Shown: positions 1 through 64,000, counted from the stretch's first letter. The stretch is 64,000 nt of DNA from an uncultured cyanobacterium (GCA_963793265.1 CAWBZI010000002.1:544001-608000); one strand, 5' to 3'. Translations and numbers: made by a program. Notes: generated by a model not told the origin, from the sequence alone.

Positions 1-46
1 CCGTAACAGGTTCATTATTCGGTTTATCTACCTTGCAAAAGTCTCC

Positions 47-1414
47 ATGAAAGCATCGATTTTTCGGCCTAATTTTCCTTTTTCGCCTGCCAAATTCCCC
101 GTTTTCTACGGCTGGGCCATTCTCGTTGCCAGTGTCTTAGGCGTGATGACAAGCATCCCCGGCCAAACTATCGGCGTGAGCGTTTTTACCGATCGCTTGA
201 TTGAGGCAACCGGGCTCTCACGATTGGCGCTATCAAATGCTTACTTAGTCGGTACGCTCACTAGCGGATGCTTGCTGCCGTTTGGCGGTAAGCTGCTTGA
301 TCGGCTGGGGGCAAGGCGGGTGGTAGTATTGGCCTCTGTGGGACTCGGCCTGACGCTGTGCTATTTAACGGTGTGCGATCGCCTCTCCCTCCTCTTTGCC
401 ACCTTCCTCCCCTTTTCCTCACCCCCTATCGCCGCCGTTCTTCTCGTCCTCGGCTTTGTCAGCCTGCGCTTTTGCGGTCAGGGAATGCTCACCATGACCA
501 GTCGCACCATGCTCGGCAAATGGTTTGAGCGCAATCGTGGTCGGGTGTCTGGGATTGAAGGAATTTTTGTGGCGTTTGGATTTTCGATTGCGCCTAAGTT
601 TTTTAGCTGGGCGATCGCACTTGTCGGCTGGCGAGCCACCTGGCTCACGCTAGCGGCAATTGTGGGCTTAGGCATGAGCACTATCGGCTGGCTGCTGTTT
701 CGCGACAATCCTGAAGTCTGCGGCCTACAAATGGACGGTGATTCAGCGCCTTTTTCAGAAGAGTCTCAAGATGAAGATCCCCACTCGACCGCTCAGCCTG
801 AGCCAGTTAACAAAATGTGGGGCGTGACTCGCAGCCAGGCTATCAAAACCCTCGCTTTTTGGGCGGTGACGCTAGCGTTTGCCGCTCAGGCGCTTTCAAT
901 TACTGGCATTACCTTTCATATTGTCAGCATCGGTGCAGAGTCAGGAATTGCCGAAGCAGATATGGTAAATATTTTTGTGCCGATTGCGCTGGTTTCTACC
1001 GTGGTGGGTTTTGTTGTTGGGCTGGTGTGCGATCGCGTTCGGCTTCAGTTCATTTTTATGTTCATGATGGTGGCTCAAGCGATGGGGATTGCAGCTATTG
1101 CAAACTTAGACATTGCTTGGATGATTGTGCCAGCAACAATCGGTCTTGGCATTAGCGGCGGCTGCTTTGGCACGCTCACAACCGTTGTGCTGCCCCGGTT
1201 TTTTGGTCGGGCGCATTTGGGCGCAATTTCTGGTGTGCAGATGATGATGGTTGTGATTGCCAGTGCGATTGGGCCGTCGCTCTTAGCTAATGTAGAGGCG
1301 GTAACTGGCTCGTATACCGGGGCGCTTTATGGCTGCTGTTTGTTTGCCCCGGTGGTGATTACTTTGATGGTGTTTGTGCGATCGCCCTACCCTATCGCGC
1401 GCAGTAACGCGTAA
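47..1414 (+). CDS. MFS transporter
   Basis: 455 aa with about 12 hydrophobic segments; MFS motif A-like GKLLDRLGARR. Confidence 0.85.
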   Translation: MKASIFRPNFPFSPAKFPVFYGWAILVASVLGVMTSIPGQTIGVSVFTDRLIEATGLSRLALSNAYLVGTLTSGCLLPFGGKLLDRLGARRVVVLASVGLGLTLCYLTVCDRLSLLFATFLPFSSPPIAAVLLVLGFVSLRFCGQGMLTMTSRTMLGKWFERNRGRVSGIEGIFVAFGFSIAPKFFSWAIALVGWRATWLTLAAIVGLGMSTIGWLLFRDNPEVCGLQMDGDSAPFSEESQDEDPHSTAQPEPVNKMWGVTRSQAIKTLAFWAVTLAFAAQALSITGITFHIVSIGAESGIAEADMVNIFVPIALVSTVVGFVVGLVCDRVRLQFIFMFMMVAQAMGIAAIANLDIAWMIVPATIGLGISGGCFGTLTTVVLPRFFGRAHLGAISGVQMMMVVIASAIGPSLLANVEAVTGSYTGALYGCCLFAPVVITLMVFVRSPYPIARSNA

Positions 1415-1446
1415 TTTTTAGTAGCTGGTAAGGCGATCTTATATCT

Positions 1447-2013
1447 CTACGCCGCCCGTTTTACACCCCAGCCTTTAGAAACAGCGAGGCTCATACCCGC
1501 TAGGCCCATCAACAAAGCGCCCGTAGCACCTGGCTCAGGAACAGACTGTGCCGACGCCGCGGTGAGTGAGTAGCTGCTAAAGCGGAAAGCTTCTGCTGTG
1601 CGAATAGGCGTGTCTATATCGAGATAGCCAGCGTCTGCAAAAGATCGCTCGGCTGTGTTGAACAAAGAGAATCCGACCTCGCCACCGCCATCAGCACGCA
1701 AGTCTCCGATTGCAAAAGAAGCAAAGCCACCGTCTAGCGCGAGCGTAGAATCAAAAGCAAGTCCGCTAGGAGAGAACTCAACCGGCATTCCAGCCGTGTT
1801 GGTAAGCGACGAAGACGCCACGTCTGTAATCGATAAGATGTTGCCGTCGCTTGCAAGGTCACCGTTCAGCAGCGCCGAAAAAGTGGTGCCGTCATCAAAC
1901 ATATAAGAGAAGTTGAAAGAAGCGGCCTGTGCGGCGGCGCTATAGAATGCCACTAAGCTTACTGAAGTGCAGCCTACAGCTAGGAGCTTAGCGAGCGATT
2001 TAGATAAGGTCAT
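1447..2013 (-). CDS. PEP-CTERM sorting domain protein
   Basis: Signal peptide from ATG 2013 (MTLSKSLAK...AAAQA); C-terminal VPEP, TM helix and basic tail. The ORF track start (2130) is probably too long. Confidence 0.85.
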   Translation of the reverse strand: MTLSKSLAKLLAVGCTSVSLVAFYSAAAQAASFNFSYMFDDGTTFSALLNGDLASDGNILSITDVASSSLTNTAGMPVEFSPSGLAFDSTLALDGGFASFAIGDLRADGGGEVGFSLFNTAERSFADAGYLDIDTPIRTAEAFRFSSYSLTAASAQSVPEPGATGALLMGLAGMSLAVSKGWGVKRAA

Positions 2014-2418
2014 GTTGTATAGAAATCCTGGATATTGAAAGCGGAATAAAAGATGCATTTGTTTTCGCATCATGCCCGCACTATAATCAATATCTCCTGT
2101 TATAGGCTGGGGGATACGCAGAGATTTCATCGCAAGTTTATGAAACCGGTCTGTGAATACAAGAGATTACGGGAGCTGTGCCCGTAGTGATACGTGGAGT
2201 CTATTGTCTTATTTTAACAGTAGGATATGTAGTGATACGGACAGCCTTGGCTGATGAATAGTCTTTTTTGATACTAATTTTGCACTTTGACTATTGAGAA
2301 ATACTGTAAGGCGCGATCGCAGCCTCTCTTTTCAGCAATTCAAACAGGATACTGAGTTCTGTCCTAAGTAAATTTAGGAAAGCATCCGTTCTTGTACAAA
2401 GCTTTAAACTCGACCAGT

Positions 2419-3267
2419 TTATACCTGTGAGGCAAACCAATCTATTAGCTTGTGAGCAATGCTCAGCTCGCCCGGCACAGGCGGTAGCTCAGTTTTATTA
2501 AACCAGTCAGCAGCTTCAATTTCGGTAGGTTCAGGCGTAATCGTGCCGCTAGCGTATTCAGCCGTAAAACCAACCATCAGAGAATTTGGAAAAGGCCAAG
2601 GCTGAGAGCCAAAGTAGCGAATGTTTTTCACCTCAAGACCCACTTCCTCTTTCACTTCGCGCGCGACTGTTTCTTCTAATGACTCGCCCGGTTCAACAAA
2701 GCCTGCTAGCACGCTATACATGCCGTTGCGAAAGCGAGGAGCCCGAGCGAGTAAAAGCTGTTCTCCTTTATAGACAAGCATAATCACTGCCGGAGACAGG
2801 CGAGGATACTGTCTGAGGTTGCAGTTGGGGCAGCGTTTGGCACGTTCGGTCGGAAGCTGAATAGTCGGTGTGGCACAGTGACCGCAGTATTGATGGGTGC
2901 GATCCCATTCGGTGATTTGAACGGCGCGAGCAGCGATCGTAAACAAATCATCTTTCAGCACACCATGCAGCTTACGCAAAGGTTGAAAATCCGTACCTGG
3001 CGGCAGTATGACCTCTTTAGGTAGCTCAGCGGCGATGCAAGGGTGATTGTTGAGATAGCCTAGAAATTGACTTCTTACAGGTTCAATATCTAGACTTTTT
3101 AAGCGATCGCCCACAGGAATCGAACAATTTCCATCAGAAGTCACAACAAGTAATTCAGAACCACGACAGCAGAACCACCAGGCAGGCAAATCGACTTCAA
3201 CCTGCTGATGAGGTTCGGTCGCCGGAACAAAACTCACAGGAATTGCAAAGGGCTGAGGGAGAATCAA
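2419..3267 (-). CDS. nudC: NAD(H) diphosphatase NudC
   Basis: Zn ribbon CGHC...CPNC, Nudix box GFVEPGESLEETVAREVKEEVG, SQPWPFPNS. Confidence 0.95.
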   Translation of the reverse strand: MILPQPFAIPVSFVPATEPHQQVEVDLPAWWFCCRGSELLVVTSDGNCSIPVGDRLKSLDIEPVRSQFLGYLNNHPCIAAELPKEVILPPGTDFQPLRKLHGVLKDDLFTIAARAVQITEWDRTHQYCGHCATPTIQLPTERAKRCPNCNLRQYPRLSPAVIMLVYKGEQLLLARAPRFRNGMYSVLAGFVEPGESLEETVAREVKEEVGLEVKNIRYFGSQPWPFPNSLMVGFTAEYASGTITPEPTEIEAADWFNKTELPPVPGELSIAHKLIDWFASQV

Positions 3268-3806
3268 TTAAACGCCCTCCAGGTAAGGCTAATGCGCGGC
3301 CCGACACCCTTTTGTTTTTTAATCGCGTGTACCCATTTATCTTGCACGTCTGAGCCCATATAAAGCATCGATCCAGGCTGTAGCATAAACGCTTTTTGAA
3401 TTGTTTTATCTGCCTTAGTCCGATACGTCAGCTTGCGAGGATAACCCAGTGAAACAATCGCCACGCCTGTACCCGGCTGCAAATCGCTCGTATCGTCAGC
3501 GTGAAAACCCATTTTGCTCTGGCCCGTCTCATAAAAGTTGAGCAGGCAGTTGTTGAACTTTACGCCCAGCGTTTTGTATAGCTGATTGACCACAGGAATC
3601 AAAGCCTCGTGCATCGGGACAGCAGGGTAGGTCATTTGAGCGTAATTGTAAGGTACGCCAAAGGAGGCGGTACGACGCGCGGCCATGCTGCCTTCCCATT
3701 TAATTGTTTTACGCAGCGTGTCAAACAGCGTCATCTGATCGGGAATGAAGCCATTGTCTATGCGCAGTTTTAACGGTGGGTGAGCGAGTGGAGCGGTCGA
3801 CGGCAT
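3264..3806 (-). CDS. AlkB-like 2OG-Fe(II) dioxygenase
   Basis: LLNFY..G...MGFHADD, HAIKK, RISLTWR motifs; overlaps the nudC start by 4 bp. Confidence 0.85.
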   Translation of the reverse strand: MPSTAPLAHPPLKLRIDNGFIPDQMTLFDTLRKTIKWEGSMAARRTASFGVPYNYAQMTYPAVPMHEALIPVVNQLYKTLGVKFNNCLLNFYETGQSKMGFHADDTSDLQPGTGVAIVSLGYPRKLTYRTKADKTIQKAFMLQPGSMLYMGSDVQDKWVHAIKKQKGVGPRISLTWRAFN

Positions 3807-3870
3807 GGGGTGATTCTTTGTGAACTCAAGATTATTAGGCGTCCTGAAATGCTATCAGATCGCACTAGCC

Positions 3871-4845
3871 CTACAATCCGGGCGTAGCGATTAGATTAGA
3901 AAGCGTTATTTCCCACACCAGTCGAGGCTGAACGTAGGCCAGTAAGTAGCCTCGGGCTTTTTCTAGCGCCGCAATTGTCTCTTCACCCACAGCGCCCTGC
4001 TGCCAATACCGATGCTGTAAATAGTCCAGCAGCCAAAGCTGAGCTTCGGTATCTAGCGCCTGATTGATATCGCGCGCGATTTCGAGGGCGTCTCGCAACC
4101 GTACCGGAGGCTTGGCGAGCTGAGAAAGTAGCGCTGGCGGTAGTGCCTGTAGCTGCTCCCAGCTTTCGATAGCGCGACCGGGAGAGCCCTGGGCGATCGC
4201 TAACACCTCAGCCGACTGCAAAATCTCATGATGACCCTGCCGCGAAAGCACCTCAACCATCTGCTCACCGTTGAGCCGACGAAAAGGAATCGCCTGACAG
4301 CGAGAAATCAGTGTCGGCAGCAGCGCCTGCTGATCGGGGGCCATCAAAATAACCGAGGCGTTTCCCGGCTCTTCCAAAGTCTTCAGCAGGCCATTAGCCG
4401 CCGCTTCTGCCATTCGCTCGCCCTGCTCAATCACCACGACTGATCTAGGCGACTCTAGCGGCGGACGGCTCAAAAAACGCGCAATATCACGAATTTGAGG
4501 CAGCCGAATGCGGGGTGGGCTTTTACGCTTGAGCCCTGCTGTCGCCGCCTGGCTTGGCGTCAAAAGATTGCCGTTATGGAGGTAGGTAGGCTCTACCCAA
4601 AGGAGATCTGGGTGGTTGCGATCGCGAATCCGCCGCCTCAAAACATCCGCCGCGCCAGCGCCCACAGACCGCAGCAACATTTCAGCAAACCCAGTCGCTG
4701 CCAAAGACTTCCCCGTACCTGCCGGGCCAACAAACAAATATCCCGGCGCAATCCGGTCTAATGCCACTGCGCGTTCTAATAGATGAACGGCCTGCGTTTG
4801 ACCTACCAAATCGGCAAAAGGGCTTAAGGAGATGGAGGATACCAC
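3871..4845 (-). CDS. holB: DNA polymerase III subunit delta'
   Basis: GPAGTGKS, NHPDL, AANGLLKTLEEP, LLPTLISRC; follows tmk. Confidence 0.93.
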   Translation of the reverse strand: MVSSISLSPFADLVGQTQAVHLLERAVALDRIAPGYLFVGPAGTGKSLAATGFAEMLLRSVGAGAADVLRRRIRDRNHPDLLWVEPTYLHNGNLLTPSQAATAGLKRKSPPRIRLPQIRDIARFLSRPPLESPRSVVVIEQGERMAEAAANGLLKTLEEPGNASVILMAPDQQALLPTLISRCQAIPFRRLNGEQMVEVLSRQGHHEILQSAEVLAIAQGSPGRAIESWEQLQALPPALLSQLAKPPVRLRDALEIARDINQALDTEAQLWLLDYLQHRYWQQGAVGEETIAALEKARGYLLAYVQPRLVWEITLSNLIATPGL

Positions 4846-5552
4846 TGGGCGACTCGCTGCTGAAAAACTTGCTGAACGTGAGCGGCCACAACGTCTTCTG
4901 AAAAATGACCGTCAATTTCTACTATAGGCCCGCTGCTGTAGGCATTAACGATGTGGCCCTGCGCAGGTTTCGCTAACTGGGCAAAGCCCTCATGTACCCG
5001 CTGATGAAACGACTGAGCCTGCTGCTCCATCCGATCGGCGCGGGCGCGCTGACGCATTCTATCAAGCCCTACCGCTGCCGAAACGTTTAGCCATAGCGTC
5101 AGGTCGCTGTTGAGCCCGCCAGTCGCGATTTCGTTGAGCTGATGGATTAGCGCCAAATCAAGCTGACGGCCATAGCCCTGGTAGGCCACCGTGGAATCTG
5201 TGTAGCGATCGCACAGCACCCAATACCCTGCTTCTAGCCACGGCCTCAGCGTTTCCTCAACGTGCTGAGCCCGGTCGGCGGCATACAGCAGCAGCTCGGT
5301 TCTGCTAGCGATGGGAGCCTGAGGCGAGGGGCGATCGCTCAGCAGCAATGTTCTAACCTGCGTACCTAAAGCAGTACCGCCCGGTTCGCGCGTAAGCTTT
5401 ATACCGGCAACTTTTCGCTCGGCAATTAGTGTCTGAGTAGGCTTGTGCTCACTTAGCCAAACCTGAAGTCGGTTGATTTGAGTCGTTTTACCACTGCCTT
5501 CGCCACCTTCAAAAACAATCAGCTTCCCCCGCATCGCCTGCTCTTTTTGCAT
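4824..5552 (-). CDS. tmk: Thymidylate kinase
   Basis: FEGGEGSGKTTQ, TREPGG, CDRYTDSTVAYQGYGR. Confidence 0.96.
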   Translation of the reverse strand: MQKEQAMRGKLIVFEGGEGSGKTTQINRLQVWLSEHKPTQTLIAERKVAGIKLTREPGGTALGTQVRTLLLSDRPSPQAPIASRTELLLYAADRAQHVEETLRPWLEAGYWVLCDRYTDSTVAYQGYGRQLDLALIHQLNEIATGGLNSDLTLWLNVSAAVGLDRMRQRARADRMEQQAQSFHQRVHEGFAQLAKPAQGHIVNAYSSGPIVEIDGHFSEDVVAAHVQQVFQQRVAQWYPPSP

Positions 5553-5721
5553 AATTCCTCTAAACCGCGCTGTCTTTGTTTATACTCGCGCTAAAAACGC
5601 CCCCTATTCCCTATTGAGAGAAACAAAGGTATCCTAATCAATGATCCTTGCTAGGATAGCAGGCGTGCATCCGCAGCTTTCATCACACCTGTGTCTAAAT
5701 TTTGTCGCCTCGTAATGCTCT

Positions 5722-6081
5722 ATGGCTCGCTACACCAATTTCTTCATGACCCGTTCTTCGCAAGAAGCAATTAGTCACTCCCTCGTTAGCGCGCTGGAGG
5801 CTTGCGATCTCAATCTGGTCTACCAAGACCCGGTTTGCATTGTGGCCAAAGAGCGGCCTGGGCAGGTATCTTTTGCTCAGCTCGCAACCGTAGAGTTATT
5901 GATTAGCCCGCCCACAATAGAGAGCGGCGGCTCAAAAATTGATTTGGTGGTCAAAAACGAAGAGCTTCCCTTAAGAGCGCAAAACCACTGTAAGGAAGTA
6001 TTCTCACAGATAAACCAGGCTATATCAGACGCTAACGATCCTGAAAAAAACAGCGCACCGAGCGATAGCATTGCCAGTTAG
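5722..6081 (+). CDS. Hypothetical protein (probably cyanobacterial conserved)
   Basis: 119-aa ORF divergent from tmk; no catalytic motif recognised. Confidence 0.7.
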   Translation: MARYTNFFMTRSSQEAISHSLVSALEACDLNLVYQDPVCIVAKERPGQVSFAQLATVELLISPPTIESGGSKIDLVVKNEELPLRAQNHCKEVFSQINQAISDANDPEKNSAPSDSIAS

Positions 6082-6148
6082 ATCAGGTTTGAGTACTCAG
6101 AAGTTTGTTTCTAAAGCTGTACGTCTATAGCTATAGAACTGTTGACAT

Positions 6149-7366
6149 TTGGCTTCGATCAGGCGAGAACGCGATAGGCTAACACAAGCTACAGCAGCGG
6201 CTAAGCAACTTGTAGTAGCGCTGGTTTTTGGAGGATTGTGCGTCGTGTCAAATATCGGTGAGAAATGGCAGCAGCGGATTGCCAAAAAGGGTTCACCGCG
6301 TAACGGTTCAACAGGCCACGGTTCAACAGGCCACGGTTCGGCAGATCATAACGGCGCTCATGATCGTGAGCATCGCGCTCACGATCATGAGCATCGCGCT
6401 CACGATAGCCACGGCCACGATAGCCACGGTCATGCCAATCACGAGCATCCAAACTACAAAAGCTTTTACACCTATCGCGCCGAAGTCAGACGAGTCCTCT
6501 TAATTACGCTAGTGCTCAACGTGCTGGTCGTAGTGCTTAAGCTAGTCGTTGGGAGCTGGACGGGCTCGCTCAGTTTGCTTGCAGACGCGCTCCACAGCAT
6601 TACCGACAGCGCCAATAACGTCTTGGGCTTAGTGACTAACCAACTGGCCTCGCCCGTCCCTGATCGCGACCATCCCTACGGCCATCAAAAGTATGAGGCC
6701 GTTGGTGCGCTCGGAATTGCAGCATTTTTAGGAATTGCCTGCTTTGAAATCTTGAAGGGCGCTGGCGAACGGCTTTTGTATGAAAGCGAGCCGGTACAGA
6801 TGGGCGCTACTTCGCTATGGTTTTTAATCGCGGTGCTGGGCATCAACATTTTCGTCGCCTTCTACGAGCGGCGGGTCGGTACTCGCTTAGGCAGCAACAT
6901 TTTGATTGCCGACGCGCAGCACACGATGAGCGACATCTGGATCACCATCGCGGTGCTGGGCGGCTTGATTGGTGTATGGAGTGGCGTGCAGTGGCTAGAC
7001 GTGGTGCTGGCTTTTCCGGTGGCGCTACTGGTGATTCGCAGTGGGTGGGTGGTGCTGTCGGCAAATTTGCCCTGGCTGGTTGATGAAATGGCGATCGCAC
7101 CCGAGGCCATTCACGCTGAAGTGATGAAAGTGCCCGGCGTTTTGAACTGCCACAGCATCGCCTCACGCGGCCTGTTAGGTCGTCAGGTCTTTATCGACAT
7201 GCACCTAATCGTAGAACCTCAAGATGTACTAGGCGCACACGATATCACCGAGCAAGTAGAACAACAGCTTGAGGCGGAGTTTGGCCCCATTCGAGTGACC
7301 ATTCATATAGAGCCGCATAGCTATGTCGAGAGAGAGATTAGCTACGGGATGAGCGAACACACATGA
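6149..7366 (+). CDS. Cation diffusion facilitator transporter with His-rich N-terminus
   Basis: SLSLLADALHSITD, HPYGHQKYE, ADAQHTMSD, C-terminal IHIEP; true start may be downstream of 6149. Confidence 0.9.
   Translation: MASIRRERDRLTQATAAAKQLVVALVFGGLCVVSNIGEKWQQRIAKKGSPRNGSTGHGSTGHGSADHNGAHDREHRAHDHEHRAHDSHGHDSHGHANHEHPNYKSFYTYRAEVRRVLLITLVLNVLVVVLKLVVGSWTGSLSLLADALHSITDSANNVLGLVTNQLASPVPDRDHPYGHQKYEAVGALGIAAFLGIACFEILKGAGERLLYESEPVQMGATSLWFLIAVLGINIFVAFYERRVGTRLGSNILIADAQHTMSDIWITIAVLGGLIGVWSGVQWLDVVLAFPVALLVIRSGWVVLSANLPWLVDEMAIAPEAIHAEVMKVPGVLNCHSIASRGLLGRQVFIDMHLIVEPQDVLGAHDITEQVEQQLEAEFGPIRVTIHIEPHSYVEREISYGMSEHT
6303..6433 (+). repeat. In-frame tandem repeats encoding His-rich tract
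   Basis: ACGGTTCAACAGGCC x2; a 21-bp unit x2; CACGATAGCCACGG x2. Confidence 0.9.
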
Positions 7367-7881
7367 ATTTACCCACCTGGATTACAGTTTCTCGACTACT
7401 CGGCGTGCCAATTGTTCTAATCGCACTGCTCAATCCAACAGAGTCTCATCGTTGGATCAGCGTCGTCGCCTTTGTTATTTTTGCAGGCACCGACTGGCTC
7501 GACGGCTACTTAGCGCGAAAGCTCAATCAGGTCACCGACTTAGGCAAGTTTTTAGACCCCTTAGTAGACAAGCTGTTAGTGATGGCTCCTTTAATGGCCC
7601 TAGTAGGCTTAGGTGAGATTCCTGCTTGGGGCGTATTTCTGATTTTAGCGAGAGAGCTAACGATCTCGGGCTGGCGGGTAAATCCTGTTTTTCAGCAGGG
7701 GAAAGTGCCGGGCGCTGGAATATGGGGAAAGGCAAAAACAGTGGTACAGATTATTGCGATCGCCCTCTTACTCGCACCTTTAGTCGGCATTTGGCAAACC
7801 GCAGGCATTGTTCTTTTTTGGGTAGCGGTCGCCCTTACTTGGGTATCAGGACTACTATATCTGTTGCCTGCTAAGGCTTAA
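7363..7881 (+). CDS. pgsA: CDP-diacylglycerol--glycerol-3-phosphate 3-phosphatidyltransferase
   Basis: TDWLDGYLARK...GKFLDPLVDK motif. Confidence 0.95.
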   Translation: MNLPTWITVSRLLGVPIVLIALLNPTESHRWISVVAFVIFAGTDWLDGYLARKLNQVTDLGKFLDPLVDKLLVMAPLMALVGLGEIPAWGVFLILARELTISGWRVNPVFQQGKVPGAGIWGKAKTVVQIIAIALLLAPLVGIWQTAGIVLFWVAVALTWVSGLLYLLPAKA

Positions 7882-7961
7882 GTAAAACCTTTCAGCAACG
7901 GGTTCTTAGCAACTACAAGGTTATAATGAAAGAGCACAACCAAGCAACGAGGTCACAACAT

Positions 7962-8222
7962 ATGACCGTCAGGCAACCCCGATACAGTAAAGAGGAATTT
8001 GCTCAACGTGGCGATGCGATATATAAAAACCAAGTGCAGGCTCAAGTAGAAAAAGAAAACCACGGCAAGATTGTAGCGATTGATATTGAAACCGGGGCTT
8101 TTGAAGTTGCAGACGAGATCTTAGCTGCAACCAATCGTTTATTTGAAAGAATCCCAAACGCTCAGCCTTGGATAGTTCGCATTGGGCACCGTGCGGTTCA
8201 TCGCTTTGGCATAACTCTTTAA
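7962..8222 (+). CDS. Small conserved protein of the type usually paired with a clan AA aspartic protease
   Basis: MTVRQPRYSKEEFAQRG...GKIVAIDIETGAFEV...WIVRIG; GAGG upstream of ATG 7962; pairing recalled, not searched. Confidence 0.7.
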   Translation: MTVRQPRYSKEEFAQRGDAIYKNQVQAQVEKENHGKIVAIDIETGAFEVADEILAATNRLFERIPNAQPWIVRIGHRAVHRFGITL

Positions 8223-8226
8223 TCAA

Positions 8227-8298
8227 GATGTTTACGGCTACGACTTGCGAATTCCGGTAGTGGAAGGTGGCAAGGTTGCGATAAAAGCGATTGAGTAG
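8227..8298 (+). pseudogene. C-terminal remnant of a clan AA aspartic protease gene
   Basis: Reads DVYGYDLRIPVVEGGKVAIKAIE*; no N-terminal part or catalytic DTG motif. Confidence 0.6.
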
Positions 8299-8331
8299 GC
8301 ATAGGTAGAAGACTCAACAAACACCATAGTT

Positions 8332-11300
8332 TCAGCAAGAGATTGCAATATGAGAGCCGCTGGCATCCTTACTTACGTCTATCCGCGTTTGAAAGGCTTC
8401 GCGGAAATGGGGCATGTGGGTGATAGTGAGAATGCAGGCAAAGTCAGGCGCGATCGCCTCAATCGCAGCAATCAATCGATCGCACCCTTCCTTATCTTGC
8501 GTACCAAACCCCTCATCAACAACCAGCATTTGCAACGCGGTACCTGAGCGCATGGCTAATAGACGCGCGATCGCTAATCGAATCGAAAAGTTCACCCGAA
8601 AAGCCTCACCCCCTGAATAAGTCTCATAAGGCCGAGTGCCGTGAGCATCTGCAATCAAAATATCTAAAGTATCAATCATCTTGTGCTTCTGCTTTCCCGC
8701 CCGCTGCGTCACGAACTGCACATGAAGCTGATGATCGCTGAGTCGGCCTAAGATTTGATTGGTTTCGGCCTCTAGCTGAGGCAGCAGATTTTCGATCATC
8801 AAAGCCTGAATACCACTGCGGCCATAGGCTTCGGCTAAAGACTTGTATACCTTATATTTATGACGAATGTCAGCCAAGCTAGTTTGCTGCTGTTCGTGTT
8901 GGGCCTGGATTGTTTCTAGCTGTAAAAGCTGTTGTTGCAGCCTACCGAGCTGTGAAAGCTGGTGATCGCGCTCCGCCTGAAAATTCGCCAGCGCTGTCTC
9001 TACAGCCTTAATTTCTACCGTAGAGTCGGCATTATCCTCAAGCTGCCGTTCGAGTACAGCAATCTGTTGCTCTATCGCGCTAAGGGTTGCTGTTCGTTGC
9101 TCACAAAGCGCATCTAGATGCTTTACCCTTTGTTTCTCTTCGGCATACTGGTTTTGCGCCTGCTGTAGCATATGATATTTCGCTTCCCACACGCGAGAGC
9201 GCTTAAGCTGGGCTCTAATTTGGTTGTGCTGCGCCAGGCTGTAATCTATCTCTTGTAGTTTGCAGTCAATAGCATTAAGAGCCTGCTGAGTAGGGCTCTT
9301 TTCTTGCGAAGCGATCGCCTTTTGCTGCGCCTTCAAATCGGCCTCTAGCTGAGGTCGTTGTAGCTCAATTTGATTTAACCGATGTTCAGCCTGCTTAATT
9401 TCCGCATACTTAAGTTCGCTCCAACGTAATCTATCGACCTGCGATCGCAACAAAGCATGATTCCGATCGTCATAGGCCATCGCTAATAGCTCGTCCTTTA
9501 CCCGCCGCAACTCATCCTGCAAACTCTCAGCATAGTCATTCTCCTGCAAGCAGCGCTCTAGCTGCGATCGCTCAGCCGTCGTTTCTTGCAGCCTATCTTG
9601 CAGCGTGTCTGCTGAAGCCAGCTTTGCTTTCAGCTTCCCGCGTTCTTCAAGCACAGGCGCATACTTCGACAGCTCCTTTTCTAACACGCGATATTCCTGC
9701 CGCAGCACCTGAATCTCGCTCTCGCTAACGGCAAGCTGCTCGCGAATGGCCCAAATTTGGTTTTGTACCTCATCGCGTTCTTGTAGGGTGCGATCGCGCA
9801 AAGCCTGCCAGTGATTGCCTGACAAACCCTGTTCACACAAAGGGCATTGTGCAATATCTGGATCTTCCAACCGTTTTAGAGTCTGATCGAACTGAGCTAG
9901 CGACACCTCATGATTGAGCTGATTGGCCTGCAACCGTTCCATAAAGCTACGCCGCTCAAGCCCCTTTTGCCGTAGCGCCTCCTGATATTCTCGCCGCTGC
10001 TCCAAATAAGCAATTCGATGAGAAACTTCAACGGCTGCTTGCATGAGCTGAGGAGCCTGCGTTTGCTGCGTCGCCATCTGCGCCTGCTGAGTTCCTAACG
10101 CTTCTATTCGAGTGACTAACCTGGTGTGAGCCTGATCGATTTGCCCTTCAATTTGCTGTAGGCGCTGTCGCAGCGGCGAGCTTTGCGCCTCCATTTTGTC
10201 GAGCTGATGCAGCTCTTTGCGGGCCTGTCGTAGCTGCGCTAGCTTACGGCTGATCTCTTCTTTATGTGAAAGCGTGGCCGCGATCTCTTGTTCTTGCGAT
10301 CGCAGTTGTGCAATCTGCCTTTCTATCTGGGCAATCGTTTGCTGCTGTTGCTGCTGCTCTTGCGAAAGCTGAAGCTGGAGCTGAAGTCGCTGCCCTTGAG
10401 CCTCTTGATAGGCGTGAAAACGCTCAGCCTGCTGTTCTTCAGTTTGTCTAAGCTGCGCTATTTGCTCATAATGGCGCTGAATTTCTGTCGCCTGAGCAAG
10501 AACTTTCTCGGTTTGCTGAAGCTGCTGCGTAGCGGCAATCAGTTCTTCTTGCGTGAGCGCCAAAGTTTGCTGCTGTTGCTGGGCCTGCTGCTGAGCTGAA
10601 TTGAGCTGTTGCTGCCACTGAAGCCGCTGCTGCTGCCTTTGCTTTAGCCCGTCGAGCTGCTGCTGTTGTTGCTGTTGCTGTTGCCGCTGTTCGGCTAAAG
10701 TCTGCTGTAGTACTTCGTAGGCTTGCTGGGTTGCTGCCTGCGTTTCGACCTGGGCCGACAGCCGTGAGATTAAAGACTCTAAAGGTTGAAGCTGAGCTTT
10801 ATAGCTGCGGGCCTGGTCTTTGGCCTGTTCGGCTAGTGAATCGTATCGGTCGAGCTTGAGCAAGTCAGCGAGCACCTGCTTGCGATCGCTAGGCCGCTTC
10901 AGCATAAACTCATCGGCTCTCCCCTGACGCAGGTAAGCCGAGTTTACAAACGTGTCGTAGTCAATTTTGAGCTGGGCTAGAATGTACTGCTGCGTAGCCC
11001 GCACACCCTTTTGCGAAATGCTCTTAAAAGTCGCGTCAGGCGCTTCAACCTGAAACTCCAGGGCGCTCATTTGGCTACGGCGGCGCGTACGAATAATTCG
11101 ATATGTTTGGCCGCTGTGCTCAAAGCAAAAGCTCACCTGGGCCTCCTTAGCCCCCTGACGAACAATGTCATCTTCAGCGCTAACGCGGCTTTGGCCCCAC
11201 ACGCACCAGGCGATCGCCTCTAGCAAAGACGACTTGCCCGCACCATTAGGCCCACACACGCAGGCCACATGCAGCCCATTAAAATCCAACGTTACCGCCT

Positions 11301-11343
11301 GGTAACTCAAGAAGTTTTTGAGGATGAGCAGCTTTGGAATCAT
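8332..11343 (-). CDS. sbcC: Exonuclease SbcC (Rad50-like)
   Basis: Walker A GPNGAGKSS, Zn hook CPLC, coiled coil, YSGGE, Walker B LVVDEGFGTQD. Confidence 0.95.
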   Translation of the reverse strand: MIPKLLILKNFLSYQAVTLDFNGLHVACVCGPNGAGKSSLLEAIAWCVWGQSRVSAEDDIVRQGAKEAQVSFCFEHSGQTYRIIRTRRRSQMSALEFQVEAPDATFKSISQKGVRATQQYILAQLKIDYDTFVNSAYLRQGRADEFMLKRPSDRKQVLADLLKLDRYDSLAEQAKDQARSYKAQLQPLESLISRLSAQVETQAATQQAYEVLQQTLAEQRQQQQQQQQQLDGLKQRQQQRLQWQQQLNSAQQQAQQQQQTLALTQEELIAATQQLQQTEKVLAQATEIQRHYEQIAQLRQTEEQQAERFHAYQEAQGQRLQLQLQLSQEQQQQQQTIAQIERQIAQLRSQEQEIAATLSHKEEISRKLAQLRQARKELHQLDKMEAQSSPLRQRLQQIEGQIDQAHTRLVTRIEALGTQQAQMATQQTQAPQLMQAAVEVSHRIAYLEQRREYQEALRQKGLERRSFMERLQANQLNHEVSLAQFDQTLKRLEDPDIAQCPLCEQGLSGNHWQALRDRTLQERDEVQNQIWAIREQLAVSESEIQVLRQEYRVLEKELSKYAPVLEERGKLKAKLASADTLQDRLQETTAERSQLERCLQENDYAESLQDELRRVKDELLAMAYDDRNHALLRSQVDRLRWSELKYAEIKQAEHRLNQIELQRPQLEADLKAQQKAIASQEKSPTQQALNAIDCKLQEIDYSLAQHNQIRAQLKRSRVWEAKYHMLQQAQNQYAEEKQRVKHLDALCEQRTATLSAIEQQIAVLERQLEDNADSTVEIKAVETALANFQAERDHQLSQLGRLQQQLLQLETIQAQHEQQQTSLADIRHKYKVYKSLAEAYGRSGIQALMIENLLPQLEAETNQILGRLSDHQLHVQFVTQRAGKQKHKMIDTLDILIADAHGTRPYETYSGGEAFRVNFSIRLAIARLLAMRSGTALQMLVVDEGFGTQDKEGCDRLIAAIEAIAPDFACILTITHMPHFREAFQTRIDVSKDASGSHIAISC

Positions 11344-11430
11344 CAGCGAACTTATTAACGAATCATCAGCGACCTTTTGCTACCAACTATTTGATAGCTT
11401 CTGAGGCTTACCTTTAATTATATTCGCTTC

Positions 11431-11444
11431 AGTACAAATGATCT
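11431..11444. promoter_or_regulatory. Putative cyanobacterial LexA box upstream of sbcC
   Basis: AGTACAAATGATCT; one mismatch to RGTACNNNDGTWCB, about 90 bp before the sbcC start. Confidence 0.5.
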
Positions 11445-11477
11445 GCTCAAACTAAATTACCTGCTGATCAAACTGAA

Positions 11478-11702
11478 TTACCCGATCTGGCAGGTGCTCT
11501 GCCCATGAATGCTCACCATAAAAGGCACACCATAAGTCAACACTGCCGAAAGCCAGCGCTGCGTGTCCATTTCACCAGCCATTAAAGCGCTGCCGTGGTT
11601 AATGATAAAAAGGAGGGTACCCACCACCAAGGCCACTCGAATAGAGAGGTTTCGGCAATGCCGATTGGCGATCGTTAGCCGAATTCGTCTGAGCTGCTGC
11701 AT
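11478..11702 (-). CDS. nrtS: NrtS-like small membrane protein
   Basis: ALVVGTLLFIINHG...TYGVPFMVSIHG pattern with two TM helices. Confidence 0.7.
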   Translation of the reverse strand: MQQLRRIRLTIANRHCRNLSIRVALVVGTLLFIINHGSALMAGEMDTQRWLSAVLTYGVPFMVSIHGQSTCQIG

Positions 11703-11735
11703 AGTGGCTAAAAAATCTCTCGAATAATCTAGTTC

Positions 11736-12362
11736 TTAGTAGTAAATCAGCGCTATTTCTAAGGTTTTATTACGACCCACTACCAGTACAGCCGCTTCGC
11801 TAAATCGAGGTGCTCTGGTTTGAATCTCAGGGTTTCGAGAGAAACCAAACCCTTCTGCCGGAACGCCAAAAGCGCCCGTGTTGATCGTACTATCTTCGTT
11901 TTCGTCATGAATAATAGAGACTGCGTAGTTGCCAGTCGCTAAGCCTTCAAATGTAACGGTAGGGTCTGCCTCAACATCTGTCTCAACGGAGGCTTCACTA
12001 TCGCCTGCTGCCGTACTTACCGCATCTTCAGTTGTCATAGCGTCACTGTCTACAAACTCGCTGGCCTTAACACACTGTTCTTCAACAATGGCTTCCTCGT
12101 TGCGTGGGAAACCCTGGCTGCTATTGAATAGGCTAAAGCAAACCTGGCCCTCGGCATTTCTCAGTCCGGTGACGCTAACGGTGATGCTGCCGTTATTTGG
12201 AATGCGGATAGGGGCGGGCTGTGCGATGGATGGGGCGGCGATCGCACCCAGGAAACAGGCACCGTACAAACAAGCGCGATTAAAAATATTCTGCATATGA
12301 AAAAATTTCAGGATGAACAATCGTAGCCATAAAAAAACAGAGCACAGGGCTCCGCTTTTCAT
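11736..12362 (-). CDS. DUF2141 family secreted protein
   Basis: GLRNAEGQVCFSLF, GNYAVSIIHDEN, GVPAEGFGFSRNP; start uncertain. Confidence 0.85.
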   Translation of the reverse strand: MKSGALCSVFLWLRLFILKFFHMQNIFNRACLYGACFLGAIAAPSIAQPAPIRIPNNGSITVSVTGLRNAEGQVCFSLFNSSQGFPRNEEAIVEEQCVKASEFVDSDAMTTEDAVSTAAGDSEASVETDVEADPTVTFEGLATGNYAVSIIHDENEDSTINTGAFGVPAEGFGFSRNPEIQTRAPRFSEAAVLVVGRNKTLEIALIYY

Positions 12363-12436
12363 CGGTTAGGAACGTGCGTTTAAACAACAGTCGCTTGAAC
12401 CGTATCCGCCGTATTTTTCGCATTTGCCGTATCTGC

Positions 12437-12465
12437 GTAGGGGCATAGCATTGCTATGCCCCTAC
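12437..12465. repeat. GTAG-type REP-like palindrome
   Basis: GTAGGGGCATAGCA-T-TGCTATGCCCCTAC, perfect 14-bp inverted repeat. Confidence 0.8.
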
Positions 12466-12478
12466 AGTCCCTACAGCC

Positions 12479-12655
12479 CTACTCGTCGTCGTCCTCATCG
12501 TCATCCGAAGGATATTCGAAGCTATTGGACTGATTGGTCAGTACAGATTTACCGAGGGAAAGGGCGCGCTGAGCTTGGATAGCTGCTTTGCGATTCCAGG
12601 TAGCTCTGCGACTGTTGCGCTTAGATTTTGATGTTTTCTTCTTAGGAACCGCCAT
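12479..12655 (-). CDS. rpmF: 50S ribosomal protein L32
   Basis: [23 protein letters not shown] at 12655. Confidence 0.97.
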
Positions 12656-12853
12656 GAGCTGTGCGTAGTCGTGAAATAACCTTGCAAGTTTAATACATTT
12701 TTGCAGATGATGGAAGAGGGCACCCAACAATCTGTATCGGCAGTATAAAGACATTCATCTCTAGAGCCGGAGTATGTAGTATCTTTGGACAACATTAAGA
12801 CTTTTCTATACAGACCTGGAAACTGATCGCAGACCAAGTTCAAAGGTAGGGGT

Positions 12854-14476
12854 GTGAGCAAAGACAGGGTATGTAGCAAGCGCAGGCCAGCCGTGAGGCC
12901 GGGCGCTGATAGGATTTACTTCAGGATTGAAAGCCTGTGGGAGTGGTTGCAACGTCAGCCTAAGTCCAGGCTGATAGGATGGATTATTCTGGTTTGTCTT
13001 GTAAGCGGCACCGCTTTAGAGCTGTTAGCCAATTACTACCGACCGACTTTGCAGATTCAGCCCTGGGATTCGGCAGCAGGATTGTACGTGCTGATTTTGT
13101 TTGGATTGGGCTTACGCTATGTCCCGGTTCTGTTTTTAATCGCACTAGCCAAAAACTTACTGTGGTCTTTCAGCGGAGAAAACGCGCTGCTAAGCGGACT
13201 AGCAGCGGGGCTCTATTTGTGTGCGGGCTACTATGGCGCGTCTTTTTTACTGCTGTACCGAATTAGGATCGATCCGGGATTACGGCAGCTACGAGACGTG
13301 CTTTGGTTTGCAGGTGTATTTGCAATCATATCTTTGGCAATGTCTAGCTTATATACCACCACTCTTATTCTGATGAACCAGATGCTTTGGTCAGAATGGT
13401 TGATAAGCACCTTACGCGACTGGGCTGGAGAAATCACTGGAATTATGGCGCTCGCCCCACCGATATTGATTTTAATGCGATCGCTACCCTGGTCAAATCA
13501 GCGTCTAACGCTGCAAGCACCCGCGCCGACGATTGCCATTGCCCTGCCCAACACAAAAGCAGCGCTAGAGTGGCTTTTATTAATCGCAGCGACAGTTGTG
13601 TTTACCTGGCTAGCTTTTGGGGGGCTCCAGACGAAGACGTTGGAGTACTCCTACCTGGCATTTGTTCCTTTGATTTGGATGGCCGCTCGACACGGATTTG
13701 AAAAGACAACGGTCATCACACTTCTGATCAACACTTTTGCCATTGTGTTTGTCGAAATCAACTCAGGTAAAGGCACCCTGGCGCTGCAATTTGGACTGAT
13801 GACAATGACCTTTACCGGATTACTGCTAGGCGCTTACGTCAAAGACCGCAAAGTCGAGATTGCCCGAAGACAAGTGCTAGAAGAAAATCTTTCTTATAAA
13901 GCAACTCACGACGATCTGACTGGGCTGTACAGCCGGGCCTGGCTGCGGCAGAAACTCTCAGAAGTGATCGCTCATGCCCAATCCGACAAAACCCACTTGT
14001 TCGCCCTGCTCTTTCTCGATCTCGATCGATTTAAAGAGATCAACGATAGCTGGGGCCATTTAATGGGCGATCGCCTGCTCGTCGCCGTTAGCGAAAAAAT
14101 CATTAGAAGTGTCCCGGCTGAAGCAGCCGTTGCCCGTTTTGGGGGAGATGAGTTTGCTGTGGTGCTCAGTCGCTTAACGAGCTTTGATGAGGCGGCCTAC
14201 ATAGCGCAGCAGCTTTGCAAAACCCTCGCTTCGACCTATTCACTCAAACCGTACGAAGCATTTGTCACGGTGAGTATTGGCATTACTACCAGCGTGCTTC
14301 CCTACGAAAGACCGGAAGAAGTGCTGCGCGATGCTGATATTGCGCTCTACAAAGCCAAGCGCAATGGCCGTAATCAGGCCGTTGTTTTTAGCCGTCAAAT
14401 GTACGAGAGAGTGCTACTGCGATCACAGTTAGAAAACGACCTGCGGCAGGCCATTCGGGAACTAGAAGATGATTGA
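12854..14476 (+). CDS. Membrane (MASE1-like) sensor diguanylate cyclase
   Basis: Multi-TM N-terminus; HDDLTGL, DLDRFKEINDSWGHLMGD, RFGGDEF. Confidence 0.9.
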   Translation: MSKDRVCSKRRPAVRPGADRIYFRIESLWEWLQRQPKSRLIGWIILVCLVSGTALELLANYYRPTLQIQPWDSAAGLYVLILFGLGLRYVPVLFLIALAKNLLWSFSGENALLSGLAAGLYLCAGYYGASFLLLYRIRIDPGLRQLRDVLWFAGVFAIISLAMSSLYTTTLILMNQMLWSEWLISTLRDWAGEITGIMALAPPILILMRSLPWSNQRLTLQAPAPTIAIALPNTKAALEWLLLIAATVVFTWLAFGGLQTKTLEYSYLAFVPLIWMAARHGFEKTTVITLLINTFAIVFVEINSGKGTLALQFGLMTMTFTGLLLGAYVKDRKVEIARRQVLEENLSYKATHDDLTGLYSRAWLRQKLSEVIAHAQSDKTHLFALLFLDLDRFKEINDSWGHLMGDRLLVAVSEKIIRSVPAEAAVARFGGDEFAVVLSRLTSFDEAAYIAQQLCKTLASTYSLKPYEAFVTVSIGITTSVLPYERPEEVLRDADIALYKAKRNGRNQAVVFSRQMYERVLLRSQLENDLRQAIRELEDD

Positions 14477-15206
14477 AAACCAGCTTCTAGTAGAGTATCA
14501 GCCGCATGTTTGTCTCAAAAGTGGAAAAATCAGCGGATTCGAGGCGCTGGTTCGGTGGCATCATCCGCACAAAGGCAGAATTGGGCCAAATGACTTCATT
14601 CCAATTGCCGAAGATACGGGACTAATTTTGCCGCTTGGTTACTGGGTGCTCAAAACAGCTTGCTATCAGGCAAAGGTTTGGCAAGGCAAGTATCCTACCC
14701 TAGTGATGTCGGTCAATCTTTCAGGCAAACAGCTCTTTCAGCCCAATGTCGCTGAGCGGGTCGCTCAAATTTTAGAGCAGACTGGTCTTTCGCCCCAAAC
14801 CTTAAGACTAGAAATTACCGAAAGCGTTTTAATGCAGAATTTTGCAGAAGCCGCTCAAAAGTTGAAGCAGCTCAGCGCAACGGGCGTTCAGCTAGCGATT
14901 GATGACTTTGGTACTGGCTATTCTTCATTAGGGCGGCTGCGCAACTTTAGCGCAGATATCTTGAAAATTGACCGGGTTTTTATCCGCGATATGCACTCAG
15001 CTAAAGAAGGCACGGAGATTGTGCAGGCCATCATTGCCCTTGGTCACGGGCTACACATGAGAATCAATGCTGAGGGCATTGAAAACGAATGTCAGCTCGC
15101 GAACCTGCGGAAGATTGGCTGTGACGAAGGGCAAGGTTTTTTGTTTGCCGCTTCGCTAAAGCCCAAGGTCGCTGCTGCCCTGCTAGCCGAAAACCGCCAG
15201 TGGTAA
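14469..15206 (+). CDS. EAL domain c-di-GMP phosphodiesterase
   Basis: FEALVRW, LEITES, DDFGTGYSS, EGIE, QGF; 8-bp overlap with the upstream gene. Confidence 0.88.
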   Translation: MIENQLLVEYQPHVCLKSGKISGFEALVRWHHPHKGRIGPNDFIPIAEDTGLILPLGYWVLKTACYQAKVWQGKYPTLVMSVNLSGKQLFQPNVAERVAQILEQTGLSPQTLRLEITESVLMQNFAEAAQKLKQLSATGVQLAIDDFGTGYSSLGRLRNFSADILKIDRVFIRDMHSAKEGTEIVQAIIALGHGLHMRINAEGIENECQLANLRKIGCDEGQGFLFAASLKPKVAAALLAENRQW

Positions 15207-15223
15207 GCGGGCAATAATAGCGC

Positions 15224-16237
15224 CTAAAAGTGTTGAAAGCTTCGATGAGAAATTGAAATACTTTTGATGCTGTGCTCGCCTGAAAACAGCTCTACAGTGC
15301 TTGCATTAGTCGTCGTGCCAATGGCAGTGACAAGCCCAGTTCGCACAAATTCCTGAGCTAAATCAGGCGGCAGGCAAAGCACAAGCTCGAAGTCTTCACC
15401 GCCATAAAGCGCCCACTTCAAGGCCGTCTCAGCGCCAACAGCTTTACTGAGCCCAAGGGGTAAGGGAATTTGGTTTTGCATAATATTCATGCCTACCTCG
15501 CTGCTTTTACTCAGTTGCAAAAGTGCGTTTGCTAGGCCGTCACTGCTATCCATGCCAGCGATCGCACCCCATCCTCCCCCCAGCTCACGCAGCCGATTCA
15601 CTACATCAAACCGAGGCACCGGCAACTGATGCGCCCTGATCCAATTCTGAGCATAAGCCCCCGAATCGATCTCGTCTAGTAACACTGCCAGCCCCGCCCG
15701 CGAAGCACCATGCGGCCCCGTGACTAAAACCGTCATCTCCGCACTTGCCGCATCCCGCCGAATAGCCTGCTGCGGAATTACCTCACCCAGCGCCGTAATC
15801 GAGATAGTCTGCTGCTCGGCTCGGCAAAGATCGCCGCCGAAGATTGCACCACCGTGAGCGCTTAGGCATTCTGAAATACCTTTATAGAGATCTTCTACCC
15901 AGACCCAGGGGGTCTGCGGCGGTAGCCCCAAAGCTACAGTGATGCCAATGGGGTCTGCGCCCATAGCAGCAAGATCGGATAGGTTTGCGGCGGCGGCTCG
16001 CCAGCCTACGGCGTATGGAGGAGTGGTGCGATCGCTAAAGTGCACATTCTCACTCAGCATATCGGTCGTCACCACCAGACTATGCCCTTCTCGAACCCGC
16101 ATCAGCGCCGCATCGTCGCCAATAGCACCCTCCGCACAAAAAGCCTTGACTCGTTCAATCAAGGCCAGTTCACCGATCTCAGCAATCGTCTGCGTTGGGT
16201 TCAAGCTATGGCTCCGATTGAAAGCTGAATGATTCAT
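15224..16237 (-). CDS. thiL: Thiamine-monophosphate kinase
   Basis: IGDDAA, NLSDLAAMGA, GGD, MDSSDGL, GGEDFELV. Confidence 0.95.
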   Translation of the reverse strand: MNHSAFNRSHSLNPTQTIAEIGELALIERVKAFCAEGAIGDDAALMRVREGHSLVVTTDMLSENVHFSDRTTPPYAVGWRAAAANLSDLAAMGADPIGITVALGLPPQTPWVWVEDLYKGISECLSAHGGAIFGGDLCRAEQQTISITALGEVIPQQAIRRDAASAEMTVLVTGPHGASRAGLAVLLDEIDSGAYAQNWIRAHQLPVPRFDVVNRLRELGGGWGAIAGMDSSDGLANALLQLSKSSEVGMNIMQNQIPLPLGLSKAVGAETALKWALYGGEDFELVLCLPPDLAQEFVRTGLVTAIGTTTNASTVELFSGEHSIKSISISHRSFQHF

Positions 16238-16255
16238 CTATCTTCATTCACTCTC

Positions 16256-16345
16256 GAAGCCCTCACCCCAGCCCTCTCCCGAATGGAGAGGGAGCTAGAT
16301 CAAAGTCCTTCTCCCCTCGGGAGAAGGATTTAGGATGAGGGCTTC
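16256..16345. repeat. Nested-hairpin intergenic repeat element
   Basis: Outer GAAGCCCTCA/TGAGGGCTTC enclosing CCCTCTCC/GGAGAGGG and TCCTTCTCCC/GGGAGAAGGA. Confidence 0.8.
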
Positions 16346-16385
16346 AGAGTTCTCAGGGTAAACAGAACTACCCAATCCCTGATAC

Positions 16386-17468
16386 CTAGCTAGGCTCTAC
16401 AAGGTTTTCCGCCCCATCAATCACCTTAGCCGAGATAATTTTGTCACCCGCGCTTAGCTTTCTAAGCACGTCCTTACCCTCAATCGTGTAGCCAAACACC
16501 GCATAGCGACCGTCCAGCATATTGCGGCCCGCAGGCGTTAGCTCTGCTTCAAACAAGAAGAAAAAGAACTGAGACGATCCGCCGTTGTTGTCATCGCCAG
16601 GACGCGCCAGCGCCAAGCTACCAAATGAGTTGAAAGGCAGAACAGGCTCATCCATATAGCGACCAATTTCTTCAAGCGTGACGCCATAAGTTGGCGCATC
16701 GTCACCTTTTACTAAAATCTCCATCGGAATCGCCCGATATTCTTTAGTTTTAGGATCGATATAGCCTTCGTCTGCCCCTTCAGGATCGCCCGTTTGCAGC
16801 ACGTAAAAGTCTTCAGCTCTGATAAAAGGCAGGCCATCATAAAACTTTTTATTTACCAAATCAACGAAATTACCCGCTGTCACTGGCGCGCTATACCCAT
16901 CAGCAATCACCGTAATATCGCCCTGCGTAGTGGTGAACTGCACAGTCGCGCGGCCTTTGAGCTGAGGCAAACTGTCATATTCTTCAGGCACTTCAAACGG
17001 GTAGCCATCTACCATCAGCTCTTCTAGCTCACCGACTTGATCAAGCAGATTTTTCCGCTCAACCCAAACGCCCTCTTTATCTTTAGCTTCAGCCGCTTCG
17101 CGCAAAGGCTCAGTGCCCGCAATCAGGCTGTCGATTAGAGCATTTGCCTGATCTTGGCGATCGGCAGGGACAGAGGCCAAAATAGCCGACCGTTTTTTAT
17201 TTAAGATGCGCTCTACTTTCGTGACATCTTTTTTAATCGGCCCCCAGCGCTTACTGCGCAGCCATTCCGACAAACCCTCTATATCGCCCTGCACTTTGCG
17301 AATCTCTTTGTTGTCAATCGGGAGCGAATAGCGGAGGAGCGCTGCGCCATCGGTGACGGCGTTACCGGGGGGAAGTCCGGCATGAGCGGGTGAGGCAAGG
17401 CTCAAAACGCACGACGCAGATAAAAACAGTCCCAACACGAGGGATAACAGAGGCTTTCGCAAATTCAT
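16386..17468 (-). CDS. Cyclophilin-type PPIase (CYP38/TLP40-like)
   Basis: Signal peptide, LPPGNAVTDGAALLRYSLP, DGYSAPVTAGNFVDLV, SSQFFFFL. Confidence 0.92.
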   Translation of the reverse strand: MNLRKPLLSLVLGLFLSASCVLSLASPAHAGLPPGNAVTDGAALLRYSLPIDNKEIRKVQGDIEGLSEWLRSKRWGPIKKDVTKVERILNKKRSAILASVPADRQDQANALIDSLIAGTEPLREAAEAKDKEGVWVERKNLLDQVGELEELMVDGYPFEVPEEYDSLPQLKGRATVQFTTTQGDITVIADGYSAPVTAGNFVDLVNKKFYDGLPFIRAEDFYVLQTGDPEGADEGYIDPKTKEYRAIPMEILVKGDDAPTYGVTLEEIGRYMDEPVLPFNSFGSLALARPGDDNNGGSSQFFFFLFEAELTPAGRNMLDGRYAVFGYTIEGKDVLRKLSAGDKIISAKVIDGAENLVEPS

Positions 17469-17695
17469 GGATCGATTTTGGTGGCTGTATTGTAGCGGTC
17501 ACTTTCGATCTTGCCACAGTGCGTGCAACTCAGCGCCTTGATGACGTTATCTATTCACCGCTTGAACGAGCGTTTCGATGACAAATCAAGGCTTTCGCCG
17601 TAACTTAGCTACAACTTAAATAGGCTAAATGCCCTGTGAAATGTCTCCGGGCGGTACAATAATGGCCGATTGCCTAGCACACATTAGCTATCACC

Positions 17696-18259
17696 ATGAT
17701 TTCAAGCAATGATTTTCGCACCGGTACCAGCATTGAGTTAGACGGCTCTGTGTGGCGCGTGATTGAGTTTTTGCACGTAAAACCCGGTAAAGGCTCTGCG
17801 TTTGTTCGCACTAAGCTCAAAAATGTACAAACGGGTAGCACGGTAGACAAAACCTTCAGAGCAGGGGAGACGATGCCCCAGGCTGTGCTTGAAAAAACCA
17901 CTATGCAGCATACCTATAAAGAAGCTGACCAGTATGTCTTTATGGATATGGAAACCTATGAGGAGGCGCGCTTGAGCGAAGAGCAAATTGGCGATCGCGT
18001 GAAATACCTCAAAGAGGAAATGGAAGTCACGGTGCTGATGTGGAACGACAAGGTGCTAGAGGTCGAGCTGCCTAACTCTGTGTCATTAGAAGTTACGCAG
18101 ACCGATCCGGGTGTTAAAGGCGATACGGCGACAGGTGGCACTAAGCCCGCAATTGTTGAAACGGGCGCGCAGGTGATGGTGCCGTTGTTTATTTCACAGG
18201 GCGAGAAAATAAAAATTGATACGCGGAACGATACTTACCTCGGTCGTGAGACGAGCTAA
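17696..18259 (+). CDS. efp: Elongation factor P
   Basis: [32 protein letters not shown]. Confidence 0.98.
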
Positions 18260-18332
18260 GCCCTTTAAATACCAGAGCCTTTGAATACAGGGCTAGAGAC
18301 TGCGTGCATTAAGATATGGAGCTTTATAATAA

Positions 18333-18848
18333 GTGACTCTTAGTTTCAACGAACTTCGCGAGTTGGTGGCTGCGCTCAACCAAACTGACATCGCTGAATT
18401 AACCCTTAAAAATGCGGATTTTGAGCTGACGCTACGCAAGCCCTCAGCCCTTCAGCCAGATGTGGTGATGAGCGCGGCCCCGACTGCTTTGCCTTTACCG
18501 CCTGCACCGGTAGCACCAGCTGCGATCGCTAATAACATAGCCGCACAGCCGCAGGCTCCCGTTGGACAGCCCGAATCAGCGGCTGCGCCTACGGTAGATT
18601 CTTCGCTAGTTGAGATTACTGCGCCAATGGTCGGGACGTTTTACCGGTCGCCTGCACCAGATGAGGCTTCGTTTGTAGAGGTGGGCGATCGCATCCAAGC
18701 CGGCCAAACCGTCTGCATCATCGAAGCGATGAAGCTCATGAACGAGCTAGAGGCCGAAGTCTCGGGCGAAATTGTAGATATCCTGGTCGAAAACTCCGAG
18801 CCTGTGGAGTTTGGTCAGCCGCTGATGCGCGTACGCCCTGCTAAGTAA
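18333..18848 (+). CDS. accB: Acetyl-CoA carboxylase biotin carboxyl carrier protein
   Basis: [19 protein letters not shown] biotinylation motif. Confidence 0.98.
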
Positions 18849-19101
18849 TTTGTAGGAATTGAGTGCTCAGTAAGAAATAAATGCTTAGAAGGCAACCTTT
18901 CTATAATTACTTTCCCGTATTTGCTATCTTTGTAAAGATAGTAAAAGTGGCCATTTAAGCATGTCCACAGGGCTGAGCCCACATCAGTTGGGAAGAGGTT
19001 TGAAAGCATTCTTCTGGCAAAATCGAATCCGTAAGACCACAGATTTTCACCCTGAATTTGTTATCGAACCGCTCAGCGAAATTGTACTCAGGAGGAAAAC
19101 T

Positions 19102-19500
19102 ATGACAGAAGGCATTATGAAAAACAGCGCCCGTCAAGAGCAAGCTCCCAACAGCCGATCCGCCAGCTACGCCTCATCAGCGCCGAGCAGGCTATATCAC
19201 CGTTTAGAAGAAGCTTTAAATTCTGGCAGCGAAGTTTGGTTCCGAATGCCCGGCACCCGATTGGTCGGCATTCCTATCTTTTTAGATACTGACTATGTAG
19301 AAGTTGTCGATGTCGATGTCGCTGAAGGGTTTGAAGACGAAGAGCTGCCTGACGAGCCCTATCAGCGCACCGTATGGCTGATTCGCCTAGAAGAAATTAG
19401 CGCGATTTCTTACGCAACCGATCGCTGGAGTAAGGATCGCTTTGAGCGCCTGCTAGAAAAATCGCACCGCGAAGACGGCCCTGACACTGAGCCGCGATAG
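19102..19500 (+). CDS. Hypothetical acidic protein
   Basis: AGGAGG RBS before ATG 19102; 132 aa. Confidence 0.7.
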   Translation: MTEGIMKNSARQEQAPNSRSASYASSAPSRLYHRLEEALNSGSEVWFRMPGTRLVGIPIFLDTDYVEVVDVDVAEGFEDEELPDEPYQRTVWLIRLEEISAISYATDRWSKDRFERLLEKSHREDGPDTEPR

Positions 19501-19528
19501 TTCCAGTTCGCGATTGCAAAGACTGTGA

Positions 19529-20470
19529 CTAAGACTGTGTTTTCGGTTGGGCTGACGATTCTTTGACCGGATTGATATTCAAACTGCGAAAGTATCGTCC
19601 GCCAACGCCCGTTAGAAAAGCAACGTAGACAATTATCTGTAGCAGATAAATATGATCGCGGTAGCCCAGCAGCGTTTTGAGCAAAATGCCGGGAAACTGC
19701 CTGTCAGGTAAAACGGCGCTCGCATCCCAAATCAGCGGCCCTAAAATGCAGGATTGTGTGCTGATACACAAGTCCACGTTGGGCTGGTTAAGCATACTGA
19801 TCGCGGTGAAAGCCGCGTCTAAGTTTTTGAACACTGATACGACCAGGCCCGCAACGATGAGCAGTAGAAAGGTGCCCATCGTCTGAAAGAACAGCCGCAG
19901 GTTTATTTTCACGCCGAACTTAAATAGGGCGACGCCGATTGCAAAGGCACCTGTAAGGCCAGCGATCGCGCCAAAAATGCTCGCCGTACTCTGCTGCTCT
20001 GCCTGCGAAAGCGTACTGAACAAAAACAGCACCGTCTCAAACCCTTCGCGCAGCACCGCCACACAGACCAGGCTAAAGATACTAACATTCGCCCCTTCCG
20101 AATCAGCCAAAGCATCTTGAAGCGAGCCTTCCACATTGCCCTTCAAGCTCCGCGCCTGCTGCGTCATCCAAATCAGCATCCAGCTCAGCATCACCACGGC
20201 CACACTGCCAAACGTCACGCCCAAGAAGGGTTTGACCACAGCTTGTAGGGTGGGAGCCGCATACTGCACCCGGCTCAGGGCAATCCCAAAGAAAAGACCA
20301 ATTAAAACGCTGCCCGCAATCCCAGCAGCGACCCCACCGTACACCCATTTGTTTAGCTCGCTACGGTTAGCTTTGCCTAAGCAGGCCAGCACAATGCCGA
20401 CCACCAGGGCAGCTTCTACCCCTTCTCTGAGCGTGATCACGAACGTGGGGAGAGCTTGAGAAAAATCCAT
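19529..20470 (-). CDS. FTR1-family iron permease
   Basis: Two RExxE motifs (LREGVEA, LREGFET), multi-TM. Confidence 0.93.
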   Translation of the reverse strand: MDFSQALPTFVITLREGVEAALVVGIVLACLGKANRSELNKWVYGGVAAGIAGSVLIGLFFGIALSRVQYAAPTLQAVVKPFLGVTFGSVAVVMLSWMLIWMTQQARSLKGNVEGSLQDALADSEGANVSIFSLVCVAVLREGFETVLFLFSTLSQAEQQSTASIFGAIAGLTGAFAIGVALFKFGVKINLRLFFQTMGTFLLLIVAGLVVSVFKNLDAAFTAISMLNQPNVDLCISTQSCILGPLIWDASAVLPDRQFPGILLKTLLGYRDHIYLLQIIVYVAFLTGVGGRYFRSLNINPVKESSAQPKTQS

Positions 20471-20552
20471 AGGGGCTACGAAAAGCGCTGGTTATATTAT
20501 CGCGCTAATCGCCTGAGATGAGATGCACCAAGGCTAAAACGAACACAAAAGA

Positions 20553-21506
20553 TCAATCAACCAGGCCGATTTCTTTGAGACGCTGGTGAAGATACTCGCC
20601 CGCCGTTTGGGGTGGATACTGCGGCGCTTTGCCCGTGCGCTCAACACACTCAGGAAGTGGGGTAAGGTCAAACTCAGGGCGGGGGTGAACGAAAAAGGGC
20701 ATGGAGAAGCGGCGATCGCGACTGCTATTAGGATTTGCAACCCGGTGCGTGGTGCTCTTCAGTAAACCGTTCGTGAGCGACTGAAGCATATCGCCCGTAT
20801 CGACCACGATTTGTCCGGGAAGCGTCTGCACCGACAGCCATTCTCCATCTGGTTTCAGCAGTTCCAACCCTGGCGTAGTCGCCTCACACAGCAGCGTAAT
20901 CAGGTTGATATCTTCGTGGGGAGCGGCTCTTTGGCTAGCCGGAGTCGCGTCGTCAGGAATGGGCGGATAGTGAATGACGCGCAAAATGGTGTGACCCTCA
21001 GCGACCTGCGTCGTGAAAAAGTCGGCGGGCTGATTGAGGTATAGGGCGCAGGCTTCCATCAGATGACTCGCACAGGTTTCAAGCTGTTGGAATAGGGTCG
21101 CCATCACCGGCTGAAACTGGGGGACTTCTCGGGGCCAAATGTTGTCGGGGTAGTCGGTGGGATTTTCGACGAGGCGATCGCGCCCCAAATGCCAAAATTC
21201 CTTCAAGTCAGGAGCCTCACTGTCCTTAGCGTGCTCCTTACCAAAGCAAGTAAATCCCCGCTGTCCTTTGAGATCGCTAATTTCATACTGCGCTTTAGTC
21301 GCTTCGGGCAGCGCAAAGAAGGCTTCTGTCGCCGCATAGGCCGCATCGATAATGCGCTGCTCTACGCCGTGATCGGTCAGCGTAAAAAAGCCCAAACCCG
21401 ATAGCGCCTGACCAAAACCAGCCACAAAATCTTTTGACTTCTGGCTATCTCTGGGGCCATTAATAAAGTCTTGCAGGCTTAAAACGGGAATGGTTTGAGC
21501 GGTCAT
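20553..21506 (-). CDS. Isopenicillin N synthase-family 2OG-Fe(II) oxygenase
   Basis: LRVIHYPP, HEDINLIT, STTHRV, RFSMPFFVHP; likely ATG at 21506. Confidence 0.9.
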   Translation of the reverse strand: MTAQTIPVLSLQDFINGPRDSQKSKDFVAGFGQALSGLGFFTLTDHGVEQRIIDAAYAATEAFFALPEATKAQYEISDLKGQRGFTCFGKEHAKDSEAPDLKEFWHLGRDRLVENPTDYPDNIWPREVPQFQPVMATLFQQLETCASHLMEACALYLNQPADFFTTQVAEGHTILRVIHYPPIPDDATPASQRAAPHEDINLITLLCEATTPGLELLKPDGEWLSVQTLPGQIVVDTGDMLQSLTNGLLKSTTHRVANPNSSRDRRFSMPFFVHPRPEFDLTPLPECVERTGKAPQYPPQTAGEYLHQRLKEIGLVD

Positions 21507-21574
21507 AAGCGAAACACAATGAGATGGTGAGGGGGTAGATAAACCGTCCAAGGAAGCGGCTGTTGCTGAAGCTG

Positions 21575-22480
21575 TTACCGAAGCGATCGAGAAACAATAG
21601 CCTGCAATTGGTAGTCGTGTGAGCCAATAGCGGGCGTATGGAGTTTCAGGAAAACGAGCGTGCTATGGGGCAGTGCCAAATGACGTGCAGGCCAACAAAG
21701 TGCATGGTTATTAGGCTTCTCAGATGATAAATCTACAGTTGAGGGCGAACTATTCTCTCCAAGCTCGCGATGTCGAGAAGCCATTCTAGCAGGTGCTTCG
21801 AAGAGCGTTTGGCTGCTGCCATACCGTTTTGATGTGATAAATGATACGTTGTGCGGGCGAATGCCTACAGCGCGAGGATTTGAAGCATCCTGGGTGTATG
21901 CGCTCAGACTGGAAACAACGGGAAGTTGGAGCAACATTTGCCACACTTGCGCATACGCTTGCCCTGGGTGGATGACTGTAGCGGGAGAGAAATTACAGGA
22001 GGCTGTAAGGCTAGCGATTTCAGGCGTGTGAGGACGCTCAAAAACGGTAACGGGTTCTCCCTGCTGAACGGTTTGGCCATCGTGTAAAACCATGAACTGA
22101 CTGGTTTGGTAGGCTTCTGGTAGGCTGTGGGTGACGAGTAAGGTGAGGCCGGGGTAGGTTTGCAGGCGTTGGAAAAGCTGCTGGCTGAGGTGCGATCGCA
22201 AGTGTGTATCTAGCGCTGAGAAAGGCTCGTCTGATAAAAGCAGCTGGGGTCTGGTGACAAGTGCTCTGGCCGAAGCTACCCTTTGCTGCTGACCGCCCGA
22301 GAGCTGGTGAGGATAATAGTGGGCAAAGCCAGTCATGTTTACGGCGGCTAGCTCGGCGGTAACAATCTTTAGGGCGTGCTGAGAATTTTGTGGATAAATG
22401 CCGAAGGCTACGTTTTGTGAAACGGTGAGGTGGGGGAAGAGAGCGTAGTTTTGGAACAGGAGAGCGGTAGTGTGATCGCG
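21575..22480 (-). pseudogene. modC: 5'-truncated molybdate ABC ATPase (ModC-type)
   Basis: Frame reads LLFQNYALFPHLTVSQNVAFG...LSGGQQQRVASARAL...LLLSDEPFSALD; no Walker A and no modB upstream. Confidence 0.85.
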
Positions 22481-23283
22481 ATAAAGCCGAAGCGTTGAAA
22501 AATCTGAGTGGCCGCAGGTGTGGTTAGAAAGTCGATGTATTGCTGGGCGGCTTCGGGCGATTCGCTGCGCTGCAAGGTAGCAATGGGATAGCGGATGGGG
22601 GGATGGGTGTTAGGGGGGGCGATCACAACTACTTTCACCCGATCCGACAGTCGCGCATCTGTGGCGTACACCAGCCCAGCACTGACGTTCCCACTCGCGA
22701 TAGCCGCTAAAACGGCCCGCACGTTGTTAAAAAAAACCAGCTTTGAATCAATATCAGGCAGCAAGTCAAGTGCTTTCAAAGTGACCTGAGCGTATTGCCC
22801 TGCTGGAACGCTTTGAAACTCACCTACGGCTAGGCTTTTAAAGCTAGACGATTTCTTTGCGTTTAAGTCTTCAAAGCTATCGACCGAGCTATTGAGCGGC
22901 GTAATTAGAACAAGCTGATTGCTCAAAATATCTCGTCGTGAGGCTTGTCGTATCAAATTTTGAGCAGCTAGCGCGTCCATTTGCTGTGGACTCGCTGAAA
23001 AGAAAATGTCTGTAGGTGCGCCTCGCTCAATTTGTCTTTGTAGCGTGCCTGAGCCGCCTGAATTGTAAGCAATATCGATATCAGGGTGAGCTTGCTTAAA
23101 TAGCGGATTGATGTCAGTCAGTGCGTTTTGCAGGCTAGCGGCTGCGGACACTGTGAGCGTGATGGATTGATTTTTGTCTGTAGGAATTGATGTGCAGCTA
23201 TGAGTCGCGATCGCTAGCATCATCGCGATCAAAGCAGCGGCAATCTTACGGTTTTGCTGAAGGAAACGAGTAGCTGAAGTCAA
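22408..23283 (-). CDS. modA: Molybdate ABC transporter substrate-binding protein
   Basis: VSAAASL, GSGTLQRQIERGAPTDIFFSA, VPAGQYA, GLVYATDA; the tail after FGF reads modC out of frame. Confidence 0.92.
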   Translation of the reverse strand: MTSATRFLQQNRKIAAALIAMMLAIATHSCTSIPTDKNQSITLTVSAAASLQNALTDINPLFKQAHPDIDIAYNSGGSGTLQRQIERGAPTDIFFSASPQQMDALAAQNLIRQASRRDILSNQLVLITPLNSSVDSFEDLNAKKSSSFKSLAVGEFQSVPAGQYAQVTLKALDLLPDIDSKLVFFNNVRAVLAAIASGNVSAGLVYATDARLSDRVKVVVIAPPNTHPPIRYPIATLQRSESPEAAQQYIDFLTTPAATQIFQRFGFIAITLPLSCSKTTLSSPTSPFHKT

Positions 23284-23432
23284 TCGGGTTCGCTGAAGCG
23301 GTAGAATTTACAAAGGTTTACACCATAGTCATGTTCTCACGCTGTCCATCGTAGTCCGTTGTATTTAAGCCTGGCCGGTTCATTTTACTAAGCCAGTTTT
23401 ATTAGCGAGCCTCACGCTTTCCTTAATTTTGA

Positions 23433-23831
23433 ATGCTTTTTCTTAAGTCCCTAATCGTCGATAAGTTCTTATCTGTTTGGTGGGTCGTCGTAACCTTACT
23501 ACTGACGCTACCCTTTGCAGTGTGGATTTTGAACGTTACCACTGCGCCCGCTCAAGCGACCGATTGCAAAACGTTTAGCGGTCATCAAGTGTGCTTGGTG
23601 AGCGTGAAGCGCAGTGCAGCGCGCTATTGGGAATATCGGACGGTGGTGAGTATTGATGGGGCCAAGCAGCCGCTAGAGCTTTATAACTGTCGCGATCGCA
23701 CCCGCGAGCTAGCCAGCGACGGCACCCTAATCCCTTTCTTAACCGGCAAAACAGGCGACTGGATCTGTCAGCTCACGACGCCAACACGCTCTAGCAGGCT
23801 TGACGACCGAGTAACGATTAATATTCGTTGA
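23433..23831 (+). CDS. Secreted Cys-containing hypothetical protein
   Basis: Hydrophobic N-terminus, PAQA cleavage site, four Cys, KRSAARYWEYR. Confidence 0.7.
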   Translation: MLFLKSLIVDKFLSVWWVVVTLLLTLPFAVWILNVTTAPAQATDCKTFSGHQVCLVSVKRSAARYWEYRTVVSIDGAKQPLELYNCRDRTRELASDGTLIPFLTGKTGDWICQLTTPTRSSRLDDRVTINIR

Positions 23832-23833
23832 GG

Positions 23834-24457
23834 TCAATGCTCAAAAACACTGCCGTACTGCCGCAAATCCAGCTCTACAAACGTTGGTAAGCAGGTTAAG
23901 CACTGTTCTAACAGCGTCCAGCGATCTTCTCGCTTTAGCATGGTAGTAAGCTGATTGCGCAGTGAATGCAAATAGCGCACATCATTGGCAGCGTAGCTAA
24001 GCTGTTCGTCACTCAGCGCATCGACATTGCCCCAGTCAGAACTTTGCTGAGATTTATCTAGCTCTACACCTTCCAGCTCTCTTACAAGCGACTTCAGGCC
24101 GTGACTAGGGCTGTAGGTACGAGCGATTTTGCTGGCAATTTTGGTGCAAAATACGGGCGCAGTCACAATGCCCAAGTGGTGCTGTAAGGTTGCCAGATCA
24201 AAGCGAGCGAAGTGGAAGATTTTAGTGATGTTGGGCGCTTCTAAGAGCTGTTTGAGGTTCGGTGCTTCGGTTTGGCCCCGCTCGACGCGAATGGCGCAGA
24301 CGTAGCCTTTGGGGTCGCAGAGTTGGATTAGGCAGAGGCGATCGCGCATTGGATTGAGCCCCATGGTTTCGGTATCGACAGCGATCGCTTCTGCCTGCAT
24401 GTATCGCTCTAGTAGCTGCGGGGTTATGTCGCGATCGCAAACCTCGAAATTCTCCAC
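23834..24457 (-). CDS. rnd: Ribonuclease D-like 3'-5' exonuclease
   Basis: AVDTETMGL, FHFARFD, SDWG, YAANDV (DEDDy). Confidence 0.9.
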   Translation of the reverse strand: MENFEVCDRDITPQLLERYMQAEAIAVDTETMGLNPMRDRLCLIQLCDPKGYVCAIRVERGQTEAPNLKQLLEAPNITKIFHFARFDLATLQHHLGIVTAPVFCTKIASKIARTYSPSHGLKSLVRELEGVELDKSQQSSDWGNVDALSDEQLSYAANDVRYLHSLRNQLTTMLKREDRWTLLEQCLTCLPTFVELDLRQYGSVFEH

Positions 24458-24507
24458 TCAAATGCTCCTGACTGTACGTTGGGTGATTGATTGAAATAAG
24501 AGACAAG

Positions 24508-24532
24508 AGGGCGCATAGCCATGCGCCCTTAC
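24508..24532 (-). repeat. REP-like palindrome
   Basis: Minus strand GTAAGGGCGCAT-GGCT-ATGCGCCCT, downstream of trpB. Confidence 0.7.
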
Positions 24533-24554
24533 GGATGGACGGCGATGATAGCGG

Positions 24555-25826
24555 CTACTCGAAGTTCAACACTTTTGCGACTGTCTGTACGTCTTTGTCG
24601 CCGCGTCCAGAACAGTTGATGACAACCTTCTCATTACCTAGCGTAGGACACAGCGTCTCTAGATACGCAAACGCATGAGCTGTCTCTAACGCTGGAATAA
24701 TGCCTTCCAATCGCGACACAAGCTGAAACGCCTCTAACGCTTCCGCGTCCGTCACACTGTAATACTCCGCCCGGCCCAAGTCCTTAAAGTAGCTGTGCTC
24801 TGGCCCCACACCCGGATAGTCAAGCCCCGCGCTAATCGAATGCGCCTCAGTTACCTGACCTTCGCCATCTTGCAACAAATAGCTCATCGCCCCGTGCAAA
24901 ACGCCCACACGCCCTTTCGTCAGTGTCGCCGCGTGTTTATCCGTCTCAGCGCCTTCACCCGCCGCCTCAATCCCAATCATCCGAATCTCAGTATCACCCA
25001 CAAACTCATGAAACAGGCCCATTGCATTCGAGCCACCGCCCACACAGGCCAGCAGCAAATCTGGCTTACCGCCCCACTTTTCTAGGCATTGCGATCGCGT
25101 CTCTACCCCGATCACGCCATGAAAATCACGCACCATCATCGGATACGGATGTGGCCCAGCCACCGAGCCCAAAATGTAATGCGTCGTCTCCACATTCGTC
25201 ACCCAGTCACGAATCGCCTCACTCGTCGCATCCTTCAGCGTGCCGCTGCCTGCACTCACCGGGCTCACCGTCGCTCCCATCAAGCGCATCCGAAACACGT
25301 TCAGCTCCTGCCGCCGCATATCTTCTACGCCCATATACACAATGCACTCCAGGCCAAAGCGAGCGCACACGGTCGCCGTTGCCACCCCATGCTGACCCGC
25401 GCCCGTCTCAGCGATTACCCGCTTTTTACCCATTCGCTTAGCCAACAGCACCTGACCAAGCGCGTTATTAATCTTGTGCGCGCCCGTATGGTTCAAGTCC
25501 TCACGCTTCAAATAAATCTGCGGCCCGCTGCCATCAGGCTTGGCGTAGTGCTCCGTCAAACGCTCCGCGAAATACAGCGGATTCGCCCGGCCCACGTAGT
25601 CCTTTAATAGGCCCTGCAATTCTGATTGAAAGTCAGCCTCTTCCCGGTGGCGATAGTAAGCCTCCTCTAATTCCTTTAAAGCAGGCATTAGTGTCTCAGG
25701 CACATACTTACCGCCAAACTTACCAAATCGACCTAGCTTATCGGGGCGAGCTGAGAGCAACAGGGCGTCATCAGAAGTTTGGTCAACAGTTTGTTTAGCG
25801 GGCTTAGAAAGAGGCGTAACAGTCAC
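24555..25826 (-). CDS. trpB: Tryptophan synthase beta subunit
   Basis: [36 protein letters not shown]. Confidence 0.98.
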
Positions 25827-26123
25827 AGCGCTTACCTAAAATGAACAGCGGATGAAAGAAGGCTTGCTAAAAAGCTAATTTTAGAAGTCCCCCATTATAT
25901 ATACATGTGCCATTAAGACAAGGGAGTCCAAAACCTACTGCAACAGATGTCTCTTTTATTGCAGGCTTTTCTGGGAAGCGCCTTAGCGGGGCTTAGAAGT
26001 TCCTTAAAAGGATTGTGAATAGTTTTTACGTCTAATAGCATGACCATAGAGTATTTGCTTACTCTATATTTGCCTGCGGCCATAGCAGCGTGACCCCACC
26101 CCCAACCCACACATTATTATCCT

Positions 26124-27233
26124 ATGACACAGTTGCTTTCTGGAGACATCGGCGGCACGAAAACCATACTGCGACTATCTCAGGTTGAAGATGAGGACGT
26201 TAAAAGTCAGGCTAGTCACGAAGTCAAAATAGAAACGCTGTACGAGTCTCGCTTTCCTAGCCTCGACTATCCAGAATTCGTGCCGATGGTGAAGGAGTTT
26301 CTTAAGGCGGCGGGTAGTAAGGTTGATATTGGTTTGCTTAAGTCGGCTTGTTTTGCGATCGCAGGCCCGGTCGTCCACAACACCTCACAGCTCACCAATC
26401 TCTCCTGGTTCCTACGCGGCGAGTTTTTAAGAGGCGCACTCGATATAGACTACGTTCAGCTCATCAACGACTTTGAAGCGATTGGCTACGGCGTTTTGGG
26501 TCTAAAGCCGGACGATATTTTTGAGCTACAAAAGGGCGTGCCAAATCCCAATTCTCCAATGGCCGTTTTAGGCGCAGGTACCGGCCTCGGGCAGGGTTTT
26601 TTGCTGCCCACAGGCGAGGAGTACGCGGTGTTTCCGTCCGAAGGCGGGCACGTGGACTTTGCGCCCCAGTCAGAGCTGGAGTTTCAACTGCGCAAGTATC
26701 TGATTGAAAAGCACGGCATCTCTCGAGTTTCTGAAGAGCGGGTGGTGTCGGGAATGGGGATTATTTCGATCTATCAGTTTTTGCGCGATCGCCAATACGC
26801 CAACGAAGCGCCAGATATCGGTCAGGCCATGGATATTTGGGAGCGTAGCGCCGGTAAACGTACGCAGCTACACGATCCTGCCGCCATCATCTCCAAAGCC
26901 GCCACCGAAAAAACAGATCTGCTCTCACAAAAGACCATGGAGATCTTCATTCGGGCCTACGGTTCAGAGGCCGGTAATATTTCACTGAAGTTTTTACCGC
27001 GCGGCGGGCTCTACATCGCAGGCGGTGTCACTGCCAAAAACCTTCCTCTAATCAAAGGCGGCGAGTTCATGTACGCCTTCAAAAGCAAGGGCCGGGTCAG
27101 CCATCTGCTTGACGAAGTGCCCGTTCGCGTTGTGCTCAATCAGCATGTGGGCCTCATTGGTGCCACGATTAAAGCGGCCCGTAACTATAAAGAGCGCCTA
27201 GAAGCGACAAGCCCACCTTTCGGCGCTGCATAA
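26124..27233 (+). CDS. glk: Glucokinase
   Basis: GDIGGTKT, LINDF, GAGTGLG, SEGGHVDF, ERVVSG. Confidence 0.96.
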   Translation: MTQLLSGDIGGTKTILRLSQVEDEDVKSQASHEVKIETLYESRFPSLDYPEFVPMVKEFLKAAGSKVDIGLLKSACFAIAGPVVHNTSQLTNLSWFLRGEFLRGALDIDYVQLINDFEAIGYGVLGLKPDDIFELQKGVPNPNSPMAVLGAGTGLGQGFLLPTGEEYAVFPSEGGHVDFAPQSELEFQLRKYLIEKHGISRVSEERVVSGMGIISIYQFLRDRQYANEAPDIGQAMDIWERSAGKRTQLHDPAAIISKAATEKTDLLSQKTMEIFIRAYGSEAGNISLKFLPRGGLYIAGGVTAKNLPLIKGGEFMYAFKSKGRVSHLLDEVPVRVVLNQHVGLIGATIKAARNYKERLEATSPPFGAA

Positions 27234-27265
27234 GGGATGATAGAAACAGCAACTTATGGCGAGAC

Positions 27266-28036
27266 ATGGCAGGACATAGTAAATGGGCCAATATCAAGCG
27301 GCAAAAGGCCCGAGTAGACTCTAAGCGCGGCAAAATATTTGCCAAGGTTTCCAGAGAGATCATCGTGGCAGCGCGGCAGGGTGGCGGTGACCCGGATGGG
27401 AATTTTCAACTGCGAACGGCGATTGAGAAGGCGAAAGCTGTGAGCTTCCCGGCAGAGAATATTGAGCGGGCGATCGCCAAAGGCAGCGGCTCTCTCTCTG
27501 GCGAAGGCGACTTCGAGTCTATCCGCTACGAAGGCTACGGCCCCGGCGGCGTCGCTGTCCTCATCGAAGCCCTTACCGACAACCGCAACCGCGCTGCCGC
27601 CGACCTCCGCACCGCTTTCAACAAAAACGGCGGTAACTTAGGCGAAACCGGCTGCGTCGGCTGGATGTTTGATCACAAAGGCGTGATTACCCTCGCAGGC
27701 GATATTGACGAAGAAGCGCTGTTTGAAGACGCGCTAGAAGCAGGGGCAGAATCGTATGAACTTGTAGACGAAATTGACGAAGATGTTCCTGGCGCAGAGG
27801 TTTTTTGTGATGTGCCCAGCCTAGAGAGCGTCAGCGATGTTCTCAAAGCCAAAAACTATGATATTCGCGAAGTTGACATGCGCTGGATTCCTTCAAACAC
27901 TATTGCAGTAGAAGACGCTGAGCTAGCGACTTCGCTGATGAAAATGATGGACGCGCTAGAAGAATCGGATGACGTGCAGTCGGTGACGGCAAACTTCGAT
28001 ATGAGTGAAGAAGTAATGGCAGAGGCGCTAGCGTAA
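27266..28036 (+). CDS. yebC: YebC/PmpR family protein
   Basis: MAGHSKWANIK, YEGYGPGG, TDNRNR. Confidence 0.96.
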   Translation: MAGHSKWANIKRQKARVDSKRGKIFAKVSREIIVAARQGGGDPDGNFQLRTAIEKAKAVSFPAENIERAIAKGSGSLSGEGDFESIRYEGYGPGGVAVLIEALTDNRNRAAADLRTAFNKNGGNLGETGCVGWMFDHKGVITLAGDIDEEALFEDALEAGAESYELVDEIDEDVPGAEVFCDVPSLESVSDVLKAKNYDIREVDMRWIPSNTIAVEDAELATSLMKMMDALEESDDVQSVTANFDMSEEVMAEALA

Positions 28037-28813
28037 TCCTGCATCCTGAAGTTGTTGTTCTAACCAAGCCTGATTTTCTTCTTTAAAAGGCGGAACAGGG
28101 TCGGCTCTGTAATCGAGCTTAAGGTCGTAGCCAAAACGTTCGTAGATATCGTTTAGTAACTGCTGCAAATTCACTGTAGGCTCTGAATCTCCTGACCGCA
28201 AAGGTAGCTTAAAAGGCGTTACTTTATCCCTCACGTTAAATGCGTATAGTTCTGCCTTAGGTCTTTGGTTGCTGCGGCTCACTAAAATTCTGTAGTGGCT
28301 ACCTGGCCCCTCGCCATACATTGGCATAGGCTGGTGTGCTCTTAGTAAGTCAATTTCTACCAAATGAGTTGAGCTGCCAAGTAGCCTTTGGCGCTTCGCT
28401 TCGTAAGATTGTCGGCCTTCCCCAGCTCGCTTGTTGACAGGCGACAGTAGTTCAATGGCAGTGACCACTTCTTTCGTCGCAACTTCTCGAACTTCTAAAT
28501 AACCTTGGCGAACTGTAATCGGTATCGGCAGTGTAACGGTTATAGGCTGCGTTTCTGCTTCGGCTATAGCAACACTTGATGTCTGTCGTTCCGGTAACTG
28601 AGCAGATTTCTGTACGGCAACATCAGGAATGCCAACGAGCAATGACTGTTCGTCTACCGTCTCATACATCCGAACCTCCATAGAGACAGAATATTTGGGC
28701 CTGACCTGAGAGGTTAAAGCACCTGCTAAAGCGTTAATTAAAGATAAATGAACACCTGGCCAGATCTCTGGATGTTCTAAGTAAGGATCCATTCCAGGAA
28801 ACGGGGAAGCCAC
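28028..28813 (-). CDS. DUF4058 family protein
   Basis: SPFPGMDPYLE, IELLSPVNK, HLVEIDLLR; GTG at 28813 after GGAGG. Confidence 0.88.
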   Translation of the reverse strand: MASPFPGMDPYLEHPEIWPGVHLSLINALAGALTSQVRPKYSVSMEVRMYETVDEQSLLVGIPDVAVQKSAQLPERQTSSVAIAEAETQPITVTLPIPITVRQGYLEVREVATKEVVTAIELLSPVNKRAGEGRQSYEAKRQRLLGSSTHLVEIDLLRAHQPMPMYGEGPGSHYRILVSRSNQRPKAELYAFNVRDKVTPFKLPLRSGDSEPTVNLQQLLNDIYERFGYDLKLDYRADPVPPFKEENQAWLEQQLQDAGLR

Positions 28814-28984
28814 AGGGTCACCTCCGACCACATCAGTAAAATATGCTGCTATCTATAACTGTAGCTCAGCGCTTAATGCGTAAACACCTTTGTCATGCAC
28901 AGGTTGATAGATCGGTATTTGCGAGTCAGAATGTAAAGGGATGTGAATTAATCCTGCATAGTCACTGTCTCAAAAGAACCTCTT

Positions 28985-30241
28985 ATGACCGCTGCTCTAT
29001 CTAGCCGCCCTCACCCGACCGCCTCGGCCCTTCTTAGAACCTACGATGTGGTGATTGTCGGTGGCGGCATTGTGGGGCTAACTTGCGCCTGCGGACTGCG
29101 AGAGTCTGGTCTGCGCGTGGCCGTTATCGAAGCACAAACGGCTGAGCAAGCTGCTGGAAGGCAAAGGGCATATGCTTTTTCGCCGGTATCAGCCCGCATT
29201 TTAGAAGGGCTGGGTCTATGGGATACGGTGGGGCCGCAACTCACTCACTTTCAGCGCGTTAAGCTCTCAGATGCTGACTACGATAAGGCCATTACGTTTA
29301 GACCAACCGATGGTAGAAGCGATGCGGTTTATTATTCGGCTGAGCATACGGTGCTGATGAGAGCGCTACAGTCGGCTATCGGTGCTGCTGAAAATATCGA
29401 CTATTGGTGCGAGAGTCAGGTGCTTAGTGCCGATATCAATCAACCTTGTAGTCGGCTAGCTGTAGAGCATTTGAGCGCAGGGCAAGTTGAGCGCTATCGC
29501 TTTGAGTGCTCGCTAATGGTGGGGGCTGATGGGGCGAGGTCTTTTGTACGCGATCGCGCCCAAATCAAAACCCTCGGCTGGAAATACTGGCAGTCCTGCA
29601 TCACCGCCGTTCTAGAGCCTGAGCACTCCCATCAAAACACCGCCTACGAAAAGTTCTGGCCCAGCGGCCCTTTTGCCATTCTGCCGCTCCCTCACAACCG
29701 CTGCCAAATCGTTTGGACGGCCCCACATGAAGAAGCCAAAGCATTATTGGGCTTACCAAAAGCACAGTTTCTATCAGAACTAAAGGCTCGCTATGGCGAT
29801 CAGATGGGCGATCTCACACTTGTGAATGAACCCATGATGTTTCCCGTGCAGCTCATGCAGAGCCGTCAGTATGTTCGTCCTGGCACTGCTTTAATTGGTG
29901 ACGCGGCACACTGCTGCCATCCTGTCGGCGGGCAGGGTCTTAATATGGGCATTCGCGATGCCACGGCCTTAGCTGAGGTGATTCAGAGAGCCGCTAGCAA
30001 AGGTGAAGATCTAGGCAGCATAAAGGTTCTAAAGAGATATGAACGCTGGCGTAGAACTGAGAACTGGTTCACACTAAGCCTCACAGACTTTTTAAATCGC
30101 TCATTTTCCAACCGCTTTTTACCCCTACTGATCGCTAGGCGCGCGGGCATTTGGGTGTTAGATAGCATCACACCCTTAAAGCGTTTGATCTTGCAATTGA
30201 TGACGGGGTTCTTTGGGAAGCTGCCAAATAAGGCAAAATAG
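28985..30241 (+). CDS. FAD-dependent hydroxylase (UbiH/COQ6 family)
   Basis: GGGIVG, GADGARS, GDAAHCCHPVGGQGLNMG. Confidence 0.92.
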   Translation: MTAALSSRPHPTASALLRTYDVVIVGGGIVGLTCACGLRESGLRVAVIEAQTAEQAAGRQRAYAFSPVSARILEGLGLWDTVGPQLTHFQRVKLSDADYDKAITFRPTDGRSDAVYYSAEHTVLMRALQSAIGAAENIDYWCESQVLSADINQPCSRLAVEHLSAGQVERYRFECSLMVGADGARSFVRDRAQIKTLGWKYWQSCITAVLEPEHSHQNTAYEKFWPSGPFAILPLPHNRCQIVWTAPHEEAKALLGLPKAQFLSELKARYGDQMGDLTLVNEPMMFPVQLMQSRQYVRPGTALIGDAAHCCHPVGGQGLNMGIRDATALAEVIQRAASKGEDLGSIKVLKRYERWRRTENWFTLSLTDFLNRSFSNRFLPLLIARRAGIWVLDSITPLKRLILQLMTGFFGKLPNKAK

Positions 30242-30283
30242 GGGACTGTTCTTCTGTAGCATGGCTTCGACGAGTCTCCTCCT

Positions 30284-31570
30284 ATGCCAACCACCATTGC
30301 ATTTATCGCTCACGACAGCCAAAAAAACGCCCTCATCGACTTTGTAAATGAGTATTCATCGCTGCTGTCTCGCTATCACATAATCGCAACTGAAACCACC
30401 GGCAATAGCCTCAATCAGTCCACGCCATTAACCGTAGAACCTTTACTAGCGGGTGCAGCAGGGGGAGATATTCAAATTGCGGCGCGTGTCGCTGAGAACA
30501 AAATTGCTGCCGTTGTTTTTCTGGCCGACTCTCTCTACGCCCACAACGCGGCAACTGACATCAGCACCATGATGCGGATGTGTCAGCTACACGATGTTCC
30601 ATTTGCGACTAATATTTCCACGGCTCGCGCTGTGTTTTTGGCCCTCGCCAAAAGTCGCATTGCTCACCTTATTTTTAATCCCATCTCCGGCCAGGGCGAT
30701 CCCAATCAAGATCTCAAGCTCATTCGTAAGATATTAGAGCCGCAAATTCAGGTCAATGTGATTTTGACCGAGCCAGATGTGAGTCCTGGGCAGCAGGCAA
30801 GAGAGGCGATCACAGCCGGTGCAGATTTAGTCATTGCCTCTGGTGGCGACGGTACCGTTTCAGCCGTGGCCGAAGCCGTCATGCGAACCGATATTCCCTT
30901 AGGTGTCATCCCACGCGGCACCGCCAACGCCTTCTCAGTCGCCCTTGGCATTCCAACTGGCCTACCCGACGCCTGCGAAAATATTCTGGCAGGCACAACT
31001 CGCCAAATTGATGTAGCCACCTGCAACGGTGCGCCCATGGTGCTTTTAGCAGGCATTGGCTTTGAAGCTGAAACCGTAGAACGGGCCAACCGAGAAATGA
31101 AAAATCGCTTTGGCGTTCTGGCCTATATCGTGGCTGGAATGCAGCAGCTAGCCGACCAAGAGCCCTTTGAAGCTGAGCTGGAAATTAACGGCCAAACCAA
31201 CAAATTCGACTGTAGCGCGATTACAGTGGCCAACGTCGCACCGCCCACGTCTGTAATGGCTCAAGGCTTTGGTGAGGTGATTAGTGACGATGGTCTGCTT
31301 GATGTCACTATTGGCCTATCGCCCACAGAAGCTCAGGGTATTGCCGCTAGGCTTCAGGGGGTTGGTGCGATCGCTGAACTTTTCACCGCCGCCCTTGTCA
31401 AGCGCCCCGCCCAAAACGACGACATCCTCAGCCTGCGAGTCTCCACCATAAAAGTTGCCACCATCCCGCCCCAGAAAGTTGTTGTAGATGGCGAAATCAT
31501 CGGCACAACCCCCGTAGAGTTTGAGTGCATCCCAAACGGCCTAACAATTTTAGCGCCGCTTAGCCTGTAA
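30284..31570 (+). CDS. Methylglyoxal synthase-like domain fused to a YegS/DAG kinase domain
   Basis: IAHD..K, GGDIQI in the N-terminal domain; NPISGQG, GGDGT, PRGTANAF, VDGE in the C-terminal domain. Confidence 0.9.
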   Translation: MPTTIAFIAHDSQKNALIDFVNEYSSLLSRYHIIATETTGNSLNQSTPLTVEPLLAGAAGGDIQIAARVAENKIAAVVFLADSLYAHNAATDISTMMRMCQLHDVPFATNISTARAVFLALAKSRIAHLIFNPISGQGDPNQDLKLIRKILEPQIQVNVILTEPDVSPGQQAREAITAGADLVIASGGDGTVSAVAEAVMRTDIPLGVIPRGTANAFSVALGIPTGLPDACENILAGTTRQIDVATCNGAPMVLLAGIGFEAETVERANREMKNRFGVLAYIVAGMQQLADQEPFEAELEINGQTNKFDCSAITVANVAPPTSVMAQGFGEVISDDGLLDVTIGLSPTEAQGIAARLQGVGAIAELFTAALVKRPAQNDDILSLRVSTIKVATIPPQKVVVDGEIIGTTPVEFECIPNGLTILAPLSL

Positions 31571-31594
31571 GCAGTGAGATTTAACACGTCTTGC

Positions 31595-31622
31595 CTCAGA
31601 GCCCCAACGTGGGGACGGGGGC
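31595..31622 (+). repeat. Short dispersed repeat, copy 1
   Basis: CTCAGAGCCCCAACGTGGGGACGGGGGC; similar copy at 45370. Confidence 0.7.
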
Positions 31623-31658
31623 AATGCGGGAACCTTCGTCTATCTTCAGTTTACTTAT

Positions 31659-31919
31659 CTACAGATAATTCTTCTGATTACTAGACTTAAACCGCCCCAC
31701 CTCAAAATCTCTCAGCTTTGCGTGCTTAGTCTTACGCGAAGTCACCCGCTTGCGCCACATCTTAAAGCTAGAGCGCTTCATATACTTGCGCATCACCGCA
31801 ATCACATCTTTTTCTTTAAGACCGAACTGCTTTTCAATCACCTCAAAAGTTGTTCTATCTTCCCAAGCCATTTCAATCACACGATCAATCGTGGCAGCAT
31901 CTAGCTCATCAGGCTTCAT
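31659..31919 (-). CDS. TIGR03643-family protein
   Basis: IDRVIEMAWEDRTTFE...SSFKMWRKRV...TKH. Confidence 0.88.
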   Translation of the reverse strand: MKPDELDAATIDRVIEMAWEDRTTFEVIEKQFGLKEKDVIAVMRKYMKRSSFKMWRKRVTSRKTKHAKLRDFEVGRFKSSNQKNYL

Positions 31920-32015
31920 ATTCTTTCCATTCGTAGTGATATAAATCTAATCATCTCGGATTTGCTGCCAAACAATCATCGCTCTTTAGTCGGATAGCCC
32001 CAAAGAGGTCATTGT

Positions 32016-32444
32016 CTATTCAGCCGCTTTCTTACCGCCAAACAATCCCTTGATACTATTAATCGCACCCATTAAGCCGCGTTCGTTCCGATCGCGCTGC
32101 TTAGTTGCCAGTTCAATATCATCATCCTTTTCACCCTTAAGCCGATACCCATACTCCAGAGTGTCCCGGCTTTTTTTCAACACAGGAAAAGCCCGGAACG
32201 CGCCCTGAAGTAAATCGGCTTCGCTGTGATAAATCGCGCGGCTAATTTGGCTAGAGCGGCGGACTGCGATCGCACCAATCGGATACCACTGCTTAGTGCC
32301 TTCACCCCGTACATACACCTCATACTCAGGCAGGCCATCGGTTTTCATTTTGTCGTACTGCTGAGAAGCCTTTTCCCGCTTCTGCGTACGCTCCGACTTA
32401 GGTTTCTTAGGTGTTTTCTTCCCAAAACCGACTGGCTCAGACAT
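32016..32444 (-). CDS. HHL1-like protein
   Basis: GFGKK start, YEVYVR, WYPIGAIAV, LEYGYRLK. Confidence 0.75.
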   Translation of the reverse strand: MSEPVGFGKKTPKKPKSERTQKREKASQQYDKMKTDGLPEYEVYVRGEGTKQWYPIGAIAVRRSSQISRAIYHSEADLLQGAFRAFPVLKKSRDTLEYGYRLKGEKDDDIELATKQRDRNERGLMGAINSIKGLFGGKKAAE

Positions 32445-32487
32445 AGTTCTTCTGGTGTTTTATGAACGTCATTTATAAAAGTTTACA

Positions 32488-33129
32488 TTATTGCACGCGA
32501 GTATACTTTGCCCGGTATACCGGCAGGCCCTTTTCTTGCGTGACGCGCTCGCGATCTGTCTGGGCTGGAAATGGGCTTTCTATTAGCCAGCTAGTGCCTT
32601 TGCGGGTAAAGGCAGCGTTTTCGTCAAAGCGATCACACATCTCCACACACACCTCCTCAATATCCGACTGTAGCCAAATCATTGCCCCTATAGGCATTAG
32701 CTCTGCCAAAGCCTCAACCAGCTCCGGCTGCACCACCCGTCTTTTTTGGTGCCGCTTCTTAAACCAAGGGTCAGGGAACTGAATGCTCACAACCTGCAAA
32801 GGGCAGCCGTTCGGCCAGTTAGCCAGCAGCGGCTTCAGTGAATTATTCGCATTACAAAAAACGAAGTGCAGATTTTTCTGTCCTGCCTGATCTCGTCTGA
32901 TCAAAGCCCGCTCAACCAAAGGCTCTCGAATCTCTAACCCCAAAAAGTTCCAGTCTGGAACCCGATTGGCCATCTCCCGCACAAAATCACCCTTGCCGCA
33001 GCCAATATCCAAATGCAGCGGTCGCTGAGGGTTGGCAAATACCGCCTGCCAGTCGGGGGCATCAGCCGGATTGGCATACTTACTGCTGAGCGGATTAACG
33101 TGCTGTCGAACGCGGCGAATAGGGGGCAT
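32488..33129 (-). CDS. trmB: tRNA (guanine-N7)-methyltransferase
   Basis: RVRQHVNPL, LDIGCGKG, QFPDPWFKKRH. Confidence 0.96.
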   Translation of the reverse strand: MPPIRRVRQHVNPLSSKYANPADAPDWQAVFANPQRPLHLDIGCGKGDFVREMANRVPDWNFLGLEIREPLVERALIRRDQAGQKNLHFVFCNANNSLKPLLANWPNGCPLQVVSIQFPDPWFKKRHQKRRVVQPELVEALAELMPIGAMIWLQSDIEEVCVEMCDRFDENAAFTRKGTSWLIESPFPAQTDRERVTQEKGLPVYRAKYTRVQ

Positions 33130-33130
33130 T

Positions 33131-34060
33131 TTAGAGGCTCTCCGGCTCGCTTTGAGCCATTTGAAAATTTAACAGATAGGGAATGGCGTCCGTTTTCTTG
33201 GGCCAGCTTTTCCACACAAACCAGGCCCAGAAAGGGAAAGACACCGCTATTAGCACCAGGCTAGTTCTCCACTCCGATTGAATATCGCTTACCGTCGCAG
33301 TTTGATCGGCTACTGACATTCGAGAGAGCCAATCCATACCGACTGCCGCTAAATTGTTTAACGAGTGACACGCTACCGGCACCCAAAGACTACGCGATCG
33401 CACATACAGCAGCCCCATCACTAGCCCAAATAGGGTCAGCCCCAGCGGATTGCTAAAGTGCAGCACCCCAAACAATACCGAAGAAGCAATCATCCCTCGC
33501 CGCAGGCCCCACTTCACCGCCCATCTCTGAAGCAAAAAGCCTCTGAAGATGAGTTCTTCTACCAAAGGTGCGTATATCACTAGCAGAAACAGCATTAGCC
33601 AGTTATACACTCGCGGATACAGGCTTTCTGTTCCTCTCAACAGCTTACTGTTTTCCAATAAACCATTCACATAGTTCGGAAAACCGAGAGAGAGTACGTA
33701 GAAAGCGAGTAGAGAAATTCCAAGAGAAAATAGCAGCAGGCTAGCGACTAAGAGCACCCCATAGAAAATAGAAAACCGCGGCACTCGCTGCCCTATCAAA
33801 TATTTAACGTCTAGCCCTTCCTGACGGCCCGCCCATAAGATCACGCTGCCCACAATCGTTAGTAGTGAAATCGTTAAAATAGGCGTCGAAATCGGATCTT
33901 GTGATACTCGTAACAGAGGCAGCCAATAGTCCAGCGAGCCATACACTATGCCGACTAAGGGGGCGGCGATAAAGTAGGTGCTAAAAACCAAATAGCGACT
34001 CTGAAGTTTTGAGAAAGGGTTATGAGGTGATGAACTAGAAAATGAATTGGGCCTGTCCAT
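33131..34060 (-). CDS. CPBP (Abi/CAAX) family intramembrane metalloprotease
   Basis: EELIFRG, FGVLH, HSLNN. Confidence 0.92.
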   Translation of the reverse strand: MDRPNSFSSSSPHNPFSKLQSRYLVFSTYFIAAPLVGIVYGSLDYWLPLLRVSQDPISTPILTISLLTIVGSVILWAGRQEGLDVKYLIGQRVPRFSIFYGVLLVASLLLFSLGISLLAFYVLSLGFPNYVNGLLENSKLLRGTESLYPRVYNWLMLFLLVIYAPLVEELIFRGFLLQRWAVKWGLRRGMIASSVLFGVLHFSNPLGLTLFGLVMGLLYVRSRSLWVPVACHSLNNLAAVGMDWLSRMSVADQTATVSDIQSEWRTSLVLIAVSFPFWAWFVWKSWPKKTDAIPYLLNFQMAQSEPESL

Positions 34061-34300
34061 TGGGGGGCGATCGCGAGTCCTAGTTCAAAAGTATTCGGAA
34101 TACACTTTTACAGCGCAGTAGCTATTATAGGAACCTTTTGTCATCGTCGCCTTTTGGATCGTTGCCTTTTAAGATGCCTTTTGAACAGTGCTTAGCAATC
34201 GCTTTAAATCGGTATGCACTTACGAAATTGCCACATACTCATAAAAGGCGTGAGCAATGTTGCTAGAGTAGCTGAGTAGTCAGGCTTTAGCCCATTTGCA

Positions 34301-37300
34301 GTGTCGCCAAATACACCGCCACCTGTGCCGCCAGTGCCGCCCAATTCTGATAGCAGTCCATCATCTACACCAGAGCCAACCCCTGAATTAGCGCCCGATC
34401 GCCCTCCACAAGGTCGACGGACTTTTCCGTGGTTTTGGTTAGGCACTTTTATTGGCACACTCTTTGGTGCTGCAGGGCTTGGGCTAGCCGCTTGGGCCTG
34501 GATTTTCATTAACGAAGACCTCTCTCCGCTGCTATCTAAAACGCTGACCGATTCTCTAGAGCGCCCTGTTGACTTAGGGGAGGTTGAGAAGGTCACGCTT
34601 GGCAGCATTCAGGTGGGGCCGTCTACTATTGGCGCAGCCGCAGACGACTCTACAACACTGGAAGTCGATACCACCATTGTTAGATTCGATCTAATCGAAA
34701 CCCTGCTGACCTCAGAGCTAGGGTTAGATTTGACACTCGTAAAAGCAGAAGGTTACTTAGAACAGGATGAGGAAAAGGGATGGCTTGATGTTGATGTACC
34801 TGAACAAGATGAGGAAGAGACAGATCGTAGATTTGAGATTCGCCTAGACGATATTCGCGTTCGTGACTCTCAGCTCACGCTGGTACCGCTGCCTTTTAAT
34901 CCTGAAGAGCCCGAAACCATTCCTTTTAATGACGTGAACGGCAGCGTCAGTTTTGACAATATTGTTGTAGCAGGCGAAGATACGCGGCGAACTCGGTTTG
35001 AAGTAACAGGCGATCCGGTCGCGGGCGGTGTGCTGACGCTAAAAGGTGAAGTCCAGCCGGTTGAGGTCGTAGAAGCAGTTGACGGAACGGCTAAGGAGTC
35101 TCAAGCGAGCGATTCAGAGTCAGCGGATCGAAACTCATCTGATAGTGAGAAAGACAGCAATATTAAAAGCGCGACTAACCTATATCTTCAGTCAGACAAG
35201 GTAACGCTAGACGATATTTTAGATTTCACGCTGCCGACGATTGGGCTATTCAGTGATAAATTCGCCGTCGAATCTGGCGTTGTGAGTGGCACGATGGATA
35301 TGGCCTTCAGGCCCGATCAGCCGTTTGAATATTCGGGTGCGTTGGCGGTCGATGACGCCGGGGTGACGACTGATATTCTGCCGCTGCCGCTAGAAAATAT
35401 TGAGGGCCAAACGCGCTTTCAGGGCAACAAGTGGACGATTGATCGAGTCAGCGCTGACTACGGCGACATTGATGCTGTTGCTGAGGGTTTGGTTGATTTT
35501 GATAATGGCTACGACCTGACGGCAGTGGCTAACGATGTGACGGTCAAAGAGTTTACAGAAACGGTTGATTTAGAGCTGCCTGTGCCGACTGAAGGTGTCT
35601 TTGATGCGATCGCCAATATTAACGGCCCTATCGACAATCCCATTTTTTCAGGCCAGGCGATCGCCACCAAACCCCTCACAGTAGACAAGCTCGCCTTCAC
35701 CAATGCCGCTACCGATTTTCGCCTTCAGGGCCAACAGCTCACCCTCAGCGACATCGCCGCCACCCCTGCCAACGGCGGAGCCCTACGCGGCTCGGGCCAG
35801 GTTCTACTCGCCCAGGGAACGCCTTTTACCTTCAACGTCACTGGCCGCAGCCTGCCTGCTGAAGCGATCGCTAAAATCTACGGCATCAATCCTGGCTTTA
35901 GACTAGGGCTCGTCTCTGCCGATGCGAGAGTCGTCAGCCGGGGCGGGCAGATCAGCACAACAATTGACTGGCGAGCGCCCGATGCCCTTTACGCAGGCGC
36001 AGGCAGCATTGATATTACTGGCAACAACATTGCTTTTCGAGACAGCACTTTTAAGCTAGGCGGCGGCATTGTCAACGCTTCCGGCAACCTTTTGAACGGC
36101 CAGTGGACAAGCGATATTTCACTAGCAAACGTCAATCTCAACGCGATTTCAGAAAATTTGACTGGCGAAGTGAGCGGTGACTTTACGGCGAGTGGGAATA
36201 CGGCAAATACCAAGATTGGGGCGATCACAGCCCAGGGAAACATCACCTTCACCAACGGCCTAGCCACCTTCGGCCCCCAGTTTGCCAGCATCAGTAATCC
36301 GCTCACCTCCCAAGTCGCCTGGAACGGCGAAAAGCTACAGATCACCGGAGCCCGCACCGACCGCATCACCGCCAACGGCACCATCACCCCCATCTTCGAC
36401 AGCGGCTTCGAGGGCCTAGAACGACTAGATCTCACCGTCGTCGCCCAAGACTATGGCATCAACGAAATTCCCTTCGTCACCATCCCCGACGTACTCAACC
36501 TCGCCGGACGCACCGACTTCAACGGCACCATCAGCGGCAGTCCCGAAGCGCCCACCATCAGCGGCGACGTCCGCCTCACCGACCTCATCGCCAACCGCCT
36601 CCCCTTCAACCCCCTGCTCACCGGCACCGTAGACTTCGCCTTCAGCGACGGCCTAGATCTCAACCTCACCGGCCCCACCGACAGCATCGCCCTCGACATC
36701 GGCCCTGCCACCTTCCGCGAAGACAGCCCTTCACCCGACTTCAACTTCGACATCGACTGGCGCAGCGCCTTTGCCAGAGGCCAAACCCAGGGCGACATCC
36801 TCGCCGTCCAGGCAGGCAACTTTCCCCTCTCCGTCCTCAACTTCCCCCCTGAAGGTGCAGCCGACATCGGCCAGCTACGCGGCACCCTCTCCTCAGCCGA
36901 TTTAGCCGTCAACCTTAGCGACGAAACTCTCATAGGCGACATTGCTATCGAGCAGCTAGGGCTCGGCTACATTGGAGCCGGACGCCTTGCAGGCCAAGTC
37001 CGCTACGCCAATGAGCTAGCCACCTTTACCAGCGGAGAACTCGTCCTCAATGACAATCTCTATTCGCTCAGCGGTAGCCTCGCGCTAGACGGCCCCGAGC
37101 CGGTTTACAGCGCTAATCTCGCTACGCAGCAAGGCGATGTTCAAAACATTCTCACGGCACTATCTATTTACGAGCTTAACGACTTCCGCCGGGGGCTTAC
37201 CCCGCCAGAATGGTTAGAGAATCCGCCCTCTCAAGCAGTATTAGACAGCATTCTAGCGACTAGCTCCACTGGCAACCCCGACGCCGCGCTGCTAGAACAG

Positions 37301-39667
37301 CTCCGTCGCCTTGCCGAAATTCAAGCGCTTCAGACCGAAGAAAGGATAGCTGACGAAGCGCGTCCGGTGCCACCACTTGCAGAACTCAGCGGCCCCTTTG
37401 CGGGCAATATTGTGCTCAACGGTGCGGGTAGCGACTTCAAGTTAGATTTCGATTTGGCCGGAGCTAACTGGCAGTGGGGTGATGACTACAGCGCTGAAGA
37501 AGTAATTGCGAAAGGGAGCTTGACGCCTAATATACTGACCCTAGAGCCCGTACGGTTTGCATCGGTTCTATCACTTCCTGAAGGTTCTGAACTAGCTGAT
37601 TTAGAGACTGATACCGACATTGTTGAGCCTGAGTTTGATGAAGGGCTACCTAGTCTATCTGACGATCCAACAAACACCGAAGTGCGGCCTATTGAGGGTG
37701 AATTGGAACAGGCGATCGCAGCCATTAACCTATCAGGCCAAATCGTCTTCGGCCAGAACACTGAACTCACCTCAAACCTCCAAGCCACCGCCCAAAACCT
37801 TGACGTTTCCGCCGCCCGCGACATCCTCGAAATTCCTCTCGACATCGACGGCTTTGCCAACGCTAATGCCAGGCTAGGCGGTACGCTCGCCAACCCTCAG
37901 CTCAGGGGCGAAGCTGAAATCGCCGCTGCCACCATCAACGACACCCCTATCGAAACCGCCGCTGCCCAGTTCCTCTACCAAAACGCCCGCCTCAGCCTCG
38001 CCAGCACTCTCACCGCCAGCACCCCCGAACAACCCCTCACCCTCTCAGCCCAAATTCCCTACGCCTTCAACTTCATGGATGTTCAACCTGATAGCGAAGA
38101 CATCTCCGTGTCTGTCAATGTTCAGGACGAAGGTTTAGCGCTCCTCAATATCTTCACGCAGCAAGTCGCTTGGGAATCAGGCAGCGGCACAGTCAACCTA
38201 AACGTAGGTGGCACCCTAAAAGATCCTGAGATCGACGGCATTGCAACGCTAGAAGATGCCGTCATCAACGCCCAGGTTTTGCCAGAACCTTTGACAAACG
38301 TCAACGGCAGGGCAATTTTTCAGGGCGAGCGGATTGTCGTCGAAGCCCTGGAAGGACAGTTTAGCGATGGTAGACTGACCGCTGCTGGTATTTTCCCGCT
38401 GCTATATCCGGTCATCAGCGGCCCGCGTCTGAGCACACTGACTGCCGTCTCTACAGCCGCACCTTCAGAAGATGAGGCAGAAGAAGATGCCACGAATACC
38501 AACCCGCTCTTTCCTCAGCCGCTAGCTGCCGATCGTCCTCTCACTGTCAACTTTGAAGACATTGCCCTAAATCTCGACAACCTCTACAGCGGCGGCGTCA
38601 AGGGTCAAATTGTGGTAGGTGGTAGCGCGCTGATAGGTGGGCCTCAAGTTAGCGGTCAGGTCATTCTTGCTGACGGTCGCGTCCTACTGCCTGAAGGAAA
38701 CGGTACAGCAGCGACCACCAACGCTTCGGACACTACCGACTTCAACACCGCTTTGCTCAGCGGCGGCTCTGAAACCGGTGGAATTACCACCAACTTCCGC
38801 GATCTTCGGCTCACCCTTGGCCCATCGATTCAAATTACGCAGGGCAACCTGCTTAACTTTGTTGCCGATGGCACGCTGTTACTCAACGGCCCCCCCTCAG
38901 ACTTAGAGCCTGACGGCGTTATCAATATCAAGTCAGGCCGCGTCAGCCTTTTCAACACTGTATTCCGACTTAGAGGAGGAGACAACACAGCTGTGTTCAC
39001 CCGAGAGATGGGCATCTCAAATCCATTCTTAGACGTTTCGCTACGTAGCAACGTGCCAGAAGTTGATAGCCCGCCTTCTTTAACTAACACGCCGTTCGCA
39101 AACGCTGAGATTGCAGATACTTCTAACAACGGCTTCAGTAACCCAGGATCGTTACGTACCATTCGCGTCTATGCAGACGTCAACGGCCCTGCTAACGCTA
39201 TCTTTGAAAATCTAGAACTATCTAGCTCACCCTCCCGGAGCGAAACCGAACTGCTTGCCCTCATCGGCGGCGGATTCGTAGACGCAATCGAATCTACAGT
39301 AGGTAGCCTCGGCGGCGGTGGTGATGGGTTTGAAGGACTGATCAACTTAGTTGGCGGTACCGTGCTGACTAGAGTTCAAGACCTGATTGGCAATACGCTC
39401 AGCCTGAGTGAGTTCCGGCTATTTCCAGTCACCTCTGCTAGCCGCACCCAATCGGAAGAAGACAATGAGTCAGGGTTAGACATCGGTGCAACGGCTGGTT
39501 TTGATGTTACTGACTCGACCTCAGTTTCGCTCACCAAAATCCTCACCGATAGCAGCAACCCTGAAGTTGGCGTCAACTATCGCCTTACCGACTCACTCAC
39601 CGTCCGTAGCGCCACCAACTTTGATGACATCAACCAATTCTTGATTGAATACGAGCTGAGGTTTTAG
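34301..39667 (+). CDS. tamB: Translocation/assembly module TamB (DUF490) protein
   Basis: 1788 aa, N-terminal TM anchor, beta-rich repeats, C-terminal ...VNYRLTD...EYELRF. Confidence 0.85.
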   Translation: MSPNTPPPVPPVPPNSDSSPSSTPEPTPELAPDRPPQGRRTFPWFWLGTFIGTLFGAAGLGLAAWAWIFINEDLSPLLSKTLTDSLERPVDLGEVEKVTLGSIQVGPSTIGAAADDSTTLEVDTTIVRFDLIETLLTSELGLDLTLVKAEGYLEQDEEKGWLDVDVPEQDEEETDRRFEIRLDDIRVRDSQLTLVPLPFNPEEPETIPFNDVNGSVSFDNIVVAGEDTRRTRFEVTGDPVAGGVLTLKGEVQPVEVVEAVDGTAKESQASDSESADRNSSDSEKDSNIKSATNLYLQSDKVTLDDILDFTLPTIGLFSDKFAVESGVVSGTMDMAFRPDQPFEYSGALAVDDAGVTTDILPLPLENIEGQTRFQGNKWTIDRVSADYGDIDAVAEGLVDFDNGYDLTAVANDVTVKEFTETVDLELPVPTEGVFDAIANINGPIDNPIFSGQAIATKPLTVDKLAFTNAATDFRLQGQQLTLSDIAATPANGGALRGSGQVLLAQGTPFTFNVTGRSLPAEAIAKIYGINPGFRLGLVSADARVVSRGGQISTTIDWRAPDALYAGAGSIDITGNNIAFRDSTFKLGGGIVNASGNLLNGQWTSDISLANVNLNAISENLTGEVSGDFTASGNTANTKIGAITAQGNITFTNGLATFGPQFASISNPLTSQVAWNGEKLQITGARTDRITANGTITPIFDSGFEGLERLDLTVVAQDYGINEIPFVTIPDVLNLAGRTDFNGTISGSPEAPTISGDVRLTDLIANRLPFNPLLTGTVDFAFSDGLDLNLTGPTDSIALDIGPATFREDSPSPDFNFDIDWRSAFARGQTQGDILAVQAGNFPLSVLNFPPEGAADIGQLRGTLSSADLAVNLSDETLIGDIAIEQLGLGYIGAGRLAGQVRYANELATFTSGELVLNDNLYSLSGSLALDGPEPVYSANLATQQGDVQNILTALSIYELNDFRRGLTPPEWLENPPSQAVLDSILATSSTGNPDAALLEQLRRLAEIQALQTEERIADEARPVPPLAELSGPFAGNIVLNGAGSDFKLDFDLAGANWQWGDDYSAEEVIAKGSLTPNILTLEPVRFASVLSLPEGSELADLETDTDIVEPEFDEGLPSLSDDPTNTEVRPIEGELEQAIAAINLSGQIVFGQNTELTSNLQATAQNLDVSAARDILEIPLDIDGFANANARLGGTLANPQLRGEAEIAAATINDTPIETAAAQFLYQNARLSLASTLTASTPEQPLTLSAQIPYAFNFMDVQPDSEDISVSVNVQDEGLALLNIFTQQVAWESGSGTVNLNVGGTLKDPEIDGIATLEDAVINAQVLPEPLTNVNGRAIFQGERIVVEALEGQFSDGRLTAAGIFPLLYPVISGPRLSTLTAVSTAAPSEDEAEEDATNTNPLFPQPLAADRPLTVNFEDIALNLDNLYSGGVKGQIVVGGSALIGGPQVSGQVILADGRVLLPEGNGTAATTNASDTTDFNTALLSGGSETGGITTNFRDLRLTLGPSIQITQGNLLNFVADGTLLLNGPPSDLEPDGVINIKSGRVSLFNTVFRLRGGDNTAVFTREMGISNPFLDVSLRSNVPEVDSPPSLTNTPFANAEIADTSNNGFSNPGSLRTIRVYADVNGPANAIFENLELSSSPSRSETELLALIGGGFVDAIESTVGSLGGGGDGFEGLINLVGGTVLTRVQDLIGNTLSLSEFRLFPVTSASRTQSEEDNESGLDIGATAGFDVTDSTSVSLTKILTDSSNPEVGVNYRLTDSLTVRSATNFDDINQFLIEYELRF

Positions 39668-39825
39668 CTTTACTTAGCGGCACACCGCACATAACCGAAC
39701 TAAAACTCATTAGATAAAATTATCTTTAAGTCTATGCTGAAAAAGAGCGGTACTAGCTGAAAGTAGTCATAGCAACCGCGCTTGTAAAGTTAACTCTCTA
39801 TTGTTTCTTACACAAAAAATAACCC

Positions 39826-40683
39826 GTGCTCAAACGAATTACCTTCTCGCTCATGCTGCTCTTAGGAACCTGGAGTCAGGCCAAACCGGCCCTATCTCAG
39901 GCACTCCTCCCTTACACGCTGCCGCTAGATGAAGAGCGCTTGCAAGCAGACGGTCAAAGCTTAGCTAGAGACGCTGCGCAACTGGCTCAGTTTCAGCAAT
40001 ACGACGAAGCCCTAGCCCGCGCTCAGCTCGCCGCCCAGCTACTGCCTGGCGATGCTGATATCTTGGCTTTGCTCGGAAGCCTTTATCTGCAGGCAAGTGA
40101 GCCCCAGCCCGATCAGGCGATTGAAGCCCTTGGTAGAGCCAAACAGCTCCAGCCTGAAAATTCTTTGGTTATGTTTGCATTAGGGAATGCCTACTTCAGC
40201 CAGCAGCAATACGCTGAAGCTGCCGCATCTATTGAGTCTGGGCTAGACATCGACCCTGAGAATGCTAATGCCTTGTTCGATTTGGGCAACGCCTATTACA
40301 AGCTCAACCGTTACGATCAGGCGATCACACAGTACGAAAAAGCAGCCAGCACCGACCCCAACTTCTGGCCCGCGATCAACAACATTGGCCTGGTCATGTA
40401 CGAATCGGGCGATACCGAAGGCGCTATTAGCCAGTGGCAACGGGCGCTTGAATTGGCTGAGGCCGAAGAGAGTGAGCCCCAGCTTGCGATCGCGGTTGCC
40501 AGATACAGTCAGGGCAACCAGACCCTCGCCAGCAGCGACATTGCCGTTGCCGCTTTAGAGCGCGACCCTCGCTATGCGGATATTGAGTTTCTTAAAGAAA
40601 ATCTGTGGGGCGATCGCCTCATCACGGCCACCGAAAACTTCTTTAATACACCAACGCTCAGAGAATTGATTAGTCAGCTCTAG
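39826..40683 (+). CDS. Secreted TPR protein
   Basis: Signal peptide and several TPR repeats (ALFDLGNAYY, AINNIGLVMYE). Confidence 0.9.
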   Translation: MLKRITFSLMLLLGTWSQAKPALSQALLPYTLPLDEERLQADGQSLARDAAQLAQFQQYDEALARAQLAAQLLPGDADILALLGSLYLQASEPQPDQAIEALGRAKQLQPENSLVMFALGNAYFSQQQYAEAAASIESGLDIDPENANALFDLGNAYYKLNRYDQAITQYEKAASTDPNFWPAINNIGLVMYESGDTEGAISQWQRALELAEAEESEPQLAIAVARYSQGNQTLASSDIAVAALERDPRYADIEFLKENLWGDRLITATENFFNTPTLRELISQL

Positions 40684-40735
40684 ACCCAATCCTCTCGACT
40701 AGCGTCCGTCAACCAGCAGTCTTCAAGCAGTCATT

Positions 40736-40780
40736 AAAAAGAGCGACAGGCCATGTTATTCAGGCCCGTCGCTCTTTTTT
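40736..40780. terminator. Bidirectional intrinsic terminator
   Basis: AAAAAGAGCGAC...GTCGCTCTTTTTT between convergent genes. Confidence 0.8.
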
Positions 40781-40826
40781 GCAATAAATTTGCGATAGAA
40801 TAGTACAGTAGAACTAACTAGAGCCT

Positions 40827-41228
40827 TCAATCTTTATCAGGAATCATCGCCGCAATGTCATCGACAAACTTTTGATGGTCAACTACAGGCTTAGAGATGT
40901 AGCCATCAGCGCCGCTTTGGCTTAGGAAGGTTTCGCGATCACCATCCATCGCATGAGCCGTCACCAAAATCACTGGCACACCTGCCGTCTCAGGATTGCT
41001 CTTAAGCATCTGAGTGATCTCAATCCCGTCTACTGGCTTCCCCTGATAAACACTGTGAGAGAGCGAAACATCCATTAAAATAACGTCTGCCCCCTTGGTC
41101 TGAGCGGTGCTAATCACCTCTTCAACATTCTCGGTATGTTTCACATTCAGCCCCCCTCGCTTCGTCAAAATCTTTGAGAAAACGCGGGCGTTTACCATGT
41201 CGTCTTCCACAATTAGAACGGTCTTCAT
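40827..41228 (-). CDS. Single-domain response regulator (DivK-like)
   Basis: LIVEDD, ILMDV, LVTAHAM, YISKP. Confidence 0.93.
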   Translation of the reverse strand: MKTVLIVEDDMVNARVFSKILTKRGGLNVKHTENVEEVISTAQTKGADVILMDVSLSHSVYQGKPVDGIEITQMLKSNPETAGVPVILVTAHAMDGDRETFLSQSGADGYISKPVVDHQKFVDDIAAMIPDKD

Positions 41229-41616
41229 GACTTTTCTGGACTGAATTTGAACTGAGATTAAACAAAGGTTTAAAGTAACAAAAACCTATCAAAACAAAGG
41301 TACCGAGGCCCCTCTGTAAGAACAGCTTACCCAAGCTAGCATCAAAAAAAATTGATATTTTTGATATTTATTGGATATTTAAGTAACACCCAAGTGTTTC
41401 GTAAGGCCCTTAACATGGCACGATAGCCGCTTAATAAGATTGCAAAAAATTGCAAACCTCAAAGCCAAAACCACATACTTTAGTTGCGGCTTAATGATAC
41501 AAACTAAAGACCGCATTTCAGGAAGCGCATCCTAGAGTATTGCAGTTTTTCGACCCTTCCGTATATCGTTATTCCCGCTTCCTATCCACCCAGCCGATTT
41601 ATTCAGGACTCCATTC

Positions 41617-44124
41617 ATGGCGAAAAAGTTAGACTTTTCCAAAGAGCAGATCGTAACCACCGCACTCCACACCGAAGTGCAGCGATCATATTTGGAATAC
41701 GCCATGAGTGTCATTGTCGGGCGCGCGCTGCCTGACGTACGAGACGGCCTCAAGCCGGTTCATCGGCGCATTCTCTACGCCATGCACGAGCTAGGACTGG
41801 TGCCAGATAGGCCATTCCGAAAATGCGCCCGCGTCGTCGGAGACGTGCTCGGTAAATACCATCCCCACGGCGATCAGGCGGTATACGACGCCCTCGTCCG
41901 CATGGTGCAAGACTTTTCTAGCCGCTACCCGTTGCTCGCAGGCCACGGCAACTTTGGCTCGGTTGATAACGACCCACCAGCGGCCATGCGCTACACCGAA
42001 ACGCGCCTGGCAGAAATCGGCCACAGCGCGCTGTTAGGGGATGTTAGCGAGGCTACGGTCGATTTTGCCGACAACTTCGACAGCTCTCAGCAAGAGCCCG
42101 TTGTGCTGCCCGCGCATTTACCAAATCTGCTGCTCAACGGCAGCTCGGGTATTGCAGTCGGCATGGCCACAAATATTCCGCCGCACAACCTGGGCGAAAT
42201 TATCGACGGTCTGATTGCTCTGATTGACCGGCCCAATCTCTCTAACGACAAGCTGTTTGATCTCATTCCAGGGCCAGATTTTCCAACTGGCGCGGAAATT
42301 ATTGATACTAAAGGCATTCGCGATGCCTACCGCACCGGGCGAGGCGGTATTCCCATTCGCGGGATTGCTAATTTTGAAGAAATCAAGACGGGGAAGGGGA
42401 AGCGATCGCGTCAGGCCATTATCGTCACCGAGCTACCCTATCAGGTCAACAAAGCAAGCTGGATTACCAAGATTGCTAGCCTTGTGAACCAGGGGCGTAT
42501 TGAGGGCATTACAGATATTCGCGACGAGAGCGATCGCGATGGTATGAGAGTGGTGATCGAAGTTAAGCGGGAGGCTCAACCCCACTTAATTTTGAATGAC
42601 CTCTACAAAATGACGCCGCTACAGGTCAACTTTGGCGCACTCATGCTGGCTATCGACGACGGTCAGCCCCGGCAGCTATCGCTCAGAGAAATGCTCGAAG
42701 CCTTTCTTACCTTCCGCGAAGACACGCTGATTCGTCAGTACAATCACGAGCTAGGTCAAAAGCAAAACCGCGCTCACGTTGTTGAAGGTCTGATCGTCGC
42801 ACTCGACAATCTAGATGACGTGATTGAGATATTGCGCGGTGCCGCCGATGGGACGACTGCCAGAGCAGAGTTGCAGTCGCATCTGGACTTGAGCGATCGC
42901 CAGGCAGATAGCATTCTTTCTATGCCCTTGCGCAGGCTCACCGGGTTAGAGCAGCAGAAGCTTCGCGATGAGGCTGAGGAATTGAGCGATCGCATTGACG
43001 AACTCCAGACCCTCATAGACGATCGCTCGGTGCTGATGAAGTCGCTCAAAAAAGAGCTGCGTGCCCTTAAAAAGAAATTCAACGATCCCCGCCGCACTCG
43101 CATCCAAACTGACGCCCAGCGTAAAAAAGAAGAAAAAGTCCTCGCTGAGATTGCCGCTGAAGAAAGCGAGGCCGAATTCGTCCTCGAAATCACTCGCAAA
43201 GGCTACATTCGCCGTTCTGCGCCCAAAACCTACAGTCGCCGCAAAGCCAAAGAAGACTCGCCCGGCAAGCGGCTCGACGAATTCGATGATGTCACCATCC
43301 AGGCCGAGATCACCAATCCCACTCAAGAGATTCTCGTGCTCACCCGCGACGGTAAAGCTTACACCGTCAGCACCAACGACGTACCGCTAGCCCAGCGCAA
43401 CAACAAAGGCGTCCCACTTATCAACCTCCTGCCCCCCGCTGTCGGCAGCGTTCCTGACAGCATCGTCACCCACATCGTTATGACCGAAGAGCGCCTGGCA
43501 CAGCAGCTCATCGTCATCTCCGCCTATGGCCGCGTCAAACGCCTCCCCGCTAAAGAACTCACCAACATCAGCGGTCGTGGCCTCACCGCCCTCAAGCTTA
43601 AAGACGACGACACGCTACTATTTGCCTTCACCGCTGATATTGGAACAGACATCGTTCTTGCCTCATCTGGCGGCAGGCTCCTGCGCTTCCAAATCAACGA
43701 CGATCAGCTCCCCGAAACTAGCCGGACTTCTCAGGGCACCAAAGGCATTCGCCTCACCAAAAACGAAACGCTCGTCGGCGGTGTGCCTGTCAGCGTCAAA
43801 GACAGCCTCCTGCTCGTCTCTCAAAAAGGCTACGGTAAGCGAATGCTCGTCAACAACTTCCGGGCCTCCAATCGGGGCGGCATCGGCTCTCAGTCTTTCA
43901 AGTTCGACTTGAAAAATGACGCGCTAGCCTCCATGATATTGGCGGTTCCAGAAGCCAACGTTACCCTGCTCACCAGCGAAAACCGCTTCGCCCAAATCAA
44001 CATCGACAACATCCCGCTTCAGGGCCGCTCCCAACCCAACGCCCGCCTCGTCACCCCGAACCGCAGCGAAATTATTACAGAAGCCCGCATCACTGACATT
44101 GACGAAGAAGACCTCGACACGTAG
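41617..44124 (+). CDS. gyrA: DNA gyrase/topoisomerase IV subunit A
   Basis: [30 protein letters not shown]-terminal beta-pinwheel without a canonical GyrA box. Confidence 0.9.
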
Positions 44125-44136
44125 CAGCACAATCCT

Positions 44137-45306
44137 TTGGCCAGAGTCGTCCTCCAGAACATTTCCAAGTCCTTCGATAGCCGCGCTAAAGCTGTCGAAG
44201 ACAAACCTCCGACAAAAGACCCCAAAAGCAAAGCGACGACTAGGCCAGATCCTGCGCGGCCTGTGCTCAGCCAAATAGATCTCACCGTCAACGATGGTGA
44301 GTTTATGGTGCTTGTTGGCCCTTCAGGCTGCGGAAAAAGTACGCTTTTGCGGCTTATTTCCGGGCTCGAAACGCTAACCAGCGGCAATATTCATGTGGGC
44401 GATCGCCTCGTCAACACCCTGCCGCCCAAGCAGCGCGACATCGCCATGGTGTTCCAAAGCTACGCCCTCTACCCACACCTCAGCGTCTATAACAATCTCG
44501 CCTTCGGCCTCCGCCGCAGCCGCCCGCGCCCTTCCAAAACAGAGATTTCCAAGCGCATTCAAAGCGTCGCTGACATGCTTCAGATTGGCGAACTTCTCGA
44601 TCGACTGCCCAAACAGCTCTCTGGTGGTCAAAAGCAACGTGTCGCCTTAGGCCGCGCCATGGCTCGCGATCCCCAAGTCTTTTTAATGGACGAGCCACTT
44701 TCTAACCTTGATGCTAAGCTACGCACCGAAACCAGAGCGCAGATTGTCAGCCTTCAGAGATCGCTCGGCACCACCACTATCTACGTCACCCACGACCAAA
44801 CTGAAGCAATGACGATGGGCGATCGCATCGCCGTCATGAACCAGGGTCAAATTCAGCAAGTCGCCCCCCCGCTAGAACTGTATCGCCAGCCCGCCAACCG
44901 CTTTGTCGCCGCCTTCATTGGCTCTCCACCAATGAACTTCATCCCAGTTACCGCAAAGCTTACGGCGGATGCTGCTCAGCTCGTGCATCCCGATTTTGCG
45001 GTGGCTTTACCTGCTGAATGGAGAGATGCGATCGCCCCCTATCAAAACCAACCCCTCACCCTCGGCATCCGCCCCGAACACATCGCCACCGGTCAAACCC
45101 CAGGCTCCATCCCCATCACCGTCACCCAGCTAGAAGCCCTCGGCAGCGAAACCTACATCCTCGCCACTCTCCCAAACAACCAAACCCTCCAGGCCCGCAT
45201 TCCAGCCGATCAACCCATCCAGCTCGGCAGCATTCTCCAAGTCAGCTTCCCCCCCGCTCAAATCCACCTCTTCGACCCCACAACAGAAGTCGCCGTCCGT
45301 CCATAA
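44137..45306 (+). CDS. Sugar ABC transporter ATPase (MalK/UgpC family)
   Basis: GPSGCGKST, LSGGQKQR, MDEPLSNLD, TOBE-like C-terminus. Confidence 0.93.
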   Translation: MARVVLQNISKSFDSRAKAVEDKPPTKDPKSKATTRPDPARPVLSQIDLTVNDGEFMVLVGPSGCGKSTLLRLISGLETLTSGNIHVGDRLVNTLPPKQRDIAMVFQSYALYPHLSVYNNLAFGLRRSRPRPSKTEISKRIQSVADMLQIGELLDRLPKQLSGGQKQRVALGRAMARDPQVFLMDEPLSNLDAKLRTETRAQIVSLQRSLGTTTIYVTHDQTEAMTMGDRIAVMNQGQIQQVAPPLELYRQPANRFVAAFIGSPPMNFIPVTAKLTADAAQLVHPDFAVALPAEWRDAIAPYQNQPLTLGIRPEHIATGQTPGSIPITVTQLEALGSETYILATLPNNQTLQARIPADQPIQLGSILQVSFPPAQIHLFDPTTEVAVRP

Positions 45307-45369
45307 TCCCAACAAAAAGCCCCACGAAAAAGGCAAAAAGCCACATCGCAGGGACACCAAACCAACACA

Positions 45370-45398
45370 CTCAGAGCCTCATCTTTGGGGACGGGGGC
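45370..45398 (+). repeat. Short dispersed repeat, copy 2
   Basis: CTCAGAGCCTCATCTTTGGGGACGGGGGC. Confidence 0.7.
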
Positions 45399-45422
45399 CT
45401 CCGAATCTCCGAAACTCAAACC

Positions 45423-45845
45423 CTACCCCTCGTCCTCATCCACCATATTCGGGCTAATCAGCGTAATATCAAACTCATCTGGCGCAACCCCCGAAAACGT
45501 ATCCCGCTCCAGTTGATAAAAAATCGCTCGAGCCTGCGGCCCAAAGACAATTTCGTCTTCATTATTCAAATCATGGGCCTGCACCTTCCGCCCATTAATC
45601 AGCATTCCGTTTGCGCTCGGCTTCCCTTTTAAATTGCCGTCCACAATCCGGTAATAGTCTGTCTCATTATCCTTAGGCAACTGCACCAGCGTCGCATGGT
45701 GCCGCGATACAAACTGCGAAGCTAACCGAATATCGCACTTCGGATCGCGACCCAGCGAATACACAGAACTCTCAAGCGAGATCTCACGTCTCCCCTGACT
45801 ATCTTCGACGATCAAAATGCTAGTGAGCTTAGAATCTGAAGACAT
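45423..45845 (-). CDS. FHA domain protein
   Basis: LGRDP, VSRHHA, SANGMLING. Confidence 0.93.
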   Translation of the reverse strand: MSSDSKLTSILIVEDSQGRREISLESSVYSLGRDPKCDIRLASQFVSRHHATLVQLPKDNETDYYRIVDGNLKGKPSANGMLINGRKVQAHDLNNEDEIVFGPQARAIFYQLERDTFSGVAPDEFDITLISPNMVDEDEG

Positions 45846-46062
45846 AATGTCGCCACGCTGCGGTAGTCAAAATACAGACAGCCTATAAAATGCTATTTAG
45901 CCTGAGGTTGCCCGTCTAATCAAGAATACTTTACAACTCTCTCGGCCCTATTTCAGCCCAATAAAAAATTCCATAAAAAAGGAGGGCAGTCCGAAAAAGA
46001 CCACTCTCCTCTTTTGATACCTACAAGCATCACCTATTTAAGTAATCCCTCGGCAGTCAGGT

Positions 46063-47070
46063 CTAAGCCACAGTCTCCGCCAGCACTTTCTCACCCGCCA
46101 TCAGCAAGTCATAAGTCGCCCGCATCTTCAGGCCAACCAACACTTGAAACAAGCCGCTTCCGTTCTTAGAACCGGGATACTCACTGTGCTTCAGCAGCAG
46201 CTCAGTCATTTCACCGTAGTGCTTAGTCGAAGTATTGCTCAAGTGGCTCTCAATATAGATAACCTCTTCCAAGCGGTCGAATTCACCGTCTAGCTCTAGC
46301 ACGGATACCTCATTGCCGTAGTAGCTGTCGGGGCCATAGTGCATCCGCAAACCAGGATAAGAACACGTCAGCTTACGACCGCAAGGAATCCAGTCGATTG
46401 TCGAGCCTTGGTCGAACAGATAGACCGGATCGAAGCCCTTAATACCTTCGCGCTGAATCAAACGTACGCGCAGAATCTTATTTTCCTTATCATCAGGAAT
46501 CAAATTCGTTGGTAAGATTTGAATAACGACATCGGCGTACTGCTTTTGCACGTCAATATAGGCTTCAAAGTCAGGCTTACGAGCATTCACTGCCGCCAGC
46601 ACATCCTCGTACGTATGGCCGCGCTCAGCCATATCGCGCTGAATCTTCCAGTTGATTTTTACTTCATCGCTAATGTCTAAATACACGCTGAAGTCAATCA
46701 GATTGCGGACGCGCTCATCATACAGCGGGTGAAGACCCTCAATCACCACAATCTTATTAGGATGCACCTTCTCAGGCGGATCGAGTTCGCCCGTTTCGTG
46801 GTTGTAAATAGGCTTATCAATCGTGTTGCCTTCCTTCAACGCTTTGATCTGCTCGTACATCAAATCAAAGTTGTTCGCCTTTGGATTCAGCGCAGTTACT
46901 TTCTGCTCCTTACGCTGCTTGCGATCCAAGCTGTGATAGTCATCCAAACAGATAACCGTCATCAGCTCTTCACCAAACAAATCCATCAGGCGACGCAAGA
47001 AAGTGGATTTACCACATCCAGAGTCTCCAGCCACACCGATCAAAACTACTTGGCCTTCTTTACTGGTCAT
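46063..47070 (-). CDS. prk: Phosphoribulokinase
   Basis: GDSGCGKST, CLDDYHSLDR, PCGRKLTCSYPG. Confidence 0.98.
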   Translation of the reverse strand: MTSKEGQVVLIGVAGDSGCGKSTFLRRLMDLFGEELMTVICLDDYHSLDRKQRKEQKVTALNPKANNFDLMYEQIKALKEGNTIDKPIYNHETGELDPPEKVHPNKIVVIEGLHPLYDERVRNLIDFSVYLDISDEVKINWKIQRDMAERGHTYEDVLAAVNARKPDFEAYIDVQKQYADVVIQILPTNLIPDDKENKILRVRLIQREGIKGFDPVYLFDQGSTIDWIPCGRKLTCSYPGLRMHYGPDSYYGNEVSVLELDGEFDRLEEVIYIESHLSNTSTKHYGEMTELLLKHSEYPGSKNGSGLFQVLVGLKMRATYDLLMAGEKVLAETVA

Positions 47071-47514
47071 AGGGTCCTCTACAACAAAGTCAAAATTATT
47101 TTTAAAGAGCTTCTTTGAGCAGGCAAACGAACGTTCCCTATCCCAATCGCCGCTATTGCCAAGCCCTTACACCAAAGGCCATAGCCAGCAACACACATCC
47201 ATTGAGGTCATCAACGGCAGTTGACAAATCACAGAAGTTTATGATTCGCAACTTTTGATTACGTATATCAAATCTTATCAGACACTACGACTTGCGAACA
47301 AGCGGCCCTTGATTTACAGCCCACATAAAACCCCTTGTTTAATGGCACGTCAGCTAACCCTGACGTGATCGCCTACCCAAATAATATTTTTTGATTAACA
47401 TAAAACACAGAAGCAACATCGAGAAAACCGGCAGAGCATCAAGACACGCCTTTAGGAAGATAAGCCGCAAGGTGAAATCAATCAGCTCAAAATGATAATC
47501 TATTCTCCATATAG

Positions 47515-48774
<1,260 letters not shown>

Positions 48775-48843
48775 AGCCAGACTACTCTGTGCGCTTGCTG
48801 AGTACTACATTTGGTTGAGCGTCTAAGCGTATTCGACAAATCT

Positions 48844-48879
48844 TAAAGGAGGGGCATTCCACGGAACGTCCCTCCTTTA
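48844..48879 (+). terminator. Hairpin terminator after petH
   Basis: TAAAGGAGGGGCATTCC-AC-GGAACGTCCCTCCTTTA. Confidence 0.65.
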
Positions 48880-48882
48880 CAA

Positions 48883-50238
48883 TTGGAAAGGTATTTTTGC
48901 GGGTTCCGAACATTGGATTCAAAGGCGGCATTGAAGGTAGGGCTACTAGGATTAGGCACGGTGGGCACAGGCGTTGCCAAAATCCTTTTAGATCCTCAAG
49001 GTCGCAATCCTTTGCTCAAAGATGTGGAGATTAGTCGGGTGGGTGTGCGATCGCTCAAACCCCGAGACACTCCCCTCCCCAACACTATCTTCACCACCGA
49101 TCTCGGCAGCATCGTCACCGATCCTAATATCGACGTTGTAATTGAAGTGATTGGCGGCTTAGAACCTGCGCGATCGCTGATTCTCACTGCCATCAAAAAC
49201 GGCAAACACATCATCACCGCCAATAAAGCTGTCATCTCCCGCTATGGCGAAGAAATTTACGAAGCCGCTACCGCCGCAGGGGTCTACGTTACCGTCGAGG
49301 CCGCAGTCGGCGGCGGTATTCCTGTCATCACACCGCTGAAGCAAGCTCTCAGCGTAAACCGCATCCAAACCGTGATGGGCATTATCAACGGCACCACTAA
49401 CTACATTCTCACCCGAATGCAAAACGAGGGTGGCGACTTTGAGCCCATTCTTACTGACGCTCAGCAGCTAGGCTACGCCGAAGCCGACCCGACTGCTGAC
49501 GTAGATGGCTTAGATGCTGCTGATAAAATTGCTATTTTGGCGTCACTTGCCTTTGGCGGTCGCATCAACCGCGACAATATTTACTGCGAAGGTATCCGTA
49601 ACGTGAGCGCCGCTGATATTACGTATGCTGAAAATTTAGGCTTTGTGATTAAGCTGTTAGCGATCGCCAAACTCCCCGATAGTCCATCCAGCAGCTCACC
49701 TGACAGCACAAATACCTCAGACAGCATTCAAGTCCGCGTTCACCCCACTCTAGTACCCACCAGCCATCCCCTCGCCAGCGTCAACGACGTAAACAACGCC
49801 GTCCTCGTCGAAGGCGATCCCATCGGCCAGGTCATGTTCTATGGCCCTGGCGCAGGAGAAGGCCCCACCGCCAGCGCTGTCGTCTCCGACCTCCTACTCA
49901 TCGCCTCCAGTCTCGCCAACGGCACAAAGCCAAATCCCTTACTTACCTGCCCGCACCATCACACCCTCAGCATCATTCCTAACGCCGAAGTTGTCACCCG
50001 CCTTTACGTCCGCCTCCTCGTAAAAGACAGCCCTGGCGTCATCGGCAAACTCGGCACCTGCTTCGGCACCCACAGCGTCAGCCTAGAATCCATCGTCCAA
50101 ATCGGCATTCAAAACGGCCAGGTAGAACTCGTCGTTGTCACTCACGAAGTCCCAGAGGGCTCTTTCCAAAAAGCCCTTGCCGAGATCCGTCAGTTTGAAG
50201 AAGTTATCGATATTCCCAGCCTTCTCCACGTTCTTTAG
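48883..50238 (+). CDS. hom: Homoserine dehydrogenase with ACT domain
   Basis: GLGTVG, TANKA, EAAVGGGIP, NGTTNYIL, GYAEADP; start probably a downstream TTG. Confidence 0.95.
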   Translation: MERYFCGFRTLDSKAALKVGLLGLGTVGTGVAKILLDPQGRNPLLKDVEISRVGVRSLKPRDTPLPNTIFTTDLGSIVTDPNIDVVIEVIGGLEPARSLILTAIKNGKHIITANKAVISRYGEEIYEAATAAGVYVTVEAAVGGGIPVITPLKQALSVNRIQTVMGIINGTTNYILTRMQNEGGDFEPILTDAQQLGYAEADPTADVDGLDAADKIAILASLAFGGRINRDNIYCEGIRNVSAADITYAENLGFVIKLLAIAKLPDSPSSSSPDSTNTSDSIQVRVHPTLVPTSHPLASVNDVNNAVLVEGDPIGQVMFYGPGAGEGPTASAVVSDLLLIASSLANGTKPNPLLTCPHHHTLSIIPNAEVVTRLYVRLLVKDSPGVIGKLGTCFGTHSVSLESIVQIGIQNGQVELVVVTHEVPEGSFQKALAEIRQFEEVIDIPSLLHVL

Positions 50239-51146
50239 ATGTCTCAAGAAATCTCAGGAGAACGGCTCTATCAATGGAGACAATGGGCTATTCAACTGGC
50301 TCAAGAGAATGACGTTGACCCCAGCGAAGTCGATTGGCTGCTGCAAGGAATCACGCCGCTCAAGGGCCTATCGCTAAGATTAGACAGCTATCGAAATCAG
50401 TCCACTATCACTTGCGACCAATCACTTGATAGACTCACTGCTCAGTGGCAAAGACGAATTCAATGATCGAGTCCCTGTGCAATATCTCGTTGGAGAAACC
50501 CCCTGGCGAAATTTCTCTTTGAACTGTCTCACCTGATGTACTCATTCCTCGGCCCGAAACCGAACTCATCATCGATATCGCCAAGGCTTTAGCAGCACAG
50601 AGCCCTATTGCAGACCAGCAGCTTGTAGAAAATTGGGCCGATTTAGGAACAGGGAGTGGGGCGATCGCACTTGGCCTTGCTGACAGCTTCACCGAAGCCT
50701 CTATCCACGCCGTTGACATCAGCAAGCAAGCCCTAAAAATCGCTCAACACAACGCCAGGAAAAACCACCTTGCTCACCGCATCACCTTCCACAAAGGAAG
50801 CTGGCTATCCCCCTTATCAGCCCTCAAAGGCCAGCTCACTGGCATCGTCTCCAACCCACCCTACATCCCAACCCAAACCGTCCTTACACTTCAGCCCGAA
50901 GTCACCAATCACGAACCCCACCTCGCCCTAGACGGCGGCGTAGATGGCTTAGACTGCACTAAAACCCTCATTACGGATAGCGTTTCCCACTTACGTCCTC
51001 ACGGCATCTGGCTCGCAGAAGTTATGACCGGGCAAGCCGAAACCGTCACCCACTTACTCAGACAGCAAGGAAGCTACACTCACATCACGATTCACCAAGA
51101 TCTTTCAGGCATTGATAGATTCGTCTCTGCTCGCAAAGCACTATAA
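50239..51146 (+). pseudogene. prmC: Release factor glutamine methyltransferase with two +1 frameshifts (about 50461 and 50522; possibly sequencing errors)
   Basis: Restored frames give RVPVQYLVGETPWR, VLIPRPETE, DLGTGSGAIA, SNPPY, ALDGG; 301 aa when repaired. Confidence 0.9.
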
Positions 51147-51176
51147 TCACCAAATAACCTACCCGTATTGAATTCT

Positions 51177-51296
51177 ATGGAAAGCACAGCATCTTACGAT
51201 TGGGTTTTAGGAGTGAGCGCGATCGCCATCCTCCTCGGCGGCCTCTTTCTCCTCTTCCTCTTCCTCCTCTTCGATGGCCTCAACGGCAGTAATTAG
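51177..51296 (+). CDS. Putative 39-aa single-TM small protein
   Basis: MESTASYDWVLGVSAIAILLGGLFLLFLFLLFDGLNGSN; fills the intergenic gap; absent from the ORF track. Confidence 0.55.
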   Translation: MESTASYDWVLGVSAIAILLGGLFLLFLFLLFDGLNGSN

Positions 51297-51302
51297 GAAA
51301 CC

Positions 51303-51854
51303 CTAATAGCAAAGACGACCGCCGTCATCAGGTATCTCCTGTCCTTCAGATGTACGGGTAGCTCCAATTAGAGTAGATACGAACACACAGCGCTTAATAT
51401 CAGGAAATTGTCTGCTAGAAATAGTCACTCTTCCAAGCCTAGAATCTCGAACGTTTCCTTTTGAGTCGAATCGAACGTAGTAAGCACCATCGTCGGTATA
51501 GAAACTTGTCTCTTCTTCGAGGTGTATAGACTTATCTAACGACTCCCAATTAGACGAATTTAAAGAAACCGTTCTCGGGTGAGTTGCCGTTTCAACAATT
51601 CCGGCGTTTTCTCGAATACTAAACTGCCAGAAAGTATTATTTTGCTGCGATTTCAACTGAGCACGCTGAATGTCCTGTCGTAGTGAGCCCTGTGCTGCAA
51701 TAACTTTCTGAGTCTCTAAAAAGCGTAACCAAACGGGAGCCGCAATTGCCGCTAATGTTCCAATAATGGCAACGATTGCTAGCAATTCCAGCATCGTAAA
51801 ACCAGCATCGTAACTGTTTGATTCGTTTTCAATAGGTTTCACAATATATCTCAT
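51303..51854 (-). CDS. Type IV minor pilin/pseudopilin (FimT/GspH-like)
   Basis: AG|FTMLELL prepilin site; C-terminal KRCVFVSTLIG. Confidence 0.9.
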   Translation of the reverse strand: MRYIVKPIENESNSYDAGFTMLELLAIVAIIGTLAAIAAPVWLRFLETQKVIAAQGSLRQDIQRAQLKSQQNNTFWQFSIRENAGIVETATHPRTVSLNSSNWESLDKSIHLEEETSFYTDDGAYYVRFDSKGNVRDSRLGRVTISSRQFPDIKRCVFVSTLIGATRTSEGQEIPDDGGRLCY

Positions 51855-51918
51855 AAATTAGATATGCATTCAGGAAGCTTTGCGATGGTAATCACTTATC
51901 CACGCTGGCATTTCTTTA

Positions 51919-52461
51919 TTAAGGGATAGGTACGTAATTGGGTGCGTCGCAAGTGTCTCCCTCAGCAGTCACCATACTACCAAGTGGTGTTGTGATGACA
52001 ACACAACGTTTGGGAAGGTTGGTGCCGTCCAAACTTGTAAAAATTACTAGCGGAAGCTGTCCAGCTTCATCGACCTTACCATCGTGAGTAAAAACAAATT
52101 CATTAACACTGACAGGGGTCGCAGGAGTGCTATCTATAGCCTCTACCTTGAGCTTGCTACGAATTTGACTATCACCGAGTTCTGTTTGAATACCTGAAAA
52201 GGTTGCTGCATTCGGCCCCGTAGTAATGGAAGCAGCTCCAATTGTAGAGTTTATCTCGACCTTGTAGTTTTTGTTAGTTCTTCGAGCATCTGATTGAGCT
52301 GTTTGAAGCACTTGCAATATTTCGTCTCGTACCGCGTTAGCGCGTTGACGATTTATAAAAGTCAACCATCCAGGGGCGGCGATAGAAGCTAAAACGCCTA
52401 CTATTACCACTACAACCAGAACTTCAATTAAAGTAAATCCACCTGTTGAAGTTTTCTTCAT
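51919..52461 (-). CDS. Type IV minor pilin/pseudopilin (HpsD/FimT-like)
   Basis: GG|FTLIEVL; C-terminal KRCVVITTPLG. Confidence 0.9.
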   Translation of the reverse strand: MKKTSTGGFTLIEVLVVVVIVGVLASIAAPGWLTFINRQRANAVRDEILQVLQTAQSDARRTNKNYKVEINSTIGAASITTGPNAATFSGIQTELGDSQIRSKLKVEAIDSTPATPVSVNEFVFTHDGKVDEAGQLPLVIFTSLDGTNLPKRCVVITTPLGSMVTAEGDTCDAPNYVPIP

Positions 52462-52495
52462 ATACTTGAATGATGCCCAGAGAAACGACAGAAAA

Positions 52496-53449
52496 TTAGT
52501 CAGCAGGATTTTTGTTGATTATGCCGCGAATGAGGACTTGAGTTTGTAGTCTTGGGGAACGGCTAGCATCGCTAGCGGGGCTTGTCGATGTCGAACGACC
52601 AGACGTGTCCCCCTTCAAAAATAGAAATACATCCTGATTATCTACGCCCACTCCACCGGGTAAGCTTGGATCGCTTATACAAGCAAAGAAGCTACTATCC
52701 GCTGTTACGTTGGATGGCGAACGTACATATCCGGCAGAGCCCGTGAAATTTTGACAGTTTAGGGCATTGGTACTGTCTATATCTACCTCACCAATATAGT
52801 CAACTAATACAGTAGAGGTATCAGGTGGCTTGGTTGATCCATTTTTAGTCCAGGAACCAAAGTCGCCACCTGGTTCCTCGTAACCTACAGTCTTTGTTAG
52901 CGTCGAAACATCTGAATATTGTTTCATTTCAAAACGGCTGATTCGAGACTGACCCTCCCATGGATCAGTTGCCCCGGAAATCTGTGAGTAAACAACTAAA
53001 TCGTAAGAGGCTCTACGGATTTTTAAGATGTCACACTCTGCCTCATCATCATCATCAGAGAACTCGCTAGCGCAGGTGTTCGGAATCTCGCTGTTGATAT
53101 CAATAGGTCTAACCTTCCAGAAAGCTAGAACAGGTATGTGAGCACTTTGTAGTTCAACACCCGTAGCTCCTGTTACATCAGATGGATCTGGATAAACGTA
53201 AACGGCCTCTCGTAAGTCATCCGCTATGTAGTTCATAGCTCTCTGAGTATCTCTTTGCACTTCTTCTAACGCAATCTCGCGGTTATCTACTCTGAGAAGT
53301 TCTATGACTAAGAAAAGTAGACCAGAAACTACTAAGCCAGAAATTACAACAGCAATCAGAAGTTCCATCAAGGTGAAACCTTTATCGACTGGCTTTCTAT
53401 GTATTAGAAATAAGAAGTATCGCCACGATCGTGGAACCGTTTTAGACAT
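52496..53449 (-). CDS. hpsC: PilW-like pseudopilin (HpsC-like)
   Basis: KG|FTLMELL, AMNYIADDLREAVYVY, PVLAFWK; position in the hps cluster. Confidence 0.75.
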   Translation of the reverse strand: MSKTVPRSWRYFLFLIHRKPVDKGFTLMELLIAVVISGLVVSGLLFLVIELLRVDNREIALEEVQRDTQRAMNYIADDLREAVYVYPDPSDVTGATGVELQSAHIPVLAFWKVRPIDINSEIPNTCASEFSDDDDEAECDILKIRRASYDLVVYSQISGATDPWEGQSRISRFEMKQYSDVSTLTKTVGYEEPGGDFGSWTKNGSTKPPDTSTVLVDYIGEVDIDSTNALNCQNFTGSAGYVRSPSNVTADSSFFACISDPSLPGGVGVDNQDVFLFLKGDTSGRSTSTSPASDASRSPRLQTQVLIRGIINKNPAD

Positions 53450-53517
53450 TTTTTAGTGAATTTATAAATTTAGAGAGGAAGAGAATCAGCAAAATGTAGA
53501 TAAGCGCAAACAATTAT

Positions 53518-54219
53518 CTATGGGGACGTACAAGATCCAGGAGTGGTAGCACTGTCGTCATCCATATAAAGATAATAACCACACAAAGACTCTTTTCTGT
53601 CACTTTTGACAATGGTTGTATACACCACAGAGAGAGGGCGATTTGTACCTTGGCCTTCTCCGCTCGTCATCGTCAGGCTAGCCTGACGAGAATCTGAATC
53701 AGCACCAACAGCACTAACTCTATAGACTCGAACACCTAGCTCAAACGCAACTGGCTGTCCGCCTGCACCATCAATAGTGCCGCTGTCGAGATTGGTGCGG
53801 AAGATTTGAACGGCAAAGTCATCGTCGCCATCGCTATCAATATCAATGCCTCTTGCGTGGTTCGGTGCCACAGTATCAGAGACGCTATCTGGGGGATCAA
53901 CGTCTTCCATTGTCTCAGAGGCAGCTAAGGCAATAGGGGCAACGTCATTCAGATCATAGTCTCCTCCCTTTTCGATTCTTAAGCGTATTTTATCTACTTC
54001 AGACTGAGCAATATGAGTAGCCTGTTCCGCTCTTTGATTCTGTACGCGGGTTGCCACCGATAGAACTGTTACAGGTGCAATAACACCTAGACTAGCTGCG
54101 ATGACAGCGATCGCCACTAGGCATTCAATAAGAGTCAAGCCTTTGCTTTTTTCTAGCTCTGTTTGTTCTATAACAACTAACCTTTTGAAAAAGTACTGAG
54201 AGAGAGAGTTTAGTTTCAC
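53518..54219 (-). CDS. hpsB: PilV-like pseudopilin (HpsB-like)
   Basis: KG|LTLIECL, SVATRVQ, LGVRVYR; directly after hpsA. Confidence 0.75.
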   Translation of the reverse strand: MKLNSLSQYFFKRLVVIEQTELEKSKGLTLIECLVAIAVIAASLGVIAPVTVLSVATRVQNQRAEQATHIAQSEVDKIRLRIEKGGDYDLNDVAPIALAASETMEDVDPPDSVSDTVAPNHARGIDIDSDGDDDFAVQIFRTNLDSGTIDGAGGQPVAFELGVRVYRVSAVGADSDSRQASLTMTSGEGQGTNRPLSVVYTTIVKSDRKESLCGYYLYMDDDSATTPGSCTSP

Positions 54220-54253
54220 TTATAACAACCTCTTGAGAATGAGAAGAAAAACA

Positions 54254-57200
54254 TCAACAGTCAAAGTCCACCTCTGTTGTGCTGCATAAGTTAGCAATGT
54301 ATTCATCGTCTACGGCCAATTCTCTAAAGTACTCGCTACGAGGTCTAGCCACCTTCACAAATCGCTGAGCAATAGGTCCAGCAGGCGAGTATTGAAAGGC
54401 AACATCGTAGCCCCAAATACGTTTAGCAGCACCGTAATAGTAGTTACTTTGAACCTGGTTGCCGGTAACTACACCATCACTAATGAAATCAAGTACTCCG
54501 CTAGCGTTTGTCTTATTTGAATGCGGTTGTGCTCCAGGCTCCCATGCATCCTGATCAAAAGGCGCTACAGCTTGAGAACTAAAGTTAAGTTGAAAGAAAC
54601 CACCTGAGATAATTAGCGGTCTACTCGAGTCAACGCCGGGTCTACCTGCCCAGAACTCTAATAGTCTAGGGAAGTTATGGAGGCCACCATAGGTTTGTCC
54701 TGGCCTAGATGGAACGATTCCGCCTACTAAGAGTGCGTTTACTCTAACTATGTCGGTTTCGTTTGGTCTGTTCTGCTGGGATTGTCTATTTTTATAGTAT
54801 GGATTAGTATAAGGAGCCCTATAAAAAGATAGGTATCTACCTCCTGATTCTTTTGGAAATACCTCAAAAGAGCCTGGATGAACCAGCAGGCGTATTGGAC
54901 GATGTATTGTATGATCTTCGATTGTCGCTTCGCTTATAGACTTTTCCGTTCCTATCAACGCTAACGGGAGTAGTGACTTCATAAGCCACAGTAGAAGAAT
55001 CAGACGCCGGGTTAGAAGCTTCGCGTCGCCAGATAGAACGATTATGCTCAACGCCTGCAGAGCTGCCTAAATCGAATTTTCCCCAAGGATGGTTCCAATT
55101 CAGATAGGAAGAAATTTTAGAAGGTTCTCCCTCTTTCGGAGTGTTAGGGGCCACAGTAGAAAATCCATCTTCTATCCAACCATCTGTAAAAAAGTCTGAC
55201 AAAATAGTTATGCCATCGGCAAATATTTCTACCGGACGCCAGTTATCTTGCAAAGGATCTGCAAATCTGTCGTCTAACTTGTCGCGTCCATAGAATAATT
55301 TTCTCGCGTTCTGTTCTTCTGTCTCAGGAAAATTAGCAAATGTTGTTGACAATAAATTACTTTGGCCAGAAACGATACTACTGGTTCCTTTGAATTCCTC
55401 GATAAGGTGTTCTTCTAAAGTTCCTCCTGCAGTTTTATCGGCATGTAAGTTAAAGTCGCCTTTTATATAAACTGTATTGTCAGTAACAAATGTCATTCCA
55501 GCAATAGCGGCTGGTTCGACAGAAGCTGGTCTATTCAAAGATTCACCGTTGATGAAACGAAAGCCGTTAGGACGACGATCTGGATCTGCATACATATCTA
55601 CAGGCTTCGGACTTATTCCAGTGCTGCTATTAAGCGGTGGATCTTGTGGATATCTTGAGTCAGTCGGGTCTACTGACATATAACACTTGTCATTCGTGGT
55701 TAACTCATCAAAGTCTTTACAGAGCGACCAATCTCCATCATTAGGTCGCACGATTGAGTCTTCTCGTACTGCATCTTCTCTAAAGGCATAAACAATTCCA
55801 CTATCAGCAGGAATCCAGGCTTTGTTGTTAGGTGCTGCTCCTACTGTACCATTAGTCGCGCTAGTGTCAGTTAATAGGTCAATATCAAGATCTAGTACGC
55901 GAACACTAAGCAACTCACGACCATCCATCATGGCCTTATCCAGCATAGACAACCTGTAATACTTGTAATCTAATCCTTCCTTTACTCGAATGACATTCCG
56001 GGTTAAATTCCTAGCTGTCAGTGTTGGACGACCGCTATTGGTAGTTGCTCCGCTCTCAGTATATTTGTAATCATTGGGATCGGGAGATCCACCAAACTCA
56101 GGGGCGGCGACTTCAGAGAACTCGAATGGAGTTGAAGAACTCGGAGCCGAATCTGGTGTGACAGAAGCTCTAGGTAGTTTCCAATCGGAAGGTTGACGAA
56201 TCGTTAACGCAATCGCAGATGGTTCTAAAGCCTCGTAAAGGGATGAGCCACTACCGTTAGCAGTATCAATGTAATCATTTACTCCTACATCGAATAACTC
56301 CTCCAATGGCGGCTGAGTAGAAGTTCCTGAACCTCTCTGACTATGAGAAACCTCCGGGAAAATGTAAAATAAAGATGGATATCTAGAGATCTCGTTTGTA
56401 GCCTTTTCACAGAAGATTGCTCCCAGTATGTTTCGATTGGCAGGCCCACCGAAGACAGGACCAAATTCTGAAGTTGGGTTACAAACAGAGCTAGATAAAT
56501 CTGAGTCCTTTATGAAGCCAAATTGTCTGTCCCTCATTATCTGACGATACAGAAAAAGATTTCTCTTCTCAATATCCGAGAGCCTCAATCCGACAGGCAA
56601 TAGTGAATTAATAAAGTCGATACGTTTCCTTATTGTTTCTTTTGCTGCAATATCAGATGAAGTTTTTCCGTTGACTGTCATCGCGAGTGAGATTGCATTA
56701 ATTTTATTCTTAAGAATTTCTCTTGCTTCTTTCTTAACACTGTCTAAGTTATAAGCCAACATTCCTAGAGTACAGGCTGCTGTATCAATAGTTGATTTAT
56801 CGGCTGGACTCAGCGTGTCGTAGTTTGTAGCGGATATATCGATAATGCGGCGCAGCACTGAGAAGTCACCCCACATTGACATATAAGGATATGGGTGAAT
56901 GAAGTCGTCTTGAATGGCAGGAAAAGACGGGGCTCCTCCGTTCGGATCTCCTGCGAAGTATGCCAAGTTCTTGAGTGCTTTAGACCAAGCGCCCGATATG
57001 GTAGGGCCGAAGCTAGCACTAGGTGGTGCAAATTCTACACCATTCGTTCCGCGACCTGTCAGAAAATTAGTTTCCCACAGGCGCTGGCCTGAACTATTAA
57101 CGTAAGAATATTGCTCGAATGTTCGACTATCTTCTAATGTCTCTTGAGTACCAGGGTGTGAAGTAGCAGCAACACAGGCTAAAGGGTATCCACCGGCTGC

Positions 57201-59078
57201 TGAATCAGCAGAATGGTAAACTACCAGTCCTTGAACAGCAGCAAGATTATCTCTTAAGGAACGCATTTGAAGTGTCTCTGCTGCACCTTTCTGTAGATTA
57301 TCTGTACCGGGCTTAAAGTATCCACTAAAGTTGTTAGAAGACCTCCTCGCGACGGGAAGCTCGAAGTCAGTGTCACTTGGAGGATACAAAGGATCATCAC
57401 TTTCCTTCCAGCCAAAATAGTCGCCTAGTTCAAGCCTTTGGCCTACAACTATGCGTAAGCCATTAGCAATAGCGCTTCTTTCCCAATAGCCATCTAATCC
57501 ATAGCCAGTATCAGCGCTTGCAGAGTTACTAATGAGAACATCTCTACCAACTATTGCATCTCCAGACTTATGCGTAACAGTGAGAGGCGCTCCATCTTCT
57601 TTCTTAAGACCTTCATCGTCGTTATATTTGGGTTTAGGCCCGTAGCGATTATCAGCGCGGTAGCCATCGTCCAAAAAAGGACGGGCTGAGCCGTTATCAT
57701 CATTTTCGATTCGTAAGGGATGACTACTATCATCTTCCCAAACAGCATTATCTCTTTTCCAAGAACCAGAGGGTGCGGGAGCTACATTATGGATAAACTC
57801 ATCTTCTGTAAATATGCGGACAGGATCTTGAGCTATGTCCGAAGGGCTAATTGCATTAGTTGGGTCTACGGAGTCTGATGAGGCTATAAGCGCACCTCCA
57901 CCATCTTCAAATAGGGGAGCATCTTTAGCTGTGACATCCGTATGAAAGACTGAGCCATCAGAAGTATGGAAAGGACTGTCACCAGCCTTTTTGCCAGTGA
58001 CACCTGCAACAGCTTGCCCGAGGAAGTTTGCATCCCCATTATCATTCTCCACTAGGCCGCTAATCTCAATAACAGATGCCTGTGGGTCATATACACATGA
58101 TTCAGGCGAGCTTACCATGTAAGCATTGAAGCCCTTACCCGTCAACAAGCTGCCTTCTGTATGCATCGCACCATTCCATCGAAGGGGCTCACCGGGTGAA
58201 ATCTCCATATCATAGCGAAACCAAGCTCCCCACAGATTGCCTCTAGGCGATGTACGTACTTGCTGGTATTCAGAAGCACTTACTGTCTTAGAAGAACCTG
58301 TACCTTTTACCGCAACAACATTGACTTGAATATTCTTTGCTAGATTTTGCCCACCAGCAAGTTGCCATCCGGTACCAGACACACCTTCTACCGGACAGTT
58401 CTCTGATGGCGTTTGGGTATCAATCGGTCCATTGCGAACTATGAATCTATCTGCCTTCTCTTCATCAGATGATTTAGAAATAGTGAAATCATCGCTATCA
58501 TCGCTATCAGTTCCATTGTTGTCAGAGTCATCTAACACAATCGAATAGATGATTTGTGTTCCATCCGGTGCTTGAAAAGACCAAACGTTATCTACTGTAG
58601 AGGCATCACCATCTGTATCGTTCAGACGTATTTCACCACCCCGCTCATCTGAGGTAAAAGTGTACGGGTCAGTTAAAGGAGTATCAGCTTTGAGAAGAAG
58701 TGCATCAAGTAGATTGCTACTAGAGGGCGGACGTTTATCTGCGACACTGGCATCCTGAGTAAATAGAAATTCTATTTTCGCTTTAGCTCTGTCTATAGCG
58801 GGGGCAGCTAAGCTATCTATAACTTGTTGATTGCGGTATGCGATGGTTTGTTCTGTACGAGAAAAGGTGCGAAAGCTGATAGCACCAACTGTTAATGTCA
58901 CCATCAGTAACAGTAGTACAGTGGTGGGTAGCACGAAACCGGCCTGGCCTGCGTGAGTTGGTTTGTTGATAAGAAAAAGACTTCTTAGAAGGCTGCTCAT
59001 GAAGCGGCTGCTTAGTCGCCGGAAGTCTGAGCGGGGGTTTCGAGGTTTTCTGGGGCGAGTCTGCTTGTCGGCGGACAT
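54254..59078 (-). pseudogene. hpsA: HpsA-like giant PilX-type protein with one frameshift near 54866-54869
   Basis: AG|FVLPT N-terminus, GLDGYWER, GLRIVVGQRLELG; continues in a second frame as GGIVPSRPGQTYGGLHNFPRLLE...WGYDV. Confidence 0.85.
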
Positions 59079-59112
59079 GGCTGGCTTCCTAACTGAATGA
59101 TGCTATTTGCCC

Positions 59113-59121
59113 AGATTACCC
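59113..59121 (-). promoter_or_regulatory. Putative SigF/SigJ-type promoter element for hpsA
   Basis: Minus strand GGGTAATCT about 35 bp upstream of the ATG. Confidence 0.5.
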
Positions 59122-59230
59122 AATGCCGTTGGGCAAAATAATCCGTAGGTTCACTCATCTAGAAAGCTGGAAAATATAGGGTTTTCGGCTTATCAGTACG
59201 ATATTGCTCATTTGGGAGGAAAGGTATAAA

Positions 59231-59264
59231 AATAAGCCCTCTGTGATATTACAGAGGGCTTATT
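59231..59264 (-). terminator. Intrinsic terminator after rpmB
   Basis: AATAAGCCCTCTGT-N6-ACAGAGGGCTTATT ending in a T run on the minus strand. Confidence 0.85.
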
Positions 59265-59300
59265 AGTAGATAGAGATTAAAGGGTTTGATGCCTTGTTTT

Positions 59301-59537
59301 CTAATACTTGTTGAGGTCGATGCCTGCGTCGCGGGCCATGGCTTCGAGTCCTTTTTTCTCAAGCGTTTTCAGGGCTTTTGTGGAGACGCGGAGCTTGACA
59401 AAGCGTTTGCCTTGGGGCCACCAGATGCGCTTGTCTTGAAGGTTGGCTTCTTGGAGGCGCTTGGTGCGGCGGTGGGAGTGGGAGACGGAAAAGGCGTTGT
59501 TGGCCTTTTTACCGGTGAGGTCACAGACTTTGGACAT
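59301..59537 (-). CDS. rpmB: 50S ribosomal protein L28
   Basis: [34 protein letters not shown]. Confidence 0.98.
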
Positions 59538-59613
59538 GGTACTTTACGCTAACAGGATTACTTATTATAGACAGCTATGGTCAGAAGGACAAAAAACGGT
59601 TAAATCAATCTGC

Positions 59614-61596
59614 TTATCGCTCAGTTAGCTGGGTGAGTAAGCTGGTAGAGCGTTCGGTGAAGGCTTTCATACCATCGGCGTCGAAGCCTTTTTGGGCCAT
59701 TAGCGCTAAATCGTATACCTGCTCGCAAATTAAGGAGGCTAGCTGTTCGGACGGGGAGGCGTTGCCATCGGGTTGAACGATAGCACCCTGGCCGAGCTTA
59801 GCGACGTTTTGAATAAGCGGGTGAGCGGTGTTCACTAGCAGCGTGTGTGAGTCAGGGAACTGGACGCCCTGCTGCTGAAGGAAGGCGCTCATTTCTTGCA
59901 TTCGACGAAGTTCTTCAGGGACGAGTACCATGGCGGGCGGGGCCGACTGGTCTGCGGACTTGAGGGCTTCTGTACGGATGGTGATTTGTGGGCGGTTCAG
60001 GGCTTTTGTGAATACGTCCTTAATTTGTTCGCTGCGAGTTTTGTTCGTCGTGGCATCTACGATTTCTGCTTCTTTGTCACTGTCAATCAGCGTGTCGTCA
60101 AGATCAGAGTCTACTCGGGAGAATTTTACGTCTGAGTATTCTTGCTCTAGGAAGGAGACAAAGTGGGTGTCGATGAAGGAGTCCATGAAGAGGACTTCGA
60201 GGCCCTGGTTTTTGAGCAGGCTGATGTAGGTGGCCTGGGAAACTTCGTCAGTGGCGTAGTAGATGCGGTTTTCGTGCTTTTCTTTATTGCGCTCTAGATA
60301 TTCTTTGATGGTGGTGTAAGAATTACCATCAGCGTCAGTAGCAGCAGCCGTCTCGTTCACGTCTGCCCAAGCGTCGCCTTCCGTTTCACCATCGACCTCA
60401 ACTTCGACTTTAGGTTTGTCGCTTCCCGCCAAGTCAGCAGTTGTGCGGAAGATTACATAGTCTTGTACCTGCTTTTTGAACTTGTCGTCGTTGAGTGAGC
60501 CAAATTTGGCAAAGGTGCCGAGGTCTTGCCAGATGCGGACGTATTCGGATAGGTCGTCGCGGTAGAGTTCTTTGAGGCGATCGCCCACCTTCTTCGCAAC
60601 ATAATCCGCAATTCGCCGTACCGTCCGATCCGCCTGCAAAAAGCTACGAGACACGTTCAACGGAATATCGGTACTGTCAATCACACCGCGCAAAGGCGTG
60701 AGGAACTTAGGAATAATTTCTTCGCAGTTGTCGCTAACAAATACCTGATTGCAGAACAGCTTAATCTGTCCCTTATTCAGCTCTACATCGGGCTTGAGCT
60801 TAGGGAAGTAGAGGATGCCATTGACTACGAAAGGATAGTCAGTGTTGAGGTGTACCCATAGCAAAGGCTCTTCTTCATACGGATAGAGGTAGCGGTAAAG
60901 ATTGAGGTAGTCTTCGTCAGTGAGTTCACTCGGAGACTTTTTCCAAAGCGCTTCTTGCTTGTTGATTGCCTCATCGCCCATTTTGATCGGGACGGGCATG
61001 AAGTCGCAGTAGGTTTTGACGAGCTGCTTGATGCGAGCTTCTTCTAGATACTCAGCTTCGTCGTCGTTGAGGTGGAGGGTGATAGTGGTGCCGCGTGTGG
61101 TGCGATCGCTCTCACTAATTTCAAAAGACGTGCTGCCATCACAAGACCAGTGCACAGGCTGAGCATCTTCGCGCCAGGAAAGCGTATCGATGTCAACGCG
61201 GTCGGCCACCATAAACGAAGAGTAAAAGCCTAAGCCAAAGTGACCAATAATCTGCTGGTCGTCGTTGTCTTTGTACTTATTGATAAACTCCTCTGCGCTA
61301 GAGAAGGCCACCTGATTAATATATTTTTTAATTTCATCAGCCGTCATGCCGATGCCGGTATCGCTGATGCTGAGCGTCTTCGCTTCTTTATCGATAGCGA
61401 TAGTGATTTCTGCATCAGTTTCGCCCTTGTACTCGCCTGAGCGAGAGAGCATACTTAGCTTGCTAATCGCATCAACGCCGTTGGAGATTAGCTCGCGAAT
61501 AAAAATTTCATGGTCGGAATACAGCCATTTTTTAATAATGGGGAAGATATTCTCGGTATGGATGCTGATGTTGCCCTGTTCTAAAACAGTTGTCAT
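59614..61596 (-). CDS. htpG: Chaperone HtpG (Hsp90)
   Basis: FIRELISN, DTGIGMT, IGHFGLGFYSSF, IPLNVSRS. Confidence 0.98.
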   Translation of the reverse strand: MTTVLEQGNISIHTENIFPIIKKWLYSDHEIFIRELISNGVDAISKLSMLSRSGEYKGETDAEITIAIDKEAKTLSISDTGIGMTADEIKKYINQVAFSSAEEFINKYKDNDDQQIIGHFGLGFYSSFMVADRVDIDTLSWREDAQPVHWSCDGSTSFEISESDRTTRGTTITLHLNDDEAEYLEEARIKQLVKTYCDFMPVPIKMGDEAINKQEALWKKSPSELTDEDYLNLYRYLYPYEEEPLLWVHLNTDYPFVVNGILYFPKLKPDVELNKGQIKLFCNQVFVSDNCEEIIPKFLTPLRGVIDSTDIPLNVSRSFLQADRTVRRIADYVAKKVGDRLKELYRDDLSEYVRIWQDLGTFAKFGSLNDDKFKKQVQDYVIFRTTADLAGSDKPKVEVEVDGETEGDAWADVNETAAATDADGNSYTTIKEYLERNKEKHENRIYYATDEVSQATYISLLKNQGLEVLFMDSFIDTHFVSFLEQEYSDVKFSRVDSDLDDTLIDSDKEAEIVDATTNKTRSEQIKDVFTKALNRPQITIRTEALKSADQSAPPAMVLVPEELRRMQEMSAFLQQQGVQFPDSHTLLVNTAHPLIQNVAKLGQGAIVQPDGNASPSEQLASLICEQVYDLALMAQKGFDADGMKAFTERSTSLLTQLTER

Positions 61597-61680
61597 ACTG
61601 GCGTCGGCTCCTATTCATATAGACGTATGAAGCCTATTGTTAGGAGTTTTAGACGCGGGTGCAATGGGGAATAACCGAAT

Positions 61681-62754
61681 CTAAGCGATCGGCTGAGCCG
61701 TATGCTGGTGGACAAGGGCGTCTAGAGCGGCCATGTGCGACCAGCTTTGTTGAGCAAGATCAGTGAAGCGATCAAAGTCGTATATATTGCGAATATTTTT
61801 GGTGCCTTGAGTAGCAAGCTGAATGGCGAGGTTGAGAGTGGCGAGTTTGGTGGTGGGTGTGATCGCTCTTTCAGCATCAATAGATTTGAGCAAAGTATGC
61901 GTTTTCCCTTGACCGCCATAGGAAATGAAAGGTACGCCCATTGCCAAAGCAGAAAGGCCCAAGTGCAGCTTTTGAGAAACCAATACGTCTAGCGAGCCTA
62001 AGAAAGCGAGGGTTTCAACGGGATCTGAGTAGGTGTGGCTGTGGAGATGCGTTTGGTTTGGGCGAGGCATCATTTCGTAGTCAACCGGGTACTGTGCCAG
62101 GTGAGAGCGAATTAGGTGGATTTCTACCGTTTGTGGGTTTAGTTTGGATAGCAGCGCGAGGGTTGAGACAAAGGCGCGGTGCTTGCGAGTATCAGCAAGG
62201 TTGATGCCGATTTTGATTGTGCCTGGTGTTTTTTCAGGCTTCTCTAGTTTCCAATAGTTAGGGGCTGACCAAAGCACGTCAGGATAGCAAACGGCTTCTT
62301 TGCCTAAGTGGTTCATTAGGGCAATGTCAGACTGATTGCGGACGGCTGTCTTTTGGCAGGTCGGGCTGCTGAATAGGCTGTGACGGCCTTTCGGCAATGG
62401 CGTTTTCTCGCCTCGTCCGTCGCCGCCTACCGATAGCGGATAAACAAAGCAGTTGTATTTTTGAGTTGCCAGTGCAAAGGCTTCGTAGCCGTCTTCTATT
62501 TCTTGGTCTAACGCGCTGAGTTTGCTTTTACCTGTTAGGAGTCCGCCGCCGCCAACAATGCAGAATTCAGCGTTAGATAGCAGAGTATCTAAGGATTCAG
62601 TTGTCTTGACACCGTAGGTTTTAGCGAAGGTAGGGTCTAAGCGGTAAACGATAGGATCCGCACCGAGCTGTTTGAGGCGGTGGGCAAACATAACGCCCAT
62701 GAGGTCGTCGCCATAGTTGCCGTAATTGTAGGAGCCGAAGATTGCGACTTTCAT
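61681..62754 (-). CDS. Polysaccharide pyruvyl transferase family protein
   Basis: MKVAIFGSYNYGNYGDDLM, VGGGGL, KLHLGL; ATG at 62754. Confidence 0.85.
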   Translation of the reverse strand: MKVAIFGSYNYGNYGDDLMGVMFAHRLKQLGADPIVYRLDPTFAKTYGVKTTESLDTLLSNAEFCIVGGGGLLTGKSKLSALDQEIEDGYEAFALATQKYNCFVYPLSVGGDGRGEKTPLPKGRHSLFSSPTCQKTAVRNQSDIALMNHLGKEAVCYPDVLWSAPNYWKLEKPEKTPGTIKIGINLADTRKHRAFVSTLALLSKLNPQTVEIHLIRSHLAQYPVDYEMMPRPNQTHLHSHTYSDPVETLAFLGSLDVLVSQKLHLGLSALAMGVPFISYGGQGKTHTLLKSIDAERAITPTTKLATLNLAIQLATQGTKNIRNIYDFDRFTDLAQQSWSHMAALDALVHQHTAQPIA

Positions 62755-62845
62755 TGGGTTTTGTGGGGTTAGAGGAAGAAGATGAGGGTTTGGGCGAGGG
62801 GCGACGGGATGGGTTCGGTAGCTCGCGCCCGGAACCCACCCCACC

Positions 62846-64000
62846 CTATCGGGCACCCCTCCAGAGGGGATTTACTTCTGGCTGGGCTGGTGAAGGTGCT
62901 GGCTTTTTAGCTGACTCTATCAGTCCTTGATAAAGCGTTCGATATTGCTCAGCCTGGCGGACGAGCGTAAATTTATCCTCTACCGTCTGCCGAGCGTTTT
63001 TAGAAAGGGTTTGAAGGCGCTCGGCATCTTCGAGCACCCAGGCAATCCCGTTTGCTAAGTCAGCAGCGTCAAAGCAGATGGCGGAATAGCCGTTATGTTT
63101 ATGGATGACTGAATCCTTGAGGCCAGTAGCATTGAAGCCGACAACTGGGGTGCCGCAGGCCATGGCTTCTATTGTTGTTTTTGCGAAGTTGTCTTGAATA
63201 GAAGGCATGACGAAAACGTCGGCGGCGGCATAGGCGATCGCTAACATCGTGTCGTCGTGCAGGCGACCTAAAAAAGTAGTCGGCAGTTTTAGTCCTAAGT
63301 CTTTGGCGGGTTTGTCTGTGCCGAATATGGCGAGTTCTAGGCAATCGCTCTCAGAATAACTTGCAAGGTGTTGCAGGGCGCTGTGTAGGTGCTTGAAACC
63401 TTTGCGAGGGTCGGCAGTGGGGCTGAGGGCTCCGAAAAGGATAAGCTTTTTGTGCTGTGGGAGGTTGAGAAGGTTACGGGCGATCGCCTGCTCAACTGGC
63501 CGATATTGCTCGGCATCGATCGCATTAGGAATCACCTGAATCGGGTATTTAGAAAACAAAGCACTTTGCCGAGCGCAGTCAGCTAGCCAGTGGCTCAATG
63601 GTGCTAGGGTGATATCTAGATTTTTCCAGGCAGATTGTTTTCGCTGCCACGTTTTGTAAGCAAGGTCGTGGGGTATCTCAGAGCCCAGCGCTGGGCATTG
63701 GCCGCAACCCGTTTGGTAGGCCGTGCAGTCACCTGAGTAGTGACAGCCTCCTGTGAAGGCCCACATATCGCGCATCGTCCAAACCAAATGACGAGGGCGT
63801 TTTTGTTGAAATTTGACGAGATCTTGAGGACGGAGAAGGCCGCCTGCAACCCAATGTAGGTTAATAATATCGGGGTCGATAGCTTCGACTTTGGCAGCGA
63901 TTTTGCTGGGATAGATAGCCGGAGAGAACGCGCCAGGCTTTTTGCTTTTGTAGCTTTTGAGCGGCCAGTATTCGTAGGTTTGGCGAAGACCCGCAAGCAC
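62846..64000 (-). CDS. GT4 glycosyltransferase (5' end outside window)
   Basis: WTMRDMWAFTGGCHY, RKGF, PSIQDNFAKTTIEAMACGTP. Confidence 0.92.
   Translation of the reverse strand: MLAGLRQTYEYWPLKSYKSKKPGAFSPAIYPSKIAAKVEAIDPDIINLHWVAGGLLRPQDLVKFQQKRPRHLVWTMRDMWAFTGGCHYSGDCTAYQTGCGQCPALGSEIPHDLAYKTWQRKQSAWKNLDITLAPLSHWLADCARQSALFSKYPIQVIPNAIDAEQYRPVEQAIARNLLNLPQHKKLILFGALSPTADPRKGFKHLHSALQHLASYSESDCLELAIFGTDKPAKDLGLKLPTTFLGRLHDDTMLAIAYAAADVFVMPSIQDNFAKTTIEAMACGTPVVGFNATGLKDSVIHKHNGYSAICFDAADLANGIAWVLEDAERLQTLSKNARQTVEDKFTLVRQAEQYRTLYQGLIESAKKPAPSPAQPEVNPLWRGAR

What the first reader, a model, noticed from the sequence alone, without database searches (positions are those of the whole stretch)
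375..60584. Base composition flips at HIP1 sites: G/T-rich upstream, C/A-rich downstream, independent of gene strand
Seen in the sequence: at many GCGATCGC sites the + strand switches abruptly from G/T-rich to C/A-rich. Hand counts: at 26355 (glk), the 60 nt before have about 20 G and 6 C, and the 60 nt after about 12 G and 25 C. At 49047 (hom), the 26 nt before have 13 G and 1 C, and the 46 nt after 3 G and 23 C. The same polarity appears in + strand genes (375, 27470, 45028, 49660), in - strand genes (12238, 16028, 21174, 60577) and at the variant GCGATCAC (22619, 36220), so codon usage or transcription direction cannot explain it. Established: HIP1 is methylated, its function is unresolved, and a methylation-directed repair role has been proposed. 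Inference: an enzyme system starts at HIP1 and processes DNA outward (nick-directed excision and resynthesis, or ssDNA exposure), leaving a symmetric mutational footprint. The examples were picked by eye, so selection bias is possible.
Basis: partly seen in the sequence, partly recalled or inferred. Interest (0 to 1): 0.85.

Follow-up and report, generated by a model that had tools for sequence, protein, structure and literature searches.

The report
G-to-C strand flip at HIP1
In this cyanobacterium almost every copy of the abundant palindrome GCGATCGC (HIP1) sits where each DNA strand switches from G-rich to C-rich, a footprint that suggests a one-directional repair or recombination step starts at this long-unexplained sequence.

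Summary
84% of 6,887 scorable HIP1 sites (60 of 70 in the window) have a more G-rich 5' flank than 3' flank, against 47% of random positions. At fourfold-degenerate sites G:C is about 4:1 just before HIP1 and 1:4 just after. The steep part fades with an e-fold of about 70 nt, and a tail reaches about 1 kb, giving a sawtooth between neighbouring sites. None of 115 control palindromic octamers shows it, nor do CGATCG or GATC outside HIP1. In orthologous genes of a congener the flip is present only in the genome that carries HIP1 there. The force acts on G versus C with equal and opposite log-odds. A and T are neutral, and twofold and fourfold sites agree. No hairpin, single motif or neighbour-base dependence explains it.

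Best reading, inferred: the strand starting at HIP1 is removed 5'->3' and copied from its partner, so the strand whose 3' side faces HIP1 keeps G and loses C. My searches of the held literature found no description. Earlier notes of this scan report the same flip, also in other genomes.

The parts
375..63487 (.). Span holding all 70 HIP1 (GCGATCGC) sites of the window. Each is the centre of a G-rich to C-rich switch on the + strand, and of the mirror image on the - strand.
   Evidence: Sites are listed. Per-site flank counts are: 60 of 70 have upstream (G-C) above downstream (G-C), mean +4.9 upstream and -6.2 downstream per 60 nt.
375..382 (.). HIP1 in an MFS transporter gene (+ strand, 47-1414)
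   Evidence: G-C is +9 upstream and -28 downstream at offsets 4-63. Pfam MFS_1.
12238..12245 (.). HIP1 in a - strand gene (11736-12362)
   Evidence: G-C is +17 and -1. In the 60 nt before: 28 G, 9 C.
16028..16035 (.). HIP1 in a - strand gene (15224-16237)
   Evidence: G-C is +10 and -14.
21174..21181 (.). HIP1 in a - strand gene (20553-21551)
   Evidence: G-C is +12 and -11.
22619..22626 (.). GCGATCAC, the G7A (C2T on the other strand) transition variant of HIP1. It carries the same flip.
   Evidence: Upstream 60 nt: 30 G, 7 C. Downstream: 12 G, 23 C. Genome-wide this variant (n=306) has flip +0.27.
26355..26362 (.). HIP1 in glucokinase (+ strand, 26124-27233)
   Evidence: 20 G and 6 C before; 12 G and 25 C after. 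Pfam Glucokinase.
27470..27477 (.). HIP1 in a + strand gene (27266-28036); a weak example
   Evidence: G-C is +8 and +1.
36221..36228 (.).
Evidence: Variant start 36221.
45028..45035 (.). HIP1 in a + strand gene (44137-45306)
   Evidence: G-C is +4 and -22.
49047..49054 (.). HIP1 in homoserine dehydrogenase (+ strand, 48883-50238)
   Evidence: 13 G and 1 C in the 26 nt before; 3 G and 23 C in the 46 nt after. Pfam Homoserine_dh.
49660..49667 (.). HIP1 in the same gene
   Evidence: G-C is +6 and -15.
60577..60584 (.). HIP1 in an Hsp90-family gene (- strand, 59614-61596)
   Evidence: G-C is +10 and -14. Pfam HSP90.
8332..11343 (-). Gene with nine HIP1 sites in 3 kb, where flips are weak or absent because neighbouring footprints of opposite sign overlap
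   Evidence: Sites 8450-11210 include 3 of the window's 10 exceptions (8567, 9564, 11210).

Best explanation
Definitions: Y is the strand that runs 5'->3' toward a HIP1 site. X is its complement, whose 5' end lies at the site.

Shown: on Y, for about 100 nt steeply and up to about 1 kb weakly, G is favoured and C disfavoured by equal log-odds, while A and T are neutral.

Inferred mechanism:
1. HIP1 is the entry point of a strand-specific process. A nick or end forms at the palindrome on either strand.
2. Strand X is removed 5'->3' away from the site (RecJ-type excision, MutS/MutL-type recognition) and re-copied from Y.
3. Any mismatch within reach, whether a replication error or recombination heteroduplex, is therefore settled in favour of Y.
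4. G-containing mismatches (G.T, G.G, G.A) are recalled to be the ones most often formed and best recognised, and C.C, C.T and A.C the least. A G on Y is therefore kept, and a G on X (that is, a C on Y) is overwritten. A/T is untouched.
5. This gives the observed antisymmetric G/C bias, no change in overall rate, a decay set by how far excision reaches, and a sawtooth between neighbouring sites.
For: - Polarity and mirror symmetry hold at 84% of 6,887 sites.
- The effect is largest at silent sites. At fourfold sites G is 0.42-0.47 and C 0.11-0.16 upstream, against 0.27 and 0.29 in the background, in both gene orientations.
- Odds ratios on the 5' side within 25 nt are G/A 1.85, C/T 0.53 and T/A 1.01 at fourfold sites. 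Twofold sites give G/A 1.87 and C/T 0.42. This equals one 'potential' of +0.6 for G and -0.6 for C.
- The odds ratio is similar after every neighbouring base, 2.1-3.4 (the 3' neighbour T row of the antisense class, G 2 / C 2, is too sparse to count), and no single word explains it; GG is under-represented at o/e 0.89.
- The range is a steep part plus a tail: ln(G/C) is 1.16 at 1-25 nt, 0.53 at 51-100, 0.16 at 401-600, 0.09 at 801-1100 and 0 beyond 1.5 kb, with a sawtooth in every gap-size class. This matches excision or resection tract lengths rather than very short patches.
- Only the whole 8-mer works.
- Orthologs: at 122 sites with HIP1 in G000 only, GC3 skew is +0.42/-0.31 in G000 and +0.01/-0.04 in G007. 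At 110 sites with HIP1 in G007 only, it is +0.31/-0.33 in G007 and +0.11/-0.08 in G000. 196 shared sites flip in both.
- The footprint fades as the site decays. The score in the genome lacking HIP1 is 8.8 for the C2T/G7A variant, 3.4 for other one-mismatch forms, 2.2 for two mismatches and -0.4 for three or more.
- There is no surplus of orphan flips.
- Synonymous divergence near shared HIP1 is not raised: excess identity is 0.15 within 60 nt and 0.15-0.18 beyond 150 nt.
- G000 encodes MutS, MutL and RecJ.
- Direct G<->C differences are rare among near-identical strains, 2 of 144 in run X1, so the swap is not made by G:C>C:G transversions.
Against: - No nick or break at HIP1 has been seen here. 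The runs found are contigs, which cannot show molecule ends.
- No HIP1-specific nuclease is identified. MutH, Vsr and RecC profiles find nothing in G000, which is 99% complete.
- Intergenic bases show a log-odds only a third to a quarter of that at fourfold sites at the same distances, whether the HIP1 is in a gene or not. A plain DNA-level process should act there at least as strongly, unless intergenic DNA is replaced too fast to equilibrate. This is unexplained.
- The mismatch hierarchy is recalled from E. coli and pneumococcus work and is unknown for cyanobacteria.
- Half-sites that keep a G-mC on one strand (GCGATCGA/G/T and A/C/TCGATCGC; n=57-120 each) show no one-sided flip. This does not fit the simplest G-mC-directed version of the model.
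- Two HIP1-bearing genomes of another class show no flip: 27 of 50 and 16 of 35 sites.
Confidence: 0.4

Rival explanations
1. Break-and-resect footprint. HIP1 is a preferred site of double-strand breaks or recombination initiation. 5'->3' resection leaves the 3'-ending strands (Y) single-stranded on both sides. Damage to C on exposed Y, together with erasure of lesions on the resynthesised X, or biased correction of the heteroduplex formed by the invading 3' tail, makes Y lose C and keep G.
For: - The polarity is the same as the strand-asymmetric mutations flanking human meiotic break hotspots. There C>N and A>N fall on the strand that stays single-stranded after 5'->3' resection (passages read in PMC7615360).
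- The range of hundreds of nt to 1 kb fits resection.
- RecJ is present.
- HIP1 in homology arms raises integration in PCC 7002 'reminiscent of Chi' (abstract of 10.1101/2024.09.10.611283).
- If conversion needs homology between diverged strains, the weaker effect in fast-evolving intergenic DNA is expected.
Against: - Deamination alone fails: T is not raised at fourfold sites.
- G is raised relative to A and T as much as C is lowered, which needs protection of G as well as damage to C.
- GC content near HIP1 rises only from 0.54 to 0.56, so there is little sign of ordinary GC-biased conversion.
- RecC is not found.
- No breaks have been observed.
Confidence: 0.27
2. Direct weak selection. A G-rich strand ending 3' at HIP1 improves whatever HIP1 does, for example loading of RecA on GT-rich tails or guiding a translocase to the site. 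In a very large population each silent site then feels a tiny selective push.
For: - The equilibrium has the form of a fixation bias: the same odds ratios at twofold and fourfold sites, with no rate increase.
- The size of the bias (log-odds 0.6-1.2) is in the range of codon-usage selection (recalled).
- A RecA preference for GT-rich DNA is recalled from the literature and was not checked here.
Against: - T is not favoured over A.
- No preferred word or G-run is seen; GG o/e is 0.89.
- Selection would have to act on thousands of bases per genome out to 1 kb.
- Intergenic bases, equally usable for such a function, respond three to four times less.
Confidence: 0.13
3. Reverse causality. G-to-C switch points arise from some other process, and HIP1 is created or retained preferentially at them.
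For: The ortholog test shows co-occurrence, not direction.
Against: - There is no surplus of switch points without HIP1. At D>=28, 466 of 655 G-to-C peaks have HIP1 within 20 nt and 52 more have a one-mismatch variant. The remaining 137 are fewer than the 200 C-to-G peaks lacking HIP1 and its one-mismatch variants, of 205.
- Palindromes with the same half-site composition show no flip, and there is no correlation with half-site skew (r=0.02).
- The footprint fades with site decay.
Confidence: 0.05
4. RNA-level cause. Transcripts need G-rich sequence 5' and C-rich sequence 3' of HIP1, for instance to pair across it.
For: - The effect is strongest in coding sequence.
- Being reverse-complement symmetric, the pattern looks the same in the sense strand of every gene.
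Against: - Mirror positions are no more complementary than composition predicts (0.251-0.259 observed against 0.252-0.261 expected from 5 to 100 nt) and less so at +-1 to +-3.
- Folding energy of real flanks equals that of swapped flanks, a difference of 0.35 +- 0.28 kcal/mol over 500 sites.
- Intergenic bases still flip, as do genes diverging from an intergenic HIP1 (+0.21 +- 0.04, 90 sites).
- The 5' and 3' sides are nearly equal in size.
Confidence: 0.03

Closest known systems
HIP1 and Elhai's proposed G-mC-directed mismatch repair (Life 2015, PMC4390886; passages read)
   Same: - The element is the same.
- The model postulates a MutH-like enzyme that nicks at methylated HIP1, with MutS/MutL degrading one strand over about 1000 nt. 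That is the range seen here.
   Different: - The model predicts no strand skew, and the paper holds no occurrence of 'skew'.
- The footprint requires excision to run one way only (5'->3' from the site).
- Half-sites with G-mC on one strand leave no footprint.
- No MutH homolog is found.
Methyl-directed mismatch repair of E. coli (Dam/MutH/MutS/MutL)
   Same: A short methylated palindrome serves as the entry point for strand excision toward a mismatch up to about 1 kb away (established knowledge, recalled).
   Different: - E. coli excises in both directions and picks the strand by hemimethylation, so it leaves no site-centred skew.
- GATC sites here show no flip (n=13,289).
Strand-asymmetric mutation around meiotic double-strand-break hotspots in humans (Hinch et al. 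2023, PMC7615360; passages read)
   Same: - The asymmetry is mirror-image on the two sides of a defined site over 1-2 kb.
- The strand left single-stranded by 5'->3' resection loses C.
   Different: - That system is eukaryotic and PRDM9/SPO11-driven.
- It is seen as de novo mutations, not as an equilibrium composition.
- A>N is also raised there, whereas A is neutral here.
Replication-associated GC skew (sign change at origin and terminus)
   Same: G exceeds C on one strand, with an abrupt sign change at a defined point.
   Different: - The scale is 0.1-1 kb repeated about 6,900 times, not two replichores.
- The sign at HIP1 is that of a terminus.
- The flip is independent of the 100-kb skew.
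Chi sites and RecBCD/AddAB
   Same: Both are abundant GC-rich octamers linked to recombination. HIP1 has been likened to Chi.
   Different: - Chi is asymmetric and oriented with replication, whereas HIP1 is a palindrome.
- No RecC is found.
- The flanks hold no oriented word.

Membership tests
HIP1 (highly iterated palindrome GCGATCGC) | Exact octamer at a frequency far above expectation (more than 16-fold in Xu et al. 2018) | tested here: met
   70 in the window against 1.7 expected. 6,888 in 5.68 Mb, or 1.2 per kb. The reversed control word occurs 307 times.
HIP1 (highly iterated palindrome GCGATCGC) | Conservation of sites between related genomes | tested here: met
   196 of 428 scorable sites in 513 ortholog pairs are shared with a congener whose third codon positions are only 46% identical.
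Methyl-directed mismatch repair (MutHLS type) | MutH endonuclease | tested here: not met
   PF02976 gives no match in G000 (99% complete); the control genome E. coli is hit.
Methyl-directed mismatch repair (MutHLS type) | MutS and MutL present | tested here: met
   MutS_V matches at 281 bits and 120 bits. MutL_C matches at 66 bits.
Methyl-directed mismatch repair (MutHLS type) | Nicking of the unmethylated strand at the hemimethylated site | not testable with these tools
   This needs methylome and nick mapping. Only contigs of public runs were available.
Elhai's G-mC-directed repair model | G-mC on one strand is enough to direct repair | tested here: not met
   Six half-site variants (GCGATCGA/G/T, A/C/TCGATCGC; n=57-120 each) have flips between -0.04 and +0.04 on both sides. 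They may be young sites, so this weakens the claim rather than excluding it.
Elhai's G-mC-directed repair model | Reach of about 1000 nt from the site | tested here: met
   The fourfold-site bias is still +0.046 +- 0.006 at 801-1100 nt and is zero at 1.5-2.5 kb.
Very-short-patch repair (Vsr) | Vsr endonuclease; patch of about 10 nt | tested here: not met
   PF03852 gives no match. The footprint extends 100-1000 nt.
Chi/RecBCD | RecC subunit; an oriented, non-palindromic recognition word | tested here: not met
   PF04257 gives no match. HIP1 is a palindrome, and the flanks hold no dominant word.
Replication-linked GC skew | Sign follows replication direction over a replichore | tested here: not met
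   The up-minus-down difference at fourfold sites is 0.74 where the 100-kb skew is positive and 0.81 where it is negative. The flip is present in all 7 contigs.
Extended palindrome / hairpin element (REP-like) | Complementary arms beyond the core | tested here: not met
   Mirror complementarity equals the expectation from composition and is below it at +-1 (0.193 against 0.267). Real and swapped flanks fold equally well.

The most novel reading that the evidence does not exclude
HIP1 is the strand-entry site of a cyanobacterial, one-directional mismatch-correction or recombination-initiation system with no MutH, Vsr or RecBCD homolog. Its activity writes a genome-wide sawtooth of synonymous GC skew. 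The 30-year-old question of what HIP1 does would then be answered by a footprint readable in any HIP1-rich genome, and the enzyme that recognises the whole 8-mer remains to be found.
Probability: 0.4. Interest if true: 0.9.

Novelty: new variant of a known kind. Interest (0 to 1): 0.8.

Why it matters
HIP1 occurs about once per gene in most cyanobacteria, and its function has been debated since 1995: repair signal, Chi-like site, uptake signal or chromosome organiser.

A polar, strand-symmetric footprint of this size says three things:
- A DNA transaction begins at the whole 8-mer.
- It has a direction, 5'->3' away from the site on each strand.
- It has a reach, about 0.1-1 kb.

This narrows the candidates and turns the question into bench-testable predictions.

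It also matters for codon-usage and GC-skew analyses in cyanobacteria. In this genome the choice between G- and C-ending codons depends more on distance and side from the nearest HIP1 than on the gene strand. That could mislead inference of selection, of horizontal transfer, or of replication origins.

Tried and rejected
- Hairpin or extended palindrome: rejected.
- A single oriented flank motif, G-runs or G4: rejected.
- Dependence on neighbouring bases, that is a context-specific mutational signature: not seen.
- Half-site composition as the cause: rejected, r=0.02 over 115 palindromes.
- Methylated sub-motifs CGATCG and GATC as sufficient: rejected.
- Cytosine deamination on exposed ssDNA as the sole cause: rejected on fourfold-site T and A.
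- Direct G:C>C:G transversion mutagenesis: unlikely. G<->C differences between near-identical strains number 2 of 144, 1 of 114, 1 of 61 and 1 of 38 in four runs.
- General hypermutation near HIP1: not seen. This test is weak because silent sites are nearly saturated, and 'scaled-outflow' mutation models predict no rate change either.
- Substitution spectra against distance from HIP1: not possible. The 12 same-genus genomes searched match at 70-77% identity.
- Polymorphism test of mutation bias against fixation bias. The listing shows only 40 of 228 differences. My hand tally of transitions within 150 nt of a HIP1, in Y orientation, gave 13 purine against 10 pyrimidine transitions. That is too few to separate the predicted ratios of 1.0 and 1.5-1.9.
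- Read-end pile-ups at HIP1: no verdict. All runs found are contigs, and table 6 lists none.
- Divergent-gene test against an RNA-level cause: under-powered once HIP1 is 60 nt or more from the genes (+0.09 +- 0.07).
- Literature. Searches for HIP1+cyanobacteria+GC skew, HIP1 name or sequence, HIP1+recombination+palindrome from 2018 and GCGATCGC+skew found no paper describing the flip. 'skew' occurs 0 times in PMC5861425 and PMC4390886, and only in another sense in PMC13756078. I read passages only. The supplements of these papers were not opened and may hold flank tables. Subscription journals are not covered.

Full report
**What was checked.** The window is G000:C2:544001-608000 of a 5.68-Mb, 7-contig genome with 50.5% GC. 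It holds 70 GCGATCGC sites against 1.7 expected from shuffles; the genome holds 6,888. One variant coordinate is off by one: 36221, not 36220.

- An annotation-free metaplot of all 6,887 scorable sites is not flat. The + strand GC skew is +0.34 to +0.50 at positions -1 to -3, +0.18 at 11-20 nt, +0.11 at 41-60 and +0.04 at 101-150 upstream, with the mirror image downstream.
- Per site, the G-C count in the upstream 60 nt exceeds the downstream count at 84.2% of sites, against 46.9% of 50,000 random positions. The distribution is shifted as a whole (mean difference 9.8, sd 9.3; random 0.0, sd 7.9). So this is a property of nearly every site, not of a sub-family.
- In the window 60 of 70 sites lean this way. 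Three of the ten exceptions lie in one gene with nine HIP1 sites in 3 kb, where opposite footprints overlap.

**It is specific to HIP1.**
- Across 115 other palindromic octamers with at least 30 copies away from HIP1, the flip averages -0.007 (sd 0.038, maximum +0.089), against +0.345 for HIP1. It is unrelated to the G/C make-up of the half-site (r=0.02).
- CGATCG outside HIP1 (n=830) and GATC (n=13,289) show nothing.
- Of the 24 one-mismatch variants, three groups share the flip. The transition products GTGATCGC/GCGATCAC (n=248 and 306) reach +0.29 and +0.27. GCAATCGC/GCGATTGC reach +0.13, and GAGATCGC +0.11.
- The six variants that differ only at position 1 or 8 show none.
- Scanning the genome for sharp switches gives 655 G-to-C peaks at the highest threshold. 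Of these, 466 have a HIP1 within 20 nt and 52 more have a one-mismatch variant. The 137 left over are fewer than the 200 C-to-G peaks that likewise lack HIP1 and its one-mismatch variants (of 205, none with HIP1). There is thus no population of flips without HIP1.

**It is a silent-site effect, with protein context controlled.**
- I called 4,689 genes from ORFs with a codon-usage score (86% coding). These are my own calls, not an annotation.
- The flip appears at sites inside + genes (n=2,616), inside - genes (n=2,544) and between genes (n=540). It is strongest at codon position 3 and weak at positions 1 and 2.
- At fourfold-degenerate sites G is 0.42-0.47 and C 0.11-0.16 within 25 nt upstream, against a background of 0.27 and 0.29. 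The reverse holds downstream, in both gene orientations.
The stronger control is comparative.
- In 513 ortholog pairs with a congener (G007; third positions 46% identical), the results were as follows:

| Site class | n | GC3 skew in G000 (up/down) | GC3 skew in G007 (up/down) |
|---|---|---|---|
| HIP1 shared | 196 | +0.47 / -0.39 | +0.38 / -0.35 |
| HIP1 in G000 only | 122 | +0.42 / -0.31 | +0.01 / -0.04 |
| HIP1 in G007 only | 110 | +0.11 / -0.08 | +0.31 / -0.33 |

- Random aligned positions give 0.
- In the genome lacking the site, the residual flip is graded with how far the site has diverged. It is 8.8 +- 1.1 for the C2T/G7A variant (n=29), 3.4 +- 1.8 for other one-mismatch forms (n=16), 2.2 +- 0.9 for two mismatches (n=45) and -0.4 +- 0.5 for three or more (n=142).

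**Shape.** When each base is assigned to its nearest HIP1, the fourfold-site log ratio of G to C on the strand running toward the site falls with distance as follows:

| Distance (nt) | ln(G/C) |
|---|---|
| 1-25 | 1.16 |
| 26-50 | 0.78 |
| 51-100 | 0.53 |
| 101-150 | 0.34 |
| 201-300 | 0.18 |
| 401-600 | 0.16 |
| 801-1100 | 0.09 |
| beyond 1.5 kb | 0 |

There is a steep component with an e-fold of about 70 nt, plus a long tail. Between neighbouring sites the + strand skew runs as a sawtooth from about -0.5 to +0.5 in every gap-size class. The flip is present in all seven contigs and where the 100-kb skew is positive or negative: the up-minus-down difference is 0.74 and 0.81.

**Nature of the force.**
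- Relative to sites more than 250 nt from any HIP1, the 5' side within 25 nt has these odds ratios at fourfold sites: G/C 3.42, G/A 1.85, C/T 0.53, T/A 1.01.
- Twofold sites agree: NNR G/A 1.87 and NNY C/T 0.42. The 3' side mirrors this.
- So G is favoured and C disfavoured by about the same log-odds (0.6), and A and T are neutral.
- The odds ratio barely depends on neighbouring bases. No word dominates the flanks, and GG is under-represented.
- Mirror positions are no more complementary than composition predicts, and real flanks fold no better than swapped flanks.
- Synonymous identity between the congeners, corrected for composition, is 0.15 within 60 nt of shared sites and 0.15-0.18 further away. 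There is therefore no sign of general hypermutation, though near saturation this is a weak test.
- Contigs from four public metagenome runs hold strains that I estimate, from the share of 31-letter words held (0.76-0.91), to differ from the window by roughly 0.3-1%. Their differences are mostly transitions, with G<->C changes in only 2 of 144, 1 of 114, 1 of 61 and 1 of 38. The G/C swap is therefore reached through all substitution paths, not by G:C>C:G transversions.

**Other genomes.**
- The same polarity is seen in 800 kb of the congener (680 of 824 sites).
- In 100-kb samples of six genomes from other families of the class it ranges from strong to weak. The counts are 103 of 125, 44 of 59, 45 of 62, 112 of 173, 99 of 156 and 93 of 156.
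- Two HIP1-bearing genomes of another class with 63% GC show none: 27 of 50 and 16 of 35.
- These are small samples of single contigs.
- Earlier notes of this scan report the same flip on two other pieces of this genome and in four other genomes. They are unchecked AI notes. My own calls reproduce their main figures for this genome.

**Mechanism.**
- The robust inference is geometric. On both sides of the palindrome, the strand whose 3' side faces HIP1 (Y) behaves as the protected or winning strand. The strand whose 5' end is at HIP1 (X) behaves as the one that is replaced.
- I favour a nick or end at HIP1 followed by 5'->3' removal of X and recopying from Y. Mismatches within reach are then settled in favour of Y.
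- If G-containing mismatches are those chiefly formed and recognised (recalled from E. coli and pneumococcal work, not tested here), several features follow. G on Y always wins, C on Y (G on X) always loses, and A/T is neutral. The two effects are equal and opposite, and the total rate is unchanged.
- The genome has MutS, MutL and RecJ but no detectable MutH, Vsr or RecC.
- This is close to Elhai's G-mC-directed repair idea (passages read), with two changes. Excision must be one-directional, and the whole 8-mer is needed, not a single G-mC.
- A break-and-resect version is nearly as good. In it, 3' tails are exposed and X is resynthesised or converted. It has a precedent in the strand-asymmetric mutations around human meiotic hotspots.
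- Cytosine deamination alone cannot give the observed fourfold-site pattern.

**What does not fit.** Intergenic bases carry the same sign but only a third to a quarter of the log-odds of fourfold sites at equal distances, whether the HIP1 is inside a gene or not. Fourfold sites next to intergenic HIP1 respond almost normally (+0.19 at 61-120 nt, against +0.23). A DNA-level process should not spare non-coding DNA. Fast replacement of intergenic sequence, or a need for homology between diverged strains, are possible reasons. Neither was tested.

**Prior knowledge.** In the held library I found no description of a skew or compositional flip at HIP1 (searches; term look-ups in the three main HIP1 papers; the abstract of the PCC 7002 preprint). 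I did not open supplements, and subscription journals are not covered.

**Verdict.** The finding is real, strong, HIP1-specific and apparently undescribed in print. The mechanism remains inferred.

Noticed in passing
genome-wide; window examples at any HIP1: The palindrome is not extended. The bases at -1 and +1 are complementary in 19.3% of 6,887 sites against 26.7% expected from their composition, and less markedly so at +-2 and +-3. Something disfavours 10-mer palindromes around HIP1.
   Followed up: no
genome-wide: Intergenic bases show the HIP1 flip at only a third to a quarter of the log-odds of fourfold codon sites at the same distance, regardless of where the HIP1 lies. Intergenic G+C is 0.43-0.47 against 0.57-0.59 at fourfold sites near intragenic HIP1.
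   Followed up: partly
window 16256-16347 (between genes 15224-16237 and 16386-17468): Contigs of all four metagenome runs break here with many different loose ends, and summed contig depth triples in X1 (34.8 against about 10) and rises less in the other runs. This looks like a repeated or mobile short element, or a hypervariable spot.
   Followed up: no
window 6303 and 6367 (gene 6149-7366, +): Near-identical strains in runs X1 and X3 lack 15 and 21 bases here. Both are in-frame length differences within one gene.
   Followed up: no
genome-wide; window 8962, 13964, 14419, 22472, 22619, 30806, 32629, 36221, 40321, 40935, 47365, 61859: GTGATCGC/GCGATCAC are the commonest one-mismatch variants (248 and 306 copies away from HIP1, against 50-171 for the other 22). 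They keep the flip, as expected if they are recent C-to-T decay products at the cytosine recalled to be methylated in HIP1.
   Followed up: partly
G000:C6:55603-57079 (outside the window): A second RecJ-like reading frame is matched in two pieces with one TGA between them. It may be a broken copy or a frameshift.
   Followed up: no
G042 and G045 (L031-L040): Two genomes of another class (63% GC) carry HIP1 at 0.4-0.7 per kb but show no flip in the roughly 100 kb sampled (27 of 50 and 16 of 35 sites). They are natural contrasts for finding the responsible genes.
   Followed up: no
window 1-20000: Strains that I estimate at roughly 0.3-1% different from the window occur in metagenomes labelled macroalgae and sediment, from two studies. 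One may be the sample of origin, so this is not independent evidence of habitat.
   Followed up: no
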